IMG/VR virus record: IMGVR_UViG_2593339199_000003
Coordinates: 1-64,000 of that record
Source of the DNA: a virus
Lineage: Duplodnaviria; Caudoviricetes
Length of the DNA stretch: 64,000 nt
Strand: one strand, 5' to 3'
Shown: one piece after another, positions 1 through 64,000 of the stretch
How the letters are laid out: each line of letters starts with the position of its first letter
Numbering within the stretch: the first letter of the stretch is position 1
The notes under the pieces: model-generated
Seen by the model: only the letters and a program-made list of their open reading frames with translations
What the model was told of the DNA's origin: nothing
Database searches by the model: none
Position numbers and translations under genes: made by a program

Positions 1-1077
1 TCACCTCACATTCGTAAATTCATTATAATAAATAATTTCCTCGTTTGCTGCTGTGCTCTTGAGCCACTCGATCGGGTTGATGTTAATCTTGCCAAGCTTC
101 ATGCCGTTACGGAACTTGATGCACACCTTCTCAAAAGCAGCAGGCGTGTAGGTGTCCCACTCGAGTTGCTCGTAGATCAGATCGATAACCCTTTGTGGGA
201 GGCGGAGTTTGTTGACGACTTCGACTTGAAAAAATTGTTTACATAGCGAAGCGCAGATATCTTCCTCCTCCTCCTCTATTATTCTATCTTTATTATTATT
301 ATATGTATCTATGTTATCTATATCTTCTACTTTATTTACTATCTTTAGAGAGTCGCCAACCCCTTGTCCTGCCTGGGTTTGTGGGCTCTCAGGTGGTTTC
401 ACCGTGGTACCGATATCGGTATCATCATGGGACTGGCCTGGTATCGTCACGGGACCACTTTCGGTCTCATTAGGAGACTGGGTGGTTTCACCGTGAGACT
501 GGGCAGTCTCGTCATGAGACTGGGTGGTCCCATCTTGGGACTGGGTAGTCTCATCATGGGACTGGGTGGTTTCATCATGAGACTGGGTAGTCTCAACATG
601 AGACTGGCTAGTGTCATCATGGGACTCCCTGGTATCACCTTGGGACTGGCCAACCAGCGCCAGCTTCGGCTTTTTGTCCGGCTCCTCGAAGACCTTCTTC
701 CAATTAAATGTGGAATCCCAGGACACATCGAGCTGCTGTTCGTCTTCCTTCGATAAAACGAGGCGGTATTTGTATCGGTCAGTACCTTCGACTTTGATGC
801 GCTCCATGTAGCCGCGGTCCATAAGGGCCTTGATTGTTCTCGTGGCGGTTGTCCGGCCGAAGCCGAGATACTCCTGCAGATCGGACAATGAGAACTCCAA
901 TGAGTAACCTTTGCGCTGCCAGCCATAAGTGGCCCGGATCATAAACCCGAGCAGCCGCATTTCGGCGCAGTTGATGTCGCGGTCATAGATCAGCAGATCG
1001 AAAAACTCTGGCGGTGTTTGAACGAAGTTCGGTATGCTGAATCCTTTGAATTTCTTTTCCAATTTCTTCTCCCCCAC
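1..1077 (-). CDS. Replication initiator, phage O / replisome-organiser-like N-terminal winged HTH
   Basis: N-terminus PNFVQTPPEFFD..AEMRLLGFMIRATYGW..FSLSDLQEYLG.GRTTATRTIKALMDRGY fits O-like initiators; central 7-aa repeats encoded by iterons. Start may be TTG at 1062 (GGGGAG 7 nt upstream). Confidence 0.8.
   Translation of the reverse strand: MGEKKLEKKFKGFSIPNFVQTPPEFFDLLIYDRDINCAEMRLLGFMIRATYGWQRKGYSLEFSLSDLQEYLGFGRTTATRTIKALMDRGYMERIKVEGTDRYKYRLVLSKEDEQQLDVSWDSTFNWKKVFEEPDKKPKLALVGQSQGDTRESHDDTSQSHVETTQSHDETTQSHDETTQSQDGTTQSHDETAQSHGETTQSPNETESGPVTIPGQSHDDTDIGTTVKPPESPQTQAGQGVGDSLKIVNKVEDIDNIDTYNNNKDRIIEEEEEDICASLCKQFFQVEVVNKLRLPQRVIDLIYEQLEWDTYTPAAFEKVCIKFRNGMKLGKININPIEWLKSTAANEEIIYYNEFTNVR
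270..347. other. AT-rich tract next to the iterons, putative DNA-unwinding element
   Basis: tctattattctatctttattattattatatgtatctatgttatctatatc.. inside an otherwise GC-rich gene. Confidence 0.6.
474..650. repeat. About 8.5 tandem 21-bp repeats (iterons), consensus GRGACTGGGTRGTYTCATCAT
   Basis: Units start at 474, 495, 516, 537, 558, 579, 600, 621, 642; internal dyad GAGACT..AGTCTC; encode TTQSHDE repeats. Confidence 0.9.
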
Positions 1078-1193
1078 TTTACAATCTAGTAGGGACTCTG
1101 CTATATTTAAGGCATAAAAAGCATACTTCTGCCTTGTGCAGAACCCCGAAAAGGAACCTTCTCGCCGCCAAGCTGATAGGTTCTTTTTCTTTT
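1078..1193 (+). ncRNA. Putative antisense copy-control RNA to the rep leader, with its promoter
   Basis: TTTACA(1078)-18 bp-TATATT(1102) with extended TG, then hairpin GAAAAGGAACCT/AGGTTCTTTTTC (1148-1189) and a U-tract; loop contains CGCCAA. Confidence 0.6.
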
Positions 1194-1461
1194 GTCTATA
1201 ATGTTACTAGATTCGATTATAATTTACAATTCAAATGTTGGGAACGCTGTCGCAATTATGCATGAAAAAATCCATAGGAAAATATGTTCATATAAAAATA
1301 GAATTTTCCACTGCTGCTCCTACGCCTTATCAACTCCAAATAGATTAGATTCCTTTAGCTTTCATTAGAATAGATCAGATATCTTGAGATTTGTTATGGA
1401 ATATCTTGACTATTCAAAGTTCAGTGTAGTATATTGAACCTAACCAAAGGAGGTTAGGGAC

Positions 1462-2043
1462 ATGCGAATGGTTCGCAATCTGAATGAGAAGGCCTATGAG
1501 GAAATTATCGAGGAGCTGGAGAAAGGCTTCGAGGAGCTCTCCATGAAGTACAACCATTTCTCTCCCGGAGCTTACCCGCGGCCGACGCGCATCAACGTTG
1601 AAGGCCGGGACTTCCCCTTCCCTCTTGCTGCTGAGATCTACCATGTGTACCTCTATCTGGTCGGCGAAGGCCACCAGCCAGAACATATGTATGAGACGAC
1701 GCGGAGCATCTGCGACCTGGTTTGGTTCAACCCATTCACACAAGCAAGTGACTTCTCGATTGAATGGGAGCGCTGGGAGCGCACCAAGATCGGGTTCTTC
1801 GTCCGCTGCTCCTTCATCGCCATGGCGCTGGAGAACGGCGAGCCGATCAACTCGAAGCAGCTGTCGCTTATGGCCGGCATCAGCCCGACCGCAGTGATTA
1901 AGCAGATCAAGGAAGGTAAGCTCAAAGGAGAAAAGTACGATCGGGAATGGTCAATTCAAGCGGAAGATGCGCTGACGTTCCTGAAATTACAATGGGAGAA
2001 CTCCAGAGGAGGCACACCGTATGCTAAGAATTTTAGTCGTTGA
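1462..2043 (+). CDS. DNA-binding protein with C-terminal excisionase/HTH_17-like domain
   Basis: AAAGGAGG RBS; INSKQLSLMAGISPTAVIKQIKEGKLKGEKYDREWSI. Confidence 0.7.
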   Translation: MRMVRNLNEKAYEEIIEELEKGFEELSMKYNHFSPGAYPRPTRINVEGRDFPFPLAAEIYHVYLYLVGEGHQPEHMYETTRSICDLVWFNPFTQASDFSIEWERWERTKIGFFVRCSFIAMALENGEPINSKQLSLMAGISPTAVIKQIKEGKLKGEKYDREWSIQAEDALTFLKLQWENSRGGTPYAKNFSR

Positions 2044-2323
2044 ACCTGATTCGATCCAGGACAAAGAAATCGAGTATACCCTTGATGCCATGAAGGATAT
2101 CGTAGACGGGCATTTAAACGAGGTCCAGATTAGTAACAAGTTCGTTCTTATATATAACCTCGACGGCGATACGCTTCGGCTGCCGATTAATAATCAATAT
2201 GTCGGCGGGCCGATCTTCGGAACGTTCTTCGTTACCCGTATCGACGTGGATGAAACCTACATCTCGCTTACGGATGAAGAGGTCGAGTCGATCAAGGAGA
2301 ACTTCATCCGAAAGGAGGTGTAA
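2021..2323 (+). CDS. DUF3846-like hypothetical protein
   Basis: GGAGG RBS; ILVVEP..TLDAMKDIVDGHL..LPIN..IFGTFFV..SLTDEEV pattern. Confidence 0.6.
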   Translation: MLRILVVEPDSIQDKEIEYTLDAMKDIVDGHLNEVQISNKFVLIYNLDGDTLRLPINNQYVGGPIFGTFFVTRIDVDETYISLTDEEVESIKENFIRKEV

Positions 2324-2327
2324 TCAC

Positions 2328-2480
2328 ATGTATAATGTAAATTGGGTCAACGAGCTTGGCCAGACCAAGGACTATGAATGCATGACCGAAATGGAACGAG
2401 ACGCGAAGATTGAGGAGCTCGAGGCGCAAGGCCTTGAAGCATCCTGGGAAGAAGTGAATACTGATGCGACCACTGCTTGA
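2328..2480 (+). CDS. Small acidic hypothetical protein (50 aa)
   Basis: AAAGGAGGTG RBS before ATG 2328; MYNVNWVNELG.. Confidence 0.65.
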   Translation: MYNVNWVNELGQTKDYECMTEMERDAKIEELEAQGLEASWEEVNTDATTA

Positions 2481-2739
2481 TCTCAATGAGCCGGTGAAGC
2501 TCACAATGAATCTGATGGAGATTGGCGAGTACCAGAAAGTGATGCAAGAGGCGATCCAATCTTGGATCGGCAAGCCGGTGCTCAACCCGGAGCGCACGCA
2601 GGTAATCGGCACGATCGAGCTCGTCTGGATCGAGGACAACATGGTGAAGGCGAACGTCACCATCGACCGAGCTGCTCATAATCAGCATTTCACTCAATGG
2701 GTGGCAGGTTGCATGCAGTCATTCGTTGTTGGGCCATGA
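2464..2739 (+). CDS. Hypothetical protein
   Basis: Overlaps upstream ORF; followed by hairpin TGAGCCGC..GCGGCTCA. Confidence 0.6.
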   Translation: MRPLLDLNEPVKLTMNLMEIGEYQKVMQEAIQSWIGKPVLNPERTQVIGTIELVWIEDNMVKANVTIDRAAHNQHFTQWVAGCMQSFVVGP

Positions 2740-2918
2740 GCCGCCGGCGCGCGGCTCATTTCTATATTTATCCGCCCTTTTCTTGAATTTTCTTCACAAT
2801 GCCACTCGTCTGCAGTATAATGAAAGGTGTATCTGCCAAGACTTTCTACTAATTCTAGTAGAATCGAGGCGCAAGGATGCACAAAAAACTAGGCAGCAAA
2901 CAGCGAGGAGTGTTTAAA

Positions 2919-3089
2919 ATGGCTCCACAAACATTAACGCACACAGCTCGTAAGCGGCCAGCTCGTCGTACCGTGACCAAGAACCGGCTGGACAGCATGA
3001 CATCCGAGGAAATGAAAGCTGCGAATGAAATGACCAAGGCCACACGGGGATTCGGCAGTGAGCCACACGGCTGGGGCAAGGAGGAGTAA
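2919..3089 (+). CDS. Small basic protein, candidate antitoxin
   Basis: GAGGAG RBS; 56 aa; ends 2 nt before the PemK-like gene and contains its RBS. Confidence 0.5.
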   Translation: MAPQTLTHTARKRPARRTVTKNRLDSMTSEEMKAANEMTKATRGFGSEPHGWGKEE

Positions 3090-3091
3090 GT

Positions 3092-3703
3092 TTGTCATCG
3101 CGCAACAGCACTAGATACATGAGCAAAAGTAACTGGCATGAAATCGAAAGAGGTCATGTGTTCGAAGCGGCAATGCTCTACTCCCCTTCCGACACGAACA
3201 GACCTCTTTATTTTTTTGAGGAAGATCCTGCGGATCCATCGACTGGCGTAGTCGTTAGGAGAGTTGGCGATTTCGCTCCGAAGAAAATTGGACGAACTTA
3301 TGCTGCTAGGCCGCAGAGGCTTGTTATTGGGATCAAGCCACGCCGTGTCGTCATCGTATCGAATAATAAGATCAACCAGCATCACGATTTCGAGTATATC
3401 ATGGTGGCGCCGATCTTCACGATCAAGCCAGACGATGAAAAGAAACCCGGGTATCAAAAGATCATCGATGATGATCACCCCTATTTCATTTACGTTCCGC
3501 GCACACTGCCGGACGGTAAGGTCCTCAAGCGCTACATTGATGTTAGCCAACTCATCAGCATACATAAAGGCATACTCCTGGAGAAGAAAGAAGTGCTCGA
3601 AACAGACCGCATGGGGCTGCTCGAGGATCTCCTGATTGAGAACCTTGATTTGGGCGCTGAAGGCGAAGACGGCCAGCAGGCTTTCGTCGCAGCAAAAAGC
3701 TAG
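3092..3703 (+). CDS. PemK/MazF-family toxin (endoribonuclease-like)
   Basis: IERGHVF..KPRRVVIVSNNKIN..IMVAPIFT..IDVSQLISIHK matches the PemK signature, with an insertion. Confidence 0.7.
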   Translation: MSSRNSTRYMSKSNWHEIERGHVFEAAMLYSPSDTNRPLYFFEEDPADPSTGVVVRRVGDFAPKKIGRTYAARPQRLVIGIKPRRVVIVSNNKINQHHDFEYIMVAPIFTIKPDDEKKPGYQKIIDDDHPYFIYVPRTLPDGKVLKRYIDVSQLISIHKGILLEKKEVLETDRMGLLEDLLIENLDLGAEGEDGQQAFVAAKS

Positions 3704-3733
3704 GTATCCAGTGCGGATACCTAGCTTTTCTTT
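3695..3733. terminator. Bidirectional intrinsic terminator
   Basis: AAAAGCTAGGTATCC-agtgc-GGATACCTAGCTTTT perfect stem. Confidence 0.8.
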
Positions 3734-3764
3734 AAACGAGGAACTCCACGAACACCGGTGCAAC
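3732..3764 (-). pseudogene. Remnant 3' end of an earlier ligase gene (VAPVFVEFLV*)
   Basis: Near-copy of the ligase terminus SPVFVEFIL* at 4163-4192. Confidence 0.55.
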
Positions 3765-3898
3765 AAAAAAGGGCTGCCTCGTGCAGTCCTTTTTTCATTC
3801 GTCGCAAAAAAAACACAGCCTATAGTAGAGGGAGCTGATTAGCTCACTTAGCATAATAACACAAATCGAGCCAATCATTGGGAGGAGGGGAAATAACA

Positions 3899-4075
3899 AT
3901 GGTGTATAAAAGACCAAAGTATAAGTTGTGTGAAAGATGTGGCAGCTATTTGTTGGACAACCGTAAAAATTTCGGAATGCAAGCCACAGGGCAGAACTGG
4001 AAACAGGCTTGGTGTATAGAATGTAGAACTGAATGGAAACGAAATAAGAAAGATAATGAAGAAAAACGTTATTAA
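3899..4075 (+). CDS. Small zinc-ribbon protein (CxxC..CxxC), AT-rich moron
   Basis: GGAGGAGG RBS region; CERC and CIEC; flanked by hairpins at 3765-3797 and 4093-4121. Confidence 0.6.
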   Translation: MVYKRPKYKLCERCGSYLLDNRKNFGMQATGQNWKQAWCIECRTEWKRNKKDNEEKRY

Positions 4076-4092
4076 CGGAGACGATAGTTAAA

Positions 4093-4124
4093 TAAAGCCG
4101 CCCTTAAACTGGGCGGCTTTCCTT
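4093..4124. terminator. Terminator between convergent genes
   Basis: AAAGCCGCCC-ttaaact-GGGCGGCTTT. Confidence 0.75.
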
Positions 4125-4162
4125 TGGTCGTAAATCAACTCATTCTAATTTAAAAAAGCCAT

Positions 4163-5002
4163 TTATAAAATAAACTCCACGAATACCGGTGAACGCAGCA
4201 TGCCGTTCTTCGTCCAGTTTCGTGTCTTCACCTTCGCCTTGATGACCGGCTGCAGGTGAATGAAACGGCGATCCTCTTTGTAGACAAGCTTCTTCATCAC
4301 AGATCGAAAGGCTTTTTTGTGCTCATCCAATACGCCGAGTTCGATGATGCCTGATGGTCTGAACTTGCCATCGTCGCCAAGGATAGACGTGAGCCATCCA
4401 AAGTCATCCTTCTTCACGCCGCTTATATAGACATCTGCGTATGTCCAGTTGATGACCTTTTGGAATGACCAGGATCGCTGACCGACTTTATATTTCGACT
4501 GCATATCCTTGATCACGATGCCTTCAAGACCATTCTGCTTGATCGCTTCAAAGTAAGCGATGCTGTTGCCTTCAATATGCTGGACCTTGGAATAGTGCTG
4601 CGTGTCTTGGAATGCTTCGGCAAGCAGCTCCTTCCTTCTGGCCAGCGGCAATGAAGTGACATCGATCCCGCGATGGCGGAGGATATCGAAGGCGCAAAAC
4701 GTTGTTTTCGTATTCGACTTCTTCGATTGGAACCTGCTCATCATGGCCTCGAAATCGGGCTTGCCTTCACAATCGGTGACGATCAGTTCGCCGTCCAAAA
4801 TTGTGCCGGGCCCAAATGGTACGTCATGCAGCTCGGGGAATTGCGACGTGACATCATTTTGATGTCGGGTATATAGTTTCAATTCAGACATGTTGGACAC
4901 GATTAATCGGATACCATCCAGCTTTAATTCCGCAATATGGTTTTCCTTCTCAAATGGCGCATTTCCTGGAGCATAATGGAGCAACATAGGACTAATGAAC
5001 AT
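4163..5002 (-). CDS. ATP-dependent DNA ligase (minimal phage type)
   Basis: Motifs ELKLDGIR, ILDGELIV, FCAFDIL, EGIVIK, and C-terminal GMLRSPVF. Confidence 0.93.
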   Translation of the reverse strand: MFISPMLLHYAPGNAPFEKENHIAELKLDGIRLIVSNMSELKLYTRHQNDVTSQFPELHDVPFGPGTILDGELIVTDCEGKPDFEAMMSRFQSKKSNTKTTFCAFDILRHRGIDVTSLPLARRKELLAEAFQDTQHYSKVQHIEGNSIAYFEAIKQNGLEGIVIKDMQSKYKVGQRSWSFQKVINWTYADVYISGVKKDDFGWLTSILGDDGKFRPSGIIELGVLDEHKKAFRSVMKKLVYKEDRRFIHLQPVIKAKVKTRNWTKNGMLRSPVFVEFIL

Positions 5003-5078
5003 TGTTTCTCACCCGTCCCCATTATACCAGTTCTGGATGGCAATCCCCATGGTACTTAATTGCAACTAGAGCTGCAGC

Positions 5079-5429
5079 TTAGTAGTTGTCCTGGACCGCC
5101 TTTTGCAGCAGCGCTTGGCAGCGATCGAGATCCTCCTTGACCTGCTTCTTGTAGAGCTGCGCTTTGTCATGGCCATCCTCGGTGAAGTGATACATGATGA
5201 CTTCCTGGTATTCCACGCCGAGCTTTTGGTGCCGGCTGCGATACAGGATCCCGTCTTCCACCAGATCATGTAGCGATCGGTAGATCTCCGACTGCGGAGG
5301 CTCATAGCCAAGCGATTTGAAATCTTGCTTTAGCTCCTCAAGCATCTGATACCCATACCCACGGTGTTTCTCCACGAGCGTGATCATGTACAGCTTCAAG
5401 AATGCGCGCTGCGCGATCATAAATGCCAT
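5079..5429 (-). CDS. rtp: Replication terminator protein homologue (RTP, winged helix)
   Basis: QRAFLKLYMIT, EIYRSLHDL, QEVIMYHF and LYKKQVKEDLDRC..KAVQDNY parallel B. subtilis RTP as recalled, over its full length. Confidence 0.85.
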   Translation of the reverse strand: MAFMIAQRAFLKLYMITLVEKHRGYGYQMLEELKQDFKSLGYEPPQSEIYRSLHDLVEDGILYRSRHQKLGVEYQEVIMYHFTEDGHDKAQLYKKQVKEDLDRCQALLQKAVQDNY

Positions 5430-5620
5430 CCCTTCGCCCTCCTCACAACGAGTAAACCATCCATGTGCATCTCTACATTAAATCGCTGGCCGTTATGTGC
5501 TTCGAAATTGAGCACGTAATAATCCTGTTCGCGGCCGAAGTACCAGACCTGCCCCCGTGCATACAGATATTCCTTCGCTTCCTCATACGAATCGAATTGT
5601 CGTTTCCATTCGTCCTTCAT
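5417..5620 (-). CDS. Hypothetical protein
   Basis: First gene of the operon, overlaps rtp start; MKDEWKRQFDSYEEAKEY.. Confidence 0.6.
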   Translation of the reverse strand: MKDEWKRQFDSYEEAKEYLYARGQVWYFGREQDYYVLNFEAHNGQRFNVEMHMDGLLVVRRAKGWHL

Positions 5621-5664
5621 GGCCACCCACTTCCATACTTTCATTGTATGAAAAATTCACAGTC

Positions 5665-5678
5665 CGAACAGACGTTCA
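5665..5678. promoter_or_regulatory. LexA/DinR (SOS) box
   Basis: CGAACAGACGTTCA vs Bacillus consensus CGAAC-N4-GTTCG; intergenic, upstream of the hyp-rtp-ligase operon. Confidence 0.75.
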
Positions 5679-5817
5679 CTGTTTTAACAGGGAAATTGTC
5701 GCAGAGTCAAGGTGCGTTGTCAAGCGTGCAAACGTACAAAGTAACTAGAGAGCACCTTGCTTTTTATTAGAGTGTGAATTTTTCACATAATGAGAGTTTC
5801 ATATTGGAGGTTGGATC

Positions 5818-6048
5818 ATGTTTAGGAACAAGGTGTTTCTGTTGGCAACCATGGTCGTGCTGCTGGTCATTGGTTTCGTCAACATGGAGATCACCAAGCA
5901 CGACCGTTCGCGTCATCAAAATGAATCCCTTATTCGGAGGCTCGATTCCGTTGGGTCTGGCTTCACCGATCAGGTCATCGCCGAGCGCCGACGCCGCGAC
6001 CGCCTGCAGCATCCACTGGAATATCAAGCCCCAAATGAAAATTTGTAG
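5818..6048 (+). CDS. Small membrane-anchored or exported protein
   Basis: GGAGG RBS; MFRNK plus hydrophobic VFLLATMVVLLVIGFV. Confidence 0.65.
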   Translation: MFRNKVFLLATMVVLLVIGFVNMEITKHDRSRHQNESLIRRLDSVGSGFTDQVIAERRRRDRLQHPLEYQAPNENL

Positions 6049-6086
6049 TAGATATGATATCATGAATTTATAGGGGATGATTAGTC

Positions 6087-6446
6087 TTGGCATATGAAGG
6101 CATCTGTCCAGTATGTAAGCAGTTTACTGATAGAATCTATCAATATGATTTAACTTGTTCCTATACTTGTTGGCAGAACCTGGTTAAACAATGCAAAATG
6201 TGTCTTCGTCCATATACAAAAGAAAAATCTGGCTACAGTGATTTCTGTTCTGACGAATGCCATAGCGTTCATATCCGACGATTGATGTACTCGCCGAAAG
6301 CATGTGGTCATTGCAAAGTAGAGTTGCCGCATGACCATCCAGTCACCGACGTCTACGGTGCTTATGTTGAATACTTCTGCTCGAAAAAGTGTGAATCTAA
6401 TTATAAGTATGATAACCCGCCAAATTGGCAAGCTTGGAAGTCATAA
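6087..6446 (+). CDS. Cys-rich protein with three TRASH/MYM-like zinc-finger repeats
   Basis: Three CxxC...(F/T)CSxxC units; AT-rich; terminator near 6450-6492. Confidence 0.65.
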   Translation: MAYEGICPVCKQFTDRIYQYDLTCSYTCWQNLVKQCKMCLRPYTKEKSGYSDFCSDECHSVHIRRLMYSPKACGHCKVELPHDHPVTDVYGAYVEYFCSKKCESNYKYDNPPNWQAWKS

Positions 6447-6553
6447 AGATGGCGCTCTCCCCTATTATCAGGGATGAGCGCCTTTTCTTTTTAACCATCT
6501 AATGGTGGAGGATTATGCAAGTCACCGGAGAGTTTTGTCTTGCCGCTCACAGC

Positions 6554-7102
6554 TCACCAGCGCTCCTCCTTCCGGATCAGTGTCTGGAAGTAGTCCTTCA
6601 CATCCAGCCAGTCCGTGCAGCGCTTGTACTTGCTTCTCAGGTGCTGATTGTACGGCATGTCGATCAGGATGCCGGTTCCTTTAAACCGGTCGAAGTTGTG
6701 CGGGCCGTCATCGATCAGGTAATCCATCTCGAATCTGTGCTTATGGTGAAGCGGAACGAAATGATGATAGTCGATGAACGGGAGATGCTTCTCCACCCAA
6801 GCCCACTTGTCGGCCACCACATTCGGATGGGACGACGAGACGATATAGACTTCGAAGTATTCATGTAGGAAGCTCATGACCTCTGCAGCATGCGGCTGTA
6901 TCCCCAGGTTCCGGAAGAAGCCCGGCTCCCGCAGGTAGTCGTACATCTTCTTGCCACACTCTGGCTTCACGTAGTGCGTGACGTCCCAGCTGATCATGTC
7001 GGCCTTTGTCAGGTTATCGCCATAGTCTTTATTGTAGCGCTCTAGCCAAACGGCATCGAGGTTATTAAGCGTTGAATCTAAGTCTACACCAATGATCTTC
7101 AT
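6554..7102 (-). CDS. 5'(3')-deoxyribonucleotidase (NT5C, HAD family)
   Basis: IGVDLDSTL, PGFFRNL, KWAWVEKHLPF, DYLIDDGPHN, PYN. Confidence 0.9.
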   Translation of the reverse strand: MKIIGVDLDSTLNNLDAVWLERYNKDYGDNLTKADMISWDVTHYVKPECGKKMYDYLREPGFFRNLGIQPHAAEVMSFLHEYFEVYIVSSSHPNVVADKWAWVEKHLPFIDYHHFVPLHHKHRFEMDYLIDDGPHNFDRFKGTGILIDMPYNQHLRSKYKRCTDWLDVKDYFQTLIRKEERW

Positions 7103-7721
7103 ATGAGGCCAATCTTCCTTCCATGAGCGCCGTTGTAAAACGGTACATCTTCTCGTGAATATGTTCAATGGACATCTCTCCATCAAGGATGAAGCAGTTC
7201 CATGAATTTAAATAATATTCGCGCACTCGCATGAGCATGGCGAGATCCGATTCATACCGGTCGTTCTGGCCGTCATTGTGCTTGCCTTTGCGAGTCATAC
7301 TGATGTTGGCCGGGATGTCGATGATGATATTGATGTCCGGCGCGATCATGTGCCGTTGCAGCTCGTTTACTAGTGAGGCTGGCACCTTGTTCGCTTTGGC
7401 GTATGCCTGCTGACTCAGTGTGTAGCGATCCAGAATAAGGATGTCATAACCCATGGCGTCAAGCTCTCGGAACCATCCCTGCTGCGCTTGCTTGTCAGCC
7501 GCCATGATGAACTCGATGGTCAGCTGATCTACATCATATTTCCCTGTCAGCCAGTCCATGACCAGTTTTCCTGTCGGCGTATCGTAGCGGTGGAACTCGC
7601 TGGTGGCCACCTTATGGCCTTGCTGCTCCAGGGCTTCTCGGAGCAGCTTGGTTTGTGTCGCCTTACCAGATTTATCGAGTCCCTCGATGGCCACGATCTT
7701 CATGCGAAGATTAGATACCAC
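7065..7721 (-). CDS. tmk: Thymidylate kinase
   Basis: IEGLDKSGKATQ P-loop, ILDRYTLS; start GTG 7721 or ATG 7703. Confidence 0.9.
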   Translation of the reverse strand: MVSNLRMKIVAIEGLDKSGKATQTKLLREALEQQGHKVATSEFHRYDTPTGKLVMDWLTGKYDVDQLTIEFIMAADKQAQQGWFRELDAMGYDILILDRYTLSQQAYAKANKVPASLVNELQRHMIAPDINIIIDIPANISMTRKGKHNDGQNDRYESDLAMLMRVREYYLNSWNCFILDGEMSIEHIHEKMYRFTTALMEGRLASYEDHWCRLRFNA

Positions 7722-8082
7722 CGTGACCGCCTCCAAACTTCTTCTTAATAAGATCATCAATGATGTCGAAGGCAGCCTGCGGATTGAGCGGATCGATTTG
7801 CACGGCGTAGACGCCCGGCTGGCCCGGGAACTTCATCACGCCGGCAAGACTCTTGCCCTTCTCGGCCTCAGCTGTAACGATTGTTTCGGCGGGCGGCGCG
7901 ATCATTGCTTCAAGCGTCTTCCGAATAGAAGCGGCATTGGCCGCAATTGTCTCGGAGAGCTGCATCAAGTTTTCGTTGACTTGATTCAGGGCTTGGACAC
8001 AGTGGATCATGACTTCATGCTCACACGGTGGTGGCGGCGGCAAGATCATACCGGATTGATCGAGTTGATCGAATGGGAACAT
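7711..8082 (-). CDS. Hypothetical protein
   Basis: AAGGAGG RBS, abuts upstream stop. Confidence 0.6.
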   Translation of the reverse strand: MFPFDQLDQSGMILPPPPPCEHEVMIHCVQALNQVNENLMQLSETIAANAASIRKTLEAMIAPPAETIVTAEAEKGKSLAGVMKFPGQPGVYAVQIDPLNPQAAFDIIDDLIKKKFGGGHGGI

Positions 8083-8325
8083 CTAGTTGGCCTCCTTATT
8101 GCGAACGTCTTCCATTTGATCCATGGCCAGCTGCAGGACAGTGGCGCCGAGGGCGAGCTGCGTATTCAGCATCTCGCGGATATTGAGCTCATGCTTGTTC
8201 GTGATTTGGCGCAGCTGCTCATACATTTCATCTGCCGCTTGGCTGGAGCGTTCCTTTTCTTCCTCCGACATGATCGCTTGGATCACCCCTAGAAATGCTC
8301 GCGTCTGATTGAGAAACTCTTCCAT
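8083..8325 (-). CDS. Hypothetical helical protein
   Basis: GGAGGAGAAGG RBS; 80 aa. Confidence 0.65.
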   Translation of the reverse strand: MEEFLNQTRAFLGVIQAIMSEEEKERSSQAADEMYEQLRQITNKHELNIREMLNTQLALGATVLQLAMDQMEDVRNKEAN

Positions 8326-8507
8326 GAATCCTTCTCCTCCAGTAAGGTTTTGGTGTCGTCGTCAATGTCAGCGATGTCTCCATATAGGAAGAACAAGACC
8401 CACATAAACCCGAAAACCGGTTTGGTATATTCATAAAGCGCGTAGAAAATAGCGAGGATCACCACGATCCGGATTCGAAGCCACAAGTATCGGCTCACGG
8501 GGATCAC
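8289..8507 (-). CDS. Small membrane protein (two hydrophobic segments)
   Basis: IRIVVILAIFYALY and VFGFMWVLFFLY; GTGA overlap with upstream gene. Confidence 0.5.
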   Translation of the reverse strand: MIPVSRYLWLRIRIVVILAIFYALYEYTKPVFGFMWVLFFLYGDIADIDDDTKTLLEEKDSWKSFSIRREHF

Positions 8508-8707
8508 TTCTTTCTGTTTTGCTTGCGCGCCTGTTTGGCAGCTTTAGCTTTGGTCCGGCGCTTGTCTTTGTCTTTCGGCTTGGCCGGCGCGGCGACAACG
8601 GTGTAATGCTTTTGAAACGTGTTCCATTCGCGTTGAAGATCAGCTTTGACCTTCGGATCTTCTTGCATATCGATCAATTCTTGAATCTTCTCTGGATTTG
8701 CATTCAT
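8504..8707 (-). CDS. Small protein with basic C-terminal tail
   Basis: AGGAGAGG RBS; ends KRRTKAKAAKQARKQNRKK. Confidence 0.65.
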   Translation of the reverse strand: MNANPEKIQELIDMQEDPKVKADLQREWNTFQKHYTVVAAPAKPKDKDKRRTKAKAAKQARKQNRKK

Positions 8708-8730
8708 GGAAACCTCTCCTCTTCTTTGGC

Positions 8731-10050
8731 TTATTCGTCGAGCAAAATCTTATGGCGCCAGGTGATGCCCTTCTCATTGACGCCGAAGAACCACTGGCTT
8801 GGCCGGCTGCTGGTGTGCAGCGTGTTGATGCTGAAGGTGCTGCCTCCGACCATCGTGCCGTTTAGGATCTTCTCCCCGCCGGGAGAATCGATGTCGGCTG
8901 GATTGTGATGGTGGCCCAGGCACATGTACTTGTAATACTTGCCGTGTGCCGAAAGCATCTTGGTCAGACGCGAGTCGGCACGGTCGATGCCGTAGTACGG
9001 CAGGCCGTTCCATCCTTTGATCGTGTCGCCATGCAGGAACAAGAATTTGTTGCCCATGATGTCCACAATGACCCAGTTGCTGATCGGGATGTTGAAGATG
9101 ATGCGCTCCTTGTAGTTGCCGAGCATGATCTCCAGAAACCGGTACATCAGGTAGTCCCAGTTGATGTGGCTCGGGTTCTCTCCCTTGCGGCCGATGCGCC
9201 CGTGGTTGCCGACGATGCCGGTGATCTCAATCGTCTCGAACTGGTCGAGCATCTCGATCAAGCCTTTGGCGATCTCCTGACAGCCAAGCAGCACTTGATC
9301 GGTAACGAATAGGTCCAGATGATGTTCCTGACCGCGGTAGATGTTGATGCCATCCACGTTGTCGCCCAGCATGCCGAAGTGCAGCTTCTTAATCTTTCCG
9401 TCCACGCCCTGGCGCTTCGCAATCCGGCGAACCTCTTTCGTCAGATAATCGAAGCGGGCCTGGAAGATGGCGAAGTTGTACTCGCCAATGCCATTCGTCT
9501 CGGCCAGCGTAATTTCCTCACCGATCTGCGCATCCGAGAATAGAAGCAAGGCTTCTTCCTCTGCGCGTTCGGTGCCGACCGGCGTCGGCTGCTTGATGTC
9601 TACGAAAGGCAAGGTGGCAATGGAGTCCCGCAGCGTGTCGATGATGAGCTCGGTTTGGGCGCGCTCTTTGATCAGCTTCTTCAACAGCTTCTCGTCACGC
9701 TCTTTGCGAGCCTTCTCTTTGGCGGCCTGCATCAATTCCTTGAAATCCGGATCAGGATCTCCGGTGATGGCCGCATTGGCCTCCTCGTCTACCGTAGCCG
9801 CATAGGCTTCCACTGTGGCCCTGAAGTTCGATTGATCTTCGCTGATGGCTGTCTGCAGCTTCAGCTGCGCGACTGCAACGCTCTGATATCGCTTCAGGTA
9901 CTTACGAAGCACTTCGTGATCAACCTTCTCGCCAAACTTGGTTTGGATTTTTTCGCAAAGCTCCTTATAGGTAAAAGCGCTTTTGAGCTCGTACGCATAA
10001 GAAAGAATCTCCTGGTATTGTGGCGTGCTCCATTTACTCAAGATGTTCAC
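8731..10050 (-). CDS. Calcineurin-like metallophosphoesterase with N-terminal HTH and coiled coil
   Basis: FSDAQIG, LGDNVDG, VGNHGR, LHGD, GHHH motifs. Confidence 0.85.
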   Translation of the reverse strand: MNILSKWSTPQYQEILSYAYELKSAFTYKELCEKIQTKFGEKVDHEVLRKYLKRYQSVAVAQLKLQTAISEDQSNFRATVEAYAATVDEEANAAITGDPDPDFKELMQAAKEKARKERDEKLLKKLIKERAQTELIIDTLRDSIATLPFVDIKQPTPVGTERAEEEALLLFSDAQIGEEITLAETNGIGEYNFAIFQARFDYLTKEVRRIAKRQGVDGKIKKLHFGMLGDNVDGINIYRGQEHHLDLFVTDQVLLGCQEIAKGLIEMLDQFETIEITGIVGNHGRIGRKGENPSHINWDYLMYRFLEIMLGNYKERIIFNIPISNWVIVDIMGNKFLFLHGDTIKGWNGLPYYGIDRADSRLTKMLSAHGKYYKYMCLGHHHNPADIDSPGGEKILNGTMVGGSTFSINTLHTSSRPSQWFFGVNEKGITWRHKILLDE

Positions 10051-10081
10051 CCCTGGTCCTTGTCTTATGGCCGCTCAGCGT

Positions 10082-10381
10082 TTACCTCTCCTCGGGAAAA
10101 CGTTGATTCATTTCAACAACCCATTCCTCGAACATGTCTTTGGCAGCAGGACCGAGTGAAAGAGCTAGATCAATCAGGGCACACATGGCTTCCTTGGGGC
10201 GATGCGCTATGATCTGGTTGTACCAGAAGGTGTCGATGTAGCCGTCCTTCAATTCAACCTCATAGCGCAGCTGCCGGTTGTCAGCCTTGCGAACGACACC
10301 GATCTTGTTCTCGCATGGAGAAAGCGGATCTACGATCTGTACGATGTCGCCGATTTTGTATTTGTAGAAGTTTTTGGCCAT
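10082..10381 (-). CDS. KOW/SH3-like plus IDEAL-domain protein
   Basis: YKIGDIVQI N-terminus; LIDLALSLG..KDMFEEW C-terminus; GAGGTG RBS. Confidence 0.6.
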   Translation of the reverse strand: MAKNFYKYKIGDIVQIVDPLSPCENKIGVVRKADNRQLRYEVELKDGYIDTFWYNQIIAHRPKEAMCALIDLALSLGPAAKDMFEEWVVEMNQRFPEER

Positions 10382-10495
10382 AAGGATCACCTCATAGATG
10401 ATTTCCCCTAACCCCCCTTGCGGCCGCCCCTCTTGATCTCCTGGAGCGCTGCTAGTGATGAAGCTCACTCGCATCGCTCCTATTTCTGATGTCGA

Positions 10496-11296
10496 TTACA
10501 CGCTTACTTTGCGGTCAATACGCGCATCCAAAATCGTATTCAGGAACAACAGGTCTGCGGGCGTCAGCTTCTCCTCTTTGACTTTCGCCACCCAAATCGA
10601 ATCGATCTGGCCCTTCTTGTTCGAATCGGTCATGACGGTCAACAACATAGCCCACTGCCATTTTTCGTACTTCAACGGTTCATACATATCCTCTTCCTCC
10701 TTGCCATAGTTTTTGTTCAAGCATGCGTGATACTCGAGTACGATGTCTTTGCGCAGCTGGTCATACGTCTTGCCATACCGCTTCAAAGCATTGACCGGAT
10801 CGGTCTTGCGGGCGGGATCCAGCTGGAAGTGCCCAGCGAATGCAGTTGGCGGGAAGTTAAGCTTCCAGGCCGCATAGGCTTGCACCCATACATAGCGCTT
10901 GTAGGCTTCTTCGAAGTCGATGCCGTCGCCGAAGCAAAGCTCCACGCCAATGGCGCCGTCGTTCGCGTCTTCACCAAACATCGCATTGTCCGTCTTTACG
11001 TTATACAAGACGTGACAAGCCTTCTCTGGAGCTGCTGTCAGCATCGGCACGCACTCGATAATGTGCTTGTCATCCACGAAGATGTGCGCTGCAGGATAGT
11101 TGCCCTTTGCCGTACGCTCGTAAAAATCGACGTTGTTTTGTGCGGTCGATCCTGCATTGCCAGTATCGTGGTTGACGCCGAATCGAACCTGCCCTTTCGG
11201 AATCAGAACCTTTTGACGGCGCTGTTCCTCTACACCAGCGTAATGTGTAAGGTACTGGGGCTCGATCTTGTACTTCATTAAGAATGTGTCGCTCAT
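10496..11296 (-). CDS. N-acetylmuramoyl-L-alanine amidase (Amidase_2), probable endolysin
   Basis: NHDTGN, AHIFVDD, AIGVELC, GHFQLDPARKTDP. Confidence 0.9.
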   Translation of the reverse strand: MSDTFLMKYKIEPQYLTHYAGVEEQRRQKVLIPKGQVRFGVNHDTGNAGSTAQNNVDFYERTAKGNYPAAHIFVDDKHIIECVPMLTAAPEKACHVLYNVKTDNAMFGEDANDGAIGVELCFGDGIDFEEAYKRYVWVQAYAAWKLNFPPTAFAGHFQLDPARKTDPVNALKRYGKTYDQLRKDIVLEYHACLNKNYGKEEEDMYEPLKYEKWQWAMLLTVMTDSNKKGQIDSIWVAKVKEEKLTPADLLFLNTILDARIDRKVSV

Positions 11297-11382
11297 GTGA
11301 CTTATCACCTCGTTTGATTGGATTCACACCGCCGCTCAGCGGTATGTATGGATTGCTTGGTCCCTGAGCGGTTCCAACATAT

Positions 11383-11400
11383 ATTGTAATGCATTACAAT
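11383..11400. promoter_or_regulatory. Palindromic operator, amidase promoter
   Basis: Perfect 18-bp ATTGTAATGCATTACAAT just downstream of minus-strand TGnTATACT. Confidence 0.8.
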
Positions 11401-11435
11401 TTCTATCTTAGTATATCACAAGTATTCTCCATTTT

Positions 11436-11885
11436 TTAAGTCCTATTGTAGATTTTCATATTTGCCGCATTTAGGTCGATTGTGGCCCGGATTAAGTTCT
11501 CCTCCCGCAGCAGCTCGACATTCTGGTCGATGATGCGGGAGTCCTCATAGCTGGTGCCATTGATCGTCAACGTAAACGTCGCGCCCCAGGTCAGCATGTA
11601 AAAAGAATCGATCTCGCGATTGCTTTTCAGCAGTAGTTCGATGGTGTACTCCACGCCGGTCGGGCGGCTGCGCGTGAATCCAGCTGGCTCTACCCCGTCC
11701 ATGGCAGTCGGCTCATACTGCCGATGCAAAGTGGTCTTGATGACACGGCCAATCAGCTGACGCGCATGCGAAAGCGTAGCGATCGTGACCCAGTAATAGC
11801 CTTCAGGCGGCTCATCTTCCCAATGTGTAAAGACATGCCGCTTCTCGACGTCAAGCTCCAAGATATACTGCTGCAGCAGTTCCAT
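11436..11885 (-). CDS. Hypothetical protein with MEL-tag (MELLQQYI)
   Basis: TAATG coupling to upstream gene; 149 aa. Confidence 0.75.
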   Translation of the reverse strand: MELLQQYILELDVEKRHVFTHWEDEPPEGYYWVTIATLSHARQLIGRVIKTTLHRQYEPTAMDGVEPAGFTRSRPTGVEYTIELLLKSNREIDSFYMLTWGATFTLTINGTSYEDSRIIDQNVELLREENLIRATIDLNAANMKIYNRT

Positions 11886-12235
11886 TATTCATCACCCCGA
11901 TCTTCCTTACATACGAATTGAAAAAAGAGTTTCTCCGCCGGTGGCATGGCGTTTACAATTTCATGACTCACAATTTTGTAGGCCCTTACATTCTGGTATC
12001 CATCCTCAGTCAGCAGCATGATCAGCCGCTCCCGCCATTTCGGGGCGTCCCGCTCCACGGACTCCCATACCCACTTTTCGATTTGGATCACGCCCTGCTG
12101 ATAGCCCATGTATGTAGGATGCGGCTTGAGGATCAGGGTTTCGCAGTTCATTTCTTTGACCTGCTTATTGGTGTCGGCAATCCAAAGGCGGAATCGAGTG
12201 ATCTGATTGGTTAAATAAGCATCCATCAGTTCCAA
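11885..12235 (-). CDS. Hypothetical protein with MEL-tag (TTG start, MELMDAYL)
   Basis: GGAGAGG 9 nt before TTG 12235. Confidence 0.7.
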   Translation of the reverse strand: MELMDAYLTNQITRFRLWIADTNKQVKEMNCETLILKPHPTYMGYQQGVIQIEKWVWESVERDAPKWRERLIMLLTEDGYQNVRAYKIVSHEIVNAMPPAEKLFFQFVCKEDRGDE

Positions 12236-12283
12236 GTCCATCTTCCTCTCCGTAAATATCCCCAAAAAAGGGGCGGCATGTTT

Positions 12284-12619
12284 TTAGCAAACAAGCCGCA
12301 CATCATGGCGCGAGATCTCGATGAGGTCCGAGATGAACGCACAGTATTTGCCCGAGTCCGTTGCGTCCTGCATTGCCCGTCCGAAGGCATCCGGATCGGT
12401 GCTCACGCTCGCATTGGCCAGCGCCTGGTTCATGACGCTAGTTTCCCGGTTCAATTGCTCGATCAACCACCAGGTTGGCGACGTCATCCAGCTATAATCT
12501 TGCGCGAGCGGCCCCTCACCAAGCCGTTCGATGAACCAGTGCAGCTCCGGGCGTGGACTGCGCTGTTCGCATTGTTTCAACGTTTCGGCAAGCTCGTAAT
12601 TGACCAGCAGGATACTCAT
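12284..12619 (-). CDS. Hypothetical protein (MSILLVNY, weak tag variant)
   Basis: GAGGGA RBS; 111 aa. Confidence 0.6.
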   Translation of the reverse strand: MSILLVNYELAETLKQCEQRSPRPELHWFIERLGEGPLAQDYSWMTSPTWWLIEQLNRETSVMNQALANASVSTDPDAFGRAMQDATDSGKYCAFISDLIEISRHDVRLVC

Positions 12620-12645
12620 GGTTCATCCCTCATTCTCATAAAATA

Positions 12646-12659
12646 AGATCATATGTTCG
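12646..12659. promoter_or_regulatory. Possible LexA/DinR box
   Basis: CGAACATATGATCT on minus strand, one core mismatch, in AT-rich promoter region. Confidence 0.45.
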
Positions 12660-12802
12660 TATTTTGTTCTCTTATTATCGCTCATGCTGGCCAAAAAGTG
12701 AAGTGTTGACATTTTCTATTCTTCTATCATCGGCAAAAAAGCCGCGATATTAAAGGAGTACTCCCAAGGAGGAAGCCGAAAATGCCCCACGCTTCCTAAG
12801 CA

Positions 12803-15800
12803 TTAAGCGAAATCCACTTCCCAGTTTTCTATGGCCTGCGTGACGTAGGTGATCTTGTCAGCCAGCAGGTCCATCTTGGATTTGTTGCCGCGGATCTGAA
12901 CCTTACGACCCACCTGCAGGTCGGCGTAATGGTCTTTCCACAGCTTATTGAAGACCATGACGTTCACTTCATCCTCGGCCGTCTCGATCATGATGCGGCA
13001 ATGTTCGGTGCCCGTCTTCTTCGCCTTGAACGGCTCGACCTTCTGTACGATACCGGTCATCGAGACATCCTCTTTGCCGTCCGGGATCATCTCCCAGCGC
13101 GACTTCACGGACACACTCGCACCCAGGTATTCTTTCTCGAAGGCGAGAATGTCCCGCTTCATCGTCTTGGCTGGGATGTCCTCATACGCCTCGCCGCGGC
13201 TGCCGATGTACGTCCGCCAGTGCAGGTAGCGGTTTGGGTTCATCGTGCTGTCGAAGCAGCCTGACTTAATTAGCGCCTCAACCTTCGTCTTATTAACCTT
13301 CGAGCGGTTCACTTGGAACAACATGTGCTCCAGATTGTCATACGGCCGCTTGTTGGTGATCTCAATCACAGAGTCGCCGCTGATGCCGGCGATACTACCG
13401 AGGCCGTAGCGGATCAGACCCTTCCCTTTCATGTTCGGATCCGTATTCGGAATCGGTGTCCACGAAGCGTTGGACTGGTTGATGTCGGGCGGCAGGATAC
13501 GGATGCCCATTTCCTCGCATTCATGCATGTAGCCTACCGACTTTGGATTCCCGTTCTTGTCCTTCTTGCCCTCCGAAATGGTCAGCAGAGCGGCCATAAA
13601 CTCGGTTGGGTAATAACACTTAAGAAATGCGGTTTGGACGGAGAGTACGGCGTAGCAGGCGCTGTGAGCGTAGTTGAAGCAGTATTCACCGAACTTGATC
13701 CATTGCTCCTTGATGCGGAGCAGCGTTGCTTCGTCATAGCCGCGGCTAAGTGCTCCTGGAATGTTATCTGGCGCTTCTTCTGCATAGTCGTAGTCCACCC
13801 AAACAGTCGGCTTGCCTTCGGCATCGACCGGGATTGTTTCCTGCGTTGGATATTGCGCGATGCGCTGCTGCTGCATCTCTTTGTACGCCGCGGATCCGTA
13901 AATCATTAGGTCAATCCAGCGGTTCATGATGTCGTGCTTCTTTTTCGAGATCCCTTTACGCAACATGTCGGATTGGCCAGTCGTGAAGCCGCCCATAATA
14001 ACGGACGCTTTCATGATCTGCTCTTGATAGACCCAAACGCCATAGGTACCTTCGAGCACTTCCTGTAGCTGCGGGAATGGATACGTGACCCGCTCCTGTC
14101 CCCACTTACGGCGAACATAGGATGGGATCAGATCCATCGGGCCCGGCCGGCCGAGTGCCACGATAACCGAAATATCTTGCACGCTGTTCGGTTTCATGTC
14201 CGAAATGATTTTTCGATATAGGTCGGATTCGACCTGGAAGATACCGGAGAGATTCAAGGTATTGTAGATCTCGCTGTAAATCCTCGGATCGTTCAAGTCA
14301 ATTGCGTCTATATCGAAATTGATGAGCCCTGCATTTTCCATCGTCAGTTTAATAAGGTCAAGTGTGTCAAGCTTCAGGATGTCGAACTTGACCAGGAACT
14401 TCTCGATCCATTCCATGTCGTACATGGTGGTCGTGAGCCCCTCTTTATCCTTTCGGAGCGGGACTGTCTTGGTCAGCGGGATTGGCGAGAGCACGATGCC
14501 GCCGGCATGAACACCTTCCTGGTTGACATGACCTTCGAGCTTCAGCGCAGTTTCCCACCATTGCGGCCACATATTCGCATAGTGCTGAACGGCCTGCTCA
14601 GCAGCATGGGCCTCCGAAAGCTCGATGCCGGGCTTCTCTGGGATCGACTTTGCAAATACGTCCTGATCGGTCAGGCTGTAGCCCAGCGTCTTGCCGACCT
14701 TCCGGATGACCGCGCGTGCGGCCAACGTGCCATAGGTGCCAATCTGCGCGACGCGATCGGCGCCGTACTTCTGTTTCATGTACTCTTGGACGGCCTTTGC
14801 GCCCTCATAGGAGAAGTCCACGTCGATGTCCGGATAGCCGGCGCGCTCCGGATTCAGGAAGCGCTCGAACATGAGGTTCCATTCAATCGGATCGAGCGTT
14901 GTGATCTTGATCAGGTACGCCACAAGGCTGCCGGCTGCAGAGCCGCGACCCGGGCCGACGCGGTAGCCGTTGCGCTTCGCCCACTGGATGTAATCCGATA
15001 CGATCAGGAAGTAATCGGCGAAGCCCTGCTTGCAGATGATCTCCAGCTCATACTTCAGCTGCCGGGCGTATTGCTCTAGGTTGATTGGCTTCTTAAGCGC
15101 ATAGGTGAACAGCTCGTTCCACGCTTGCTTCTCCAGCTGCAGCTCTGCAGTGTCGCCCTCCTCGATCGTATACCGCGGGAATACTTGCGTCTTTGGCAGG
15201 TCCACATTGACGAGCTCGGCGATTTTGTGCGTGTTGGCGATCGCTTCGTCGTCGTTGACGATCTCCCGGATCTCCTGTTCGTCCTTCATCCAGAACTCGT
15301 GGGCATAGATGAGTCGGTCCTCGTCAGACACGCATTTGCCGATCGAAGCAGCCACGAGAACATCATGCGTCACGTTGTCTTCCTTGTAGGCGTAATGCAC
15401 GTCCGTCGTGACGATCTTCGGGGTGTTCGTCTCCGCAGCGAGCTGGTCAATCAGCGCGTTTAATCTAAGCTGGTCGGGGATTCGGGTTGCTTGCTTTTCG
15501 AGGTAAAACGAGTGAAACGTTTCTTTGCATTCTTGAATGAATGCTCGAGCATCCTCCAGACGCCCAGCAAGAGCCAGCCGACTGAACCAAGAACCCAGGC
15601 AAGCAGAAGTAGCAATGAGATCAGCACCCAAATTACGTTCACGAATAAAAGCAAGATCAGTGCGAGGATCGGAATAGAAACCGTTAAGATGAGCGTCTGA
15701 AACAATTTCATAGAGATCTTCCAGCCCCTTATTATTTATTGCGATCAATACCAGATGGTAGTTGTCGTACTGCAGGTAATCGTAGATATCCTCACGGAAT

Positions 15801-16279
15801 TGATCCAGCGTGTTGAGCTTCTCTTCCGGAGCGGCGTTTTCTGCCATGCTGAACAGGTCGAGTTGGCCATCACCAACCGGAGCAGCCATTTCAAGACCGT
15901 CTTCTTTCATGAGCAGTTCCGCCAGCAACTGACGGGCCATGACCTCGAAGTCCTGCGGGTTGCGTTCAATATGCTTGATGAATTGCTTGAGCGGCTTATC
16001 CTTGACGGCATACTTGTCCATCAAGGCGGTGCGCTTCTCTTTCATGAAATCGCCTTTCAGCAGGCGATCCTTTGTCATATAAGCCTCGCAGCCGGGAATG
16101 GGCTTGATGCCCTCTTTCTTGCAGGCCTTTATAAAACCAGGAATGGCACCGCACACACCGTGGTCGGTGATAGCTAGTGCCATGCTCCCGAGTTCTTTGG
16201 CCCGCTTCGCAAGCGTAGTGACTTGAGACAAGCCATCCAGCTGCGAAAATTCGCTATGCACATGAAGATGCACACACAT
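12803..16279 (-). CDS. dnaE: DNA polymerase III alpha subunit (DnaE type)
   Basis: PHP HLHVHSEFSQLDG and AITDHG; GPGRGSAAGSL; PDIDVDF; KFDIL; FNYAHSACY; C-terminal OB fold. AAAGGAG RBS before 16279. Confidence 0.97.
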   Translation of the reverse strand: MCVHLHVHSEFSQLDGLSQVTTLAKRAKELGSMALAITDHGVCGAIPGFIKACKKEGIKPIPGCEAYMTKDRLLKGDFMKEKRTALMDKYAVKDKPLKQFIKHIERNPQDFEVMARQLLAELLMKEDGLEMAAPVGDGQLDLFSMAENAAPEEKLNTLDQFREDIYDYLQYDNYHLVLIAINNKGLEDLYEIVSDAHLNGFYSDPRTDLAFIRERNLGADLIATSACLGSWFSRLALAGRLEDARAFIQECKETFHSFYLEKQATRIPDQLRLNALIDQLAAETNTPKIVTTDVHYAYKEDNVTHDVLVAASIGKCVSDEDRLIYAHEFWMKDEQEIREIVNDDEAIANTHKIAELVNVDLPKTQVFPRYTIEEGDTAELQLEKQAWNELFTYALKKPINLEQYARQLKYELEIICKQGFADYFLIVSDYIQWAKRNGYRVGPGRGSAAGSLVAYLIKITTLDPIEWNLMFERFLNPERAGYPDIDVDFSYEGAKAVQEYMKQKYGADRVAQIGTYGTLAARAVIRKVGKTLGYSLTDQDVFAKSIPEKPGIELSEAHAAEQAVQHYANMWPQWWETALKLEGHVNQEGVHAGGIVLSPIPLTKTVPLRKDKEGLTTTMYDMEWIEKFLVKFDILKLDTLDLIKLTMENAGLINFDIDAIDLNDPRIYSEIYNTLNLSGIFQVESDLYRKIISDMKPNSVQDISVIVALGRPGPMDLIPSYVRRKWGQERVTYPFPQLQEVLEGTYGVWVYQEQIMKASVIMGGFTTGQSDMLRKGISKKKHDIMNRWIDLMIYGSAAYKEMQQQRIAQYPTQETIPVDAEGKPTVWVDYDYAEEAPDNIPGALSRGYDEATLLRIKEQWIKFGEYCFNYAHSACYAVLSVQTAFLKCYYPTEFMAALLTISEGKKDKNGNPKSVGYMHECEEMGIRILPPDINQSNASWTPIPNTDPNMKGKGLIRYGLGSIAGISGDSVIEITNKRPYDNLEHMLFQVNRSKVNKTKVEALIKSGCFDSTMNPNRYLHWRTYIGSRGEAYEDIPAKTMKRDILAFEKEYLGASVSVKSRWEMIPDGKEDVSMTGIVQKVEPFKAKKTGTEHCRIMIETAEDEVNVMVFNKLWKDHYADLQVGRKVQIRGNKSKMDLLADKITYVTQAIENWEVDFA
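15460..15711 (-). CDS. Overprinted 83-aa membrane protein inside dnaE (same strand, +1 frame)
   Basis: About 50 hydrophobic residues plus K/R tail; dnaE third positions switch to T over this span; AAGGGG/GGAAG upstream. Confidence 0.7.
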   Translation of the reverse strand: MKLFQTLILTVSIPILALILLLFVNVIWVLISLLLLLAWVLGSVGWLLLGVWRMLEHSFKNAKKRFTRFTSKSKQPESPTSLD

Positions 16280-16292
16280 GAGCCCGTCTCCT

Positions 16293-16610
16293 TTATTGCT
16301 CCGAGCTGCCCTCACCGATCAGCTCAAGAGTTTTGATTTCACCGATCGACGCAGAATCGTACTTCGCTCTTGCCCGGTCCAGGCGGCTGATAATCGTGCT
16401 GGTTTGCACGGCCGAGCCGATGATGATCGTTCCCTTTTGGTCGGAAGACACGATCACAGAGCGCGTTTTCTTGCCTTGCGTCAGGTCAATGTAGCGGCCT
16501 TCCTCTTTGGCCTTTTGAGCCATCCGACGAATCGGAGAAGAATCCGGCCGGCTAATTGTCACGATTTTGTTTGCTTCAACGTAGTTAGAAAATCCAACGT
16601 CAACGTACAT
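16293..16610 (-). CDS. remA: RemA-like (DUF370) extracellular matrix/biofilm regulator
   Basis: VGFSNYVEANKIVTISRPDSSPIRR..IDLTQGKKTRSVIV..IIGSAVQTSTIISRL. Confidence 0.88.
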   Translation of the reverse strand: MYVDVGFSNYVEANKIVTISRPDSSPIRRMAQKAKEEGRYIDLTQGKKTRSVIVSSDQKGTIIIGSAVQTSTIISRLDRARAKYDSASIGEIKTLELIGEGSSEQ

Positions 16611-17499
16611 CTAAATCCATCCACCTTTGCATGTTGTGATTTGTTGTATTGCGTTCTGTCACTTCGCGCACCAGATCTCCGTTGGTGTCGCCCTTAATCA
16701 CATCAGGGATGGGAAGGCCATTTTGAATCGCGTGCAGAATGGTCAGCACGTCCTGGTAGATCGGACTGCCGAATTGGAAGGGGATCGGATACCGAACTTG
16801 TCCATCATTTTTACGGGAGTCACCGTGGCAGTAGAAGTTGTAGTTGCACTGCGCGCATTTGTAAAAGCTTGGCGTGTGCCCCTTCGGGATCTCCGGCAGC
16901 CGGCGTTCTTTCGCCAGTTGGATCAGCGTCCGAGCTTTTTCCATGAGCTGCTCGCCGAACCGCGGATCGTAGTCCAGATGATGTTCCCAAACTTCCTGCG
17001 TGTCTTTGTTCTCCACGAAGATGATGCCTTTTCGGACGTCCAGGTTCAGCATGGTCTGTGCGAGATACAGATAGAACGTCAGCTGCGCTTTATGCTCGGC
17101 TTTCGGCGAGTTGTTCTTTTGCATCCACTCGAAGCTTTTGCTGAAGGCGCTCTTAAGCTCGATCAGATAATACTCGCCAAACGGATTCATGAAGCTTTGG
17201 ATCTTGACCAACGCGTCCGTGTGGCCGCTGATGTCTTCGTTCTCCAGCTTCATCTCCGCTTGAACCAAGATTCCCATATCCTTGAACAGCTTCTCATACC
17301 GATGGTGCATGCTGTGACCATTCTCAAAGATGCGAACGAGCTGAGATTCATGTGGCTTATAAGGAACCATGAGCATGTCGAACACGATCCTGCGTTGGCA
17401 CATACCGATCGTTGAAGGATGAAACTTCCGCATCGGGCGGGTATCATGTTTGAGCTTTTCGCTATAATAGCTGTTGATCATGGCTTCTAATAATTCCAA
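16600..17499 (-). CDS. Cas4-like PD-(D/E)XK exonuclease with Fe-S cysteines
   Basis: PSTIGMCQR, GHSMH, GHTD, IELKS, QLTFY, CAQCNYNFYC; GGAGG 8 nt before TTG 17499. Confidence 0.85.
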   Translation of the reverse strand: MELLEAMINSYYSEKLKHDTRPMRKFHPSTIGMCQRRIVFDMLMVPYKPHESQLVRIFENGHSMHHRYEKLFKDMGILVQAEMKLENEDISGHTDALVKIQSFMNPFGEYYLIELKSAFSKSFEWMQKNNSPKAEHKAQLTFYLYLAQTMLNLDVRKGIIFVENKDTQEVWEHHLDYDPRFGEQLMEKARTLIQLAKERRLPEIPKGHTPSFYKCAQCNYNFYCHGDSRKNDGQVRYPIPFQFGSPIYQDVLTILHAIQNGLPIPDVIKGDTNGDLVREVTERNTTNHNMQRWMDLDVR

Positions 17500-17512
17500 C
17501 GGTTGAACCTCC

Positions 17513-17536
17513 AATAATGTAATGCATTACATTATT
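17513..17536. promoter_or_regulatory. Palindromic operator at a sigma-A promoter for cas4-like/remA/dnaE
   Basis: Perfect 24-bp AATAATGTAATGCATTACATTATT directly after minus-strand TTGATT-17-TATAAT. Confidence 0.85.
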
Positions 17537-17583
17537 TATTATAACCTTGTAAAACCTAGAAATCAAGAGAAAACGGGAGATAA

Positions 17584-17805
17584 CTAAAGTTTATACTCCC
17601 TTTTAACCCGCTTCAAAGTTGTTTCATCGCACAGTTCCATGGAGTCGTACCAGTCAAACGGAAAAACCACGTTGCCGACTTCGACCCAGTAATCATTTTG
17701 TACAACCTTATCCAGCAAAACCGGATTCACGTCAGTGATATGTACCTCCGGTCCAGGTGTCGTGCATACAACTGCGATGATTTCAGGATTCGTTATCGTA
17801 TCCAT
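17584..17805 (-). CDS. Hypothetical protein
   Basis: AGGGAG RBS; MDTITNPEII.. Confidence 0.55.
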   Translation of the reverse strand: MDTITNPEIIAVVCTTPGPEVHITDVNPVLLDKVVQNDYWVEVGNVVFPFDWYDSMELCDETTLKRVKREYKL

Positions 17806-18596
17806 TTGATTGCTCCCTTCGCCCATAGCTCCTTGTAATAGTCCACGAGTCTTTTCTTGATGCGATATACGGACCGATGATGGAGGCCTGTTAGCTGGGC
17901 TATCTCTTTGTCGGATTTTTGATCGAGAAATGCTTTTACCAAGATCAACCGCTCCGTATAATTCAAGTCCTGGAACAGCTCGTTACAATGTATGCCATTC
18001 ATCCAGAGGATGTTGTGCTCGAGATCCGTGTCTTCGTCCATGGTGATGGCGAACGGATTGTCTTCATACTTCAGCGCGCCGGCCTCGTCGATCGGGGCGA
18101 TGGTATCGGCAGCGAAGATATCGACATAGCCGGACTTCTTGCTGCTTGCATCGAAGATCTTGCTGTTGATCAGATCCTTCAGGTAATACCGGTAGCTGTG
18201 GTACAGATATCGCTTAAAGCTCTTGCCCTGATCTGTATAATTCTTGGCGCAGGTCAGGAAGATGATCGCAAGCTCTCGGTAGATTTCATCGAAGGGATAA
18301 TGCTTTTCCCACGGCTTGTACGTGTCGTAATCCCGGAACGTGCGGCGCAGATAGCCGACGACATAATGGGCGGCCCCGTGAGCGGCCTTTGTTTGGTACT
18401 TACCCCGAATCAGCGCCTTGCGCGTCTCCGAGTCCTTGATGAAGCAGGAGATGAACTTCCTCGTATCGTAATTTTCGAAATCGATCAGACCCTGGGTGAT
18501 CATCTTGTAATACTTCATGATGAAGGCGTGATACTCGGTCACCAGCTGCTCGCTCTCACCGGTTTCCTGATATCGTTTGATGAGTTCCTCGCTCAT
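17793..18596 (-). CDS. Phage sigma-70 family sigma factor
   Basis: Region 2-like DEIYRELAIIFLTCAKNY..SFKRYL; region 4 HTH LNYTERLIL..KSDKEIAQLTGLHHRSVYRIKKR. Confidence 0.8.
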   Translation of the reverse strand: MSEELIKRYQETGESEQLVTEYHAFIMKYYKMITQGLIDFENYDTRKFISCFIKDSETRKALIRGKYQTKAAHGAAHYVVGYLRRTFRDYDTYKPWEKHYPFDEIYRELAIIFLTCAKNYTDQGKSFKRYLYHSYRYYLKDLINSKIFDASSKKSGYVDIFAADTIAPIDEAGALKYEDNPFAITMDEDTDLEHNILWMNGIHCNELFQDLNYTERLILVKAFLDQKSDKEIAQLTGLHHRSVYRIKKRLVDYYKELWAKGAIKWIR

Positions 18597-19180
18597 AAGC
18601 CCACGAGCTGCTCGGCGCGTTCCAGTTCGATCTGCGCTTCGTCTTCCTTCCTGAAGATGACGAGCTCGAAGTACGGCCGGATGCCGCAGTCCTTATCGAG
18701 GATCAGGAAGTCCTTGACGCGCGGGAGCGCATAATAGTCATTGTCGAAGATGACATGCTCCAGGGAGTCCATCAGCAGCTTGAACACGTTGTTCGTATCG
18801 CGCACCTGCTTATTCGGAAAGTAGGCGGTCACCTCGACGACGACCTTCTCTTTGACGGCCATCTCCCACTGATTGCGGAAACACCAATCGCGAGCGGCGA
18901 GCTGCCAGCGATTGAACAGATCCTCTGCAGCTTTGGTCAGCTTCTTGCCGCCGCCGCGGGTGTTGTTGTAGATATGGTTCACGGATGGGAAGAAGCCGGG
19001 ATCGCCATTGGCCTCGCTATGTACGATCCATTTTGTTTTCGGCTTCAGCTTGCCACGCTTGTTCTTTTCATAGACCGTGCGATACTTGCCGGGCTTCTCC
19101 GGATCCGGTTCCTTCACATAGTCCTTGTATCTGCCGAACATCATCATTGGAAGGATCAGCTTATCCGTCATCGCAGACAC
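18593..19180 (-). CDS. rusA: RusA-family Holliday junction resolvase
   Basis: PSVNHIY; RDTNNVFKLLMDSL..FDND. Confidence 0.85.
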   Translation of the reverse strand: MSAMTDKLILPMMMFGRYKDYVKEPDPEKPGKYRTVYEKNKRGKLKPKTKWIVHSEANGDPGFFPSVNHIYNNTRGGGKKLTKAAEDLFNRWQLAARDWCFRNQWEMAVKEKVVVEVTAYFPNKQVRDTNNVFKLLMDSLEHVIFDNDYYALPRVKDFLILDKDCGIRPYFELVIFRKEDEAQIELERAEQLVGL

Positions 19181-19648
19181 CTATCGAACGACCGTCATGC
19201 CAAGCACGGAGACCATGGTGAACGTGATGATCACGGCCTCACCGATGAACCGGCCTTCGCCGTCATAACGCTTCTCGTAGTTGATGTCGCGGCCGGAGTA
19301 GTGATCCTTGTTCAGCTTCAATTCCTCGGCGGCATATTTAATCATGGTAGCCTCGATAATCGCGTCCCGCGTGATGTTGATCTGGTCCTTCATGCGGAGC
19401 TCGTGCCATTCCTTCTCCTCGGTTTCAACCAGGTTGTTAATGACCTCGCAGTATTCCTCGAACGTCAGGCGAACCTCGCTGCCGAATTGATCGAACTTGT
19501 TCGGCTCCAGAATCAGATCGATGGTCGTGATGCCGCCATCGGTACGCTGATTCAGAACAAGCAGCTTATTGTTGCTTTCCTGGTCGTTCAGCTGGCTTTC
19601 CACCATGTAATTCTTCCTTGGACCGATCCGTTTGTTGTTCTCGGACAT
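19181..19648 (-). CDS. Hypothetical protein
   Basis: Abuts rusA; start uncertain (19648 or internal MVESQ). Confidence 0.6.
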   Translation of the reverse strand: MSENNKRIGPRKNYMVESQLNDQESNNKLLVLNQRTDGGITTIDLILEPNKFDQFGSEVRLTFEEYCEVINNLVETEEKEWHELRMKDQINITRDAIIEATMIKYAAEELKLNKDHYSGRDINYEKRYDGEGRFIGEAVIITFTMVSVLGMTVVR

Positions 19649-19730
19649 TGCGTGCATCCCCTTTCTGTGCAAGTTGTTCTCGATTGATTCCTTTTCCCAT
19701 GTCTTCGACGATATCAAATAGTTTCCCCAT
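19566..19730 (-). CDS. Small hypothetical protein (54 aa), not in the ORF track
   Basis: AGGTGA RBS then ATG 19730; MGKLFDIVEDMGKG..; first ORF after the operator. Confidence 0.4.
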   Translation of the reverse strand: MGKLFDIVEDMGKGINREQLAQKGDARNVREQQTDRSKEELHGGKPAERPGKQQ

Positions 19731-19745
19731 CTTTATCACCTACCC

Positions 19746-19768
19746 AATAATGTAATGCATTACTTTAT
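19746..19768. promoter_or_regulatory. Palindromic operator, rusA/sigma operon
   Basis: AATAATGTAATGCATTACTTTAT downstream of minus-strand TGnTATAAT. Confidence 0.8.
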
Positions 19769-19826
19769 GGAATCATTATATCATAATCTACCAATAAAAA
19801 AAGAGGGATTTCTCCCTCTAGCTCGA

Positions 19827-20750
19827 TTATGCTAGTAATTTCTCCAGATTTATCACACCGTCGCCGAAGTAAGCGTCTTTGCCTGGGGCTCCAAGATCGA
19901 TGCTGGAAGCAAGCAATTTGGTATGCAGCGCGTCTGTAGCCGGGATCACTTCGCCGCGTCTCAAAAGATACGAGAGATAAAGTGCAATGCTGCCAGCCAT
20001 AAGTGGTGTCGCCATGCTTGTTCCCGATAAGCGGGCATAGCCGCCATCTTTATAGCAAGAGAGTATATCAACGCCTGGAGCCATGATTTCATTTTTGAGG
20101 CCATAATTCGAGAAGCTCGCCCTTTCGTGATTACGCCCCATCGCCGATACTGCGATCACTTCGTCATACATCGCCGGCCAATCCACGTAATGGTTTTCGT
20201 TGCCGGTTGCGGCGACCATGATGATGCCGGCTGCTGCGGCTGCTTTGATCGCATCATGCAGCTCCTGCGGAGGTTCCATGGCGCAGCCAAGGCTCATGGA
20301 AATGAGATGGACTTTTTTGTCGATCGCCCAACGGATCCCCTTGATAATCGAGTCAAAGCCGCCACTTCCGTTGTCGCTGAGCACCTTGGCGCAGTACAGT
20401 TCTGTCTGTGGCGCAACGCCGATCATACCCTGCCCGTTGTCTTCGGCGCCGATGATGCCGGCGCAGTGCGAGCCGTGCCCCTGGCGGTCGCGGCCGCCGT
20501 AGGATGAGCCCGTGAAATCGATAACAGCCTTGATGTTCTCCTTCAAGTCCGGATGATGGAAGTCCACGCCGGTATCGAGGATTGCAACCCGGACATCCAG
20601 TCCGGTAGACTTAGGCCACACGTTCGGTGCGCCAATGTCGTTCAGCCCCCAGTCGATCAGATCGTCGCCTGCGCTTGACGGATGAACACTTACCACTTCG
20701 TGATTCGCCAGCTTGAATGCTTGTTTCATAATGTCCTCCTGTGTCTTCAC
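19827..20750 (-). CDS. Subtilisin-family (S8) serine protease without signal peptide
   Basis: Triad motifs ILDTG, HGSHCAG, SGTSMATP. Confidence 0.95.
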   Translation of the reverse strand: MKTQEDIMKQAFKLANHEVVSVHPSSAGDDLIDWGLNDIGAPNVWPKSTGLDVRVAILDTGVDFHHPDLKENIKAVIDFTGSSYGGRDRQGHGSHCAGIIGAEDNGQGMIGVAPQTELYCAKVLSDNGSGGFDSIIKGIRWAIDKKVHLISMSLGCAMEPPQELHDAIKAAAAAGIIMVAATGNENHYVDWPAMYDEVIAVSAMGRNHERASFSNYGLKNEIMAPGVDILSCYKDGGYARLSGTSMATPLMAGSIALYLSYLLRRGEVIPATDALHTKLLASSIDLGAPGKDAYFGDGVINLEKLLA

Positions 20751-20770
20751 CCTGTATCCTTATATGAAAT

Positions 20771-20784
20771 TGTAACACATTACA
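20771..20784. promoter_or_regulatory. Operator variant upstream of the S8 protease
   Basis: TGTAACACATTACA (2 mismatches) overlapping a TGnTACAAT -10. Confidence 0.55.
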
Positions 20785-20798
20785 TTCCATTATTCAGC

Positions 20799-21206
20799 TT
20801 AGACTTTACCCAGAAGATGCAGGAAAAAGGAAGTGAAAGCTCCACCGATTACCAGGATCGACAAGGAGGTCATGACGACTGTAAAGATGCTTGGCCCTTC
20901 GAAGCGGCCGATAGGACGGATCGGAAGTCGCCGCACAAAATCCTCAAGATAGAGTGTATTTGCGCCCTCCATCTCCCTGAGCCTGGTGTATTCATCTGCC
21001 CGCTCCAAGGCGGCACGTCTGACTTCCCTGCAGAACTCATCGTAAGTGTATGCGCGTTTGTGCCACTCTTTCTCCAGCTTCGCACGGCAGTTCTTGATGA
21101 TGTTCTCGGCGAATGCTTCCATCGTGGCACGCTCGAGATCTTCATGTTCATCAGGTTCAGCTATGTTCCCGTCCGTCTGATGAAGATACGCTTCGATCAG
21201 CTCCAT
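20799..21206 (-). CDS. MEL-tag protein (MELIEAYL) with C-terminal TM helix
   Basis: C-terminal IFTVVMTSLSILVIGGAFTSFFL. Confidence 0.75.
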   Translation of the reverse strand: MELIEAYLHQTDGNIAEPDEHEDLERATMEAFAENIIKNCRAKLEKEWHKRAYTYDEFCREVRRAALERADEYTRLREMEGANTLYLEDFVRRLPIRPIGRFEGPSIFTVVMTSLSILVIGGAFTSFFLHLLGKV

Positions 21207-21609
21207 AATAATGCACCCACTCCATGCCGACTTTGAAATGCTTATTCCATTTATTCGGATAGGCGTTCAAGAAGACGACCCGCTTCACGCCTGCCTGGTT
21301 CAGTCGCTTCGTGCAGTTCTCACATGGCTCATGCGTTACGTAGGCGGTTGCGCCGATCAGGTCCCTCCGGTTCGTATGCAGTATAGCGTTCTCCTCAGCA
21401 TGCAGCGTCCGGATGCAGCGCCCCTCGTCGTTTAGCAGATGGCCCACGTCGTCGCAATGATCATGGCCATGGATGCTGCCGTTGTAGCCGGCTGCGATCA
21501 GGCGGTTATTCTTCACGATGATACAGCCGACCTGCAGTCGATTACAGGTGCCTCGATCGGCGACTTTCTTCGCAATATCAATCCAATAGGAATCCCAGTC
21601 TTTGCGCAT
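21157..21609 (-). CDS. dCMP deaminase (ComEB-like)
   Basis: WDSYW, RGTCNRLQVG, GYNG, HAEENA, PCENC. Confidence 0.92.
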   Translation of the reverse strand: MRKDWDSYWIDIAKKVADRGTCNRLQVGCIIVKNNRLIAAGYNGSIHGHDHCDDVGHLLNDEGRCIRTLHAEENAILHTNRRDLIGATAYVTHEPCENCTKRLNQAGVKRVVFLNAYPNKWNKHFKVGMEWVHYYGADRSVSSSDGREHS

Positions 21610-21646
21610 GTTATTGACCTCCCAAACTCATTCTCATCGTGGTCTA

Positions 21647-22009
21647 CTAAAACAGTGTCAGCTGCTCGGATTCAGGTGCCGGCTCGGCGTAGTACGCCTG
21701 CTCTCCGTCATCCAATGCGACGCGGTAGATCCCACAGGTCCGGCCGGTGACACCGCACTTGCGCTTGCCGCACACTTCGACGACGCCCGCTAGGTGAAGC
21801 TCCGTAAGCCGCGGGTGAACGAAGTTACGTTCGGGCTTCGGGAAATACTCCTTCTCATGCATGATCAGCGCCAGCTCGCCAGCTGTTGCGCCTGTGTCGC
21901 CAAGCAACTCCAGTTCATGGTAGACGGCGGCTTGACGCTGCCCCAGCGTCTCAAGAATTACCTTGTAGCTTTCTTGTCTTGTCGATTGTGTAATGCTCAT
22001 CATTGGCAC
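21647..22009 (-). CDS. Winged-HTH protein ending in a clamp-binding-like motif (QLTLF)
   Basis: GATAGELA..VHPRLTEL..GKRKCGVTGR. Confidence 0.7.
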   Translation of the reverse strand: MPMMSITQSTRQESYKVILETLGQRQAAVYHELELLGDTGATAGELALIMHEKEYFPKPERNFVHPRLTELHLAGVVEVCGKRKCGVTGRTCGIYRVALDDGEQAYYAEPAPESEQLTLF

Positions 22010-22130
22010 GCTCCTCTAAATATCGTTCTGATCGGTTTTTGTATTGATTAATTTTCAAGCGGTTCAGGTATGTCTGATAAGCTGGGGAATCCCGGTAATG
22101 CTCTTTCATGTATTCAACAATCAGATCCAT
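21951..22130 (-). CDS. Small MEL-tag variant protein (MDLIVEYM, 59 aa)
   Basis: TGATG coupling and GGAG RBS at 22130. Confidence 0.6.
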   Translation of the reverse strand: MDLIVEYMKEHYRDSPAYQTYLNRLKINQYKNRSERYLEERANDEHYTIDKTRKLQGNS

Positions 22131-22864
22131 CAGCGCCACTCCATGCAGAAGCTCTTGGCCGGACAGCTGTCGCAATGATAGCTCTCCCGTGGATAGAACC
22201 ATTCCTCGTCGATCGTTTTCTTCATCATGCGCACCGATTTATACAGGCGCTGGTAATCCTTCTGCCGGCGCTCCGTGTAATATGGCACGCCCGTCTTCAA
22301 ATGCTGCAGACAGATGGAGTCTGGCTCCTTCTTAAACATGGAGTGGAAACCAATCGCTTGGAGCGTAAGGTCCATATCCGTCCGCTGCCAGAAGTCGTCC
22401 GGGCGCTGCGGGCTCGTCTTGAAGTTGGCGATCTCCAGCCCACGCGTCGTCTCCCGGATGACCGGGATATTTCCGCGGACAAAGAAGTCATCGCCGATTG
22501 GCACGCGGAAGTCTACGTTGACCGCAATCACCTTGTCGGGATTAAACTTCTGCTGCCGGTGAAAAATAGCCAGCATCTCGATGGCGGCAAGTTCCTTCTT
22601 GCGCTGTGCCTGCTTATCATCAAATTGGATGTCGTAGATCTTGTTCTTGTCGTACCAGATGCTGCCGAATTTCGCTTTCAGGTCTTCCATCGAAACCAAC
22701 TTGCCTTGATGCAGGTTCAGATAAAAATAGCTGATCGTTGTCTTGATCGCTTCGCGGAGCCCGTCATTCTGCGAGAGCTTAACCGGCATCTTATCGATCT
22801 CGATGAACTTGTACCGAAGCGGGCAGGCTTTAAAGTCATACAGCTGCTCAACGGTAATTTCCAT
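22130..22864 (-). CDS. PD-(D/E)XK nuclease-like protein (RecB/AddB type)
   Basis: FKACPLRY, ANFKTS, LQAIGF, CDSCPAKSFC; the acidic catalytic residues look degenerate. Confidence 0.75.
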   Translation of the reverse strand: MEITVEQLYDFKACPLRYKFIEIDKMPVKLSQNDGLREAIKTTISYFYLNLHQGKLVSMEDLKAKFGSIWYDKNKIYDIQFDDKQAQRKKELAAIEMLAIFHRQQKFNPDKVIAVNVDFRVPIGDDFFVRGNIPVIRETTRGLEIANFKTSPQRPDDFWQRTDMDLTLQAIGFHSMFKKEPDSICLQHLKTGVPYYTERRQKDYQRLYKSVRMMKKTIDEEWFYPRESYHCDSCPAKSFCMEWR

Positions 22865-23174
22865 CGTCATCGCCTCCAAAGATTTCATGCACCGGCACGA
22901 AGATGCCGCGCGCATTCATGATGCTCCACATAATGCTGACCATACTGTCGTCTCCGTAACAGACGACATCGAAGAAATGTAGGGACGGCAGGTACGTGTG
23001 GAAGTGTACGTCAAGCAGATCCTTTAGCTTCTTCGCCATCTCGAGCCGCGCGTGAAGCGTATTCTTGGCATAACGAAACTCCTCGGACTGTACGGCCAGA
23101 AAGTTGTCGATCATGGCTTTGAAGTCAGCTCCGCTTTGGATCTGGCTTCGGGTGTAGGCGTTGATGAGCTCCAT
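22848..23174 (-). CDS. MEL-tag protein (MELINAYT)
   Basis: TAATG coupling; 108 aa. Confidence 0.75.
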   Translation of the reverse strand: MELINAYTRSQIQSGADFKAMIDNFLAVQSEEFRYAKNTLHARLEMAKKLKDLLDVHFHTYLPSLHFFDVVCYGDDSMVSIMWSIMNARGIFVPVHEIFGGDDDGNYR

Positions 23175-23626
23175 TATCTCCGTCCCCTTCTGCCCATCCG
23201 GGATTCATTGTGACCGCGCATCTCCGGCGTTAAGCGAACGTTCTGCACCCGGCCGACCTCCTGACCGCCCAAGAAAACCCTGGCCTCGTTCTGCGGCGCC
23301 GCTTCGTCCACTTCGATCGGGCAGGAATACTGAATCTGAATAACGTCTCCCTTACTCGGTGTTTCCCGCAACACGACCGACCTGTCATGCACATCGTAGT
23401 CGGCCCCCGCTCGCTGCATGACACCGTTAACGTAGACCAGTTCGGTGTGCGGCGCCGGCTTATGTTCCAACGTCATCAGATTCGACCAGCCGTCCCCTCG
23501 CATCGATTGACCGGTGCGCCGGTGCTGCTCATGAATCGGCGTTTTTGAAACGCGTTCTTGAATCTTGGCGATCTCTGCAAAGAAACGCAAGTGATGTCCA
23601 TCAATATAGGACTGCAATAATTCCAT
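23174..23626 (-). CDS. MEL-tag protein (MELLQSYI) with virion-type small beta domain
   Basis: VYVNGVMQRAGADYDV..VVLRETPSKGDVIQIQY resembles repeats in the 2433-aa protein. Confidence 0.75.
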   Translation of the reverse strand: MELLQSYIDGHHLRFFAEIAKIQERVSKTPIHEQHRRTGQSMRGDGWSNLMTLEHKPAPHTELVYVNGVMQRAGADYDVHDRSVVLRETPSKGDVIQIQYSCPIEVDEAAPQNEARVFLGGQEVGRVQNVRLTPEMRGHNESRMGRRGRR

Positions 23627-23778
23627 TAGGCTTGCTCCTTCTCTAGCAGTTTTATGGCTTCTTCTAATTCACGGATCCGTGCATTCAGATTGATCTTGGT
23701 GCGTGTCCTGGTTTTCTTCAGGATCAGAAGCGACCCAAGCGCTCGTTTCAGGTGCTGGATAGAATAGGCGTAGCTCAT
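23626..23778 (-). CDS. Small basic coiled-coil protein (50 aa), not in the ORF track
   Basis: AAGGAG RBS; MSYAYSIQHLKRAL..LEKEQA*; TAATG overlap with next gene. Confidence 0.65.
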   Translation of the reverse strand: MSYAYSIQHLKRALGSLLILKKTRTRTKINLNARIRELEEAIKLLEKEQA

Positions 23779-23792
23779 TTGGTCGCTCCTTC

Positions 23793-24011
23793 CTAAGCAA
23801 ATAGAGGGATTCCCTGTTGCAGCACTCGTTGTCTGATCTCGTCTCGTTGTATGTAGGCTAAAAGCAAATTGTTGAGCCCATCAATTTGAGGCTGATCTGG
23901 TGCTGACCAAGAGACTTTAACCTCTTGGCCAGACTTTAACCTATAAGTGAATGGCTTATAGGTCCGATCAGGTATCTTGTGGGCGTTAAGGTATCCCGCA
24001 AGCAGCTCCAT
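23793..24011 (-). CDS. MEL-tag protein (MELLAGYL)
   Basis: GGAG RBS; 72 aa. Confidence 0.7.
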   Translation of the reverse strand: MELLAGYLNAHKIPDRTYKPFTYRLKSGQEVKVSWSAPDQPQIDGLNNLLLAYIQRDEIRQRVLQQGIPLFA

Positions 24012-24014
24012 CGT

Positions 24015-24293
24015 CTAGTCTCCGATATGCTGGACGCCGATGCGCGGCGCGCCGGTTGGCCCTTGGTTCGGTCCGACCTTTTCAAGCAGCGCCATCGACA
24101 TTCGCTGTAGCTCTTCAGCCTGATTCAGCAGGCGCAGGATCTCATAGTTGTTTCGCTTGACCTGTGCAGCGGGCTCAGAATCGTCACGCACGATCTTCTT
24201 CGTCTTGCCCAGGATCTCGAATTGGAGCTGCGCGAGAACCTCTTCTAGCTTTTCGCCTTGCGGATTATCTGCGCCCAGTAGGATGTTTTGCAT
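24015..24293 (-). CDS. Hypothetical protein
   Basis: GGGGAG RBS; MQNILLGADNPQGEKLE.. Confidence 0.65.
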   Translation of the reverse strand: MQNILLGADNPQGEKLEEVLAQLQFEILGKTKKIVRDDSEPAAQVKRNNYEILRLLNQAEELQRMSMALLEKVGPNQGPTGAPRIGVQHIGD

Positions 24294-24396
24294 GTTCACT
24301 TCTCCCCGGTAATTTAATTGGTTCAGCCTCGATCGCCGGCGTGCTCGTATAGAGCACACCGACCACGAGCAAAGCAGCTGCCAGCAAATGCTTCAT
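24265..24396 (-). CDS. 43-aa pre-peptide with Sec-type signal sequence, not in the ORF track
   Basis: GGGGG RBS 9 nt upstream; MKHLLAAALLVVGVLYTSTPAIEA|EPIKLPGRSEHAKHPTGRR. Confidence 0.55.
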   Translation of the reverse strand: MKHLLAAALLVVGVLYTSTPAIEAEPIKLPGRSEHAKHPTGRR

Positions 24397-24416
24397 CTCT
24401 CTCATCCCCCTGATGA

Positions 24417-24845
24417 TTACATAGATTCAATTGCGGCTTTCAGCTTCGGATATGGATCTTCCCAGCCCGCCGGCTTTTGGATCTTGCCGTCGCCCTCGCG
24501 GTAGTGCGGCTTGCCGTCCGGCCAGAGCTTGGACATATTGGCATGCTGCACGATGTCCATCAGCGCCTGCGGCTTCACGCCGAGCTCGACCAGCGTGCCG
24601 AGCGCGAAGTACATCAGATCAATCATGGCGTCTGCTTGATCGACGACGTTATCCGAATCCAGGAACTCTTGGATTTCTTCTTGGCACCAGTGCATGCGGT
24701 TCTCCGCGCGCGCTTGTTCCATCATCGTAGGCCGGCTCGCCACTGGATGGTTGAATGCCTGGTGGAAGGCCTTCACTTGATTGAAGGCCAGGTCCAAACC
24801 ACGCTCGTCCATGCTTGCGGTATAAGCTTGAATCAGTTCGCTCAT
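24417..24845 (-). CDS. MazG-like / PRA-PH NTP pyrophosphohydrolase with MEL-tag extension
   Basis: VKAFHQAF, QEEIQEF, DQADAMIDLMYF, ANMSK, DGKIQKP; begins MSELIQAYTAS. Confidence 0.85.
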   Translation of the reverse strand: MSELIQAYTASMDERGLDLAFNQVKAFHQAFNHPVASRPTMMEQARAENRMHWCQEEIQEFLDSDNVVDQADAMIDLMYFALGTLVELGVKPQALMDIVQHANMSKLWPDGKPHYREGDGKIQKPAGWEDPYPKLKAAIESM

Positions 24846-24850
24846 CGTTG

Positions 24851-25918
24851 TTACATCCCCCTGTTTAAATGCGCCCGTACTTGAAGGCGCGCGTTTACAC
24901 GATCCCAGTCCGCTTGCGTGATCGGCTGCACGTTTGCTTTCTTGTACACGCCCTTCTGCGAGAAGAAGTCATGCGTGATGAACTCGGCAATCTTGGATGT
25001 CGCATTCATGACGATGACGTTGACCGGCTCCTCCGGGAAGTAATCGTCGAAGCCCATGTTCTGCAGCGCGCGGTTCGCATTGTAGCGGACGTAGGCTTTG
25101 ACTTGATCCGCGAGGCCGATCTCGGCGTAGATTTCTTCGGTGTAAGCCATCTCGATCTCGTGCAGTTCCTCGAGCAGCGTGAACATCTTTGTCTGCAGGC
25201 GTCCCTGCGTTTCGGCATCGAAGCTCTCGAACAGTTCCTGCGCAAGCATGCCGACAAAGTTGCCGTGGATCGCTTCGTCCCGCAGGATCAAGTTGATGAT
25301 CTCCGCGGAGTTGGTCAGCATCGCTTTGCCATCGACGCCGCCGCCGGCGAGGAACAATGGCAGGAAGAAGCCGGAGTAGAACAGATAGCTTTCCAGGAAC
25401 ACCGAAGCGACCATAGCCATAAACAGGTCTTCGTCGTTCTTGATGCTCAGGTAGATGCTCTGGATGATCCGGGCTTTCTTCTGCAGCAGCGGATGACTGC
25501 GCACCCAGTCTTCGAGCAGCCAGTCGATGTACGAGCCATCGGTGATCAGCGTCGTGAAGATGGTCGAGTACGACTTGGCATGCATGTGCTCCATCATGGC
25601 CATGAAGCCGGCGACCGACTTGCGCTTCAGCTCTTTCAGATGGATGGCCAGCTGCGACATGCCCACATTTGCTTGGATCGTATCCAGAAATGTAAGGCCC
25701 GCCAATGCGAAGGCATAAGCTGTCTGAAGCGCCTTGTCCATCTGCTTCCAAACCTTGATATCGTCGGACGGCACGAACTCGGTATCGATCCAGTTCTGCC
25801 GGTTGTTTTGCTCCCAGAAATACTCCGTGAACTCGTCGATTTTGCGGTTCCAGTTCACGGCGTGCAGGATCATTTGGCTGTCATCGATTAGTTCCGGATT
25901 AGACGGCACAGGACTCAC
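24851..25918 (-). CDS. nrdF: Ribonucleotide reductase class Ib beta subunit
   Basis: AVNWN, LTFLDT, EHMHAKSY, LESYLFYSGF, RDEAIH, HDFFS. Confidence 0.95.
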   Translation of the reverse strand: MSPVPSNPELIDDSQMILHAVNWNRKIDEFTEYFWEQNNRQNWIDTEFVPSDDIKVWKQMDKALQTAYAFALAGLTFLDTIQANVGMSQLAIHLKELKRKSVAGFMAMMEHMHAKSYSTIFTTLITDGSYIDWLLEDWVRSHPLLQKKARIIQSIYLSIKNDEDLFMAMVASVFLESYLFYSGFFLPLFLAGGGVDGKAMLTNSAEIINLILRDEAIHGNFVGMLAQELFESFDAETQGRLQTKMFTLLEELHEIEMAYTEEIYAEIGLADQVKAYVRYNANRALQNMGFDDYFPEEPVNVIVMNATSKIAEFITHDFFSQKGVYKKANVQPITQADWDRVNARLQVRAHLNRGM

Positions 25919-27986
25919 ACTCCTCTTTGGCCAACTCGCGCGTCCGCACGTAATACACGGACTTCAAGCCTTTCTTTGCTGCGTATACGAGATACATTGA
26001 AAGTTCGTTTGTAGGAATATCCGAGTCCACGAACAGGATACAGCTGATGGCTTGGTCTACGTGAACCTGCGCGGCGGCCACCAGGTCAATCAGGTTGAAC
26101 ATGTCCATCTTATAGGCGCTCTTGTATGAGAAATTCGTGCGCTTCGAAAGGTATGGCATCGGATAGTACGTCTTCGATTTCTCGTAAGTCCGCGTTTCCA
26201 CCTGGTCTGTAATCGGCATGAATCCTTGGGTACTGTTCTGCACGTAGGAGATCGATTGCGTCGGCGCGCCGGCGAGGCGGTACGAGTGCCAGATGCCATG
26301 CGTCTTGACTTCGCCCTTGAGCCACGTCCAGTCTTCCGGCCCCGGCAGATGCTGCGACCCGAACAGTGCCTTAACGCGGTCCGATGTCGGCCGGTAATCG
26401 TTCGTCAGGTAATGATCGAAGTAGCTGCCGTCTGCGTAATCGCTTTTCTCGAAGCCTTCGAACGTTTCGCCCAGCTCGATTGCGATTTCCATCGACCGCT
26501 TCAAGCTATAATAGTTCAGCGCATTGTACAGTGCGGTCACATATTCAAGCGCGAAGTCGCTCTCGTAAGGAATGAGCTCACTGGCCAGATAGCCATGCAG
26601 GTTCATGAGGCCAAGACCAATGCTGTGCATCGTGCGGTTCGCCAGATTAACGCCAGGAGCATTCTTTACGTTCGACTTGCGCACCACGTCGGTCAGCATA
26701 TCGACGCCATCGTAGACCGCTTCCTCGATCGATTCGTCATTCATGATGTTGTAGGCATTCAGCGAGCCGAGCACGCAGTTGATGTCGCGGCGGATCGTGT
26801 GCTTCTTGCCCCAGTCCTTGATGTCGGACACTTCGATCAGCTGCATGATTTCGGTGCAGAGATTCGAGAACGAGACATTACCGAGCTGGCGAAGCGGATG
26901 GAACTTATTTGCGTTCGTCTGGAACATAAGATACGGGTAGCCGGTTTCAACCTGCTGCTTGGCGATCTCGTTGAGGTATTCCTGTGCATTCTTCGGCTCG
27001 CTCTTGCGCACGTTCGGGTTGGCCAGGATCTCGTCATACATCTTGTCGAAGTCCATGTCGCTCATTTGAATGCCGTATTCCTGCTTGATGTCATACGGGC
27101 TGAACTGGTAGAAGTCATCGCCCCGCTCCGCCAGATCAAAGAAGACGTGAGGTACGATCAGGCCGGTCGAAAGCTTCTTCAGGCGAACCTTTTCGTCAGC
27201 GTTGTGCTTCTTGCTATGCAGCAAAAGATCGGCATCCAGATGGAAGATTGACACGTAGCCGGCGCCGCTGCCGTTTCGCTGGCCCATTTGATCCCAGGCG
27301 GAGAATGTATCCTCCATCAGCTTCGCGACGACCATGATGCCCTTCGCGGCGCCCTCGTAGCCTTGGATCGGGTCGGACATGGCACGGAGATTGGACAGGT
27401 TGACGGAGACGCCGCCGCCGACTTTGGAGAGCTGGCCGCAGCAGTTCAGCACGTAGTTGATGCTGTTCAGCGAGTCGTCCATGATAAGCAGGAAGCAGCT
27501 AACCAGTTCGCCCCGGCGAGCGCGGCCAGCGTTCATGTAGGAAGGTGTAGCCGGCTGGTAATGCTGTCTCATGAGCGTCCGAATGTAGCGGCGGGCACGG
27601 TCCATGTTGCCGGCTGCATAATACAGCGACACGATCGTATTGTGATCCTCGTAGCTTTCGAGGTATTGTTTCTTGTTGTTGGTCATGAGCGCGTAGTCCT
27701 GATAGAATTTACTGATGGCCATAAAGCTCTGGAAGGCAAAATTGAATGACCGGGCCAGGTTATGGATTTCCATGATCTGAGCCATCGTGTATTCTTTCAG
27801 GAGCTCTCGATAGTAGTATCGATTCCTTACCATCCAATTGAAGCGTGCTTCCGGAGACTTGAACTTACGCATTTTGGAATCGACTTCCTCTTGGAACTGA
27901 GCGATAGCCGCCTGGTCGTGCTCGAGTTGATAGAAACCGTCTTCATCCTTCTGTAGAATCATGTTGTTTGATTCAATGTAACTCAA
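25899..27986 (-). CDS. nrdE: Ribonucleotide reductase class Ib alpha subunit
   Basis: QPATP, SCFLL, SNLCTE, CVLGSLN, APTQSISY, KSVYY, C-terminal CESC. Confidence 0.97.
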   Translation of the reverse strand: MSYIESNNMILQKDEDGFYQLEHDQAAIAQFQEEVDSKMRKFKSPEARFNWMVRNRYYYRELLKEYTMAQIMEIHNLARSFNFAFQSFMAISKFYQDYALMTNNKKQYLESYEDHNTIVSLYYAAGNMDRARRYIRTLMRQHYQPATPSYMNAGRARRGELVSCFLLIMDDSLNSINYVLNCCGQLSKVGGGVSVNLSNLRAMSDPIQGYEGAAKGIMVVAKLMEDTFSAWDQMGQRNGSGAGYVSIFHLDADLLLHSKKHNADEKVRLKKLSTGLIVPHVFFDLAERGDDFYQFSPYDIKQEYGIQMSDMDFDKMYDEILANPNVRKSEPKNAQEYLNEIAKQQVETGYPYLMFQTNANKFHPLRQLGNVSFSNLCTEIMQLIEVSDIKDWGKKHTIRRDINCVLGSLNAYNIMNDESIEEAVYDGVDMLTDVVRKSNVKNAPGVNLANRTMHSIGLGLMNLHGYLASELIPYESDFALEYVTALYNALNYYSLKRSMEIAIELGETFEGFEKSDYADGSYFDHYLTNDYRPTSDRVKALFGSQHLPGPEDWTWLKGEVKTHGIWHSYRLAGAPTQSISYVQNSTQGFMPITDQVETRTYEKSKTYYPMPYLSKRTNFSYKSAYKMDMFNLIDLVAAAQVHVDQAISCILFVDSDIPTNELSMYLVYAAKKGLKSVYYVRTRELAKEECESCAV

Positions 27987-28329
27987 GATCTTTCACCCTC
28001 TCTAACAGATATTGTACGTCACTAGGACGGCCTGCAAGTTCAAACTTGTGAAGCAGTGGCACGCCAAACCGGTCAGATATCCGGTCTGCAGCATAGGCAA
28101 AGAGTGGCCAATTTCTACTGCCGCTCGCAGCCACACCGCGGAGGTGCTGGCGGTTGTTGACCAGAAAGCGCATGACGTGCTCAGGCACTTCCCCGCTCCC
28201 GCATGTATACGTGACCATGACGAAAGGTTCGTCGATGCTCGTATCTGCTTGGATTCGTAGAATCGGCAGCCCGAGCTTACGAACGAACTTGTCCACCTTA
28301 CCTGTGAAACTGCTATAGGCGATTAACAT
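27973..28329 (-). CDS. nrdI: Class Ib RNR flavodoxin NrdI
   Basis: YSSFTGKV, TYTCGSGEVP, GVAASGSRNW, KFELAG. Confidence 0.95.
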   Translation of the reverse strand: MLIAYSSFTGKVDKFVRKLGLPILRIQADTSIDEPFVMVTYTCGSGEVPEHVMRFLVNNRQHLRGVAASGSRNWPLFAYAADRISDRFGVPLLHKFELAGRPSDVQYLLERVKDLELH

Positions 28330-28342
28330 TCTTCACCTCGTT

Positions 28343-28363
28343 TGTAAGGCATTACATTATTGG
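28343..28363. promoter_or_regulatory. Operator between the nrdIEF promoter and RBS
   Basis: TGTAAGGCATTACATTATTGG; minus-strand TTGAAT-18-TAAAAT upstream. Confidence 0.75.
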
Positions 28364-28410
28364 ATAAGAATCATTTTATTCCTAAACTTTATTTGATTCA
28401 AGATCTTGAC

Positions 28411-28441
28411 AAAGAAAAAACCCCAACACAAGATGTTGGGG
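28411..28441 (-). terminator. Intrinsic terminator
   Basis: CCCCAACA..TGTTGGGG followed by T-tract on the minus strand. Confidence 0.7.
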
Positions 28442-28453
28442 CCTGTGTCAAAC

Positions 28454-28693
28454 TTACGCCATCGGCTTCAATTGCGCCACTTCCGCCGCATTGTACCAAT
28501 ACGTGGTCGTACCGAGATTACATAGGATCTTAGCCGACAGCTGGCCAGCCTTGGCCATTTTGCGCAGCTGGTCCGGAGAGTGTCCGTGCCTTGTCAAATA
28601 ATGACCCGACACCCACCCTTCCTTTTGCAACTGCTTGCGGAGCTTCATCGCTTCCGCAGACCCTTTTACATAAACGTTTTCAGTCGTCTTCAT
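28454..28693 (-). CDS. Small basic hypothetical protein
   Basis: AGGAGG RBS; MKTTENVYVKG.. Confidence 0.65.
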   Translation of the reverse strand: MKTTENVYVKGSAEAMKLRKQLQKEGWVSGHYLTRHGHSPDQLRKMAKAGQLSAKILCNLGTTTYWYNAAEVAQLKPMA

Positions 28694-28704
28694 GGGTTTA
28701 CCTC

Positions 28705-29196
28705 CTAGATCGTAATTGCAACGAAGTCGAAACGGACGATGCGGTTCGCCAGCGCCGTGAGGAAGTTCGGCGTGCCCGGCTTCGGCTCCAGCGCCTTCGA
28801 CGGCGATTGTTCCCATTCATGGCTCTCGATCATTGCAATCAGGCCTTCCATGACCGGCTGTGGCAAATCTGTTTCCATATCAACTTGGCTGATGAACTCC
28901 TTCACGACGATCGGATGCAAGTATTTCAGCTCGTCCTCCAAGCTGTTCAGGCAGATGTCGGACAACAGGACGCTGGCCAGCATGATGTCGCGCAGCATGC
29001 CCTTCGTGAAATCCTTGTCCAAGAAGGCAGCCAGGACCTTGAATACTTGTTTGGTATGCGTTACAACTTGCTCGTCGTTATAGAAAGAATCGCTGGTTGC
29101 CGAGAGGACGTTTTGCGTGAACGTGCGAACGTCCGGGCTTTCGATCTTCTCGAGCTCCGAGCGAAATGTGACTACGGCTGCATGAATGTCTGTCAT
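28705..29196 (-). CDS. HD-domain-like protein with degenerate metal site
   Basis: HTKQV..ASVLLSDI..HP..IESH..ALAN spacing of HD hydrolases, but HD reads SD. Confidence 0.6.
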   Translation of the reverse strand: MTDIHAAVVTFRSELEKIESPDVRTFTQNVLSATSDSFYNDEQVVTHTKQVFKVLAAFLDKDFTKGMLRDIMLASVLLSDICLNSLEDELKYLHPIVVKEFISQVDMETDLPQPVMEGLIAMIESHEWEQSPSKALEPKPGTPNFLTALANRIVRFDFVAITI

Positions 29197-29198
29197 GA

Positions 29199-29429
29199 TT
29201 ATCTTCTCCCCCGTGCCCCATGGCACTTCATATGTGCGTTGTTCTCGATCTCCCAATCGTTATGCCAACGATTGCTCATATTGTCCTTGGTGCTGTTCTG
29301 CCCTGGCTGCTTGATGTCAGCCCCGCAGTAGCGGCACCAGCATGGATCATCCAGCTGGCGCTGCGCCTGCGAAAACATAATCTTGGTGAAGTCACCCATG
29401 TCGCCGAAGCTATTACTCTTCTTGGCCAT
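29199..29429 (-). CDS. Small zinc-finger-like protein
   Basis: CRYC..HMKC. Confidence 0.55.
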   Translation of the reverse strand: MAKKSNSFGDMGDFTKIMFSQAQRQLDDPCWCRYCGADIKQPGQNSTKDNMSNRWHNDWEIENNAHMKCHGARGRR

Positions 29430-29787
29430 GCCCTGTCTCCAGACCAAGCTCTCGGCGGAGCTCCTCCTTGGCTGCCGCGACCAGATGATCGACGAGGATG
29501 CGCGCTGACTCCTTGTTCAGCAGCGAAGGATTAGCAAGCAGCGTGGCTGCTTTCTCGCGGAGCGGGCTGATGTAGTTGGCTGCTTCCGGATCCCACTCCC
29601 GCTTCGCCCAACCAGACATCGTGCTCAAGGCGCACGTCCTTTTAGCGCCGTGCTTGCCAGTTAGAGATACTGGATAGTAGACAACCTCTTCCCAGTTTCC
29701 CCAGCGTTTTTTCTTCGTCTCGAAGCCTTCGACATACCGGATCAGGCCTTTGCTGTTCTGATAAAACTTTCCGCCCTCAATTTTCAC
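29413..29787 (-). CDS. Hypothetical protein
   Basis: GTGA coupling; 124 aa. Confidence 0.65.
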   Translation of the reverse strand: MKIEGGKFYQNSKGLIRYVEGFETKKKRWGNWEEVVYYPVSLTGKHGAKRTCALSTMSGWAKREWDPEAANYISPLREKAATLLANPSLLNKESARILVDHLVAAAKEELRRELGLETGHGQEE

Positions 29788-30413
29788 CTTAAATCCCCCT
29801 CTATCTGGATCGCCTTGATCCCGTTGACTTCTGTATAACCTTTGAACGTGCCCTTGCCTTGACTCTCGCCGTTGACGAAATACTCGAACTGCCTGCCCAT
29901 ATACGGTCGCATGGGCTCGAAGTCGATTGTGTCCTGCTCTTGGTTGTACAGCACGACGCTGCCGCCCGGCAGGATGATCCTGGCGATATGGCCGCTACCA
30001 TCCTCCTGCATGACGAAGAAGATGCGGAAGTCAGTGCCGTCCAGATCAATGCGCTCGCGCTTGATCATCACGTTCAGGACTCTCTCGTTATGCAGCTGTG
30101 TGTTGCAATGCAGCTTCTCTTCCGTCAGGACGCAATCGCGGCAAGCTTGATGGGATGAATCATAGTTACGGCATTTGTAGCAGAGCGGGCACTCCTGAAA
30201 CGCAGAGCAATAACCATGGACTTTGTGTCGCGGCAGGTTCATCATGTCCTCTTTGCCGAGAACGGTTCGCTTGTCCATCTTGAATGTATTGGTCTTTACC
30301 TGCTCGGCCAGGTAGCGCTCCCGGATCTCATGACGCTCCGAGTTCGTGAGGCCTTCCGTCTGCGCCTTGTGCAACTTCTGTGTCCAGAACAGATCAGCTT
30401 CGGACATACTCAT
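29784..30413 (-). CDS. Cys-rich hypothetical protein
   Basis: CSAFQECPLCYKC..CRDC..HC cluster; ATGA coupling. Confidence 0.7.
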   Translation of the reverse strand: MSMSEADLFWTQKLHKAQTEGLTNSERHEIRERYLAEQVKTNTFKMDKRTVLGKEDMMNLPRHKVHGYCSAFQECPLCYKCRNYDSSHQACRDCVLTEEKLHCNTQLHNERVLNVMIKRERIDLDGTDFRIFFVMQEDGSGHIARIILPGGSVVLYNQEQDTIDFEPMRPYMGRQFEYFVNGESQGKGTFKGYTEVNGIKAIQIEGDLR

Positions 30414-30796
30414 TCGGCATCGGCCTCCTGGGATTCGTCGCCGAGCTCGATGCCAAGCATGATGCAGTCATTCAGCGTCAGGTAAACCTTTTTGTCGGCC
30501 AGCTTCATGTCTTTCTCAATCGCCACTTCCGCCTCGTCTAGCTTGCCGGCGAGCCATTCGTTCTGGTTCTGCAGCTCCGTGATCTTCTTCTGGAGCTCGA
30601 GGTTGCGCGCCGGGCGGTTATCCTCGACCGGATTGTTCTCGGTCGCACGGCGCGGCGGGTTGGCGCGCATGTCCATCTGCAGGTCGGTATACTCCCGCTC
30701 CACTTCTTTCAAGGCCATTTTGTTGGCCGTGATTTGACCCTCGATGATTTCCTGCAGCTCTGCTACCGTCTTATGGATTCCGATTAACATCTTCAA
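30410..30796 (-). CDS. Coiled-coil hypothetical protein
   Basis: Heptad-rich; GGGGAG RBS. Confidence 0.7.
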   Translation of the reverse strand: MKMLIGIHKTVAELQEIIEGQITANKMALKEVEREYTDLQMDMRANPPRRATENNPVEDNRPARNLELQKKITELQNQNEWLAGKLDEAEVAIEKDMKLADKKVYLTLNDCIMLGIELGDESQEADAE

Positions 30797-30805
30797 TCTC
30801 TCCCC

Positions 30806-31762
30806 TTATTTGTAATACGTTACAAGCATGTTGTCCAAGTTGACTGGAACGCCTTCATAGCTGTTCATCTGCATGGAGACGACCGGCTTCATCGGATTAT
30901 ACGTCGCATGCAGGACTTTGCCGGCATACGTGAACGTCAAGTTGCTGATGCCATCGCCTTCAATCAGCAGTTTGGATGGAGCCAGGAAGCTGTTGAAGCC
31001 GTAGAAGTCGGCCGGGGCAACCTGCTTATCAAGTGCAACGAGCACAGCATCCAAGACCGGATCGGCGCCTTCTTGCACAAATTTGATGTGCCCCTTCATG
31101 AGCGTGAAATTGCCTACACCATCGACCCGGATGCCGAAGATATCATTATTAGCTGCCGGCAGCGAGAGCGGTGCGGCGTTCAGCTGGATGGCGAACTTGG
31201 TACTGTCTGCGATCTCGATGCGCTGCGTGAAGTCTTGCAGCTGATACATCTGGCGCATACTATCGTAGATGCCCGAGTTCGTCGTAAAGCCTTTCGGCCA
31301 TTCCGCCGTGGCGAAATACGCCTCGAGGATCAATTGATCAAGCACTGGCGGCACATAGGTTGCTTCCAGGATGGCCAGATTGTTCGCGCGCAGGTCGGCA
31401 TTGAATCCCGTGTTGATGCTTTCGATATCAAGGCCAATCGGATTGCCGGTGGTCGTGGTCGTAATGAGGCCCATGACAATCGCTTCGTCCGGCTTCTTGT
31501 TGTTGGTGATCTCGAAGATCCATTTGTTCTGTTCTGCAATCCGAATACGGTTGACGTCCAGACTCTGGCTCTCTGGATCGAAATGGAATGTGCCAAGCTT
31601 CGTTTGCTTCGCCACTTCTTCATTGTCGATGATCTCCGTGACAGTTGCCCCAAGCAGCACGATGACTTGATCGTTCACGGTGTCCGGCGTGTAGTTCAGA
31701 ACCGTCATCGTAAACTCCAACCGATGCGTCTTGTCGGCATCAAAGAAATATGAGTATTGCAC
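30806..31762 (-). CDS. Hypothetical beta-rich protein
   Basis: AAGGAGG RBS, 318 aa, typical codon bias. Confidence 0.75.
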   Translation of the reverse strand: MQYSYFFDADKTHRLEFTMTVLNYTPDTVNDQVIVLLGATVTEIIDNEEVAKQTKLGTFHFDPESQSLDVNRIRIAEQNKWIFEITNNKKPDEAIVMGLITTTTTGNPIGLDIESINTGFNADLRANNLAILEATYVPPVLDQLILEAYFATAEWPKGFTTNSGIYDSMRQMYQLQDFTQRIEIADSTKFAIQLNAAPLSLPAANNDIFGIRVDGVGNFTLMKGHIKFVQEGADPVLDAVLVALDKQVAPADFYGFNSFLAPSKLLIEGDGISNLTFTYAGKVLHATYNPMKPVVSMQMNSYEGVPVNLDNMLVTYYK

Positions 31763-31765
31763 GAG

Positions 31766-32311
31766 TTATCCCTCCTTCTTAGTCAAGGTCAGCTGCGAGC
31801 TGTCCTTCCAGCTGTCGCGGCTTGTTGCAATGGCGATCTCGACGCTGCCGGTGGGCTCGAAGTGCAGCACCGATGCGTCGTCCTTGTCTATCTTCACGTT
31901 GTCACGCAGCGCGAAGATATGGGCAATGAAGTTACCGATCGACATTTCGATGTCGGCCAGCTCCTTCAGATGCGTCTGCAGGTCGGTGATCGTATCGCTG
32001 TGCGTTGTTTCCAGCTCCGCGATGTTCGCTTCCATTGTGGCCAGGTAACCCTGGTTCTGCTCCAAGCGCTTGGTGGCTTGAACGATCTGCGGGTGCGCCG
32101 TGTCACCGCCGTACTTGTCGAGCATGGTCAGGATCAATTCGTTTTCGTCGATCGTATTCTCCCTGAGATCATTCGCGTTACCCCGGATTTTGCCGAGCAG
32201 CGTTTCCACGCGCAGCTTGTTGACCGTCATGCGGGCAACGAAGTCCCGCAAGAATGCTTGCTGCTCCTGCGGCGTGGTCGATTGAATCTTGATTTCATCC
32301 ACGTTAAACAC
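31766..32311 (-). CDS. Coiled-coil hypothetical protein
   Basis: AGGA/GGAG RBS region; 181 aa. Confidence 0.7.
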   Translation of the reverse strand: MFNVDEIKIQSTTPQEQQAFLRDFVARMTVNKLRVETLLGKIRGNANDLRENTIDENELILTMLDKYGGDTAHPQIVQATKRLEQNQGYLATMEANIAELETTHSDTITDLQTHLKELADIEMSIGNFIAHIFALRDNVKIDKDDASVLHFEPTGSVEIAIATSRDSWKDSSQLTLTKKEG

Positions 32312-32313
32312 TC

Positions 32314-33405
32314 CTATCCTTGATATATGAGCGAAGCATAGCGGCGGCCGGCCTCTGGCGTCGATTCGACGCTGTACGAGAAGTCCGGGATGAACTCGTA
32401 GAACTTCGTTCCCTTGAAGGAGGAATGTTTGTTCTTTCCGAACTTCGCCTCGATAACCGGCATCTTCGCATCGCTGTCTTCCTGCAGCCAGTAAATCTGC
32501 GCATTTTCTTCCTTCACGCCAACCTCGTTGAACATAAGCACGATCAGCGTGGCTTCATACTGCAGCGTAATCGTATCCTTGAGGTCATCGACTGTTGGCC
32601 GGCGCCCGTTGGTTTTACGCAAGTGAGCCGTGCACATGACCGTCGCATTGTATTGCGTGGACCAGCTCTTAATCGTCTTGGCGACATGTTCGTTGCGGGC
32701 ATCGTTGTTGTTGAAGTTGATGCTCTCGACGGTGATATCGTTGAAGGAGTCAATGGCGATGACGATCTTCGTGCCTTCAGGCTTGGTCATCAGCACCATC
32801 TTGAGATGCTCCTCCAGCCCTTCGAGCGACGTCGTGTAATTGGAATCAAACATGCCGAAACGGTCCATCCGACGGTACATGTTCTTCATGCCCTCGTTAC
32901 GCTTCTCCATGATCTTCGGATCCTCGGCAAAGCGCTCCGGCGTCTTCGCCTGGGCGATCGTGATCTGTTGGTCACAGGCGATGTAACGCGGCATGAGCTC
33001 GTTGTTCGAGTCATCAAGGGAGTGGTAGGACACGTATACGTTATCATTGCATTCCGCGACGTCCTTGCTGAGCTGGAGCATAAACGCAGACTTACCAACG
33101 TTCGGCGCGGCGGCAAACAGGATCAGGCCTGGCTGTATACCGCCCTCGAGTCCTTCATCGAACTGCGGGAAGCGGCTGCGGAGTCCACCACGGCTGCCTC
33201 GGCTCCAGGAGTAAGCGTCCATGTTCTGGATGTTCTGAAACATCCGCTGCTCCAGCGGCGACAGCGGCCGGCCAAAGATGGCCTCATGATTGAGGACCTT
33301 CAGCTTGAGCGGGTTGCTTTCCTCGGCTCCGAATATGGAGGTGTCGGTTTGCATCTGCTCGTTGACCTGGCGCATGATATCTGCGAAGTTGATTGATTCT
33401 GACAT
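32314..33405 (-). CDS. DnaB-like replicative helicase (RecA-type C-terminal domain, short N-terminus)
   Basis: AAPNVGKS Walker A, IAIDSF, AHLRK, DLKDTITLQYEA, KNK. Confidence 0.88.
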   Translation of the reverse strand: MSESINFADIMRQVNEQMQTDTSIFGAEESNPLKLKVLNHEAIFGRPLSPLEQRMFQNIQNMDAYSWSRGSRGGLRSRFPQFDEGLEGGIQPGLILFAAAPNVGKSAFMLQLSKDVAECNDNVYVSYHSLDDSNNELMPRYIACDQQITIAQAKTPERFAEDPKIMEKRNEGMKNMYRRMDRFGMFDSNYTTSLEGLEEHLKMVLMTKPEGTKIVIAIDSFNDITVESINFNNNDARNEHVAKTIKSWSTQYNATVMCTAHLRKTNGRRPTVDDLKDTITLQYEATLIVLMFNEVGVKEENAQIYWLQEDSDAKMPVIEAKFGKNKHSSFKGTKFYEFIPDFSYSVESTPEAGRRYASLIYQG

Positions 33406-33423
33406 GGCTATCTCCTCTCTGCT

Positions 33424-34512
33424 TTATCTGCGTGTTGGTTTGGCTGCCGGCTTCCGGAACAGCGGACAGGTTTCGCCCTCGCATACACCGCTCAGCCTGT
33501 GATAGGTTTCGCAGCCATAGCGGTATTGCCCGTCATAAACTGAGTTGACGACGACTTCGATGTCGTTGCTCCGAAGCGGTGGAACGCAGTTTTCCTCTCC
33601 CCATTGCACCATGCGGGCGAGTGCCTCTTCCCGCTCCGTCCCGCGCTGCATTAAGAAGCTAGTCAGGGCCGTAGCAGAGTTGTTTCGTTCATCGATCGTC
33701 TCACGAAAGATCTTCTCAAACATGGTACTGATGCAGGCCGGCAGCTTCTCCAGTTTCATGAGCTTGCCGGAGAACTCTTTGCGGCGCGTCGCCGCCTGCG
33801 ACCATTTCTCGATATATTTATCCAAGGCGAGCTTTGCTTTTGGACTTGTGATCGTTGTCGGCTTCTGGATCTCCCTCGGAAACTGGGCCAGGAAGCGGAT
33901 CTCCTCGAGCGAAAGCTTGCACAGTTCTTCGTAGGTTATCGGAATCTTAAAGCGCTGCCCCTTGTAGTTCCAGGTGTTGATCATCCGGAACATCCGCTTG
34001 TCGTCATAAATTTTCACGTCCAGCGTTTTAAAGAGCGTGTATTTGGCGATATCGGTGGCGATATCCTTATAGATTTTGTTCAGTGAAACATGTGGCGTCA
34101 GGCCGAGCACCTGGGCATCCACCGTCAAATGAATGCCCTTGCTGCCAGAGAAGAACAGGTTGATCTGCGTAGGATCAACCGACAGGATAACCTTGAGATA
34201 ACGTATGGCCGTCTGGACGTCCGAGCGGATCTTATCGAAGTCGTCGTCGCTTTCCAGCGGATAGTCGAAGTCCAAATAGAAGTCTCCGTATTTCAGTGAG
34301 TCCGGCGCATTGATGATCCACTTACCCCGGGAGTTGTGCATCCAGATGGGGTTGATGTAGCGCATCACGGTTTCGTATACGCCAGCATTGTTGTACTGCT
34401 TGCGAAATTGCTCTGCGTATTCGACCGGCATGAAGTGCTTGCGGGTGAATTGAAACTTCGGATCCCGATTCCAAGGCAGATCGGCGCCGCATTCGATAAA
34501 AACTTGATCCAC
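33424..34512 (-). CDS. Archaeo-eukaryotic-type primase with PriCT-like C-terminus
   Basis: YLDFD, FSGSKGIH, DVKIYDDKRMFR, ERNNSA..PPL..EVVVNSV. Confidence 0.85.
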   Translation of the reverse strand: MDQVFIECGADLPWNRDPKFQFTRKHFMPVEYAEQFRKQYNNAGVYETVMRYINPIWMHNSRGKWIINAPDSLKYGDFYLDFDYPLESDDDFDKIRSDVQTAIRYLKVILSVDPTQINLFFSGSKGIHLTVDAQVLGLTPHVSLNKIYKDIATDIAKYTLFKTLDVKIYDDKRMFRMINTWNYKGQRFKIPITYEELCKLSLEEIRFLAQFPREIQKPTTITSPKAKLALDKYIEKWSQAATRRKEFSGKLMKLEKLPACISTMFEKIFRETIDERNNSATALTSFLMQRGTEREEALARMVQWGEENCVPPLRSNDIEVVVNSVYDGQYRYGCETYHRLSGVCEGETCPLFRKPAAKPTRR

Positions 34513-34515
34513 TCG

Positions 34516-35190
34516 TTATTCCTCCTTCCGGACGATCTTGTTGATCCCTTCCTGAATGTGAACGTTCTTCTTGCCCTCGATGAACTTCCGCGCATCGTCC
34601 ATGTAGCGCTCGAGATCGAACGCATTGCGAAGCGGGAGCAGCTGCATCTCCGCCCGCATGGAGCGGGCCACGTCAATGGCAAACAGCAACTCGTCGATGT
34701 TATAGATGCCAAGCAGGTACTTGAACTTGCCCTCGTCCTGCCGGCGCATATGGTCGTTCGGCGTGATACCGTTCGTCTTGTACCAATACTCCTGCAGTTC
34801 GTCCATCGTGAAGCGCTTCTTGATTTCCAGGTAGAAGCTCTCCTCGATCCGCTTCACGACGCCATCCTTGATACTGATGCGCGGCGCCGGCGGTACGTTG
34901 CGCAGGACGTTGTGATAATAAAACACATCCGGCTCGATCAAATTATTCGGCGGCTTCTTGTTTCCGATGATCTCCTCCAGGTGATACACCCTCTTTACGA
35001 GCTCGGGATGAATGCGGGCGAACTCGCTGATCTCGAATTGCAGATCATGGATTGTCCATCCCGCCTCCGTCGCCTTGCGAATCGAAGCTGTCGCGCGCTG
35101 CAGCCGTGCAAGCATGGCTTCATCGGTGCCGATTGCTTGCACGGCCTGGAACACGAACCATTCGGCGAGCTGATAGATTTGTTCCTCCAT
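34516..35190 (-). CDS. Hypothetical protein in the replication operon
   Basis: 224 aa between Rad52-like and primase genes. Confidence 0.75.
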   Translation of the reverse strand: MEEQIYQLAEWFVFQAVQAIGTDEAMLARLQRATASIRKATEAGWTIHDLQFEISEFARIHPELVKRVYHLEEIIGNKKPPNNLIEPDVFYYHNVLRNVPPAPRISIKDGVVKRIEESFYLEIKKRFTMDELQEYWYKTNGITPNDHMRRQDEGKFKYLLGIYNIDELLFAIDVARSMRAEMQLLPLRNAFDLERYMDDARKFIEGKKNVHIQEGINKIVRKEE

Positions 35191-35201
35191 CTGCTGGCCC
35201 C

Positions 35202-36455
35202 CTATGCCGTGAACTTCTCAAGGAAATCGTTAAACCCCTTGAGGGAGTCTGGTGTCAGATCCTGCAGCGTGGCCGTTTCACTCTTGAGGAAATCGCGGAT
35301 ATACGGATTAAGCTGGTCGTCTGTTGCGAGCTTCAGCCGCTGACGATGCGTATGCGTCCGCATGATCTCCGCTTGATTCCATTCAGTCGGGATGGCGCTT
35401 GGGCCTTGGTCGGCCGGCGCGGCTTGCTCCGCTTGTGCAGGAGGACCATACTGCGTAGCTTGCGGCTGTGCCTGATAACCCTGCGGCTGTACGTTCCCTT
35501 GCGGCTGCACGTCCCCTTGCGGCTGTGCGCTTGCCTGCGGCTGTGCTTGGTAGCCCTGCTCCTGCGCGGTGTTTGGCTGCTGCGGCATGTTCTGTTTGTC
35601 CCACTGCGCAGCTTCCGGTGTGCCTTCGTTATGCGGGTTGAACGGGAAGTCATTCGGATTCATCTCGAAGTTTCCGTTGGCCTGCTGATTCACGTCTACT
35701 GCCCAGGATTGTTGCTGCTGTTGCCCTCCCCAACCATTTTGCTGTTGGTTAGGAAAGGGCACTACGTTTCCCGAGTTCTGTCCACCATAACCAGATTGAT
35801 CCCAGCCGCCCTGCTGCTGCTGGTATCCGCCTTGCTGGCCCCATCCTTGTTGTTGCTGACCGCCATAGCCTTGCTGCTGTTGCTGGTTGCCCCATTGCTG
35901 CTGGCCTTGCTGTTGCTGCTGGTACCCGCCCTGTGGCTGACCGAACTGGTAATTCGGATCTTGCTGCATCTGGCTATACTGCTGATCGTCTTCCATATCG
36001 ACTTTAATCTTCGAGTAGATTTCTTCGCCGACACCGAACATCGAGGCGCATTTAACGAGACAGTTGGACGCCGCGGCTTTGTACGCCGAGTCCTGATTGT
36101 CCTTGCCGCCAATCGCGATCTTACATCCGTACTGCTCGCGGTATCCGAGGCCCGGGATGAACAGATAGCCTTTGACGTGATACACGTAGCCGTCGAACGT
36201 CCAGTTCGTGGTGTTCTTCTCGTTGCGGTATACTTCCTCCCGCCACTGATGAAGCAGGCCGGAATCCCAATATGTAACTCCGTCTACCGTATGATCGAGA
36301 ATCTGGCGGACCGTGTTGACCCCCATGTATTTGCTGTCCGGCTTGTTGCGGCCGCCTGGCTTCGTTTCGAGCCATTCGTCCTTACAAGCCTTCAGCGATT
36401 TTCTCATGCTGCTAATCTGCTCTAGCGACGGCAGATATTTTTCAATGACTTGCAT
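35202..36455 (-). CDS. Rad52/Rad22-like ssDNA annealing protein with long Q/G-rich linker
   Basis: KPGG..YM..VRQILD..REQYG..AYKAAASNCLVKCASMFGVG; GAGGAG RBS. Confidence 0.8.
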   Translation of the reverse strand: MQVIEKYLPSLEQISSMRKSLKACKDEWLETKPGGRNKPDSKYMGVNTVRQILDHTVDGVTYWDSGLLHQWREEVYRNEKNTTNWTFDGYVYHVKGYLFIPGLGYREQYGCKIAIGGKDNQDSAYKAAASNCLVKCASMFGVGEEIYSKIKVDMEDDQQYSQMQQDPNYQFGQPQGGYQQQQQGQQQWGNQQQQQGYGGQQQQGWGQQGGYQQQQGGWDQSGYGGQNSGNVVPFPNQQQNGWGGQQQQQSWAVDVNQQANGNFEMNPNDFPFNPHNEGTPEAAQWDKQNMPQQPNTAQEQGYQAQPQASAQPQGDVQPQGNVQPQGYQAQPQATQYGPPAQAEQAAPADQGPSAIPTEWNQAEIMRTHTHRQRLKLATDDQLNPYIRDFLKSETATLQDLTPDSLKGFNDFLEKFTA

Positions 36456-36511
36456 GCTTTCATCTCCTCGCTGTTTTATTATGCCGCAAGTTGCAACATA
36501 GTTCAAGGATA

Positions 36512-36533
36512 ATAATGTAATGCATTACATTAT
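36512..36533. promoter_or_regulatory. Palindromic operator at the replication-operon promoter
   Basis: Perfect 22-bp ATAATGTAATGCATTACATTAT right after minus-strand TTGCCA-17-TACTAT. Confidence 0.85.
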
Positions 36534-36574
36534 AATAGTAACATGCGGGAGTCGCTATGGCAAGCTTAGACACG

Positions 36575-36620
36575 AAAAAACACGAGGTTTCTTGAGATTA
36601 CTCAAGATCCCTCGTGTTTA
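36575..36620 (-). terminator. Terminator after the holin genes
   Basis: AAACACGAGG..CCTCGTGTTT with inner TCTTGAG/CTCAAGA, then T-tract on the minus strand. Confidence 0.7.
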
Positions 36621-36634
36621 CTCTGATTTTCGTT

Positions 36635-36919
36635 TTAAGCCTTCGCTTCTGCGGACTTGAAGATGCCGACCAAGTTGTAGAATTTGACGGCAATATCGAT
36701 GCAGCGTTCGGCGATCGCCATAACGTACTCCTTGGATACTTCCATCGTCATGACTTTAGCCAGCTCGTCATAAGCGCCGGCAACCGAATCGAGCACGGCT
36801 TGCTTCTTCGCGTCGCCATTGCCATCGACCTCGAAAGCTTTGACCAGTTCCAGGACCAGGATCAGGATGCCCGGCGTAACGGTCAGGTACTGCAGGATAG
36901 ATTTAAGCTTCTTGCTCAT
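36635..36919 (-). CDS. Holin-like protein (LL-H type pattern)
   Basis: One hydrophobic helix, then GDAKKQAV..IDIAVKFYN. Confidence 0.5.
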   Translation of the reverse strand: MSKKLKSILQYLTVTPGILILVLELVKAFEVDGNGDAKKQAVLDSVAGAYDELAKVMTMEVSKEYVMAIAERCIDIAVKFYNLVGIFKSAEAKA

Positions 36920-37424
36920 CGTCTCCACTCTCCTTTTTACTTCTGGTGCGCGATGAAGTCGCGCGTTTTTGCTTCGCGTTGATTTCCGACTGAACGCTCT
37001 TGATGATGGCTTTCGGTATCCATTTCTCCCATCCGGCGCGGACGGAGTTTGCGGTTAAGCTGTTCCAGGTATGAAAGATAAGGCCGGATGTGACGCCGTA
37101 AAAGAAGACGCCTGGAGTGTGAAAGACGAAATCCAGCATATTAGCTGCTGCCGGGAAACATAGGATGAAGATCGTCCGGAGAATACCATTGATCCCGTAT
37201 TCAGAAGCATAGCTGCCGTCCTTTTTGGAAGCTGCGACACCGCTGATCCAATCCATAAAGATGAAAAATGCATAGATTCCGATTAAGGACATTCGGTCCT
37301 CCCCACTCCCGTAAATAACTTCAGCCCCTGATCCGATAAGGGCACCGAGCGCAGCGATGACTAGCTTTACGGGCGTGACGATGCTTTCGACATCAAAGGG
37401 TTTGTTGGTGATAAAACGCTGCAT
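36903..37424 (-). CDS. Phage holin (toxin secretion/phage lysis holin family)
   Basis: FIFMDWISGV.AS....SEYGINGILR..SLTAN; several TM segments and basic tail. Confidence 0.85.
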   Translation of the reverse strand: MQRFITNKPFDVESIVTPVKLVIAALGALIGSGAEVIYGSGEDRMSLIGIYAFFIFMDWISGVAASKKDGSYASEYGINGILRTIFILCFPAAANMLDFVFHTPGVFFYGVTSGLIFHTWNSLTANSVRAGWEKWIPKAIIKSVQSEINAKQKRATSSRTRSKKESGDDEQEA

Positions 37425-37440
37425 TGAACCTGCCTCCCTT

Positions 37441-38673
37441 CTATCTGGAATAATTGATCTTTACTGCGTGCAGACAAGGGTTTACGCCATTGTAAGGGAT
37501 CAGTTTCGTTCTGACCCACAGCCGCACAGCAGACTGGCCGGACCATTCGGTGTTACGGATGGGTGTCAGCATGCCGTCATCCATTTCTTTCAAGATGTCG
37601 TATTCCAGAACTCGTCCTTCAAGATCATGATCCAGATCAATTCCGAATGCCGTGCGATTCAAGAAGACGTGCTCGACGGATTCAATATTGTACAGGCCAT
37701 CCATCTCGAAAGGTGTCAGGATGATACCACCTCCCGGCTCGAATAATGAGAGGAAGACGCCGATCTCTTGTGCGCCCAAGATGAAGACCTTCTTCCCATT
37801 TATATCAAGGGGATTCTTCTGGACGAGCGTGACCCGAATCTTCTGCACCGGCACGCTGCTGAATACCCAGCGCTTGCGCGGCGAATATTCGTAGCTGCTG
37901 ATGGCAGCCAGATCCTGCTGAAGGAAGCCGTCAATCTGCTGCCAGGCATTCTGGTACTGGATCTCGACATTCTTGATTTGTACGCCCCGCTCCGGATGCG
38001 GATGGATCGTAATCTCATTGATGTTCAAGTTGTTCACGAGATGGCTCGGAAGCGTAAGCTCAATGATGACGTCCTCTTGATCCGGGCAGTCGGCGAAGTT
38101 GTAAGTGACCGTCCGCTGCCAGTAAGATTCATTATCCCCGTTGAAGCAGTTCAGCAGGTTGTTGTCTACTACCGTGCCCTTTGTGTTGGTCCGGCCGACC
38201 TTCAATTCAAGCTCACTTGGAATGACGACTTCGCCCGTCTTCTCGTTGACCGTATGCGTCTTCGGGATGAGGTGAATCAGCGGAACCAGCGCGCAGCGGT
38301 TCTGCATGTCGATATCGCATCGCAGCGATGTGTCGCCGTTCTCTTGGGAGATATTCGGATAGGCTGCCGTCATGTCATGGATGAAGCCGGTCTTAAAGAA
38401 GATCGGATCATACGGCGCAGAAGCCTCCATGTTCAGCAGCTTCGTTTCGAGGTCGCCCATTCGGCGCTCGAGCATCATGATGTAGTTGCCGAGCGCCGTG
38501 TTCTCCGCGAGCACGATCTGATGCGCCTCCGTGAGACTCTGGAGATTTTGGTTACTCTGTCGATACAGCTCCACCATCTCCAAGTATTTGTCGTCTTCAT
38601 TCTGGTTGTAGGCTTGGGAAGAAGTGGGGCCGCGAAAGCGGGCCCCTCCTCCTTTACTGGTAGGCATTCTCAT
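37441..38673 (-). CDS. Putative structural protein, paralogue family member
   Basis: RFRGPTSSQAYN motif, coiled coil, beta-rich body (FNGDNESYW). Confidence 0.75.
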   Translation of the reverse strand: MRMPTSKGGGARFRGPTSSQAYNQNEDDKYLEMVELYRQSNQNLQSLTEAHQIVLAENTALGNYIMMLERRMGDLETKLLNMEASAPYDPIFFKTGFIHDMTAAYPNISQENGDTSLRCDIDMQNRCALVPLIHLIPKTHTVNEKTGEVVIPSELELKVGRTNTKGTVVDNNLLNCFNGDNESYWQRTVTYNFADCPDQEDVIIELTLPSHLVNNLNINEITIHPHPERGVQIKNVEIQYQNAWQQIDGFLQQDLAAISSYEYSPRKRWVFSSVPVQKIRVTLVQKNPLDINGKKVFILGAQEIGVFLSLFEPGGGIILTPFEMDGLYNIESVEHVFLNRTAFGIDLDHDLEGRVLEYDILKEMDDGMLTPIRNTEWSGQSAVRLWVRTKLIPYNGVNPCLHAVKINYSR

Positions 38674-40600
38674 AGCGACCATATCTCCTTTCCATCTCTC
38701 CGAGACGTTCATCCATCATCTGCATGCGAGATTTCAGATCAAAGATCCCTGACATCTTCTGTTCTTCCACGCTGAGGGTGACTGTATAAGAAACCAACAT
38801 TATTCCGTTTTGTAATGCATTACGTTCGATTATGAGGTAACCGTCAGAAATATGGAACTGGCCGTCGGCTACTCTTTCTCCATTTAATTGTATCACAAGG
38901 CCTGTATACTGGCTTTCCGGGGTGCCGGGGTTCAGCGGATATGCAGTCTGATCTACAAAAGCTGAGAAGGTTTTTGTTTGAGCAATCGTAATATTTTCTG
39001 CAGGAGCTTCGTTTTCCCCGCGAAACCACGATTCTATTAACGATTGCTGCAACTCCGTAAAGCTGCCGATGTCCACGTATTGCTGGCGGATGTCATAGAT
39101 TTGCTCCTGATGATCACTGAGCACCTTCTCCGATTCCCGCTGACCACGGTAGCGACTGTTGCGCTTCATCGTGTTCGGCAGCTTTGTTGCGTTCTCAGCC
39201 GGGTTATAGATTTCGAGCGGGTACTCCGGTTTCTGCTGCGCGAACCACTTCAGCTCGTAGAAGCGAGTTAGGCTCTGCCCTTGGTCATCCTGAACGACGC
39301 ACTTGATGACAATCGTGTACTTGTTCGTGTCCTTGAAGTCTTGAATGAGCGCCTGCAGGGTATAGTCGGCGCCGGGCCCGCGCGTCAGCGTGTTGCTGTG
39401 CGTCGTCGTCCCGTCCTGGAACTTGAAGCTCTCCCGGCCGACATCGATCGAGAAGCTTTCCGTCGTCCACGTCGACTCCCCACTATTTCGAAACCGAAGC
39501 TTAATGTTGTCCTTGTTCACCGCGTAATCGTTTAGCGTCACAGATGGATTGACTTCAATCTGCTGTGTGCCAAGGTCCAGGAGCAAGGCCTGATCGATTT
39601 CCTTCTTCGGTGCCTCAACAACCGTGATGACAATGGAGTCGTAGGCTTCCTGAGCATCTTCGTTGCGAGCGCCGAATTTGATCTCATACGTGCCGATTCG
39701 GTTGAAGGAGAGGATTGCCGTGCTCTCGTTCTGCGATTGCACGTCCACACCGTAGGGGAAGGTCCACGCGCGCGCGGTGATGATGCCGACCGTCGTCACG
39801 CTGGCATGGAGCTGCAAGCTGCTGCCTTTGAGCAGCTGTTGGCTGTCCTCGACGATATCGACGCTGATCGGATATAAGTCGCGGACGTTCACGATGGCCG
39901 TATCCTGTCCAGTCTGGTTGTCGCTGTTCAGCGCCTGCAGGTTCACCGTGTACGTGCCTGGTTGCGGGAACTCATAGACGGCCTGGGTCATGCCGGCTGA
40001 CTGCTGCACCGCGGCGCTGTCTGCTGACCAGCCGTAGGAAACGATCCCGGCTTCCGTCGTGATCTCGCCGTGCAGCGTGGCCGTGTCACCCTTCTTGATG
40101 TTCAACGTGCTCTCGATGATGTTCACCGTAATGGGATGTATGACTGGCGGATCCGGCGGCGCGGTAGGCGCAGTGTAATCCTCGATGCGGTATTCGGCAT
40201 AGTCTGTCGCGTCCGCATAGCCAATGTACGGCTTCGCATAGTGCGAGTCTGCCTTGGCCTGCGCATACGTCTTTCCGTCCACCCAGCTGCCGATCGCGAC
40301 CGTTAGATTGGATGCGTTCGGGCCGGTGCGCGTGACGTCTTTCACCCAGGACTTCGCGCCGTTATCATAGACGTAGGCAATCGCTAGAATGCCTCCGAAC
40401 TTAGAGCCGGGGCTCGATGGCGGAGGTGCGAAGTTGACAAAGCGCAGCGTAAGATTGTCTGCACTTTTAATCTGCGGGATGATCGTCGAGCCATCCCCGG
40501 CGACGATCCCGGTGCTTCCTTGAATATCGGTGAAGTCTACTTCCACCGGGAAATTGTTGGCATCATCTAAATAAATAAGAGCTTTCTGTATGCTCGCCAT
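38654..40600 (-). CDS. Putative structural protein with two PKD/Ig-like domains
   Basis: SYGW..FPQPGTYTVNL and AWTF..FNRIGTYEIKF; C-terminal RYRGQRESEK motif and coiled coil. Confidence 0.8.
   Translation of the reverse strand: MASIQKALIYLDDANNFPVEVDFTDIQGSTGIVAGDGSTIIPQIKSADNLTLRFVNFAPPPSSPGSKFGGILAIAYVYDNGAKSWVKDVTRTGPNASNLTVAIGSWVDGKTYAQAKADSHYAKPYIGYADATDYAEYRIEDYTAPTAPPDPPVIHPITVNIIESTLNIKKGDTATLHGEITTEAGIVSYGWSADSAAVQQSAGMTQAVYEFPQPGTYTVNLQALNSDNQTGQDTAIVNVRDLYPISVDIVEDSQQLLKGSSLQLHASVTTVGIITARAWTFPYGVDVQSQNESTAILSFNRIGTYEIKFGARNEDAQEAYDSIVITVVEAPKKEIDQALLLDLGTQQIEVNPSVTLNDYAVNKDNIKLRFRNSGESTWTTESFSIDVGRESFKFQDGTTTHSNTLTRGPGADYTLQALIQDFKDTNKYTIVIKCVVQDDQGQSLTRFYELKWFAQQKPEYPLEIYNPAENATKLPNTMKRNSRYRGQRESEKVLSDHQEQIYDIRQQYVDIGSFTELQQSLIESWFRGENEAPAENITIAQTKTFSAFVDQTAYPLNPGTPESQYTGLVIQLNGERVADGQFHISDGYLIIERNALQNGIMLVSYTVTLSVEEQKMSGIFDLKSRMQMMDERLGEMERRYGRYENAYQ
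38811..38824. promoter_or_regulatory. Intragenic operator copy
   Basis: TGTAATGCATTACG (1 mismatch) in an AT-rich patch about 140 bp upstream of the next gene start. Confidence 0.55.
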
Positions 40601-40611
40601 GCCTTGCCACC

Positions 40612-42678
40612 TCATCCCCCAACGAGCTGCAGGGCTGTGATCTTCGGCGTCAGATACGGCGTATCTTCGCTCCGATTGAACACGGCCTGAAGCACGATTT
40701 GATTGTTCGCCGCGTCTTCAGTGTCCACCTCATAGGAGAGCTGGAAGATGCAGTTCTGCGGCTTGTAGTTTAAGACGACCTGACTTTCGCTGATGCTGAA
40801 GTAGTCGTGATTGTTCGGCGAGATATTGTGGTACAGAGAGTGCGTGTCCACGTAAGTCATGGGCGCCAGATCCGCGCGAACCTTTGTCTCCTTCATGAAG
40901 TTGAACTTGCCCAGGTAGGTTTCGTTCGGCAGCTCGCTCTGCGTGAAGTCACGGCGCAGCTGCATGTCGCCCCAGTGATACAAGATCTGAATTTCATTCC
41001 AGCCGACCTTCAGCGTCATCGTGACTTCTTCATTGGTCGGCACCATGCGCTCGCTGTTGACATAAACGGCAAATGCGCCGAGTCGTTTTCGGGTATCGGC
41101 TACAGTCTGAATCACCGCCAAGCTGAGCGGCTCGACGCGGTTCTCCTCGGAATAGATGCAGGCTGTGAACCGGTAGAAGTTGTCGTTTGGTCCGCCGTTA
41201 CTACGGCGCAGACTCAGCGTGTTACCGATCGGCAGGTAGTCTGTGATGACCTGATCCGGCCGGTTTGTCAGCTGCTCCTGCCAGGTGCTGTTCAGCGGGA
41301 CCGTGCCGTCGAATTTTACATACGTCCGCTCGCGGCGCCACTGGTTGATCCCGCGGAGCAGCAGTGGATTGTGGATCGCATCGAAGCTCTCAGGCAGCGT
41401 GCCGTCTCCGGAATCATTCGCCAGCTTGAAGACTTGCATGCCGTTGATGATCTGGCCGGTCGCCTCGCTCTTGTTGAACTCCACGTACTTCACGCCCCGC
41501 ATATTGAACTCCACAACCTTGGCGTACTTCGGCGCGCTATCGTCCTGGGAGCTGATCGGATACCAGACAAGCTCGCTGAAATCCTGCCTATCCTGCATGA
41601 GGGCCACGGCGTAATCGATCGAGGTATTGTACGGAATGTCGTGGCTCGCCTTGAGGCTGACCATATTCAGATTCTGCGTCTCGAACACGAATGGATTCGT
41701 GATGAGGGTGCCAGATCCCAGGTAACTCTTGCAGTATGCCGAGATGTTCTTGGCCCCGAAGTAATAGTTATAGACGCCAGCTGAATTATCGTCATGCTCT
41801 TTCTTCTCATAGACGAATTTGATGGCCCTTACAGTCATCTTCGGAAAACTCCAGACGTCCGAATCTACCACTGTTTTTTGGTTGTTCTTTCCTGGGAGCG
41901 GGCTGAATGTCGTGCCGTCCGTAGACGTCTCCACCTGAATCAGAACCGGCTTGCCGTGATGCGCCACATACTCGATCTCGGTCAGCTCTGTGTCGGTCGC
42001 CAGCTTCACGACGAGCTCGCCGCGAACCGTGCCCGGGCCGCTGGTCTTCAGTACCTGCCACCACGCCGAATTGATATCATCGTCAAAGGCATTGTTCGTG
42101 GACTCCAGTGCGGCCGACTTCACGTTCGGCGTTAATGGGTTGAATTTCGCCTGCGAGCCGACAAGCAGGATCTTCTCGGTGTCGCGCTTATTCTCGCTAA
42201 GCGTGATCGCTTGGTTTATAACATCCACAAAGACCGAGCTTCTTGTTTTATCGACGCGGCTCATATCCGTGAACTGCTCCATCAGCACTTCGCCGCCGGC
42301 GCTGTTTACGAGCAGCAGCTGGTCGATTTTCTTGGCAATAGCCATCAGGTCATGATAGATTTTGCTGCGCTCCGTATCGGCAAATTGAAAGTCGCTCATG
42401 ACTTTCGTGGTCTGCTCGATCGTTGCTTGATAGGCATCGCTGATATCATCATGAATCAAACGGACGTTCTCATTGTAGCTGTCGGCATCCGACTTCGATT
42501 TACGCAGCACGTGCAGCGGCGTAAAGGAGGGGGCTCCGGGAACATGTTCCCGAAGCCATTGGCTAAAATGATACGTAATAGTTTGAAGCGTCGGATATCG
42601 GCCATGCACCAGATAATAGCGAACGATGCGCTCCATCGTTCTGCCGATTTGACTTTGCCGAATGCCCACGGTCGTCAC
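40612..42678 (-). CDS. Putative structural protein, paralogue family member
   Basis: SDADSYN motif, AFDDDINSAWW discoidin-like segment, C-terminal TPKITALQL. Confidence 0.8.
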   Translation of the reverse strand: MTTVGIRQSQIGRTMERIVRYYLVHGRYPTLQTITYHFSQWLREHVPGAPSFTPLHVLRKSKSDADSYNENVRLIHDDISDAYQATIEQTTKVMSDFQFADTERSKIYHDLMAIAKKIDQLLLVNSAGGEVLMEQFTDMSRVDKTRSSVFVDVINQAITLSENKRDTEKILLVGSQAKFNPLTPNVKSAALESTNNAFDDDINSAWWQVLKTSGPGTVRGELVVKLATDTELTEIEYVAHHGKPVLIQVETSTDGTTFSPLPGKNNQKTVVDSDVWSFPKMTVRAIKFVYEKKEHDDNSAGVYNYYFGAKNISAYCKSYLGSGTLITNPFVFETQNLNMVSLKASHDIPYNTSIDYAVALMQDRQDFSELVWYPISSQDDSAPKYAKVVEFNMRGVKYVEFNKSEATGQIINGMQVFKLANDSGDGTLPESFDAIHNPLLLRGINQWRRERTYVKFDGTVPLNSTWQEQLTNRPDQVITDYLPIGNTLSLRRSNGGPNDNFYRFTACIYSEENRVEPLSLAVIQTVADTRKRLGAFAVYVNSERMVPTNEEVTMTLKVGWNEIQILYHWGDMQLRRDFTQSELPNETYLGKFNFMKETKVRADLAPMTYVDTHSLYHNISPNNHDYFSISESQVVLNYKPQNCIFQLSYEVDTEDAANNQIVLQAVFNRSEDTPYLTPKITALQLVGG

Positions 42679-42681
42679 CTC

Positions 42682-45600
42682 TTAAACTGGAGTCAAAGAA
42701 CCACGTTGTTCTTTCCTTATTGTAATGTCTGACAATGTGGTTTGACCAGGATTTTTCAAATTAATATCGCAGATGATCATATACTGCTGCGTCCAGGTTG
42801 CCTTATCCAAGGCAATCGTTTTTAGCAACGCACCATTCGCCGCATTGATAATCTCAACCTGCGGATCTTTGTCCAGATCATCGATCTGCGCCATGGCGTA
42901 CCGGTCCACGACGAGCGTAAGCTTGCGACCGACGAAACCGTCAATCGTGATGATCTCGACCTCATTGTCCCAGGCGGTCGCCGCGGTATGGCTCGTATAG
43001 TCGAAGTTCAAGTAAACGGCATCCGCGCCCTCCTGATAGACGTGATATGTCGCGCCACTGATTGTGACCGTTGGCGAGTTGTAGGCGACATGCTTGGTTA
43101 CGTCTTTGTCGATAAAGGCATGAAGGTCGAGATCGCAAGCGCCGCTGGCCCGGTAACCCCAGCGCAACCGGAACAGCATGTCATAACTGTTCTTAATCGT
43201 GCCTTCATCCGGGCTTCCCCCATCGGTCGGAGGCGGCGAGCAGTCGATGACATTGATGGCGATCGTAATCGACTTGGTTGTGCCGTCCGGACTGGTCGCC
43301 GTAATGACCAGATCGCCGGAGTTGAGCTCGCCGGCATCGTGAGAAATTTCGCCTGAGATGCTGGCGAGCTGCGAGCCGTAGTCACCGAGGATATCCACGT
43401 ACTGGCCGCCGGTCGCGTCCACCAGTGGCTTCAACTGATCCATGACCGACGCATTCGTGGATGCTGTTGGACCGATCACGGAAATCTTGATGCCGCGGCC
43501 TTGGCATGCGCTTGCGACCTCAGCAACCGTATAGGCGCCACCATCGCTTGTGGTATGCACGTGGGCGTCGGTTAGCATGATGATGTACTTGGCCGCATTG
43601 CTACGGAAGTCGAAGCTGAGCGCCCCGTTCGTGCCGTCCATAATCCCTTCGAGTCCGGACTCCGGTTCATCGCCGCCACCACCCACGAGAATGTATTGAA
43701 GCTGCGTCTTGAACAGATCCTTGTTCGTCGTATAATCATTCTTGAAGAGCCGCTCCCCGTAGGTCACATCGCCGAACTGAACCAGGCCGAGGCGGTAATC
43801 TACGCCATCATTGGCAAGCCGTGTGATGAACGCATCCAGGTTATTGGCCACGTTTGTGATGTAGCTCGACATGGATCCGGTATAGTCCACAAGGAAGATG
43901 ATGTCGGCTTTGCCACCAATCGTTGCTCCGCCATCAGTGCCGAATGCAGTCGCCGGGATCGTGAACGCGAAATCCTTATGCGTCCCGCTCCCCGTTCCCG
44001 CATACACCTCCTCGCCGCGGTACGTGGCATTGACCGTCGAAACGCTTGGGTAGATGTCCGCATAGCCGGCAATATTTAGCGGCTCGTTGTTGCACTGTGT
44101 GAGCGAGGTTGGGTCCGCCGATGGAGCCGTCACATGCAGCTCGGGAACCGGGTTCACACCCGTTTCGGGATCGGAGTTATGCGAGCTGTCGATAGGACAC
44201 ACCTGCGACGTGAAGACATCGTAATGCTTGCTGACCACGAAGTCCCCACTTTTGCCGATGCATGGTGCATTGGCATAGTTGCCAGTGACCACCTCGGAAA
44301 TCCATGGCAGATCGCCGATGGCTTTCGGACCACCTTTCATCCACTCCGTATTCTTCGCGCCGGCCGATTTAAAGTTGAGGTTGGTCGCCCATGCCGTCTG
44401 CACGACATCGTAGAAGTCTTTGAACATGACGCCGATTCCCGTCACCTGCAGGTTTGTCTGTCCGGTGCCATTCTTCACCATGACGGATACGCCTTTGAAA
44501 TAATCCGACCAGCCCACGACCACATCAATCGGGCCAGCCTTGGACTGCACCGTGATTTGCTCCGTCACAAGCCAGGACAGCGGCACGATGACTGTCTCCA
44601 GATCATTCGTGATGTCGCTATAATACTGGAACGCCACCTTATCCAGCAGCAAGCAGTTGCGAACCGGATTTTTGGTTGGATCATACGGCTCGACCGGTGG
44701 CTGCGTCGGATCATTCGGTGTCGTCTGGCCCTCATCCGGATTCAGGAGCTGCTTATTGATTGGACACTGGTTGATGTTCCAATTGCCGCCGAATGAGAAG
44801 TTCACGTAATCGTTAAGCGATCCAATGCTCGGGCTTGCCGAGTAATCGCCATTGTTTATGATCGGCTTCGTCCAGTTGTCCGTCGTCTTGGTCGAACCAT
44901 CGCCAAGCATCAGATCGGCGTTCTTTACCCCGTCCGTCTGCTTAATGATGCTCGCAGCCCATGTTGTCTTGCTCAGGTTCTTCTCGTCCAGATAATTGAT
45001 GGCGATGGAGCTGAGCTGGAATCCATAGCCGGTTGTGTTCGTTCCTGCCTTAAACCAGGCGATGATGCCGTTGCTTGATCCCCAGCCGAAGGTCACCTTC
45101 GCGCCGTTGCCATTGTCGATTTCATACGGCAGCCAGTCGGATGGAATGTCGAGGGGGATGATCGCTTGCTGCGTCGCATCGAAATACTCGATGTGTAGCG
45201 AGTCGAACAGCAGGCAGTTACGGGCATTCGGTTCTTCATCGGCCGGCAGCTTAGTCGAGATCACGAAGCTGTCCGAAGCTTGGCGGCCTTGATCATCGAA
45301 ACCTTTTACCTCGACAGCAATCGTGTCACCCGCTTCATAGCCATCGGTCGGCAAACTGAAGCGGAAGGACTTCTCATAGCCCACCGCGGATGTAACCGTT
45401 GGCAGACTATAGTCGGTATGGTCCACTTCGGTTCCGTTGACGAACACGACCGCTTTCGTAATCGGATAGGCGCTATCAACTACGCCGAGGACCACGATAT
45501 CCTCACCCTTGGGTACGCTAGTTGGCTTCGGGCTGATCGTAACTTTGATCGGTTTGTCGCCTGGGTGTGGGTCGGTCGGGTCCGTTGGATCATTAGGATC

Positions 45601-45972
45601 ATTAGGATCATTAGGATCATTCGGGTCATTAGGGTCATTAGGGTCACTCGGATCATTCGGATCATTAGGGTCATTGGGGTCATTGGGGTCATTCGGGTCA
45701 TTCGGGTCATTCGGGTCTGTGCCCCCTCCTCCATTGCCCGGGTCGTTCCCGTCGCCGCTTCCCGGGTTGGAGCCCCCGCCCCCGGTATCATCTCCATTTG
45801 GATCAGGCGGCGTTGGCGGGAAGTACGGGATATCCGTATCTCCGCCGCCCGTGTCCCCGTCGTCTTGATTATCCGCCGCGCGCCGTGTCGATGCTTCCAT
45901 GTCGACTTCATCACCAGCGACATGTGCTTTAATGTTAAAGCTTTTCAGTATAGGGGTTGAAAACTGGTTCAT
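42682..45972 (-). CDS. Large putative virion protein with NDP linker, Ig-like and vWA domains
   Basis: GAGGAGG RBS and ATGA overlap at 45972; MIDAS DIIFLVDYTGSM, GGGDEPE, IMLTDA. Confidence 0.85.
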   Translation of the reverse strand: MNQFSTPILKSFNIKAHVAGDEVDMEASTRRAADNQDDGDTGGGDTDIPYFPPTPPDPNGDDTGGGGSNPGSGDGNDPGNGGGGTDPNDPNDPNDPNDPNDPNDPNDPSDPNDPNDPNDPNDPNDPNDPTDPTDPHPGDKPIKVTISPKPTSVPKGEDIVVLGVVDSAYPITKAVVFVNGTEVDHTDYSLPTVTSAVGYEKSFRFSLPTDGYEAGDTIAVEVKGFDDQGRQASDSFVISTKLPADEEPNARNCLLFDSLHIEYFDATQQAIIPLDIPSDWLPYEIDNGNGAKVTFGWGSSNGIIAWFKAGTNTTGYGFQLSSIAINYLDEKNLSKTTWAASIIKQTDGVKNADLMLGDGSTKTTDNWTKPIINNGDYSASPSIGSLNDYVNFSFGGNWNINQCPINKQLLNPDEGQTTPNDPTQPPVEPYDPTKNPVRNCLLLDKVAFQYYSDITNDLETVIVPLSWLVTEQITVQSKAGPIDVVVGWSDYFKGVSVMVKNGTGQTNLQVTGIGVMFKDFYDVVQTAWATNLNFKSAGAKNTEWMKGGPKAIGDLPWISEVVTGNYANAPCIGKSGDFVVSKHYDVFTSQVCPIDSSHNSDPETGVNPVPELHVTAPSADPTSLTQCNNEPLNIAGYADIYPSVSTVNATYRGEEVYAGTGSGTHKDFAFTIPATAFGTDGGATIGGKADIIFLVDYTGSMSSYITNVANNLDAFITRLANDGVDYRLGLVQFGDVTYGERLFKNDYTTNKDLFKTQLQYILVGGGGDEPESGLEGIMDGTNGALSFDFRSNAAKYIIMLTDAHVHTTSDGGAYTVAEVASACQGRGIKISVIGPTASTNASVMDQLKPLVDATGGQYVDILGDYGSQLASISGEISHDAGELNSGDLVITATSPDGTTKSITIAINVIDCSPPPTDGGSPDEGTIKNSYDMLFRLRWGYRASGACDLDLHAFIDKDVTKHVAYNSPTVTISGATYHVYQEGADAVYLNFDYTSHTAATAWDNEVEIITIDGFVGRKLTLVVDRYAMAQIDDLDKDPQVEIINAANGALLKTIALDKATWTQQYMIICDINLKNPGQTTLSDITIRKEQRGSLTPV
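45569..45717. repeat. 9-bp tandem repeat encoding (N/T/S)DP, about 16 units
   Basis: GGRTCATTV units; flexible linker. Confidence 0.9.
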
Positions 45973-47807
45973 GCACTTTCCTCCTCTGGCCGTTGAAACA
46001 AGATTCGGATCCGCAGGCTGTACACCGGATACTCGGATTCCAGATATCCGTCGCTGGCGGTTGCCTGGCTGGACTTTGATACTTGCTGTACCGTGTAAAT
46101 CTTCGGCGGCGCCGGCTCCCCACCGCTTACAAAGGGCTGACGCTCCAGCGGTGTGATCGGATGCCATGTCGAGCCATCATCGATCGACACAAAGTATTTG
46201 ATCCACTTGTACTTCTGGGATGGATCGTCGGCATAGAACGGCGCCGGAATATCCTCATCCACGGAGAGCGTGATCTTCTCGAGCGGCTTGTCGAAGTAGT
46301 ATGGCTCGGATACAATTTCGGCGGATTGCTCGTATTCGCAGGACCAAATCTCAATGTCCCGCACGCCGATGCAGTAACGCCAACCTTCAAAGCGTTCGAC
46401 GCCTACATCGATATTTTCGTTATTGATCGTGCGGGTTAGATTGTAGATGACGTCATCCATGGCGATTTGATCTTGATCGCTGCCGCGGAGCGGGTAGTTT
46501 GCATCCACCGATGCATCGCTAATCTTGACGTTGACGCCGAGATCCTGCAGTCCGATGACCGGTCCATTGATCCGCGGCTGCTCGGCGGCGTCCGTCTTCT
46601 TCGTGAGCGAGTCAAACACATAAGCTGTGCCGTCCTCGACCTGCATCTTCTGCTCGTAGTAGATGTGCCCGATGTCGGTGTAATACTTCGCCGGCTGCTC
46701 GAACAGGATCGAGATGACCTTGGCATTCTGCGGCGTGAAGATGAATGTGGTGTCCTCGTCCTTCTTGCTGGCGCTTAGTACCGACTTCGGTGCGTTCTGG
46801 CCGTCTGAGATCAACACGTCGCGAATGATCGCCGGCTTGGCGCCGTAGTTCGGCGGGGTGTACAGGTTCACGTTGACCTTATTGATCTGCTTGGCTTCCG
46901 GAAGCACGACCTGCATATGCAGCCGCAGTACGCCGTCCGCTGGGTCCTTGGCCCAAGAGAGTGTCTGGTTGCCGCTCACTTGATAGTCGAAGCCGAGGTT
47001 CTTAGCCACTTTCTGCTTATCAATATCTCGGATATTCACGAGCTCGTATTCAAACCAGGTGTTCGCGTTGCCGTCGAGCACCGCGCCATAATTGGCATGG
47101 CTGTTCTTCTGGCCAACGAACGCATACGTGTAATCGGCTTCTGTCAGTGAACTGCCCGGCGATACCGTTACCTCGTGGGTGTTACCGGGGAAGCCATTGG
47201 AGTCGGAGCCGATGATGAACTGGTCATAAGTTTTGTTCCCGATGACAATCGCTACCTGCGCATCTTCGGCCACGTTCGTCGCGCTTTTTTGCTGGAGTGT
47301 GACAGCACCGTTCTCGATGTGCGCCGGCGAGCCAACAATTCGGTCGAAATCGATCTTGTCCTGATTAACAAAATCGTTTCGATGAAACGTGATGCGGCCG
47401 TTGCTGGCCGCATTGGTTGTCAGCAGTTCCAGATCCTTCAGCTTGTCGGCGATCTGCGTGAACTGATTGTCGAGGATGGAATGCTGCACCTGATTGTAGT
47501 TGAAGTCGGCATACAGTGCCTTGCTCAAGATGTCCGCTTCCTGGAACATGATCTGCAGATCGCTCTGCAGCTCGTCCATCATGTTGTTGTAGTCGTCGCT
47601 CCATGGCGGCCCGTCAATCGGAGCCAGCCGGAGCTGCATCAATGGCTGCCCCATGCTGACGAAGAAATCTTGGAAGGATTGGAATACGCTCTTAATCAGC
47701 GAAGTGTCCGTCTTAATTGAGCCGTTCTCGAAGGCGGTCTTCGCTTTGTCGAACTGAGCCACCGCTTGCTGATATAGGAGCTGGGAGTTGTTTTTGAGAT
47801 TAGCCAT
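45969..47807 (-). CDS. Putative structural protein, paralogue family member
   Basis: GPPWSDDYN motif, coiled coil, LDGNANTWFEYE. Confidence 0.8.
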   Translation of the reverse strand: MANLKNNSQLLYQQAVAQFDKAKTAFENGSIKTDTSLIKSVFQSFQDFFVSMGQPLMQLRLAPIDGPPWSDDYNNMMDELQSDLQIMFQEADILSKALYADFNYNQVQHSILDNQFTQIADKLKDLELLTTNAASNGRITFHRNDFVNQDKIDFDRIVGSPAHIENGAVTLQQKSATNVAEDAQVAIVIGNKTYDQFIIGSDSNGFPGNTHEVTVSPGSSLTEADYTYAFVGQKNSHANYGAVLDGNANTWFEYELVNIRDIDKQKVAKNLGFDYQVSGNQTLSWAKDPADGVLRLHMQVVLPEAKQINKVNVNLYTPPNYGAKPAIIRDVLISDGQNAPKSVLSASKKDEDTTFIFTPQNAKVISILFEQPAKYYTDIGHIYYEQKMQVEDGTAYVFDSLTKKTDAAEQPRINGPVIGLQDLGVNVKISDASVDANYPLRGSDQDQIAMDDVIYNLTRTINNENIDVGVERFEGWRYCIGVRDIEIWSCEYEQSAEIVSEPYYFDKPLEKITLSVDEDIPAPFYADDPSQKYKWIKYFVSIDDGSTWHPITPLERQPFVSGGEPAPPKIYTVQQVSKSSQATASDGYLESEYPVYSLRIRILFQRPEEESA

Positions 47808-50277
47808 TGCGAACCTCCTGATCGTAGGTTTGACAGCGAAGCGAATAGCTGAAGACAGCCGGGGTCACACTTTCGTATCCAGCGCTGTTACGGCGCAGGA
47901 TCGCCTTTAGGCGGACGTCCGTGGTCAGGTAATAATAATCGACCGTGATGTTCTTCAGTTCGTCCCCGAATGCTGCTATCGGGAAGATGATCTGATTGCC
48001 GATCTGCGCAAAGACATGTCCTTCATTTTCGATCTGCAGTCGGCTGGTATCGTAAGTACCGCTTGAGTAATCGGTGATGTTCTTGTACTCCACCCCGTTT
48101 ACCCGGACGATAACCGGGTAGTACAGGTCTTCGGCCTGCAGCTGCGTATCGTCTTGGTTGTACCGCTCCAGCGTATCGTCATAAGCGAATAGCTGATTGC
48201 GGAAGACGAAGGGCACATGCTTGATCGTGACGGTGTTGTTGTCATCCACCGCAGCGAACGTTTCCCCTGTCTCACCCTGGTCATTGATATATTGCATCGG
48301 CTGGATTTCCGTCTCGTCGATGCTGACGATGTATGCATCTTCGACCGGCTTATAATCCACCGTGTAAATACTGGAGGCCGAATAATATTGGCTGATGATG
48401 CCGAGCTTCTTCCCATCAGTCGAGATGACATACTGCGCGCGCGGCACCGGTATGCCGTCGCGTCGGAGGACTACCGTGTCGGCTGAGATGATCGGGAAGC
48501 GGAAGCTAAATTGGATGGTGCCCAACATCTCCGGATAGCTCTCGGTCACGCTGCTGCCAAAGAGGAGTTCGCCTTCGACGTAATCCTTGTTAGCCGGCAG
48601 GATCGGCTTCCATGCGCCCACGTCCGGATTCTTCTTGTAGGCGATGTAATATTCTATGTCTGTTATGCGGACCGCATCGCCATTATCCATCGTTACATTG
48701 TGGTGCTTCTCGTCCGTCATGAGACTCAGCATCTTCATGTTCCCGTTTATCGGTAACGGCTTCGATACGTAGATCGAACGCTGCTGGAACTTGCGGCCAG
48801 TCAAGCTGATGTTATAGAATCCGTACAAGTAGGACAGCTTCGACACCGCCGTCCATTGCTGGCTTAGGTTATCCGGGATCTGCTGCGGCTGCCCGGTCGC
48901 CGAGATGGACCGCAGCGCGAGCTGCATCGGGTTCTTATAGTTGCCCGTCCGGACGACATCCATGGCTGCCTTCGCCGCATCCACGACGCTGTTTGCCGCA
49001 TTGCCAGCCGTGGCCGCCCAGTTCTTGAGCGCCGATAGATACCGGTTCCAGCCTGTGAGCTCGTTTTTCTTGTCGAACTCCGCGATGGATTCGCCCGGGC
49101 TTACTTTATCGGCGATGGCATCGGTGCCGAGTGTCAGCAGTTGATTGTCGTTGACGATCTTCTGCCACAGCTCCGCTTGGTTGGCTTCATCTATGCTGAC
49201 GATGTAATTTTCTTTGACGTAATTCTCCTGCCGCATCAAGACGCGAAGCATGGAGATGTCCACCGAAGGGAACTGAAAGCTGATCAGACCAACTGACTTC
49301 TTGCTGCGCTGCGACGGATTATCGTGATCCGGCGTGATAAGGGCGTACATCTTCGCATCCTTGTCGGCCGACTCGTAACCATGCACGGCGACGATCTCGA
49401 GCGGGTATGCGCAGTACGGATCGAACTGGATTTCGGATACCGTGGTCAGGCCGCTCAGCTTGATCTCGATCTCCGTCATCGCGCCGTCCTTCGGATAATC
49501 CGTATAGTCGTGCGTCCAGATATCGCTGATGTCATGTGTGATCGGCTCATCAGAGAGAACGACTTCAGCCCAGTAGCTTTCAAGCGAGCCGTCGATCGCA
49601 TAATCCACCGGATGCTCTGGGTTGGTTGCCATGTCACCGGTGCGGTTGACGACGCGGATGTCAGCCAGCTTGCGGCCGTAGGGGTTCTTCAACTGATCGA
49701 TCGTTTCATAGCTGGCCAACTGTAGCCGGTCGGCGACGATTTCGCCCTGGTACTTATCGGCGAGGTATTGACCGTAGCGATCTTTGCGAAGCAGTGCGAG
49801 CGCTTCACTGTCCGTCTCCGTATACTGCTGGGCCTGGAACTGCTCATGAACGCCTTCGACGAAGCCGTCCGTGTTCTGCATGATGAGCTTGTAGCGTTCC
49901 ACCTGGCTGTCGAGCATTTGCACTTTCTTCTTCAACTCGGCCAGCATCGAGCGGGACAACTGATGATTGTCCGTGATAATCTGATCGATCTGCCCGGACG
50001 CGGAGAAAAGCGTCATAAGGTCGAATGCAATCTCATCGAGACTGCTGTTATAGTCGGCGGAATTAGTCTTGCCGGTTTGGTGACGAGCTTTGAATGTCGG
50101 CACGCCCTTGTATTGATTGAGCTGGGCCATGAGCCGGTCAAGCTCGGCCTTGAGCTCGTAGTCGCTTTTTATGAGCCCTTCTTGTTGTTTGATCTCCAGC
50201 AGCTCCATCAATTTTTTTCGCTGCGTATCAGGCATGGTTAAAAGAAAGTCATCAAGGTACTTCCCCACCTGCTTCAC
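47800..50277 (-). CDS. Putative structural protein, paralogue family member
   Basis: GKTNSADYN motif, AIDGSLESYW, C-terminal TPAVFSYSL; AGGAG RBS. Confidence 0.8.
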   Translation of the reverse strand: MKQVGKYLDDFLLTMPDTQRKKLMELLEIKQQEGLIKSDYELKAELDRLMAQLNQYKGVPTFKARHQTGKTNSADYNSSLDEIAFDLMTLFSASGQIDQIITDNHQLSRSMLAELKKKVQMLDSQVERYKLIMQNTDGFVEGVHEQFQAQQYTETDSEALALLRKDRYGQYLADKYQGEIVADRLQLASYETIDQLKNPYGRKLADIRVVNRTGDMATNPEHPVDYAIDGSLESYWAEVVLSDEPITHDISDIWTHDYTDYPKDGAMTEIEIKLSGLTTVSEIQFDPYCAYPLEIVAVHGYESADKDAKMYALITPDHDNPSQRSKKSVGLISFQFPSVDISMLRVLMRQENYVKENYIVSIDEANQAELWQKIVNDNQLLTLGTDAIADKVSPGESIAEFDKKNELTGWNRYLSALKNWAATAGNAANSVVDAAKAAMDVVRTGNYKNPMQLALRSISATGQPQQIPDNLSQQWTAVSKLSYLYGFYNISLTGRKFQQRSIYVSKPLPINGNMKMLSLMTDEKHHNVTMDNGDAVRITDIEYYIAYKKNPDVGAWKPILPANKDYVEGELLFGSSVTESYPEMLGTIQFSFRFPIISADTVVLRRDGIPVPRAQYVISTDGKKLGIISQYYSASSIYTVDYKPVEDAYIVSIDETEIQPMQYINDQGETGETFAAVDDNNTVTIKHVPFVFRNQLFAYDDTLERYNQDDTQLQAEDLYYPVIVRVNGVEYKNITDYSSGTYDTSRLQIENEGHVFAQIGNQIIFPIAAFGDELKNITVDYYYLTTDVRLKAILRRNSAGYESVTPAVFSYSLRCQTYDQEVRNG

Positions 50278-50316
50278 CTCCTATGTATAAAGGACAGCCT
50301 TTCGGCTGCCGCTTTG

Positions 50317-51369
50317 TTACTTTGCGATGATTCCGTGGTCGCCGTCATACGGCTTCCAGTCGTTGGCGTCCTCGTCCCATTTCTCCAAAATGAAATGGCT
50401 GAGAAGCGGGTGCTCATTGTACGAGAACGTGGCGTGCGCCATGCCATCCTGCACCGTCACCATGAGCCCCTTCGGTGTAATAGATTCCGTTACGATCTCC
50501 TTCTGATTTCGCATAATGGAGAAATCGGCGGTCCACTCGACACCTTTCATCGCTTCAATGTCCGTCAGCACCCCGGTCAGCATCTTCTCGAAGCGCTGCA
50601 GCATTTCCATGAGCGGGCTTGTCTTGGACACGACCGTCTCCAGGAGGAAATACAGGAAGTCATCCGGCACATCTTTGAATTTCATCTGCACGGGGAAGTA
50701 CAGTCGGACCGGCTGTTTCGGCGCTTCGTCCAAAATGATTTGACCCGTGACGTCGATTGACCCGAGCAGCAATCGGTTACTGGAAGTCAGGAAGCCTTTT
50801 TCGCCATTCTCGTCGAGAACGGTGACTAATCCATCCAGGAAGATGATGCCTTCTTCGGCCGGCACCTGAATGACGGTCTCCGTCACGTTGTGTGTCAGCT
50901 CCAGCTTGTAAGGCATAACAATATCCCGGTTGATGAAATCAAGACTGTCCTGTGCCATCTCTTGAATCCGGCGGAGCCTAAAGTCCAGCTTTAGGCCGTC
51001 ATCGACAACCGAATCCACTTCGGCAATGGCGTTATTGACCTCATCCTTAATGTAAGACTCGACTCCAGTACCAGATGCATTCTCCGCGATCTCCACGACT
51101 TGAGCTTTCAAGTCTTCCAGCAGCTTCTTCAACTTCTGCCCCTTCGCTGCCACGACACCAAATGTCGCCGTGTTGAGCTCGGCCAGCGCATCTTCAGCCT
51201 TGACGATCGCTGTAATGGCATTCGTTTTATTGATCGCAACCTGCGGGACCGCGGCCAGAATCGCGCCTTTATTCTGCTGCCAAGAAGACATCGATGTGCT
51301 CAGGTCATTCAGCTTCGCTTCGAGCTGATTCACAAATGGAATCAGCTCATTCGTGTTGCTCACTGGCAT
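50317..51369 (-). CDS. Hypothetical coiled-coil/beta protein
   Basis: AAAGGAGG RBS before ATG 51369. Confidence 0.75.
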   Translation of the reverse strand: MPVSNTNELIPFVNQLEAKLNDLSTSMSSWQQNKGAILAAVPQVAINKTNAITAIVKAEDALAELNTATFGVVAAKGQKLKKLLEDLKAQVVEIAENASGTGVESYIKDEVNNAIAEVDSVVDDGLKLDFRLRRIQEMAQDSLDFINRDIVMPYKLELTHNVTETVIQVPAEEGIIFLDGLVTVLDENGEKGFLTSSNRLLLGSIDVTGQIILDEAPKQPVRLYFPVQMKFKDVPDDFLYFLLETVVSKTSPLMEMLQRFEKMLTGVLTDIEAMKGVEWTADFSIMRNQKEIVTESITPKGLMVTVQDGMAHATFSYNEHPLLSHFILEKWDEDANDWKPYDGDHGIIAK

Positions 51370-51384
51370 AGGGATTCCTCCTTT

Positions 51385-51443
51385 AAAAAAGCGGCTGGCG
51401 ATTATCACCAACCGCTTTTTATTTTAACATGAAAGGCATTACA
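51385..51443 (-). promoter_or_regulatory. Operator variant plus terminator-like hairpin
   Basis: TGAAAGGCATTACA at 51430-51443; AAAAGCGG..CCGCTTTT stem at 51387-51419. Confidence 0.5.
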
Positions 51444-51451
51444 ATTTCACT

Positions 51452-54400
51452 CTAAATCTCAATGACTTCTAGGTCTTCGTCCGTATCCAGCACCGGCGTC
51501 ATCTTGACATAATCAACGTACATCAGACCCGTAGACTGGTCGATGGTATGATTAACAAGGATGTTCACCTGGTTGGCATCGGCAGGAAGCTCGACTTCCG
51601 CCGTGTAAACCATCCAATCGCCCTGCTCGACAGCCGGAAGCATGATACTTCCGACGAGGCCGGCAGTGCTGAAGATTTGGATCTCACCGCATAGGCGCTC
51701 CGAGGCGCTTGGATCAAGTCGCGCTTTCACGTCCACTCGGTACTTGGTCTTCGTGAGCTTCGTGCCAGGGAGCGTGATGGCATATTCGGCGTCATTGAAC
51801 AAACTCAATATACTGTCCTCGCCGTTGCCAAGGTCTGTCTCGTCGATGAAGTAGACGCCGCTCGAGAGCTTCTCGTTGTACTCGGTGATATGCTTCGCGC
51901 CCTTGAACTCGCTGTTGCCGATGATGTTTAAGTCTTCCTCCTCCGGATCCACGTATTCGATGATCGGCAGGTTGCCGTATGCTTTGTACTTGGCCACGGC
52001 CGCCTGGATCTCTGACTCGTGGAAGCCATCTGGATTGTTTGGCGATCGCAGGATGGACCGTGGCAGCCGGATGATGAACACGCCGTTCTCCTGATAGGCT
52101 TCACCGTCGAAGTAGCCGATGTCCCAGTTGTACAGCGACTCCTGATTGACGCTCTTGATGATCGCTTTGGAGAGCGCCTCATCGAGTCCGCCGCCGCGGC
52201 TCCGTGTATCCAGGATGATCATGTCCTTCTTGGCCGTGCTGTTCGGCTGCACCGTGAACTTGCCGATGCGCAGCATGGACGGATCGTAATAATAATCCTC
52301 CGGATCGAACCAGAAATCCTCGTCCGTATGGAAGATGCCCGTTGTCCTGCTCGTGCCTTCGATCAGCGTAAGCTCCGTCCCCTGCCGCACCCAGATGGAT
52401 GTCGGCCGCAGGTAGATGTGCATCTGGCGGACGAGCAGCTCGTTGCTGACATGCTCCTCGACCGTGTAGTCGCCAGCCACCATATCCCCCGGCACCCAGC
52501 GGCGTAGGCCGCGCATTGCCATCGTGAACTTGTGCCCCGGGCTTGGATTCAGATCCAAGTGGAAGAAATCGGTCTTCCCTGTCGTTTCGTTCTTGCGCTC
52601 GAAGCCGCGGTACGTATACCAGTCTTCTTCATAAGCGTATTGTACGATTACTTCATCCTGATCCCGGATCTTGTCATGCAGGTAAATGATACCCTTCTTG
52701 GCGTCCACGTCGGCCACACGGAGCTTCCGGGAATTGTTGATCCGCAGCGCCTCGACTTCCAGATAGCTGATGCCGACGTCCGACGACAGTACGATCGGCG
52801 TGAAGCGGGTCTGAATTGTCTTCTCGTTTAGGATGATCGGCGTCTCCCGCTCCACCAGCATGACCGGCCGTTTGTAGAACGACTGGTTCGTGTATTCGGG
52901 AATCGTGTAATCCATGACAATCTCCGTGGTCAGCTCCGCACTGCGCGGCGCATAGGAGATCAGCTCGGGATACGACATGTAGATCTGCGGCACCTTCTCC
53001 GCAGCCTCGAAGTACGGCAGCTGCAGTCGGCGCTTCACGCGCCCGTTCTTGACGCGCACGTACCAGTTCTGCGTCTCCATCTCGCTCATGGCGACCTTCG
53101 GCTTCTCGACTTCAATCTTGCGATTGTCGTCCAGCTTGATGGCCAGGATTGGCACTGCCTCGAGCTCCTCGAAGTTAGTCCATGCCGCCAGATCGACGAC
53201 CAGGCCATCCAGCAGATCGGAGGAGCCCGGCTTCAGGACGTTCTTCAAGCGCATGCGGTTCACACCGGCGTAAGCCTGATCAACCTCGAATTTTTCCATG
53301 CTGCCCAGCGTATAGCGCCAGCGGTAATTGACGCGGAACTCCTTGTTGCGGCCACTGATGTCGCCGCGCTCGATTCGAAGCAATACCTGATCCTTCGGCA
53401 CATCGCTCGGGATACCGAGTTTGCTATAGATGCCCTCCTCCGCAAACAGTGCGCCAAGCGACTTCACGTCCTCGTGCTTGTAGATCATGTCTGCCGTCTG
53501 CGGCCAGGTGATGGGCGTACCGACCGGCACAATCGGCGGCACATTTGCCTGCGCATTGACCTCATTAGACGGACCTATGGAGAGACTCACAGTGTCGCCG
53601 CCGGTGATCCAGATGCGGTTCCAGGAGAAGTTTTCGACATCGGCCGGGATCGCCGCCTTGGATAAGGTCGCCGGCGAGAGCGTGTAGCTCATGGAGCCGT
53701 CCGCCATGAGGTAGGCTTTTCCCGTTCCCTTAATGTTGATCGCATGCTCCGACGTCTTCCACGGCGTGATCTCCGTGCCGCCTGCCGTATAGTTGTTCGT
53801 TTGCGCATACGGATAGCCGTCTTTGATCCGTACATTCAAGTCGGCCGGATTCTTCTCGAACTGGACCGCGGCGGATGGATACGGCTGATAGGCAAACAGC
53901 GTGCCGTAGGTGGCCTTGATATAATCCTCGACCTTCCCTTTCAGGATATCTTCCGGCTTATCGTCCATCATCTTCACTTCGCCATTGCTGGTCAGATTGA
54001 CGTCCACCCAGTCCGTGTATTCACGATGCAGGTTCAGTTCCTGGAACGTCATTTTAGACCATGCACAGCCGGCCTGCGAGATGTTGCAGAGTCCATAGCC
54101 GCCCGAAGCGTAATCATTGTCAATTGCTTCAGCCACGAGCGTGCCGAGTGCTGCATCGCTAATATCGCGGCTGATGTAAACCTTCATCTGGTTGCCTTGG
54201 CAGATGACCGTGATCTTGACCGTTTCATTGGCATTCCAGCCTTGGTTGGATGCCGTCGTCGGGTTCGTGATGTCCGTGAAGGAGTTGCCCGAGTTGTCGG
54301 ATTTGTACTGGCAGTTTGGCGCGGCGAGATCACTGTATGGCGGCAGCGAGCTCGGTGACGCTTTGAAGATCCGTGTCTTCTTGTTGCCAAAGCCGGTGTT

Positions 54401-56647
54401 GTTCAGGTACTGGGTCATGTCGTAGACCGCATCGTAATTCGGATCCGGTACGCCCGGCAGCGTCTGCTGGTAGGCCGTATAATACTGGGCTGCAGAGACG
54501 CCGCGATTGCTGAGCAGGATGCGGCCGACGCCATTGCCGTCCGGTGCAGTAGCCTGCCACATTTGCTGGCGCTCCCAGGTGAACATATAATAGTGGTGCT
54601 CGTCTCTGACGCGGAACAAGAAGCCGATCACGTCATCGTCGTTGGAATCCTGGATCGAGACGACCGCCGAGAACTTGTAATCCGTCTTGCTAACATGCTC
54701 CCGGTTCCAATAGCCACTGACTTCTACCGCGTTCGTCACGAGTTTCAGCACATCGGACGAATTGTTATAGAACCATTTGTTCTTCGTGGCGCTGGTACCG
54801 ATGAAGTCCCAGCCAGTAAAGACGTCGAAGACCTTCGTTTGATTCTGCAAGGCAATCGAGTAATCCTGGAAGCAGCGGAACTGGCCGTGGTAGCTGAGCG
54901 TACTGGATATCTGACCTTCTCCGCTTGCTTCCCAGTTGAAGCTGAGCTCTGTCTTCTGCTTCTCGGGAATAATCGTGCATTGATGTGAGATCGGATTGTT
55001 CTTAATACGCACGTTTGGCTGCGCAGCTTCGCTCCAGTCGTCCGTCGTCAGGTTGCTCTTGGCCTGCGGCGCCTCGCTGCCGCTTGGGCCTACCTTCGTA
55101 TCGACGCTGCCGTTATCCGGGCTCGACGTTACCGTGTAGAGGATGTTGCCGTCTGCGTCTTCAATGGCGAAGGTGGCGTCGGCCGGCAACGACGGCATGT
55201 CCATCGGCAGGACCGTATTGATTAGGCTGCGCGCGCTCAGGAAGCCGGCGCCGGTGCGCATGCCGATCGACTTCCAGGCCTCCGAGTAATCCAGCGCCTC
55301 GTGCGCCAGAAGCGCTTCCGGATTGATTACCCAATCCGTGACATAGCCGAACGTGAGCCGGCGGGTGCTGCCCTCGTCATCTTGGAAGCTGGCTGTCAGT
55401 TTATAGTTAAAGATCTTCTTTACGCGCGGGTCGTATTCGGACTTCTGTGGCACTGTGATTTTATAGCCATCCTTGTCCGGGTACTCCTCAATCATGTAGA
55501 CTTCTTCGGTGTCATCTGCTGCTGCCAGCTGCTCCGAAGAGACTTCCTGATAGGCGCTTATGCCGTTGATGACTCGCAGCTTGCCTCCCTCGACATACAC
55601 CTTTCCGTCCTTGACGTTGATGGTATTGTCGTAAAGCTCCACGGCCTTGTTCACGCTTTTGAGCACTTCGTCCGAGACAACCTTATCTACATGATTGTAG
55701 CGGACCTTGTAGGTCTGCTCCTCGTCGGTGTTGAGCTGCAGATAAATCTTCGCCCAGTAGATTTTCGGATTGCCTTCCATCGCGCGGACATAGATCAGCG
55801 ACTTGATGCTGTCACCAAGCACGTTGCCATTCTCGTCCGTGATCTGAATCTGATTGCCGCGGTACCGAGTCACCTTGCCCGGTTCCCCCGGATCGCTATC
55901 GTAATGATACAGCAGCTCGAACTTGTAATAGAGTGCGGAGCTGATGCTCGCTTCATTGCGCAGAAAGCGCCGTGTGATGTTAACCTGGTTCGAGGGGAAC
56001 CGATCATACGGCGGACGCTTCACGATCGGCTGATCATCGGATATGATGTCGGCATACGAAAGGACGCCATTTTCGTCCGGCACAACCAGGCTTTCGATTT
56101 GCTCCATCGGTATAACGTTCTCATTGACGTAAGCCGTGTCGATGAATGAGACGTTTTCACTGCTGTTAATGCGCGGTGTATGCACGAAGGCCAGATTCAC
56201 ATCGCCCTCGGGCACCTGTTCTCCGACACGAAGCGCGAACGTGTTGTTCGGCAGCTTGCTGATGTACTCGTAGAGCTCGAGACCGTAACCAAGATTCATA
56301 TCGGGATGATAGTAAGCGATCGCCGTGCAGGCATCCGAGGTCGTTTCAAGCTTATGCTCGGCGCCGTCCCAGAAGGAGACAACGATATCCGGGCTGCCGG
56401 AGGAAGCCAAGTATTTGGTTACCTGAACATCTTCCCGCTGCAGGCCGTAGCTGCTTGCGTATTCCTGTATCAGCGGCTCGAACAGGTCGTGCATCGTTTT
56501 ATTTTCAGCCACAGTCTTGCTGGCTGTTGGGCGATTGAAGGTTTCATTGATGGAAAAGTTATCGGCCTCGTAATGAAAAGCATGCGCGAGAATTTCTTTA
56601 GATGGAACCGCAACGACGCAGCTGATGCGGTATGAAAACTGAATCAT
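51452..56647 (-). CDS. Giant putative virion protein with thrombospondin-C-like lectin domain and C-terminal CBM-like domain
   Basis: NDDDVIGFLFRVRDEHHYYMFTW..DNDYASGGYGL; NIIGNSEF..YVDYVKM; AAAGGAGG RBS. Confidence 0.8.
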   Translation of the reverse strand: MIQFSYRISCVVAVPSKEILAHAFHYEADNFSINETFNRPTASKTVAENKTMHDLFEPLIQEYASSYGLQREDVQVTKYLASSGSPDIVVSFWDGAEHKLETTSDACTAIAYYHPDMNLGYGLELYEYISKLPNNTFALRVGEQVPEGDVNLAFVHTPRINSSENVSFIDTAYVNENVIPMEQIESLVVPDENGVLSYADIISDDQPIVKRPPYDRFPSNQVNITRRFLRNEASISSALYYKFELLYHYDSDPGEPGKVTRYRGNQIQITDENGNVLGDSIKSLIYVRAMEGNPKIYWAKIYLQLNTDEEQTYKVRYNHVDKVVSDEVLKSVNKAVELYDNTINVKDGKVYVEGGKLRVINGISAYQEVSSEQLAAADDTEEVYMIEEYPDKDGYKITVPQKSEYDPRVKKIFNYKLTASFQDDEGSTRRLTFGYVTDWVINPEALLAHEALDYSEAWKSIGMRTGAGFLSARSLINTVLPMDMPSLPADATFAIEDADGNILYTVTSSPDNGSVDTKVGPSGSEAPQAKSNLTTDDWSEAAQPNVRIKNNPISHQCTIIPEKQKTELSFNWEASGEGQISSTLSYHGQFRCFQDYSIALQNQTKVFDVFTGWDFIGTSATKNKWFYNNSSDVLKLVTNAVEVSGYWNREHVSKTDYKFSAVVSIQDSNDDDVIGFLFRVRDEHHYYMFTWERQQMWQATAPDGNGVGRILLSNRGVSAAQYYTAYQQTLPGVPDPNYDAVYDMTQYLNNTGFGNKKTRIFKASPSSLPPYSDLAAPNCQYKSDNSGNSFTDITNPTTASNQGWNANETVKITVICQGNQMKVYISRDISDAALGTLVAEAIDNDYASGGYGLCNISQAGCAWSKMTFQELNLHREYTDWVDVNLTSNGEVKMMDDKPEDILKGKVEDYIKATYGTLFAYQPYPSAAVQFEKNPADLNVRIKDGYPYAQTNNYTAGGTEITPWKTSEHAINIKGTGKAYLMADGSMSYTLSPATLSKAAIPADVENFSWNRIWITGGDTVSLSIGPSNEVNAQANVPPIVPVGTPITWPQTADMIYKHEDVKSLGALFAEEGIYSKLGIPSDVPKDQVLLRIERGDISGRNKEFRVNYRWRYTLGSMEKFEVDQAYAGVNRMRLKNVLKPGSSDLLDGLVVDLAAWTNFEELEAVPILAIKLDDNRKIEVEKPKVAMSEMETQNWYVRVKNGRVKRRLQLPYFEAAEKVPQIYMSYPELISYAPRSAELTTEIVMDYTIPEYTNQSFYKRPVMLVERETPIILNEKTIQTRFTPIVLSSDVGISYLEVEALRINNSRKLRVADVDAKKGIIYLHDKIRDQDEVIVQYAYEEDWYTYRGFERKNETTGKTDFFHLDLNPSPGHKFTMAMRGLRRWVPGDMVAGDYTVEEHVSNELLVRQMHIYLRPTSIWVRQGTELTLIEGTSRTTGIFHTDEDFWFDPEDYYYDPSMLRIGKFTVQPNSTAKKDMIILDTRSRGGGLDEALSKAIIKSVNQESLYNWDIGYFDGEAYQENGVFIIRLPRSILRSPNNPDGFHESEIQAAVAKYKAYGNLPIIEYVDPEEEDLNIIGNSEFKGAKHITEYNEKLSSGVYFIDETDLGNGEDSILSLFNDAEYAITLPGTKLTKTKYRVDVKARLDPSASERLCGEIQIFSTAGLVGSIMLPAVEQGDWMVYTAEVELPADANQVNILVNHTIDQSTGLMYVDYVKMTPVLDTDEDLEVIEI

Positions 56648-56695
56648 AATGGATCCTCCTTTTGGGCCAATATGTAAAGAAAGCAATAGGGGGTG

Positions 56696-59600
56696 TTACG
56701 CCCCTATCACTTTTAGAAAGATAAAGTTACTCGATTCTTCCGCGCCCACAGTGCATGTTGCCGTTACCGCGAACACCCCTTGCTCTTGCGAGAGCCCCGA
56801 AATTGTAATCGAGGTCTGACCATAATCATCCGTCGTGGGAACGAAAGATCTTGTAACACCCTTCGTATCCTTATAAGCAACCCGAATTTGTTTGCCCGTC
56901 AGCACACCCCAGTTTTCATCCCGAAGCGTAATCGTGATGGTTGCCTCGTCATTCTGGCCGGCTAGCAGTACGGCTTTGCTGGTCTTCATTTCGAGGTAAA
57001 CTCGATTCGCCACGTTTGGCGCGTAGAAGCTCAGCTGCTCCATATTACTCAGATCAGCGCAGACGATCTGGTAGTTGGTGATATTGTCGCTCGGCATTAT
57101 TGGCTGATCGTACAGATAGACTTCGCCGGCCCGGTTCGTCTTGCCGGAGAACATCAGCTCGCCGTCGCGGTAGATGTCCACTTCCTTGTTCTGAATCGGG
57201 TTGTTGTATTTGTCGAGCGCTCGGCCTGTCACCAGAACCTTGCCCGTGCTGCCAGCTGGCAGCGACTTCGGCGAGATGCTGATCTCCAGCACCTTGGGAT
57301 CCTGATCCACCTTATTGGTCAGGCACAGGAAGCCGCGATGATTATGATTCAGGATTGGGTTAAACGAGACTTCCTCCGCCCGGTAGAACGGCGTGTCCTT
57401 CGCACCCTCATAGATAATCTCCATATCCTGCATCATGGTTGGATCGTAATTGTTGTGCAATACAATCCGTGCCACATCATTCTCTACATCATAGTTGTAA
57501 TCGACATAGAAACTATACAGCAGCTTATACCTGAACTCCATTATATCATCAAATCCCAAATTGTTCATGAACTCAATCGAAGAATTTTTAGGATTGAAGA
57601 TATATTGTGTTGAACTGATTGTAATGCCATTCAATGTGACAACCAGCGTGTCTGGATCGATAGCCTTGTACTGCAGGTAGTATTTCGCGTACCCGTTGCC
57701 GCTCATGGATTCGATGTTCTCGAGTGTCTGATTCACCCCGGTCAGCAAGCCTGCTGCGTTTCGGACCTCCTCGAAGAAGGCGACCTTACGTAGATTATTA
57801 CCCTCGTTGTCCCGGACGATGAATGCGGCGCCTTGCTGAGGCCGAGGGCTGATCAGGATCTGCTGATCCACCGGCGTCTTGACGAGTCGGATCTTCTCGG
57901 CGAACAGGTACTGCTCCTTCTCTTGGAAGTAGTAATAGCCGTTATGCAGCATCGGATTCCACGGCAGTGGAGCGGCACTGCGAACCTGCGCATTGATGGC
58001 GTAGCCGAGGAACGGCGCAAGCCGGCTGGATGGCACGATTTCCTTGGTTCCGCCTGGCTGCGTCCACTCCAGCTTCACCATTGCGCTTCCCGTGTTCTCG
58101 TAGTACGTTGCGCTGATTTCGTACCAGCGGCCGCCTTCGAGATTGATCGAGCCCGAGTTTGTGTCCGGCTCATCACGCCATGCGTCGATGACCTGCACCC
58201 TGTTCACCCAGAGCCTGAATCCATCGTCTGACGTCGAATGGAATTGATAGAGACCGGCAGTCGGCGCATAGATGTTGCCCCGCCAGCTGATGGCAAACCC
58301 ATCGCTTGGTGATCCGGACGCCGGCACCTGGATCGGTGCGATATATGGCTCCGGCAGATCCGGCGTATACACGTCGAGCGGCGCGTTCGGATCCAGGTAC
58401 GTCCGCGGAAGATGGCGATAATCGCTCCAGTCCGGTGCGTCCGGCGCGCTGGCCGGCTTCGTCGTGATCTCGGCGACAACCCTGCTCGTGCCGTCAATCG
58501 TCAGCGTGCCATGTGCGGCCGCCTTGTCGAAGCTGGTCTTTGTGATGCTGGCATCATTCATAATCTTGAACGAGCACGAGATGTCCGCTTCCGTCATCCC
58601 CGGATGTGCGGCAAGGAAATTGTTGATTTCCTGCAGGAACTCGTCATGGATGCTGATGTCCTTTACGATGACGGTCAGTGTCTTCGGCGAGTCCGTAATT
58701 GGCCGATCCACTTGTGCCGAAATCGTATGACGCTGGCCTGGGCTTTGCACGAACGTGTTCAGCAGCATCCGCGATGCCTTGAAGTCCCAGAAGTACGTTT
58801 TCGGTTGCGACGCGGTGACCGGCCCCCATGCTCCTTTCAGGATGGCATCCGGTGCGCTGTCGACGATGCTGAACTTCTCGGTGCCGTTCACCCAAACCGT
58901 AATCGAGCGGCCGACCAGCTTAACCTTGATTTCGTTTGTCTCGTCCGCGCCGAACGTCCATCCCTCATCGAGATGCGCCAACATAACTTTGGTGTACTGC
59001 AACTTGGCCACGCCGTACTGCGACGGGTTGAGGCAGATGTTGCGGTAGATGCCCATGCCCTTGGCGTCGGTTCCGCCGACCATATTGCGCGACCAGTATG
59101 CGTCCATCTCGAACGAGTAGAAGTTCAGTGTGCCCGGGTCGAATCGGAAGATGGCGCCGTACATGTCGTCATCCCCGGAGGCTACTTCCTGCACCTTGAA
59201 GCTAAAGGTATAATCGGTGAAGTCCCGATGGTTCGGATTGAAGAACCCCGAACGGTAGCTTTGGTTGGCCAGGTTTGTCACCTTGCTGTATCCATCTTCC
59301 GGAGGTCCATGCCAATCCCCCACGTCCGCGCCAACATTTTCATCGAACTTGATCCATTCCCCGGTGAAGTTCGAGATGTCGATCACTTCATCGGACGGAT
59401 AGCTAATGTCCAGATCGACGTTCAGATTAAAGGACATCTGGTCTAGGATCACCGATTGGCTCGTGAAGGCTGCGGCATTTGTGCCGACCGGCTCCGTACT
59501 GACGAATGGCGATTGGCTGCCCCAGTTGAAATCGATGCGAGCATCGACGCGAGAGAACTGAACATCGCCCAGGTAATTCGCCTTGCTCGGATCGAAGCTT

Positions 59601-62600
59601 CCCGTGACCTCATAGGATTGAACATGAATCCAGTCCTTCGGATTCAGCATGCTGCGGTCCACGACAAGCGTGCGGCCGCTCAGGCTGTACTTGCTCGGAT
59701 CGAGCTTCACGCCGTTCAGGTAAACCGTGACTCCAAGGCCCGGATCCTGCGTCAACTCGAACAGGTTGGTGATGCTGCCCGTCGCATAACGCACCTTCAC
59801 GTCCCCTGGCGTCACATACGAGCCATGCAGCTGGAACTGCTGGCCATCAACCGTGTAGCCTTCCGTCGAGCTCTGCGGGATCTCAACGCCATTGCGCTGC
59901 ACGGATAGAATCGTGAATGGCTGCAGGTCGTTGAAGCTGAACGTGCTCTGCATCGGTAGCTCGTCGATCTGATAGCCGCCAGCGGTGTAGTTGATATCCA
60001 GCAGGTCGGTCTTCAGCAATACCGGCCCAAGCGTAATCCGCTTGTCATCAACCACGAAGTCCGTGATGGAAATGCCGTTCACTTTGATCTGCACATTCCA
60101 TGGGTCTGCGGCAAAGTCCGTATAAAACTGCTGCTGCACGGTATTGCCGATGTTGCTTGTGATCGCGTAATCGGTATCCGTGATCCCTTGGTTATAGACC
60201 TCCACCATCCAAGAGCCTTCGATTGGCCGCGTAAACGTCATGAGCTCATACACATCCGCGCCGCCGCTGTAGTCGTACTTGGAGGCAGCCGTGATTAAGT
60301 TGCCGTTCTCGAAGATCGTCTTGCTGATGGCTGTCTGCGCCCAGGTGCCGTTATTGGCGGTGATGCCAAATGTCTCGCCGTTTGGCGCATGCACGATCAT
60401 GTCCGGGAACGTGTCTCCCGTATTCTGCATGAAGGACGTCAGAATCTTGAGCGAGCTCTCCCCTGCCGGCACGTAGATCGTGTGTGCGGTCTTCTGCTCC
60501 GTCGCTGCTGCGCGCCCACGGACTGCGGCCTGGCCTGCCAGGAATACTTCGCGCGCCGGCTCGCCGTCTTCTCTGTGAGCTGCGACTGCCTCCTGCACGG
60601 TGAATAGCTGCTCCTTTACATGGTAGTCGCCGCCGACGACGAATGATTCCTTGAGGATCTTCGTCTGAAGCGGGTACCGGTAATAGGTGCCGAGCAGGCC
60701 GCTGGTGTCGCCATCCTGCTTGTCGAGCCACACCGAAACAAATGGATTCGAGCTGATCGCTTCGATCTTCTCGATAAAGACGTTCTCATCATAATTCGGG
60801 TCGAGCATCGGGTTAATTGAGATCGTGTCGCCGATCGTTGTAACCGACTCATTGTCCGCGTAGAAGCTGCGCGGGTCTTCCACCCAGTCGGTGTACCAGT
60901 CGGTATACCATACGTAAGCATCCTGGTAATCGGACATGAAGTTCACGGTCTTCTTGAAGGTGTCATATTCAATGGTGACGTTCTCGTTATCCGTCTCGAT
61001 GAACGGCCCCTCAATGTGGGTCAGGTTCGGCGGCAGGAATACGGTGTCCGTTGGGACATCTACCATATTCGCTTTGCCGGCGCCGGAGCTGAAGAACGGA
61101 CGCTTGCCGTTGACCTTGCCCTGCCCGATATACTTACCGCTGATCCAAGGTACATACCGCGGATCCGCATCACATTTGATGACGACGCGATCGTTCTGCC
61201 GATCGGTGAACAGCAGCGGTTCGCTTGTAATCACGTTTACCGACGAGCTTGTGTTGCGTGTGGTCTGTCCCGGCTTCGATTCCCAATACATCCAGAGGAA
61301 GCTGAGCTTGCCGACCGGATACTTATGCAGCACGTAATGCACGTTGGCGTAGACGGCCGGCATTGGCGCTCCGGTATACGGATCGACATAATGCTCATGG
61401 TTTGGCGGTACGTCCACGTATGTGGGCTCGTCACTGTTGGCCACGCCTTCGTTCTTGATGTCGGCCGGGAACGTGCCTTGGTACCATTCGGTCGTCTTCA
61501 GCATGAGCACATCGGTCGGATCGTGATGCGTCGTCACCGTGCCAGCCTTCGCCCATTTCCATGCATGATGCGCCGGGTCGATAGTATATTCTCCGGAGTC
61601 CTGGAGCGTCAACGTGTACGTCGCCCACTTACCGCCGACGAACTCTTTCAGGTCACGAGCAGCCACCCAGCCGTCATACGCATAGACCGAATACTCGTAG
61701 GTCTTCTCCGTGATGACGTGTTCCGGATCGCCGTGCCAGAAGATCAGCTTCTTATTGTTCTCGAAGGCGAACTCCGTATCGCTCGATGCTGGCTTCACGA
61801 TCGTGTAGGTTGCCGTAATGGCATCCGGACTCAGATCGGCATGGCTTGCCAGGAAGTTGCTTTTCTCGGCCCGGAAGAAGTCATCGATATCCTCGAAGAC
61901 GACCGCGCCGCTCGTGTTATCGATGTTGTCCGGCGTCACCTCGAAGGTGCCTTTCTTGGTATAGGTGAACGACTGCGTGGTCCCGGCGTTCGGGCTGTTG
62001 AACGTCTTCACCGTGACTGGCTGACCGACGCCCGCGAATGCCGCACCCGCCGTGGAATCTTTCACCTCTGCCGAGATGCTGCCGATCGTATACGCCTTGC
62101 CGGTCACGCCCAGTTGCGCCATGCGTGCAAGCAGGTTGACCTTGATGTAGTCGGACGAGCTTGGATTAATCGTCTTTGGCGAAGGCGTAATCTCGTCGAA
62201 CTGTGCCCAGCCCGTTTGTGGTTCACGGCCGGTGAACTTGATCCAGTGCTTGACGCGGATCCCGTGGAACTCGACGGCTTGGGACCAGTTGCATGCGCCG
62301 AAAGCTCCGTTTTCCCAATCCGTATCAAACTCGAAGACCTTGGCGTATTCCTCAGTCAGGCTGTGTCGGACGAAAATTTCTGCATGCTTCCCCGTACAAC
62401 GTACTTTCATAGACTCCATCGTTTGGTAATCCCATCCGTTGCCGCCGCCCAGGTCGGTCGCGTTGACCTTGTACATCTTGCCATCCGTGACTTTGTAGAT
62501 GCGGCGGTGCTGCGTCTTCCAGCCGGTGCCGGTTTGATACGCACTCCAGAGCGAATCAGAGCTCAGGTAGTTTCGTGAGTACGCCATGTGATTGCCGTCA

Positions 62601-64000
62601 TTCCAGACCGTCTCGTCGGCCGTGAAGATGTTCGTACCATCGATGTTTGCGCCGATCCGATTCGAGCCTTTCACGCGATAGTCGGATTCCCAAATCATCA
62701 TGTAGAAGTTGCGCTTATCCTTGGCCTTGAAGATGATACCGATGACGTCATCGTCCTGTGGGCCGACAGTTGGATCCGGGTTGCCTTCTCCGATCGTCTT
62801 GAAATCGAACTCAACTTCGTAGCTATCCCACCCATAATACTCGCCGCCGGCCCCCTTGGCGATGATGCCGCTGAAACACATACGGTTCGAGTTGTCATAG
62901 ATGTATTTGCCGTCGCTGCTTTTCTTCCAAACGTCGCTGCTGCCGTAGCCAACATAATCACCTGCAGACGAGGTGAACAGATCCTTCACGTCGCCCTGGT
63001 CCTGCACTTCGTAGAAGGCCTCGTAATTGACCGCCCATTCCAGCGTCTTCTTGCCGACCGCGCCAGCGATCTCCATGTTGATCTCGTATTCTTTCTGGAT
63101 AGGAAGCATCCGGTCTTCCTTAATCGTGAAGCCAAACTTCTTCGGCGGGTAGGCATCGATGCCAATTTTGTAAGGCGATTCATTGTAGGTTACATAGAGG
63201 TCGCCTTTGTACCAGATGCTGTACTGGAAGTTCAACTCTGGATAAATCAGGATCTGATGCTTACGTTTCCCCCGGAGCCGCGCGGCATATTGGAATGACT
63301 GAACGGCCACTTCATGTTGCGGCTTCTTAACCATGAGATCATCATGATCGCCGATACCGGACTTGATCGCATGCGCCATATCGACGCTGCCGTGGGAGCG
63401 GCCGTACAGTGTGGTGCTGAAGCCTTTACCATCCACGTAGTTCGATTCAAATTTCGGATCGCTCCACTGTTCATCCGTGTCCTCTGCAGGGAAGTAGGTC
63501 TGCTCGGAAGAGCCATCGGCTGGGAGCGGGTCCGGTGTAGCCATTATGCTGATCATCTCTTCGCTGACCGTGACCACGACTTGCTTAGCCAGCGATCCGG
63601 CCTTGGCCATGATGGTAGCGGAGCCGTTGACGACACCCTCAAGGGTTAAGGCGCTTTCGGTTTGCTTGTTGATCTGAACGATGCCATTGTCCTGCACTTC
63701 CCATGTTACCGGAGCAGCGTCCCCATTTAGCACTTGTGCAAAGAAAGTCAGTGACTGCCCGGGTGCGATATGCGCGCTTGCCGGCGTGACATTCAGGATG
63801 GGCTGCATTTGACCCTGCGCCGTGATCGTCGTGATCGACTGGCTGCCGTAAGCGGTGGCTCGGACTTGAATGTCCCCGGCGCTCAGTGCCTTGATGGTGA
63901 CACCTTTCCCGCTCCGGCTACTGATGCTTGCGATCTCCTCACCCTGCACGATGTCCCAAGTAATCGCAGAATCCACATGACCCATGTCCTCGAACATGAC
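56696..64000 (-). CDS. Giant (>2430 aa, 5'-partial) putative tail/adhesin protein: Ig-like, two thrombospondin-C-like, PA14
   Basis: Frame open to the window edge; QDDDVIGIIF, GDDDMYGAIF, WRGNIYAPTAGLYQFHSTSDDGFRLWVN. Confidence 0.85.
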   Translation of the reverse strand, partial: VMFEDMGHVDSAITWDIVQGEEIASISSRSGKGVTIKALSAGDIQVRATAYGSQSITTITAQGQMQPILNVTPASAHIAPGQSLTFFAQVLNGDAAPVTWEVQDNGIVQINKQTESALTLEGVVNGSATIMAKAGSLAKQVVVTVSEEMISIMATPDPLPADGSSEQTYFPAEDTDEQWSDPKFESNYVDGKGFSTTLYGRSHGSVDMAHAIKSGIGDHDDLMVKKPQHEVAVQSFQYAARLRGKRKHQILIYPELNFQYSIWYKGDLYVTYNESPYKIGIDAYPPKKFGFTIKEDRMLPIQKEYEINMEIAGAVGKKTLEWAVNYEAFYEVQDQGDVKDLFTSSAGDYVGYGSSDVWKKSSDGKYIYDNSNRMCFSGIIAKGAGGEYYGWDSYEVEFDFKTIGEGNPDPTVGPQDDDVIGIIFKAKDKRNFYMMIWESDYRVKGSNRIGANIDGTNIFTADETVWNDGNHMAYSRNYLSSDSLWSAYQTGTGWKTQHRRIYKVTDGKMYKVNATDLGGGNGWDYQTMESMKVRCTGKHAEIFVRHSLTEEYAKVFEFDTDWENGAFGACNWSQAVEFHGIRVKHWIKFTGREPQTGWAQFDEITPSPKTINPSSSDYIKVNLLARMAQLGVTGKAYTIGSISAEVKDSTAGAAFAGVGQPVTVKTFNSPNAGTTQSFTYTKKGTFEVTPDNIDNTSGAVVFEDIDDFFRAEKSNFLASHADLSPDAITATYTIVKPASSDTEFAFENNKKLIFWHGDPEHVITEKTYEYSVYAYDGWVAARDLKEFVGGKWATYTLTLQDSGEYTIDPAHHAWKWAKAGTVTTHHDPTDVLMLKTTEWYQGTFPADIKNEGVANSDEPTYVDVPPNHEHYVDPYTGAPMPAVYANVHYVLHKYPVGKLSFLWMYWESKPGQTTRNTSSSVNVITSEPLLFTDRQNDRVVIKCDADPRYVPWISGKYIGQGKVNGKRPFFSSGAGKANMVDVPTDTVFLPPNLTHIEGPFIETDNENVTIEYDTFKKTVNFMSDYQDAYVWYTDWYTDWVEDPRSFYADNESVTTIGDTISINPMLDPNYDENVFIEKIEAISSNPFVSVWLDKQDGDTSGLLGTYYRYPLQTKILKESFVVGGDYHVKEQLFTVQEAVAAHREDGEPAREVFLAGQAAVRGRAAATEQKTAHTIYVPAGESSLKILTSFMQNTGDTFPDMIVHAPNGETFGITANNGTWAQTAISKTIFENGNLITAASKYDYSGGADVYELMTFTRPIEGSWMVEVYNQGITDTDYAITSNIGNTVQQQFYTDFAADPWNVQIKVNGISITDFVVDDKRITLGPVLLKTDLLDINYTAGGYQIDELPMQSTFSFNDLQPFTILSVQRNGVEIPQSSTEGYTVDGQQFQLHGSYVTPGDVKVRYATGSITNLFELTQDPGLGVTVYLNGVKLDPSKYSLSGRTLVVDRSMLNPKDWIHVQSYEVTGSFDPSKANYLGDVQFSRVDARIDFNWGSQSPFVSTEPVGTNAAAFTSQSVILDQMSFNLNVDLDISYPSDEVIDISNFTGEWIKFDENVGADVGDWHGPPEDGYSKVTNLANQSYRSGFFNPNHRDFTDYTFSFKVQEVASGDDDMYGAIFRFDPGTLNFYSFEMDAYWSRNMVGGTDAKGMGIYRNICLNPSQYGVAKLQYTKVMLAHLDEGWTFGADETNEIKVKLVGRSITVWVNGTEKFSIVDSAPDAILKGAWGPVTASQPKTYFWDFKASRMLLNTFVQSPGQRHTISAQVDRPITDSPKTLTVIVKDISIHDEFLQEINNFLAAHPGMTEADISCSFKIMNDASITKTSFDKAAAHGTLTIDGTSRVVAEITTKPASAPDAPDWSDYRHLPRTYLDPNAPLDVYTPDLPEPYIAPIQVPASGSPSDGFAISWRGNIYAPTAGLYQFHSTSDDGFRLWVNRVQVIDAWRDEPDTNSGSINLEGGRWYEISATYYENTGSAMVKLEWTQPGGTKEIVPSSRLAPFLGYAINAQVRSAAPLPWNPMLHNGYYYFQEKEQYLFAEKIRLVKTPVDQQILISPRPQQGAAFIVRDNEGNNLRKVAFFEEVRNAAGLLTGVNQTLENIESMSGNGYAKYYLQYKAIDPDTLVVTLNGITISSTQYIFNPKNSSIEFMNNLGFDDIMEFRYKLLYSFYVDYNYDVENDVARIVLHNNYDPTMMQDMEIIYEGAKDTPFYRAEEVSFNPILNHNHRGFLCLTNKVDQDPKVLEISISPKSLPAGSTGKVLVTGRALDKYNNPIQNKEVDIYRDGELMFSGKTNRAGEVYLYDQPIMPSDNITNYQIVCADLSNMEQLSFYAPNVANRVYLEMKTSKAVLLAGQNDEATITITLRDENWGVLTGKQIRVAYKDTKGVTRSFVPTTDDYGQTSITISGLSQEQGVFAVTATCTVGAEESSNFIFLKVIGA

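What the first reader, a model, noticed from the sequence alone, without database searches (positions are those of the whole stretch)
11436..24845. Shared N-terminal 'MEL..Y' tag on eight unrelated proteins: candidate cargo-addressing system
Seen: MELLQQYI (11885), MELMDAYL (TTG 12235), MELIEAYL (21206), MDLIVEYM (22130), MELINAYT (23174), MELLQSYI (23626), MELLAGYL (24011) and MSELIQAYT (24845); weaker MSILLVNYE (12619) and MELLEAMI (17499). The bodies are unrelated (membrane-anchored, beta-domain, MazG-like, unknown). Codons vary synonymously (GAA/GAG, CTG/CTC/TTA, TAT/TAC), so conservation is at peptide level. On the MazG-like enzyme the tag appears to be an 11-aa extension ahead of a second Met. 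Known precedents: the T4 capsid-targeting sequence on internal proteins and N-terminal loading leaders of contractile injection system cargo. Inference: a short amphipathic helix that directs proteins into the virion for co-injection, or to a common adaptor or protease. I do not recognise this motif from any described system.
Basis: partly seen in the sequence, partly recalled or inferred. Interest (0 to 1): 0.9.

Follow-up and report, generated by a model that had tools for sequence, protein, structure and literature searches.

The report
Shared N-terminal peptide tag in jumbo phages
About one in twelve proteins of a group of very large Bacillales phages begins with the same eight-residue peptide (Met-Glu-Leu-x-x-x-Tyr-Leu) although the proteins are otherwise unrelated, which points to an undescribed address label read by one common partner.

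Summary
In the window, 8 minus-strand genes between 11.4 and 24.9 kb start with M(S)-[ED]-L-x-x-x-Y (7 of about 96 genes without the Ser variant; binomial P = 7e-12). Codons vary synonymously, so selection acts on the peptide. The bodies are unrelated.

The window is half of a roughly 213-kb jumbo phage/phage-plasmid, distantly related to Bacillus phage 0305phi8-36. Relatives in Paenibacillus, Bacillus and Alicyclobacillus carry 10-24 such genes each. I collected 90 tags from six genomes. The consensus is M-E-L-[VIML]-polar-[A]-Y-[L].

- In fast-evolving orthologues the tag is the only invariant part.
- Residue 4 differs by genome (Met, Val/Ala or Ile/Leu; 0 of 20,000 permutations reach the observed heterogeneity), which implies one co-evolving reader.
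- Three tagless relatives (0305phi8-36, pBtic235, Moorella phage) show chance-level counts.
- Tagged proteins are small (median 110 aa), non-structural, and include MazG-like and dUTPase enzymes.

The reader of the tag is unresolved. The candidates are capsid loading as with the T4 capsid targeting sequence, the conserved intracellular-subtilisin-like S8 protease, the phage beta-clamp, and a clade-specific Cdc48-like AAA ATPase. I found no description of the motif in print.

The parts
11436..11885 (-). Tagged gene 'a' (149 aa, MELLQQYI; tag codons 11862-11885). Beta-rich orphan, the last gene before the amidase.
   Evidence: Orthologues in 7 relatives keep only M1, L3 and Y7 invariant. The AF2 model has helix 2-16, low pLDDT for residues 12-21, and a confident beta body.
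11885..12235 (-). Tagged gene 'b' (116 aa, TTG start, MELMDAYL; tag 12212-12235).
   Evidence: In the 8-sequence alignment the invariant columns are M1, Y7, W18, I19 and W67. The AF2 model has pLDDT 86 with the tag as helix 3-10. There is no PDB fold match at E <= 0.001.
20799..21206 (-). Tagged gene 'c' (135 aa, MELIEAYL; tag 21183-21206). Hydrophobic C-terminal stretch; overlaps the end of the dCMP deaminase gene by 50 nt.
   Evidence: The orthologue in P. rhizovicinus (38% identity in the body) starts MELVAEYI.
21951..22130 (-). Tagged gene 'd' (59 aa, MDLIVEYM; tag 22107-22130). Its start overlaps the stop of the upstream PD-(D/E)XK gene by 1 nt.
22848..23174 (-). Tagged gene 'e' (108 aa, MELINAYT; tag 23151-23174).
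   Evidence: No Pfam or PHROG family.
23174..23626 (-). Tagged gene 'f' (150 aa, MELLQSYI; tag 23603-23626). Its beta domain resembles virion or tail-fibre domains weakly.
   Evidence: phrog_2710, E 8e-5. The 38%-identical orthologue P0002 starts MELLQMYI.
23793..24011 (-). Tagged gene 'g' (72 aa, MELLAGYL; tag 23988-24011). A stop lies one codon upstream.
24417..24845 (-). MazG-like NTP pyrophosphohydrolase (142 aa) with the tag as an N-terminal extension (MSELIQAYT; 24819-24845).
   Evidence: PF01503 covers residues 24-103, E 7e-17. Homologues start near residue 17-21. Orthologues start MELMQPY, MSELVGAY, MNLTETY and MELMKQY.
19827..20729 (-). Intracellular-subtilisin-like S8 protease: no signal peptide, no pro-domain, Asp-His-Ser triad conserved. 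Candidate reader of the tag.
   Evidence: Savinase E 1e-51; ISP entries 2x8j and 7xr8. Present in all tag-bearing genomes examined, but also in the tagless pBtic235 and Moorella phage.
17793..18596 (-). Sigma-like/HTH factor starting MSEELIKRY. Tag-like but not consistently so in relatives.
   Evidence: Relatives start MSDELIKAY, MKKQHDPLHSY or MALVSDNF.
16600..17499 (-). Cas4-like PD-(D/E)XK nuclease, TTG start, MELLEAMI. A look-alike, not a tag.
   Evidence: Alignment A3.

Best explanation
The MEL..Y start is a lineage-specific N-terminal recognition peptide. Its consensus is M1-E2-L3-[V/I/M/L]4-polar5-[A]6-Y7-[L]8. It has been placed on about 5-10% of the proteins of a clade of roughly 200-230-kb Bacillales jumbo phages and phage-plasmids. 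The carriers are small, non-structural accessory proteins of the replication and early-gene arms. They include MazG-like and dUTPase enzymes and many orphans.

Shown:
- The tag is selected at the peptide level.
- It outlasts all other sequence in orthologues.
- It is absent from the nearest tagless relatives.
- Its fourth residue shifts in concert across unrelated genes of one genome.

Inferred: M1, L3, residue 4, Y7 and L8 form one hydrophobic face of a short terminal helix. That face docks into a groove of a single reader that co-evolves with it, so all tagged proteins share one destination or fate.

My first choice for that destination, at about 30% of the total, is loading into the prohead for co-injection with the DNA, as the T4 capsid targeting sequence does for internal proteins. 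This step is analogy only. The confidence given is for the general claim (a trans-read recognition peptide), not for the destination.
For: Enrichment:
- G000 has 7 tagged starts in about 96 genes (P = 7e-12). W01 has 19 in 300 (1e-28). W02 has 23 in 310 (6e-36). The internal-Met rate is 8 in 8,548.
- Counts of the DNA pattern ATGGARYTN(N9)TAY, with the reversed-pattern control in brackets: 14 (0), 18 (1), 7 (0), 12 (0), 15 (0) and 12 (0) in six clade genomes.
- The same pattern gives 0 (1), 0 (0) and 1 (0) in Moorella phage, 0305phi8-36 and pBtic235.
- Two Bacillales genomes give 30 (15) per 4.6 Mb and 36 (11) per 2.8 Mb.

Peptide level: synonymous codons are used within each genome.

Unrelated bodies.

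Purifying selection: in 'a' orthologues (16-30% identity) the only invariant columns are M1, L3 and Y7. For 'b'.

Logo of 90 tags: E81/D9; L90; position 4 V28 I25 M16 L8 A6; position 6 A31; Y90; position 8 L42 I12 M8 F5.

Concerted change: position 4 is M in 15 of 19 tags in W01; V12 A6 I5 in W02; I8 V4 L3 in G005. G = 123.6, reached by 0 of 20,000 permutations. Positions 5, 8 and 9 are not heterogeneous.

Structure: the tag is predicted helical with lower confidence than the body. In 'a' it is followed by a stretch with pLDDT below 50.

Carriers: they are small (median 110 aa; 81 of 90 are <= 165 aa) and lie only in non-structural arms. One has a weak Tad2-like hit, E 6e-4, below the curated cut-off.
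Against: - No binding partner was identified and no complex could be predicted.
- For capsid loading: nothing beyond residue 8 is conserved that could serve as a maturation cleavage site.
- The tagged genes sit with replication and early genes rather than head genes.
- 0305phi8-36 shares a syntenic virion module but has no tags.
- Nucleotide-metabolism enzymes are odd cargo.
- Gly or Pro occurs at position 6 in 7 of 90 tags, about the background rate, so a strict helix is not required.
- The concerted shift to Met is seen in one sub-clade (W01, G006, partly L116). It therefore counts as few evolutionary events, though many genes changed.
- Gene calls are my own crude ones, and starts are inferred rather than measured.
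Confidence: 0.6

Rival explanations
1. The tag is a substrate leader for the phage's intracellular-subtilisin-like S8 protease. Tyr7 sits in S1, residue 4 in S4 and the small residue 6 in S2. Cleavage after Tyr7 would remove the leader, or start degradation, at a set time in infection.
For: - An S8 protease with an intact catalytic triad, no signal peptide and no pro-domain lies in the same gene block in every tag-bearing genome examined (13 of 13 loci).
- In the window it is the gene next to tagged gene 'c'.
- The spacing of aromatic Y7, aliphatic residue 4 and Ala/Pro/Gly-tolerant residue 6 matches the P1/P4/P2 preferences of subtilisins (recalled knowledge, e.g. AAPF substrates). The logo is and the Gly/Pro counts.
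- Intracellular subtilisins bind an N-terminal [LVI]-[IFLV]-P-[YFH] peptide across the active site (PMC6220982, passages read).
Against: - The S8 protease is also present in the tagless pBtic235 (51% identity) and Moorella phage (46%). It therefore has a tag-independent role.
- S4-pocket positions (subtilisin 104, 107, 126, 135) do not track tag residue 4 across 13 genomes.
- The invariance of L3 and E2 (P5, P6) is not explained.
- The LIPY motif is one residue shorter than the tag.
Confidence: 0.18
2. The tag is an N-terminal clamp-interacting peptide. It would tether accessory proteins to the phage-encoded beta sliding clamp, working like a PIP box, whose hydrophobic residues have the same spacing (4, 7, 8).
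For: - Clade genomes encode a three-domain beta-clamp (PF00712/02767/02768; B. subtilis DnaN 4tr6, E 1e-42). It was found in 6 of 6 clade genomes searched.
- The clamp is only 29-33% identical between genomes whose DnaE is about 57-63% identical. Fast evolution fits co-evolution with ligands.
- All 8 window tags lie in the replication and nucleotide module.
- Clamps are classic hubs for short terminal hydrophobic/aromatic motifs, and N-terminal PIP boxes exist in eukaryotic ligase I, UNG2 and MSH6 (recalled).
- W01, the Met-type genome, alone has Phe at the position equivalent to E. coli L177 (n = 1).
Against: - 0305phi8-36 has a beta-clamp (PF02767, E 3e-15) but no tags.
- The tag does not fit the bacterial motif QL[SD]LF (recalled).
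- The phage DnaE shows no tag-like motif apart from a universally conserved DnaE segment.
- Half of the tags in complete genomes sit in clusters of small orphan genes away from the replication genes.
Confidence: 0.13
3. The tag is a degron or remodelling signal. It would be read by an AAA+ machine, either the clade-specific Cdc48/PAN-like AAA ATPase or a host protease such as Lon or Clp. Accessory proteins would then be turned over together, for example to silence them in the plasmid state.
For: - A 550-aa classic-clade AAA protein (PF00004, E 4e-30; VAT 5g4g, E 3e-49) is present in 8 of 8 complete clade genomes tested. Its orthologue is absent from pBtic235, 0305phi8-36 and Moorella phage. 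Those three carry only weaker or different AAA hits.
- AAA+ unfoldases commonly read short terminal tags (established knowledge).
Against: - 32 other core genes show the same clade-specific pattern in my crude screen (33 of 93 core genes). That screen also wrongly scored the clamp as absent from 0305phi8-36.
- The pore-loop-1 region reads SKVGQSE and lacks the aromatic residue of threading AAA proteins (alignment; the comparison motifs are recalled).
- There is no evidence of instability.
Confidence: 0.12
4. The motif acts in cis. It would be an N-terminal sequence that favours translation start or early elongation, keeps Met1, or caps and stabilises small proteins, with no dedicated reader.
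For: - Glu/Asp/Asn at position 2 blocks Met removal and favours helix capping (established knowledge).
- 80 of 90 tags follow an SD-like sequence, and many starts are coupled to the upstream stop.
- The carriers are small proteins, for which N-terminal effects weigh more.
Against: - Synonymous codon variation rules out an mRNA-level signal.
- The invariance of L3 and Y7 and the genome-wide switch of residue 4 are hard to derive from general translation or folding effects.
- Two Bacillales genomes show no comparable enrichment.
- Close tagless relatives express similar genes without it.
Confidence: 0.1
5. There is no present function. The motif would be a relic of gene birth or of recombination at shared gene starts, or a hidden paralogous family.
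For: A few tagged neighbours are paralogues: W01 140452/140821, W02 105960/107488 and W02 108587/109554.
Against: - The tag is conserved while bodies diverge to 16-30% identity.
- Codons differ.
- Most bodies are unrelated.
- The concerted change of residue 4 needs selection.
Confidence: 0.02

Closest known systems
Bacteriophage T4 capsid targeting sequence (CTS) on internal proteins IPI-III and Alt (features recalled; only paper listings seen)
   Same: A peptide of about 8-10 residues at the extreme N-terminus, shared by otherwise unrelated small phage proteins. It has hydrophobic/aromatic residues in helical spacing. Some carriers are counter-defence proteins.
   Different: - A different sequence.
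- About 20 carriers per genome instead of a handful.
- No conserved protease site after the tag.
- Carriers are encoded with replication and early genes.
- Presence in virions is untested.
- The residue-4 preference is genome-specific.
LIPY/F pro-peptide of intracellular subtilisin proteases (PMC6220982, passages read)
   Same: An N-terminal peptide with two adjacent aliphatic residues followed by an aromatic one, which binds a subtilisin active-site cleft. The phage encodes a protease of this kind.
   Different: The LIPY motif acts in cis on the protease itself, has Pro before the aromatic residue, and is one residue shorter (L-I-P-Y against L-x-x-x-Y). In the tags, Pro is at position 6 in only 4 of 90.
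PIP box and bacterial clamp-binding motif (consensus sequences recalled)
   Same: A short terminal motif on many unrelated partners of one hub. Hydrophobic residues at 4, 7 and 8 match the PIP spacing. A phage beta-clamp is present.
   Different: Position 1 is Met rather than Gln, and position 8 is mostly Leu rather than aromatic. The clamp is the bacterial beta type, whose known motif QL[SD]LF does not fit. 0305phi8-36 has a clamp but no tags.
Encapsulation peptides of bacterial microcompartment enzymes (recalled)
   Same: N-terminal amphipathic helices placed on unrelated enzymes to bring them to one protein shell.
   Different: They are about 18 residues long with no fixed sequence, and are followed by linkers. 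No microcompartment genes were seen here.
Bacillus phage 0305phi8-36 and jumbo prophage pBtic235 (PMC2147016 and PMC9700832, passages read)
   Same: The same broad phage lineage. There is a syntenic virion module of 20+ shared genes, together with primase, helicase and sigma-like genes. pBtic235 also has the S8 protease.
   Different: Both lack the tag (1 and 3 chance-level matches). The tag-bearing clade is a separate branch found as plasmids or viral contigs of Paenibacillus, Bacillus and Alicyclobacillus.

Membership tests
T4-type capsid targeting sequence | Short peptide at the extreme N-terminus, shared by unrelated phage proteins | tested here: met
T4-type capsid targeting sequence | Conserved prohead-protease cleavage site directly after the peptide | tested here: not met
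   Relative entropy falls to 0.3-0.5 bits from position 9 onward, and no conserved residue follows.
T4-type capsid targeting sequence | Carriers are found inside virions; packaging depends on the scaffold core | not testable with these tools
   No proteomics is available for any clade member. Supplements are closed.
Substrate or pro-peptide of an intracellular subtilisin (LIPY/F type) | Motif [LVI]-[IFLV]-P-[YFH] | tested here: not met
   The tags are L-[VIML]-x-x-Y, one residue longer. Pro precedes Tyr in 4 of 90.
Substrate or pro-peptide of an intracellular subtilisin (LIPY/F type) | A cognate subtilisin co-occurs with the motif, and its specificity pockets co-vary with it | tested here: inconclusive
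   S8 is present in all clade genomes, but also in 2 of 3 tagless relatives. There is no co-variation at pocket positions.
PIP box / beta-clamp binding motif | Qxx[LIM]xx[FY][FY], or QL[SD]LF | tested here: not met
   Position 4 is aliphatic in 83 of 90 and position 7 is Tyr in 90 of 90. However, position 1 is Met and position 8 is aromatic in only 7 of 90. There is no QLxLF.
PIP box / beta-clamp binding motif | Physical binding in the clamp's peptide cleft | not testable with these tools
MazG/PRA-PH NTP pyrophosphohydrolase (gene 24417-24845) | PF01503 domain above the curated cut-off | tested here: met
   62.1 bits against a cut-off of 21.3, residues 24-103. The tag lies outside the domain.
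0305phi8-36-like jumbo phages | Syntenic virion and replication genes | tested here: met
   31 ORFs match at E < 1e-5, colinear over about 70 kb.

The most novel reading that the evidence does not exclude
A proteome-wide 'postcode': one dedicated phage receptor, co-evolving with the tag, gathers about twenty different small accessory and counter-defence proteins through an eight-residue N-terminal label. In the boldest form it loads them into the capsid, so that a whole arsenal is injected with the DNA. The label would then be a portable tag for packaging foreign proteins into Gram-positive jumbo phages.
Probability: 0.3. Interest if true: 0.9.

Novelty: new variant of a known kind. Interest (0 to 1): 0.8.

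Why it matters
Short shared address peptides are rare in phages, and the textbook case (the T4 CTS) covers only a few proteins. Here one label marks 5-10% of the genes of a widespread but unstudied clade of jumbo phage-plasmids of soil, food and clinical Bacillales.

The label does three things:
- It groups some 20 orphan proteins per genome into one functional set.
- It gives a simple handle to find their common partner: peptide pull-down, tag swaps between Met-type and Val-type phages, and virion proteomics.
- If it is a loading or tethering signal, it offers an engineering tag.

It also shows that scans of N-terminal motifs can reveal organisation in 'hypothetical' phage proteomes.

Tried and rejected
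**Searches for relatives**
- Near-DNA search against phages: no match.
- Three single-protein scans of viral contigs found nothing useful.
- The only genome-contig scan was wasted. The DnaE alignment gave generic patterns, and 80 cellular dnaE loci came back.
- The metagenome scan added only one new short contig.

**Candidate readers**
- S8-pocket co-variation was negative.
- A GNAT acetyltransferase sits inside tagged clusters, but only in 2 of 9 sequences searched (W02 and G003), so I dropped it.
- Searches for a canonical prohead protease gave no hits for PF04586. PF03420 also gave none, but its control rang nowhere, so that result is uninformative.
- Head-region proteins gave only PHROG 'major head protein' hits.
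- The Foldseek PDB search of the 'b' model gave nothing at E <= 0.001.
- The phyletic screen for a receptor gave 33 candidates, too many to decide between. It also mis-scored the clamp.

**Motif membership**
- The 12619 ORF has no homologues in six relatives.
- The Cas4-like and sigma-like N-termini are not consistent tags.

**Literature**
Nine text searches turned up no description of this motif. Word search cannot query a sequence motif, and supplements were closed, so a mention in a table could have been missed.

- The look-up of encoding contigs was not called, because it is closed.
- One protein-homology search, two Atlas calls and the sequencing-run tools were left unused.
This is the corrected report.

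Full report
**What the window is**

The window is the first 64 kb of a 105,081-bp virus record, which IMG/VR classes as a provirus about 53% complete. Its proteins also occur on a 213,532-bp contig in the large protein collection. Nearly all genes are on the minus strand.

The finding's region (11.4-24.9 kb) is a replication and nucleotide-metabolism block. In order it holds:
- NrdE/F and a MazG-like enzyme
- small orphan genes
- a PD-(D/E)XK nuclease, a winged-helix protein and a dCMP deaminase
- an S8 protease, RusA and a sigma-like factor
- a second Cas4-like nuclease and a RemA-like protein
- DnaE, two orphan genes and an amidase

The virion half is colinear with Bacillus phage 0305phi8-36. 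Thirty-one ORFs match at E < 1e-5, so this is a distant member of that jumbo-phage lineage. The closest DnaE in the phage collection is only 38% identical (Moorella phage MTATph1).

**Checking the observation**

All eight strong N-termini are present as described. A six-frame scan of the 105 kb for [ED]L[LIMV]..Y gave 20 matches. Seven directly follow a start codon at an ORF start, all between 11.4 and 24.9 kb. The MazG-like protein has the motif after Met-Ser.

An in-frame stop lies 1-41 codons upstream of each, and SD-like sequences are present. Codons vary synonymously.

Among 8,548 internal Met residues of six related genomes, only 8 are followed by [ED]L...Y. Seven of about 96 gene starts in this record are (P = 7e-12).

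The bodies share no similarity. Pfam and PHROGs recognise only the MazG-like domain (residues 24-103) and the sigma/HTH protein.

MazG homologues typically begin at residue 17-21 of this protein, so the tag is an extension there.

**Relatives**

DnaE homologues at 57-70% identity sit on contigs of 197-229 kb from Paenibacillus, Alicyclobacillus, Priestia and Bacillus, and some are annotated as plasmids. I read two plasmids in full: P. urinalis (W01) and P. rhizovicinus (W02). I also read three complete viral contigs (G003-G005), a B. thuringiensis plasmid (W04), and ten 8-21-kb loci.

The gene order of the block is conserved and the tag is everywhere, at annotated gene starts.

Counts of the DNA pattern ATGGARYTN(N9)TAY, with a reversed-pattern control in brackets:

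| Record | Count (control) |
|---|---|
| Six clade genomes | 14 (0), 18 (1), 7 (0), 12 (0), 15 (0), 12 (0) |
| Two Bacillus plasmids | 4 (1), 11 (2) |
| Moorella phage | 0 (1) |
| 0305phi8-36 | 0 (0) |
| pBtic235 | 1 (0) |
| Bacillales genome, 4.6 Mb | 30 (15) |
| Bacillales genome, 2.8 Mb | 36 (11) |

With a peptide definition (^MS?[ED]L...Y, ORF >= 45 aa, <= 70 upstream codons) I collected 90 tags: 8, 19, 24, 13, 11 and 15 in six genomes. W04 has 10. The tagless relatives have 3, 1 and 1.

**Anatomy of the tag**

| Position | Residues among 90 tags |
|---|---|
| 2 | E 81, D 9 (Asn and Met-for-Leu variants exist outside the strict set) |
| 3 | L 90 |
| 4 | V 28, I 25, M 16, L 8, A 6 |
| 5 | polar; Gly+Pro 1 of 90 |
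| 6 | A 31, E 15; Gly+Pro 7 of 90 |
| 7 | Y 90 |
| 8 | L 42, I 12, M 8, F 5 |
| 9 onward | little information |

Residues 3, 4, 7 and 8 form one face of a helix. AlphaFold2 models of two tagged families show this:
- In 'b' the tag is helix 3-10 ahead of a confident beta body (pLDDT 86).
- In 'a' it is helix 2-16 followed by a stretch with pLDDT below 50 (pLDDT 79).
- In both, the first ten residues average pLDDT 65.

Carriers are small (median 110 aa, maximum 265) and lie only in the non-structural arms. About half are in the replication block. The rest are in runs of small orphan genes, for example eleven in 4 kb of W02.

Recognisable carriers are MazG-like enzymes, a dUTPase in B. thuringiensis relatives, a weak Tad2-like hit and a weak terminase-ATPase-like hit.

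**Evidence for selection and for one common reader**

Orthologues keep the tag while the rest of the sequence decays:
- The 'a' family (16-30% identity) has only M1, L3 and Y7 invariant.
- The 'b' family keeps M1, Y7 and three other residues.
- A 38%-identical orthologue of 'f' keeps MELLQ.YID.

Residue 4 depends on the genome, not on the protein family. It is Met in 15 of 19 W01 tags, Val/Ala/Ile in W02 and Ile/Val/Leu in G005. The heterogeneity statistic is G = 123.6, reached by 0 of 20,000 permutations. Positions 5, 8 and 9 are not heterogeneous.

Base composition does not explain this. W01 is 42% GC and the 37%-GC G004 prefers Ile/Val. Many unrelated genes changing the same residue in one lineage is what a shared binding site predicts.

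One caution applies. The Met shift belongs to one sub-clade (W01, G006, partly L116), so the number of independent events is small.

**Who reads it?**

I could not settle this.

*(a) S8 protease.*
- It is a true subtilisin without signal peptide or pro-domain, like intracellular subtilisins. It is in the same block in all 13 clade loci.
- The Tyr7 / aliphatic-4 / small-6 spacing fits subtilisin P1/P4/P2 preferences (recalled).
- Intracellular subtilisins bind an N-terminal LIPY/F peptide in the cleft.
- Against it: the protease also occurs in the tagless pBtic235 and Moorella phage, and the pocket residues do not follow residue 4.

*(b) Beta-clamp.*
- It is a bona fide three-domain clamp. It is present in 6 of 6 clade genomes searched and evolves fast.
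- The tag has PIP-box-like spacing.
- Against it: 0305phi8-36 has a clamp without tags, and the bacterial clamp-binding consensus does not fit.

*(c) A 550-aa Cdc48/PAN-like AAA protein.*
- It is present in 8 of 8 complete clade genomes, and its orthologue is absent from the three tagless relatives.
- Against it: 32 other core genes share that pattern, and its pore loop lacks the usual aromatic residue.

*(d) Capsid loading, as with the T4 CTS.* This rests on analogy only.

*(e) A cis effect on translation or stability.* This is hard to square with the invariant L3/Y7 and the concerted residue-4 change.

**Verdict**

The feature is real, strongly non-random, selected at the peptide level and characteristic of a whole phage clade. 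The most economical reading is an N-terminal recognition peptide for a single co-evolving partner. The destination is open, and I rank capsid loading first by a small margin.

I found no description of the motif in nine literature searches. Text search is a poor tool for motifs, and supplements were closed.

Noticed in passing
window 1-64000 and the whole record G000: The record is about half of a roughly 213-kb element. Relatives are 197-229-kb 'plasmids' or viral contigs of Paenibacillus, Bacillus, Priestia and Alicyclobacillus, with ParM, terminase and huge virion proteins. This makes a clade of jumbo phage-plasmids distantly related to 0305phi8-36.
   Followed up: partly
window 19827-20729 (-) with 17793-18596 (-): An intracellular-subtilisin-like S8 protease lies next to a sigma-like factor. 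The pairing is conserved as far out as Moorella phage MTATph1 and pBtic235. A role for such a protease in a phage replication block is not established, as far as I recall (not searched).
   Followed up: partly
window 16293-16610 (-): A RemA/DUF370-like gene lies directly upstream of the phage DnaE and is conserved in all relatives read.
   Followed up: no
window 23174-23626 (-) and P0002: Protein 'f' and its 38%-identical orthologue share the tag and also a basic C-terminal tail (NESRMGRRGR). That tail overlaps the ribosome-binding site and start of the next tagged gene.
   Followed up: no
W01 88180-90946 (L009 8180-10946); orthologues in all complete clade genomes: A clade-specific block contains a Cdc48/PAN-like single-domain AAA ATPase whose pore loop lacks the aromatic residue. 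It is followed by a 120-aa orphan, a DUF1257 protein and a 68-aa protein. It is preceded by an NrdG-like radical-SAM activase.
   Followed up: partly
W02 109156-109554 and G003 4686-5060: A small GNAT acetyltransferase is embedded in runs of tagged small genes in two genomes only. Position 2 of the tag (E, D, N) matches the substrate class of eukaryotic NatB (recalled).
   Followed up: partly
W01 111312-112652 and orthologues: The phage beta-clamp has N- and C-terminal extensions of about 25 and 45 residues. It is only about 30% identical between genomes whose DnaE is about 60% identical.
   Followed up: partly
window 21157-21609 and 20799-21206 (-): The dCMP deaminase gene and tagged gene 'c' overlap by 50 nt in different frames.
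   Followed up: no
W02 1248-1268 and 213019-213039: An identical tag-encoding 21-mer occurs near both ends of the linear P. rhizovicinus record. This suggests a long terminal repeat that carries a short tagged ORF.
   Followed up: no
G000 99766-101063 (L168 3767-5064): Two adjacent paralogous head-region proteins (166 and 242 aa) both match the N-terminal third of PHROG 9206, 'major head protein'. No S78-type prohead protease was detected in five genomes.
   Followed up: partly
window 22130-22867 (-) and relatives: The first PD-(D/E)XK nuclease starts MEITVEQLYDFK in every relative. This is a conserved N-terminus that resembles the tag but is distinct from it.
   Followed up: partly

What the first reader, a model, noticed from the sequence alone, without database searches (positions are those of the whole stretch)
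15460..15711. Membrane-protein gene overprinted inside the dnaE PHP domain
Seen: a same-strand +1 ORF, MKLFQTLILTVSIPILALILLLFVNVIWVLISLLLLLAWVLGSVGWLLLGVWRMLEHSFKNAKKRFTRFTSKSKQPESPTSLD. dnaE third positions are its second positions. By hand count 36 of the 55 dnaE codons from the nested ATG end in T, versus 3 of 30 just after its stop. The bias turns A-rich over the K/R tail and ends at the TAA. DnaE keeps its PHP motifs (YSDPRTD, TSACLG, FYLE), so the change is largely synonymous. AAGGGG/GGAAG and an AT-rich tract precede the ATG. Inference: a selected nested gene for a two-TM protein with a basic tail (holin/antiholin, type I toxin, superinfection exclusion or replisome membrane anchor).
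Basis: partly seen in the sequence, partly recalled or inferred. Interest (0 to 1): 0.85.

Follow-up and report, generated by a model that had tools for sequence, protein, structure and literature searches.

The report
Hidden membrane-protein gene inside phage dnaE
A second, shifted reading frame inside the DNA polymerase gene of a large Bacillus/Paenibacillus phage-plasmid lineage encodes a small, very hydrophobic membrane protein that evolution has kept, a well-controlled case of a new gene born inside an old one, although nobody has yet shown that it is made or what it does.

Summary
The 83-codon +1 ORF (15711..15460, minus strand) exists, and 36 of 55 dnaE codons from its ATG end in T against 3 of 30 after its stop.

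Comparison shows that selection keeps it. Ten distinct relatives, with DnaE 55-91% identical, on ~140-260 kb Bacillus/Paenibacillus phage-plasmids, share four features:
- the same ATG
- an SD-like UGGAGGA/UGGAAGA 6 nt upstream
- an open +1 frame of 59-100 codons
- a ~50-codon run with T-rich, A-poor dnaE third positions.

Synonymous resampling does not reproduce this. Seven clade members have stops in the frame. The three that sit among carriers keep only fading traces, and four show none.

The product is most likely a small one- or two-span membrane protein made by internal initiation on dnaE mRNA. It has no homologue, and its role is inferred only. The basic tail is forced by the DnaE sequence and is not evidence. 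There are no expression data.

The closest precedent is phiX174 E within D. This scan earlier noted a similar nested frame in another phage's dnaE. I also saw a second, non-homologous one in outgroup loci.

The parts
12803..16315 (-). Host gene: DnaE-like DNA polymerase III alpha. The longest ORF starts at GTG 16315. The likely true start is the ATG at 16279, where relatives begin (MC.H.HLHVH).
   Evidence: Pfam PHP, DNA_pol3_alpha, DNA_pol3_finger and HHH_6; alignment with relatives.
15460..15711 (-). Nested +1-frame ORF: 83 codons plus TAA, overlapping DnaE residues 202-285 in the PHP domain.
   Evidence: It is conserved with the same ATG in 10 distinct relatives. Only the dnaE frame and this frame are stop-free in all 10.
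15717..15723 (-). Shine-Dalgarno-like UGGAAGA, ending 6 nt before the nested AUG. It reads UGGAGGA in 7 of 10 carriers.
   Evidence: Duplex energy with an anti-SD motif is -7.6 kcal/mol here (top 4% of positions in the gene). It is -9.3 to -10.4 in 7 carriers (top 0.3-1.5%) and -3.8 to -6.2 in the 7 non-carriers. The Leu codon in it ends in G in 10 of 10 carriers and 1 of 7 non-carriers.
15556..15711 (-). Hydrophobic core of the nested protein (codons 1-52). This is the part that carries the selection signature (T-rich, A-poor dnaE third positions). It probably forms one long or two short membrane helices.
   Evidence: Charged residues at positions 3-50: 0-3 observed against 5-8 expected.
15463..15555 (-). 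Basic C-terminal tail (codons 53-83). Its length varies among relatives, with stops at codons 59-100. Its charge is dictated by the DnaE sequence.

Best explanation
This is a real, overprinted protein-coding gene.

Ribosomes most likely start inside the dnaE mRNA at the conserved AUG (window 15711), guided by the SD-like UGGA(A/G)GA 6 nt upstream. They read the +1 frame and make a protein of about 60-100 residues. Its first ~50 residues are almost purely hydrophobic and insert into the cytoplasmic membrane. The probable form is an N-in/C-in helical hairpin with a turn near residues 23-30. The short cationic tail stays in the cytoplasm.

The new frame's second codon base is dnaE's third base. 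Selection for hydrophobic residues therefore shows up as T-rich, A-poor dnaE wobble positions, while DnaE itself stays unchanged.

The gene arose once in the ancestor of two of the three branches of a Bacillus/Paenibacillus phage-plasmid DnaE clade, or at the clade's base. It was later lost at least twice without replacement, so it is an accessory function.

Shown here: conservation, the constraint signature, the start-site signals, and decay after loss.
Inferred: translation, membrane insertion and topology.

The role is inferred only. My ranking is:
- about 30%: an early membrane-protective or superinfection-exclusion protein of the T4 Imm type
- about 25%: a lysis-timing (holin/antiholin-like) factor
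- about 20%: a membrane tether for the replication machinery
- about 25%: something else, such as a toxin.
For: Conservation. Ten distinct sequences keep the ATG at the same Tyr codon (TAT) and an open +1 frame of 59-100 codons. These are the window, L004-L010, L084 and L188, plus near-copies on named plasmids of P. urinalis, B. thuringiensis and B. cereus. Their pairwise DnaE identity is 55-91%.

Third-position signal. Mean T3 across 9 sequences is 0.70-0.72 over codons 203-245 against about 0.26 elsewhere, and A3 is 0.02-0.05. Third-base totals in the core are T 297, C 74, G 47 and A 32 of 450. That is the order expected for transmembrane residues.

Synonymous resampling with each gene's own codon usage, 3000 draws each.
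- In 7 of 9 sequences, 0 of 3000 draws reach the observed T3 or hydropathy.
- In the AT-rich pair L009/L084 the frame is open in at most 0.07% of draws.
- For L188, 0 stops against 3.2 expected (27 of 3000) and hydropathy reached in 4 of 3000.

Synonymous divergence. Third-position divergence at identical DnaE codons is lowered in the core. For win-L004 it is 0.28 against 0.49, with 0 of 173 other windows as low. For L009-L084 it is 0.08 against 0.24, and for win-L009 0.39 against 0.70.

Specificity. 113 more distant DnaE loci show T3 0.16 against a background of 0.15, and only 3 have no stop in this frame.

Natural controls. Seven clade members have stops. Four (L167, L168, L177, L195) sit at the null. 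L165 and L182/L183 lie inside carrier groups on the tree and keep only residual hydrophobicity.

Start signals. The SD-like site is stronger in carriers than in non-carriers. The ATG is present in 10 of 10 carriers and 3 of 7 non-carriers.

Frame specificity. Only frames 0 and +1 are open in all carriers.

Other checks. No Rfam family covers the region. The charged FEKEVW break in L188 lines up with N/G/P positions in the others.
Against: - There is no evidence of transcription start, translation or protein. No RNA data could be used.
- AlphaFold2 gave one continuous helix (pLDDT 84) for both the 83- and the 59-residue forms, not a hairpin.
- mRNA around the start is only slightly less structured than the gene average (percentile 0.12-0.48) and no different from non-carriers.
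- The window's own SD-like site is the weaker GGAAG form.
- The basic tail is not selected beyond what DnaE imposes.
- Reduced synonymous divergence is modest in two close pairs: L010-L005 at 0.44 against 0.51, and L006-L007 at 0.44 against 0.49.
- In the AT-rich pair the T3 excess alone is weak (244 and 72 of 3000 draws reach it).
- The nested protein is only 35-60% identical among carriers. Only hydrophobicity is conserved, not a specific sequence.
- The gene was lost at least twice, so it is dispensable.
- The resampling null ignores context-dependent codon bias.
Confidence: 0.8

Rival explanations
1. The frame is not translated. The T-rich, A-poor wobble run is kept for a nucleic-acid-level reason (an mRNA or DNA signal, or local translation-speed tuning of DnaE), and the open +1 frame is a by-product, because T at dnaE third positions cannot create +1 stops.
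For: T3 richness by itself removes +1 stops (stops need A or G at dnaE position 3), so openness and T3 are not independent. There are no expression data. The local mRNA-structure test was inconclusive.
Against: The pattern is T-specific in hosts whose GC3 ranges from 0.23 to 0.72, so it does not track codon rarity. A, the base that would give polar residues, is the one excluded. The ATG and an SD-like site are co-conserved in carriers and weaker or absent in non-carriers. The signal stops at the end of the hydrophobic core. No Rfam family matches.
Confidence: 0.08
2. The +1 frame is reached by programmed ribosomal frameshifting from the dnaE frame. This would give a fusion of the first ~200 DnaE residues to the membrane segment, not a free-standing small protein.
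For: The +1 frame is already open for 9-12 codons upstream of the ATG in all carriers, so a shift there would read through.
Against: The usable window is only 9-12 codons. Its nucleotide sequence differs among carriers, with no shared slippery motif. The ATG (10 of 10) and the SD-like site are conserved, which a frameshift would not need. In-frame +1 stops lie just upstream in every carrier.
Confidence: 0.05
3. The patch is a recombinant segment from a low-GC donor, or a chance ORF.
For: Local GC3 falls to 0.23-0.27 within a gene whose overall GC3 is 0.69.
Against: A3 is depleted, not enriched: 0.06 in the window's core against 0.12 background. The same patch is present at the same codons in 10 diverged relatives, including AT-rich ones. 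The DnaE protein sequence here is among the best conserved parts of the gene. The chance of ATG plus an open frame is 0-15% per lineage.
Confidence: 0.02

Closest known systems
phiX174 lysis gene E nested in scaffold gene D (Microviridae)
   Same: Both are fully embedded same-strand +1-frame genes. In both, the older gene's T-rich third positions become second positions of the new frame and give a Leu-rich transmembrane segment in a ~90-residue protein. I read this passage in the review PMC8227390, section 2.
   Different: There is no sequence similarity. Here the host gene is a replicative polymerase in a >100 kb dsDNA phage-plasmid that has its own holin-family gene and amidase, so a single-gene lysis role is not needed. 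The hydrophobic run here is about 50 residues, not one ~20-residue span. That E inhibits MraY comes from the abstract listing of bioRxiv 10.1101/2023.10.16.562596 and was not tested here.
Embedded o-spanin genes (lambda Rz1 within Rz; recalled from memory, not from a call)
   Same: It is an out-of-frame gene wholly inside another phage gene that encodes an envelope-targeted small protein.
   Different: Rz1 is a lipoprotein working with Rz in Gram-negative hosts. The hosts here are Gram-positive. There is no lipobox, and the host gene is unrelated to lysis.
Class II holins / pinholins (recalled general features)
   Same: Small size, two predicted hydrophobic helices and a cationic cytoplasmic C-terminus.
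   Different: There is no match to any Pfam or PHROG holin family. The gene is not adjacent to the lysin: the amidase lies 4.2 kb downstream. A Phage_holin_4_1 gene exists at 36903-37424. The tail charge is a by-product of DnaE coding.
E. coli GndA, an out-of-frame altORF microprotein inside gnd (bioRxiv 10.64898/2026.10.22.760973; I saw only the listing and the start of the abstract)
   Same: A microprotein is encoded out of frame inside an enzyme gene. That preprint's title says the microprotein recruits the enzyme encoded by the primary ORF. This is a precedent for the replisome-tether idea.
   Different: It is a bacterial chromosomal gene with no homology to this one.
Nested two-helix frame in another phage's dnaE noted earlier by this scan (e1-5931098, e1-5931101)
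   Same: A same-strand shifted frame inside a phage DnaE gene encodes a small two-helix membrane protein and is kept in most relatives.
   Different: It is in another genome, at another site in DnaE, and is 53-55 residues long. These are unpublished AI notes. In my own outgroup loci I saw a comparable but non-homologous +1 ORF at DnaE codons ~702-801. I cannot say whether it is the same one.

Membership tests
Overprinted (nested, out-of-frame) protein-coding gene | The alternative frame stays open, with a conserved start, across diverged homologues. | tested here: met
   10 of 17 distinct clade sequences have it, on several deep branches. The ATG is at the same codon in all 10. The simulated chance of ATG plus an open frame is 0-15% per lineage.
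Overprinted (nested, out-of-frame) protein-coding gene | Synonymous sites of the host frame are constrained within the overlap. | tested here: met
   Third-position differences at identical codons are 0.08-0.44 in the core against 0.24-0.70 outside, across 10 pairs. They are strongly below genome-wide windows in 8 pairs and modestly so in 2. Third-base conservation is 0.74-0.76 against about 0.45-0.65.
Overprinted (nested, out-of-frame) protein-coding gene | The composition of the new frame lies beyond what the host protein and codon usage give. | tested here: met
   Hydropathy and T3 exceed all 3000 resamplings in 7 of 9 sequences. Charged residues in the core are 0-3 against 5-8 expected.
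Overprinted (nested, out-of-frame) protein-coding gene | A ribosome-binding site is present. | tested here: met
   UGGAGGA or UGGAAGA lies 6 nt before the AUG. It is stronger in carriers than in non-carriers. The anti-SD motif used was recalled, not taken from this host's rRNA.
Overprinted (nested, out-of-frame) protein-coding gene | The product is translated. | not testable with these tools
   No ribosome-profiling, proteomic or RNA data could be used.
Holin (any Pfam/PHROG family) | Sequence membership in a described holin family. | tested here: not met
   Pfam gave only sub-threshold hits to unrelated membrane families. PHROGs gave 1 of 9 members at E=0.001 to an unknown-function family and 1 of 9 to 'membrane protein'. 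The 5.8-billion-protein search gave nothing.
Holin (functional class) | A small protein with transmembrane helices and a charged C-terminus, encoded next to the endolysin. | tested here: inconclusive
   Size and hydrophobic helices fit. The tail charge is forced by DnaE. The amidase is 4.2 kb downstream rather than adjacent. A Phage_holin_4_1 gene lies 21 kb away.
Holin (functional class) | Forms lethal membrane lesions that release the endolysin. | not testable with these tools
   This needs expression and lysis assays.
Single-gene lysis protein (phiX174 E type) | It is the sole lysis function of a small phage that lacks an endolysin. | tested here: not met
   The element is at least 105 kb and has an Amidase_2 gene and a holin-family gene.
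Type I toxin | A small hydrophobic toxin controlled by an overlapping antisense RNA. | tested here: inconclusive
   One weak promoter-like match lies on the opposite strand at 15707-15735. However, the region gave 2 matches against 1.4 expected by chance. There is no Rfam hit.
Superinfection-exclusion hairpin proteins (T4 Imm type; recalled) | Blocks DNA entry of a second phage. | not testable with these tools
   No homology was found. This needs plating assays.

The most novel reading that the evidence does not exclude
Phage DnaE genes repeatedly give birth to +1-frame membrane microproteins because the microprotein works with the polymerase. It might tether the replication machinery to the membrane, or couple polymerase expression to events at the envelope. 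There appear to be two independent births, at different DnaE sites in clades only ~33% identical: codons 202-285 here and codons ~702-801 in a freshwater-type group.
Probability: 0.12. Interest if true: 0.85.

Novelty: new member of a known kind. Interest (0 to 1): 0.68.

Why it matters
Gene callers never report genes nested out of frame, so this protein is absent from every annotation and protein database I could search.

If it is real, it is an unusually clean example of de novo gene birth in a large dsDNA phage-plasmid:
- the ancestral frame is certain (DnaE)
- the birth can be placed on a tree
- lineages at three stages exist side by side (intact, recently lost with fading signal, and never or long lost)
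- several carriers are on plasmids of cultured strains, so genetics is possible.

It would also add a membrane player to the replication module of a poorly known ~200 kb Bacillus/Paenibacillus phage-plasmid lineage. Together with a second nested frame in another DnaE clade, it raises a question: does overprinting of polymerase genes with membrane microproteins recur for a functional reason, or only because long conserved genes offer room?

Tried and rejected
- Sequencing runs: no RNA holder was listed. The one DNA holder may be the source sample.
- Protein searches for the nested protein gave nothing usable: Pfam, PHROGs, the 5.8-billion-protein word search with the 9-sequence alignment (lengths 41-175 only; longer and shorter not searched) and the ESM Atlas (best score 0.78, below the lead threshold).
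- AlphaFold2 on two alignments gave a single helix and did not settle topology.
- The local mRNA folding energy around the start was not distinctive.
- The promoter scan found no site on the coding strand.
- Lysin-type idea. I asked whether presence of the nested gene tracks the type of cell-wall hydrolase downstream of dnaE. Carriers had an amidase and pBP1 and the B. halotolerans plasmid had GH25. I rejected the idea because the non-carriers G001 and G002 also have Amidase_2 there.
- Relocated-copy idea. I asked whether non-carriers hold a free-standing copy elsewhere. In the 4 of 5 records that could be searched, the only match was the broken copy inside dnaE, with 2-6 stops. L165's record was not held.
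- pBtic235 idea. I asked whether the studied B. thuringiensis jumbo prophage pBtic235 belongs to this clade, which would have given RNA-seq (PMC9700832, passages read). None of the 10 plasmid records matching the region has its size or accession. That paper's supplementary data were not opened.
- Literature searches found no description of a nested gene in phage dnaE. This covers only the held open-access library.
- My regex missed part of the second-case group. It matched 14 of 25 loci, while one search listed 19 by another criterion.
Full report
**What is there.** The window belongs to a 105-kb IMG/VR provirus record. On the minus strand, ORF 12803..16315 encodes a 1170-residue DnaE-type polymerase with Pfam PHP, DNA_pol3_alpha, finger and HHH_6. 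In its +1 frame, an 83-codon ORF runs from the ATG at 15711 to the TAA at 15460.

36 of 55 dnaE codons from the nested ATG end in T. 3 of 30 do so after the nested stop. Gene-wide the figure is 215 of 1171. No other 55-codon window of the gene exceeds 18. Among all 47 stop-free frames of at least 250 codons in the window, this is the highest T3 peak: 33 of 50, with the next at 27.

**Relatives.** Five collection scans (viral contigs four times, genome contigs once, metagenome contigs once) and two tblastn searches defined a DnaE clade. It has 17 distinct sequences, or 19 rows with two near-copies. It lives on ~140-260 kb elements, several of which are deposited as plasmids:
- Paenibacillus rhizovicinus
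- P. urinalis
- Bacillus thuringiensis
- B. cereus G9842 (pG9842_140)
- B. paralicheniformis, B. licheniformis and B. halotolerans.

Earlier notes of this scan call the lineage ~200-kb phage-plasmids. No isolated phage in the INPHARED set is closer than 44%.

**Conservation of the frame.** Ten distinct sequences keep the ATG at the same Tyr codon and an open +1 frame of 59-100 codons. They are the window, L004, L005, L006, L007, L008, L009, L010, L084 and L188. Their pairwise DnaE identity is 55-91%. Their GC3 ranges from 0.23 to 0.72. Only the dnaE frame and this frame are stop-free in all ten.

The nested proteins are 35-60% identical to the window's. All consist of M-(K/Q/R)-L, then about 50 hydrophobic residues, then a cationic tail.

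**Is it more than chance?** T at dnaE position 3 cannot create a +1 stop, so openness and T-richness are linked. I therefore tested several things.

(a) I resampled synonymous codons from each gene's own usage, 3000 draws each.
- In 7 of 9 sequences no draw reached the observed T3 (0.58-0.76 against a simulated 0.19-0.39) or the observed hydropathy.
- In the AT-rich pair L009/L084 the T3 excess alone is weak (244 and 72 of 3000 draws reach it), but the frame is open in at most 0.07% of draws.
- L188, tested later, has 0 stops against 3.2 expected (27 of 3000) and its hydropathy is reached in 4 of 3000.

(b) The excluded base is A. A3 is 0.02-0.05 across the core against about 0.25 elsewhere. 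Base totals are T 297, C 74, G 47 and A 32 of 450. This is the order expected if the second codon base of a membrane segment is under selection. It is the opposite of a low-GC import.

(c) Third-position differences at identical DnaE codons are lower in the core than outside in all 10 pairs examined. The effect is strong in 8 and modest in 2.

(d) 113 more distant DnaE loci show no T3 rise (0.16 against 0.15). Only 3 lack a stop in this frame.

**Natural controls.** Seven clade members have stops in the frame.

On a maximum-likelihood tree (quick search, LG+G4, SH-aLRT supports) four of them (L167, L168, L177, L195) form their own branch. Their T3, A3, stop count and hydropathy all sit at the resampling null.

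The other three lie inside carrier groups: L165, and the pair L182/L183 from B. paralicheniformis pBP1 and a B. halotolerans plasmid. They keep one stop where 3-4 are expected, and residual hydropathy that is reached in 2, 6 and 60 of 3000 draws.

The tree needs at least three changes. The simplest history is one gain and two losses. In the four non-carrier records that could be searched whole, the only match to the nested-protein profile is the broken copy inside dnaE (2-6 stops). No copy lies elsewhere. That condition is not met.

**Start signals.** The peptide G-L-E-D-L-Y is encoded so that carriers read UGGAGGA (7 of 10) or UGGAAGA (3 of 10, including the window) ending 6 nt before the AUG. 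The Leu codon ends in G in 10 of 10 carriers and 1 of 7 non-carriers. The ATG is present in 10 of 10 carriers and 3 of 7 non-carriers.

Pairing energy with an anti-SD motif is -9.3 to -10.4 kcal/mol in 7 carriers (top 0.3-1.5% of positions in their genes). It is -7.6 in the window (top 4%), about -6 in L009/L084, and -3.8 to -6.2 in non-carriers.

No promoter-like site was found on the coding strand upstream, so translation from the dnaE mRNA is the simplest reading. Local mRNA structure was not distinctive.

A frameshift fusion is possible in principle, because the +1 frame is open for 9-12 codons before the ATG. However, there is no shared slippery sequence, and the conserved ATG and SD would then be unexplained.

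**What does not count as evidence.** The cationic tail is imposed by the conserved DnaE peptide (FIQECKETFHSFYLEKQAT). Resampled sequences have the same net charge. Tail length also varies from 9 to about 50 residues. The selected unit is therefore the first ~50 codons.

**Product.** Hydropathy gives one uninterrupted hydrophobic stretch of about 48-55 residues. That is too long for a single span.

In L188 the stretch is split by a charged FEKEVW at residues 23-28. This aligns with N, G, GP or P positions in the others. I therefore infer a tight hairpin, with the N-terminal Lys and the cationic tail both inside the cell. AlphaFold2 drew a single helix for both forms (pLDDT 84), so the topology remains an inference.

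No family matched in Pfam, PHROGs, the 5.8-billion-protein collection or the ESM Atlas. No annotation of the five plasmid loci I opened lists a gene here, although PLSDB's tables are incomplete.

**Context and role.** The local gene order is conserved in the clade: S8 peptidase, RusA, a regulator, a Cas4-like nuclease, a RemA-like protein, dnaE, one to four small genes, and a cell-wall hydrolase.

In the window the Amidase_2 gene lies at 10496-11308, which is 4.2 kb downstream of the nested gene. A Phage_holin_4_1 gene lies at 36903-37424 with no lysin beside it. pG9842_140 has a Phage_holin_1 gene 4 kb upstream of dnaE. The nested protein is therefore not the only holin candidate.

Presence of the nested gene does not track the type of hydrolase. 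Its repeated loss marks it as accessory.

I rank the roles as follows, all by inference:
- about 30%: early membrane protection or superinfection exclusion
- about 25%: lysis timing
- about 20%: replication-membrane tether
- about 25%: other.

**Comparison with known cases.** The mechanism and the signature are those of phiX174 E within D. There, T-rich third positions of D become second positions of E and give a Leu-rich transmembrane domain (review PMC8227390, passage read).

This case differs in three ways. The host gene is a replicative polymerase. The genome is a large dsDNA phage-plasmid with its own lysis genes. The hydrophobic segment is longer.

My literature searches found no report of a nested gene in phage dnaE. 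This scan had already noted a two-helix nested frame in another phage's dnaE.

In my own outgroup loci I also found a non-homologous +1 ORF of 99 stop-free codons at DnaE codons ~702-801. One search lists it for 19 loci and for 14, including 3 further loci. It shows the same signature: T3 0.64 against 0.39 and A3 0.03 against 0.32 in those 14 loci. I had fetched only dnaE loci, so this recurrence may reflect where I looked.

**Verdict.** This is a new, unannotated instance of a known kind of thing: an overprinted phage gene for a small membrane protein. The comparative controls are unusually good, but there is no expression evidence and no known function.

Noticed in passing
L014-L034, L074-L078 (viral contigs; DnaE ~33% identical to the window's), DnaE codons ~702-801: A different, non-homologous +1-frame ORF of 99 stop-free codons with a ~35-residue hydrophobic run overlaps the DnaE motif FNRSHAVAYS...YYPLEFM. 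One search lists it for 19 loci and for 14, including 3 more. T3 is 0.64 against 0.39 and A3 is 0.03 against 0.32 in those 14. It may be the nested frame that the scan noted earlier (e1-5931101).
   Followed up: partly
L002:2507-3738 (same contig as L006): dnaE is interrupted after ...ERAGYPD by ~1.2 kb. The insert holds a 278-residue ORF with LAGLIDADG-like motifs and a match to Rfam group I intron (38.7 bits, E=6e-08, below the gathering score). The dnaE frames of L188 and L195 also end near residue 500. I did not examine those.
   Followed up: partly
window 10496-11308 and 36903-37424: The only Amidase_2 gene found lies 1.5 kb downstream of dnaE. The Phage_holin_4_1 gene lies 26 kb away with no recognisable lysin next to it. 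The lysis genes are dispersed. The dnaE-then-hydrolase order is conserved across the clade.
   Followed up: partly
window 16293-16610: A RemA-like protein (PF04025, E=6e-22) is encoded immediately upstream of dnaE. RemA-family genes hold the same place in all six plasmid relatives opened (annotated as DUF370).
   Followed up: partly
L165:1501-1950 region: In this non-carrier the +1 frame has one stop at codon 8, followed at once by a second ATG and a 49-codon hydrophobic ORF. A3 is still low (0.14). It could be a shortened working form rather than a dead one.
   Followed up: no
window ~45480-45923 within ORF 42682-46167 (-): This is the second-highest T3 peak on a minus-strand gene (27 of 50 at 45738). 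It coincides with a repetitive linker whose shifted frame reads MTRMTRMTPMT.... It is probably a repeat effect.
   Followed up: no
window 15707-15735 (+ strand): A weak sigma-70-like match (TTCATA-17-TATTAT, 9 of 12) lies antisense to the nested start. The region had 2 matches against 1.4 expected by chance.
   Followed up: no
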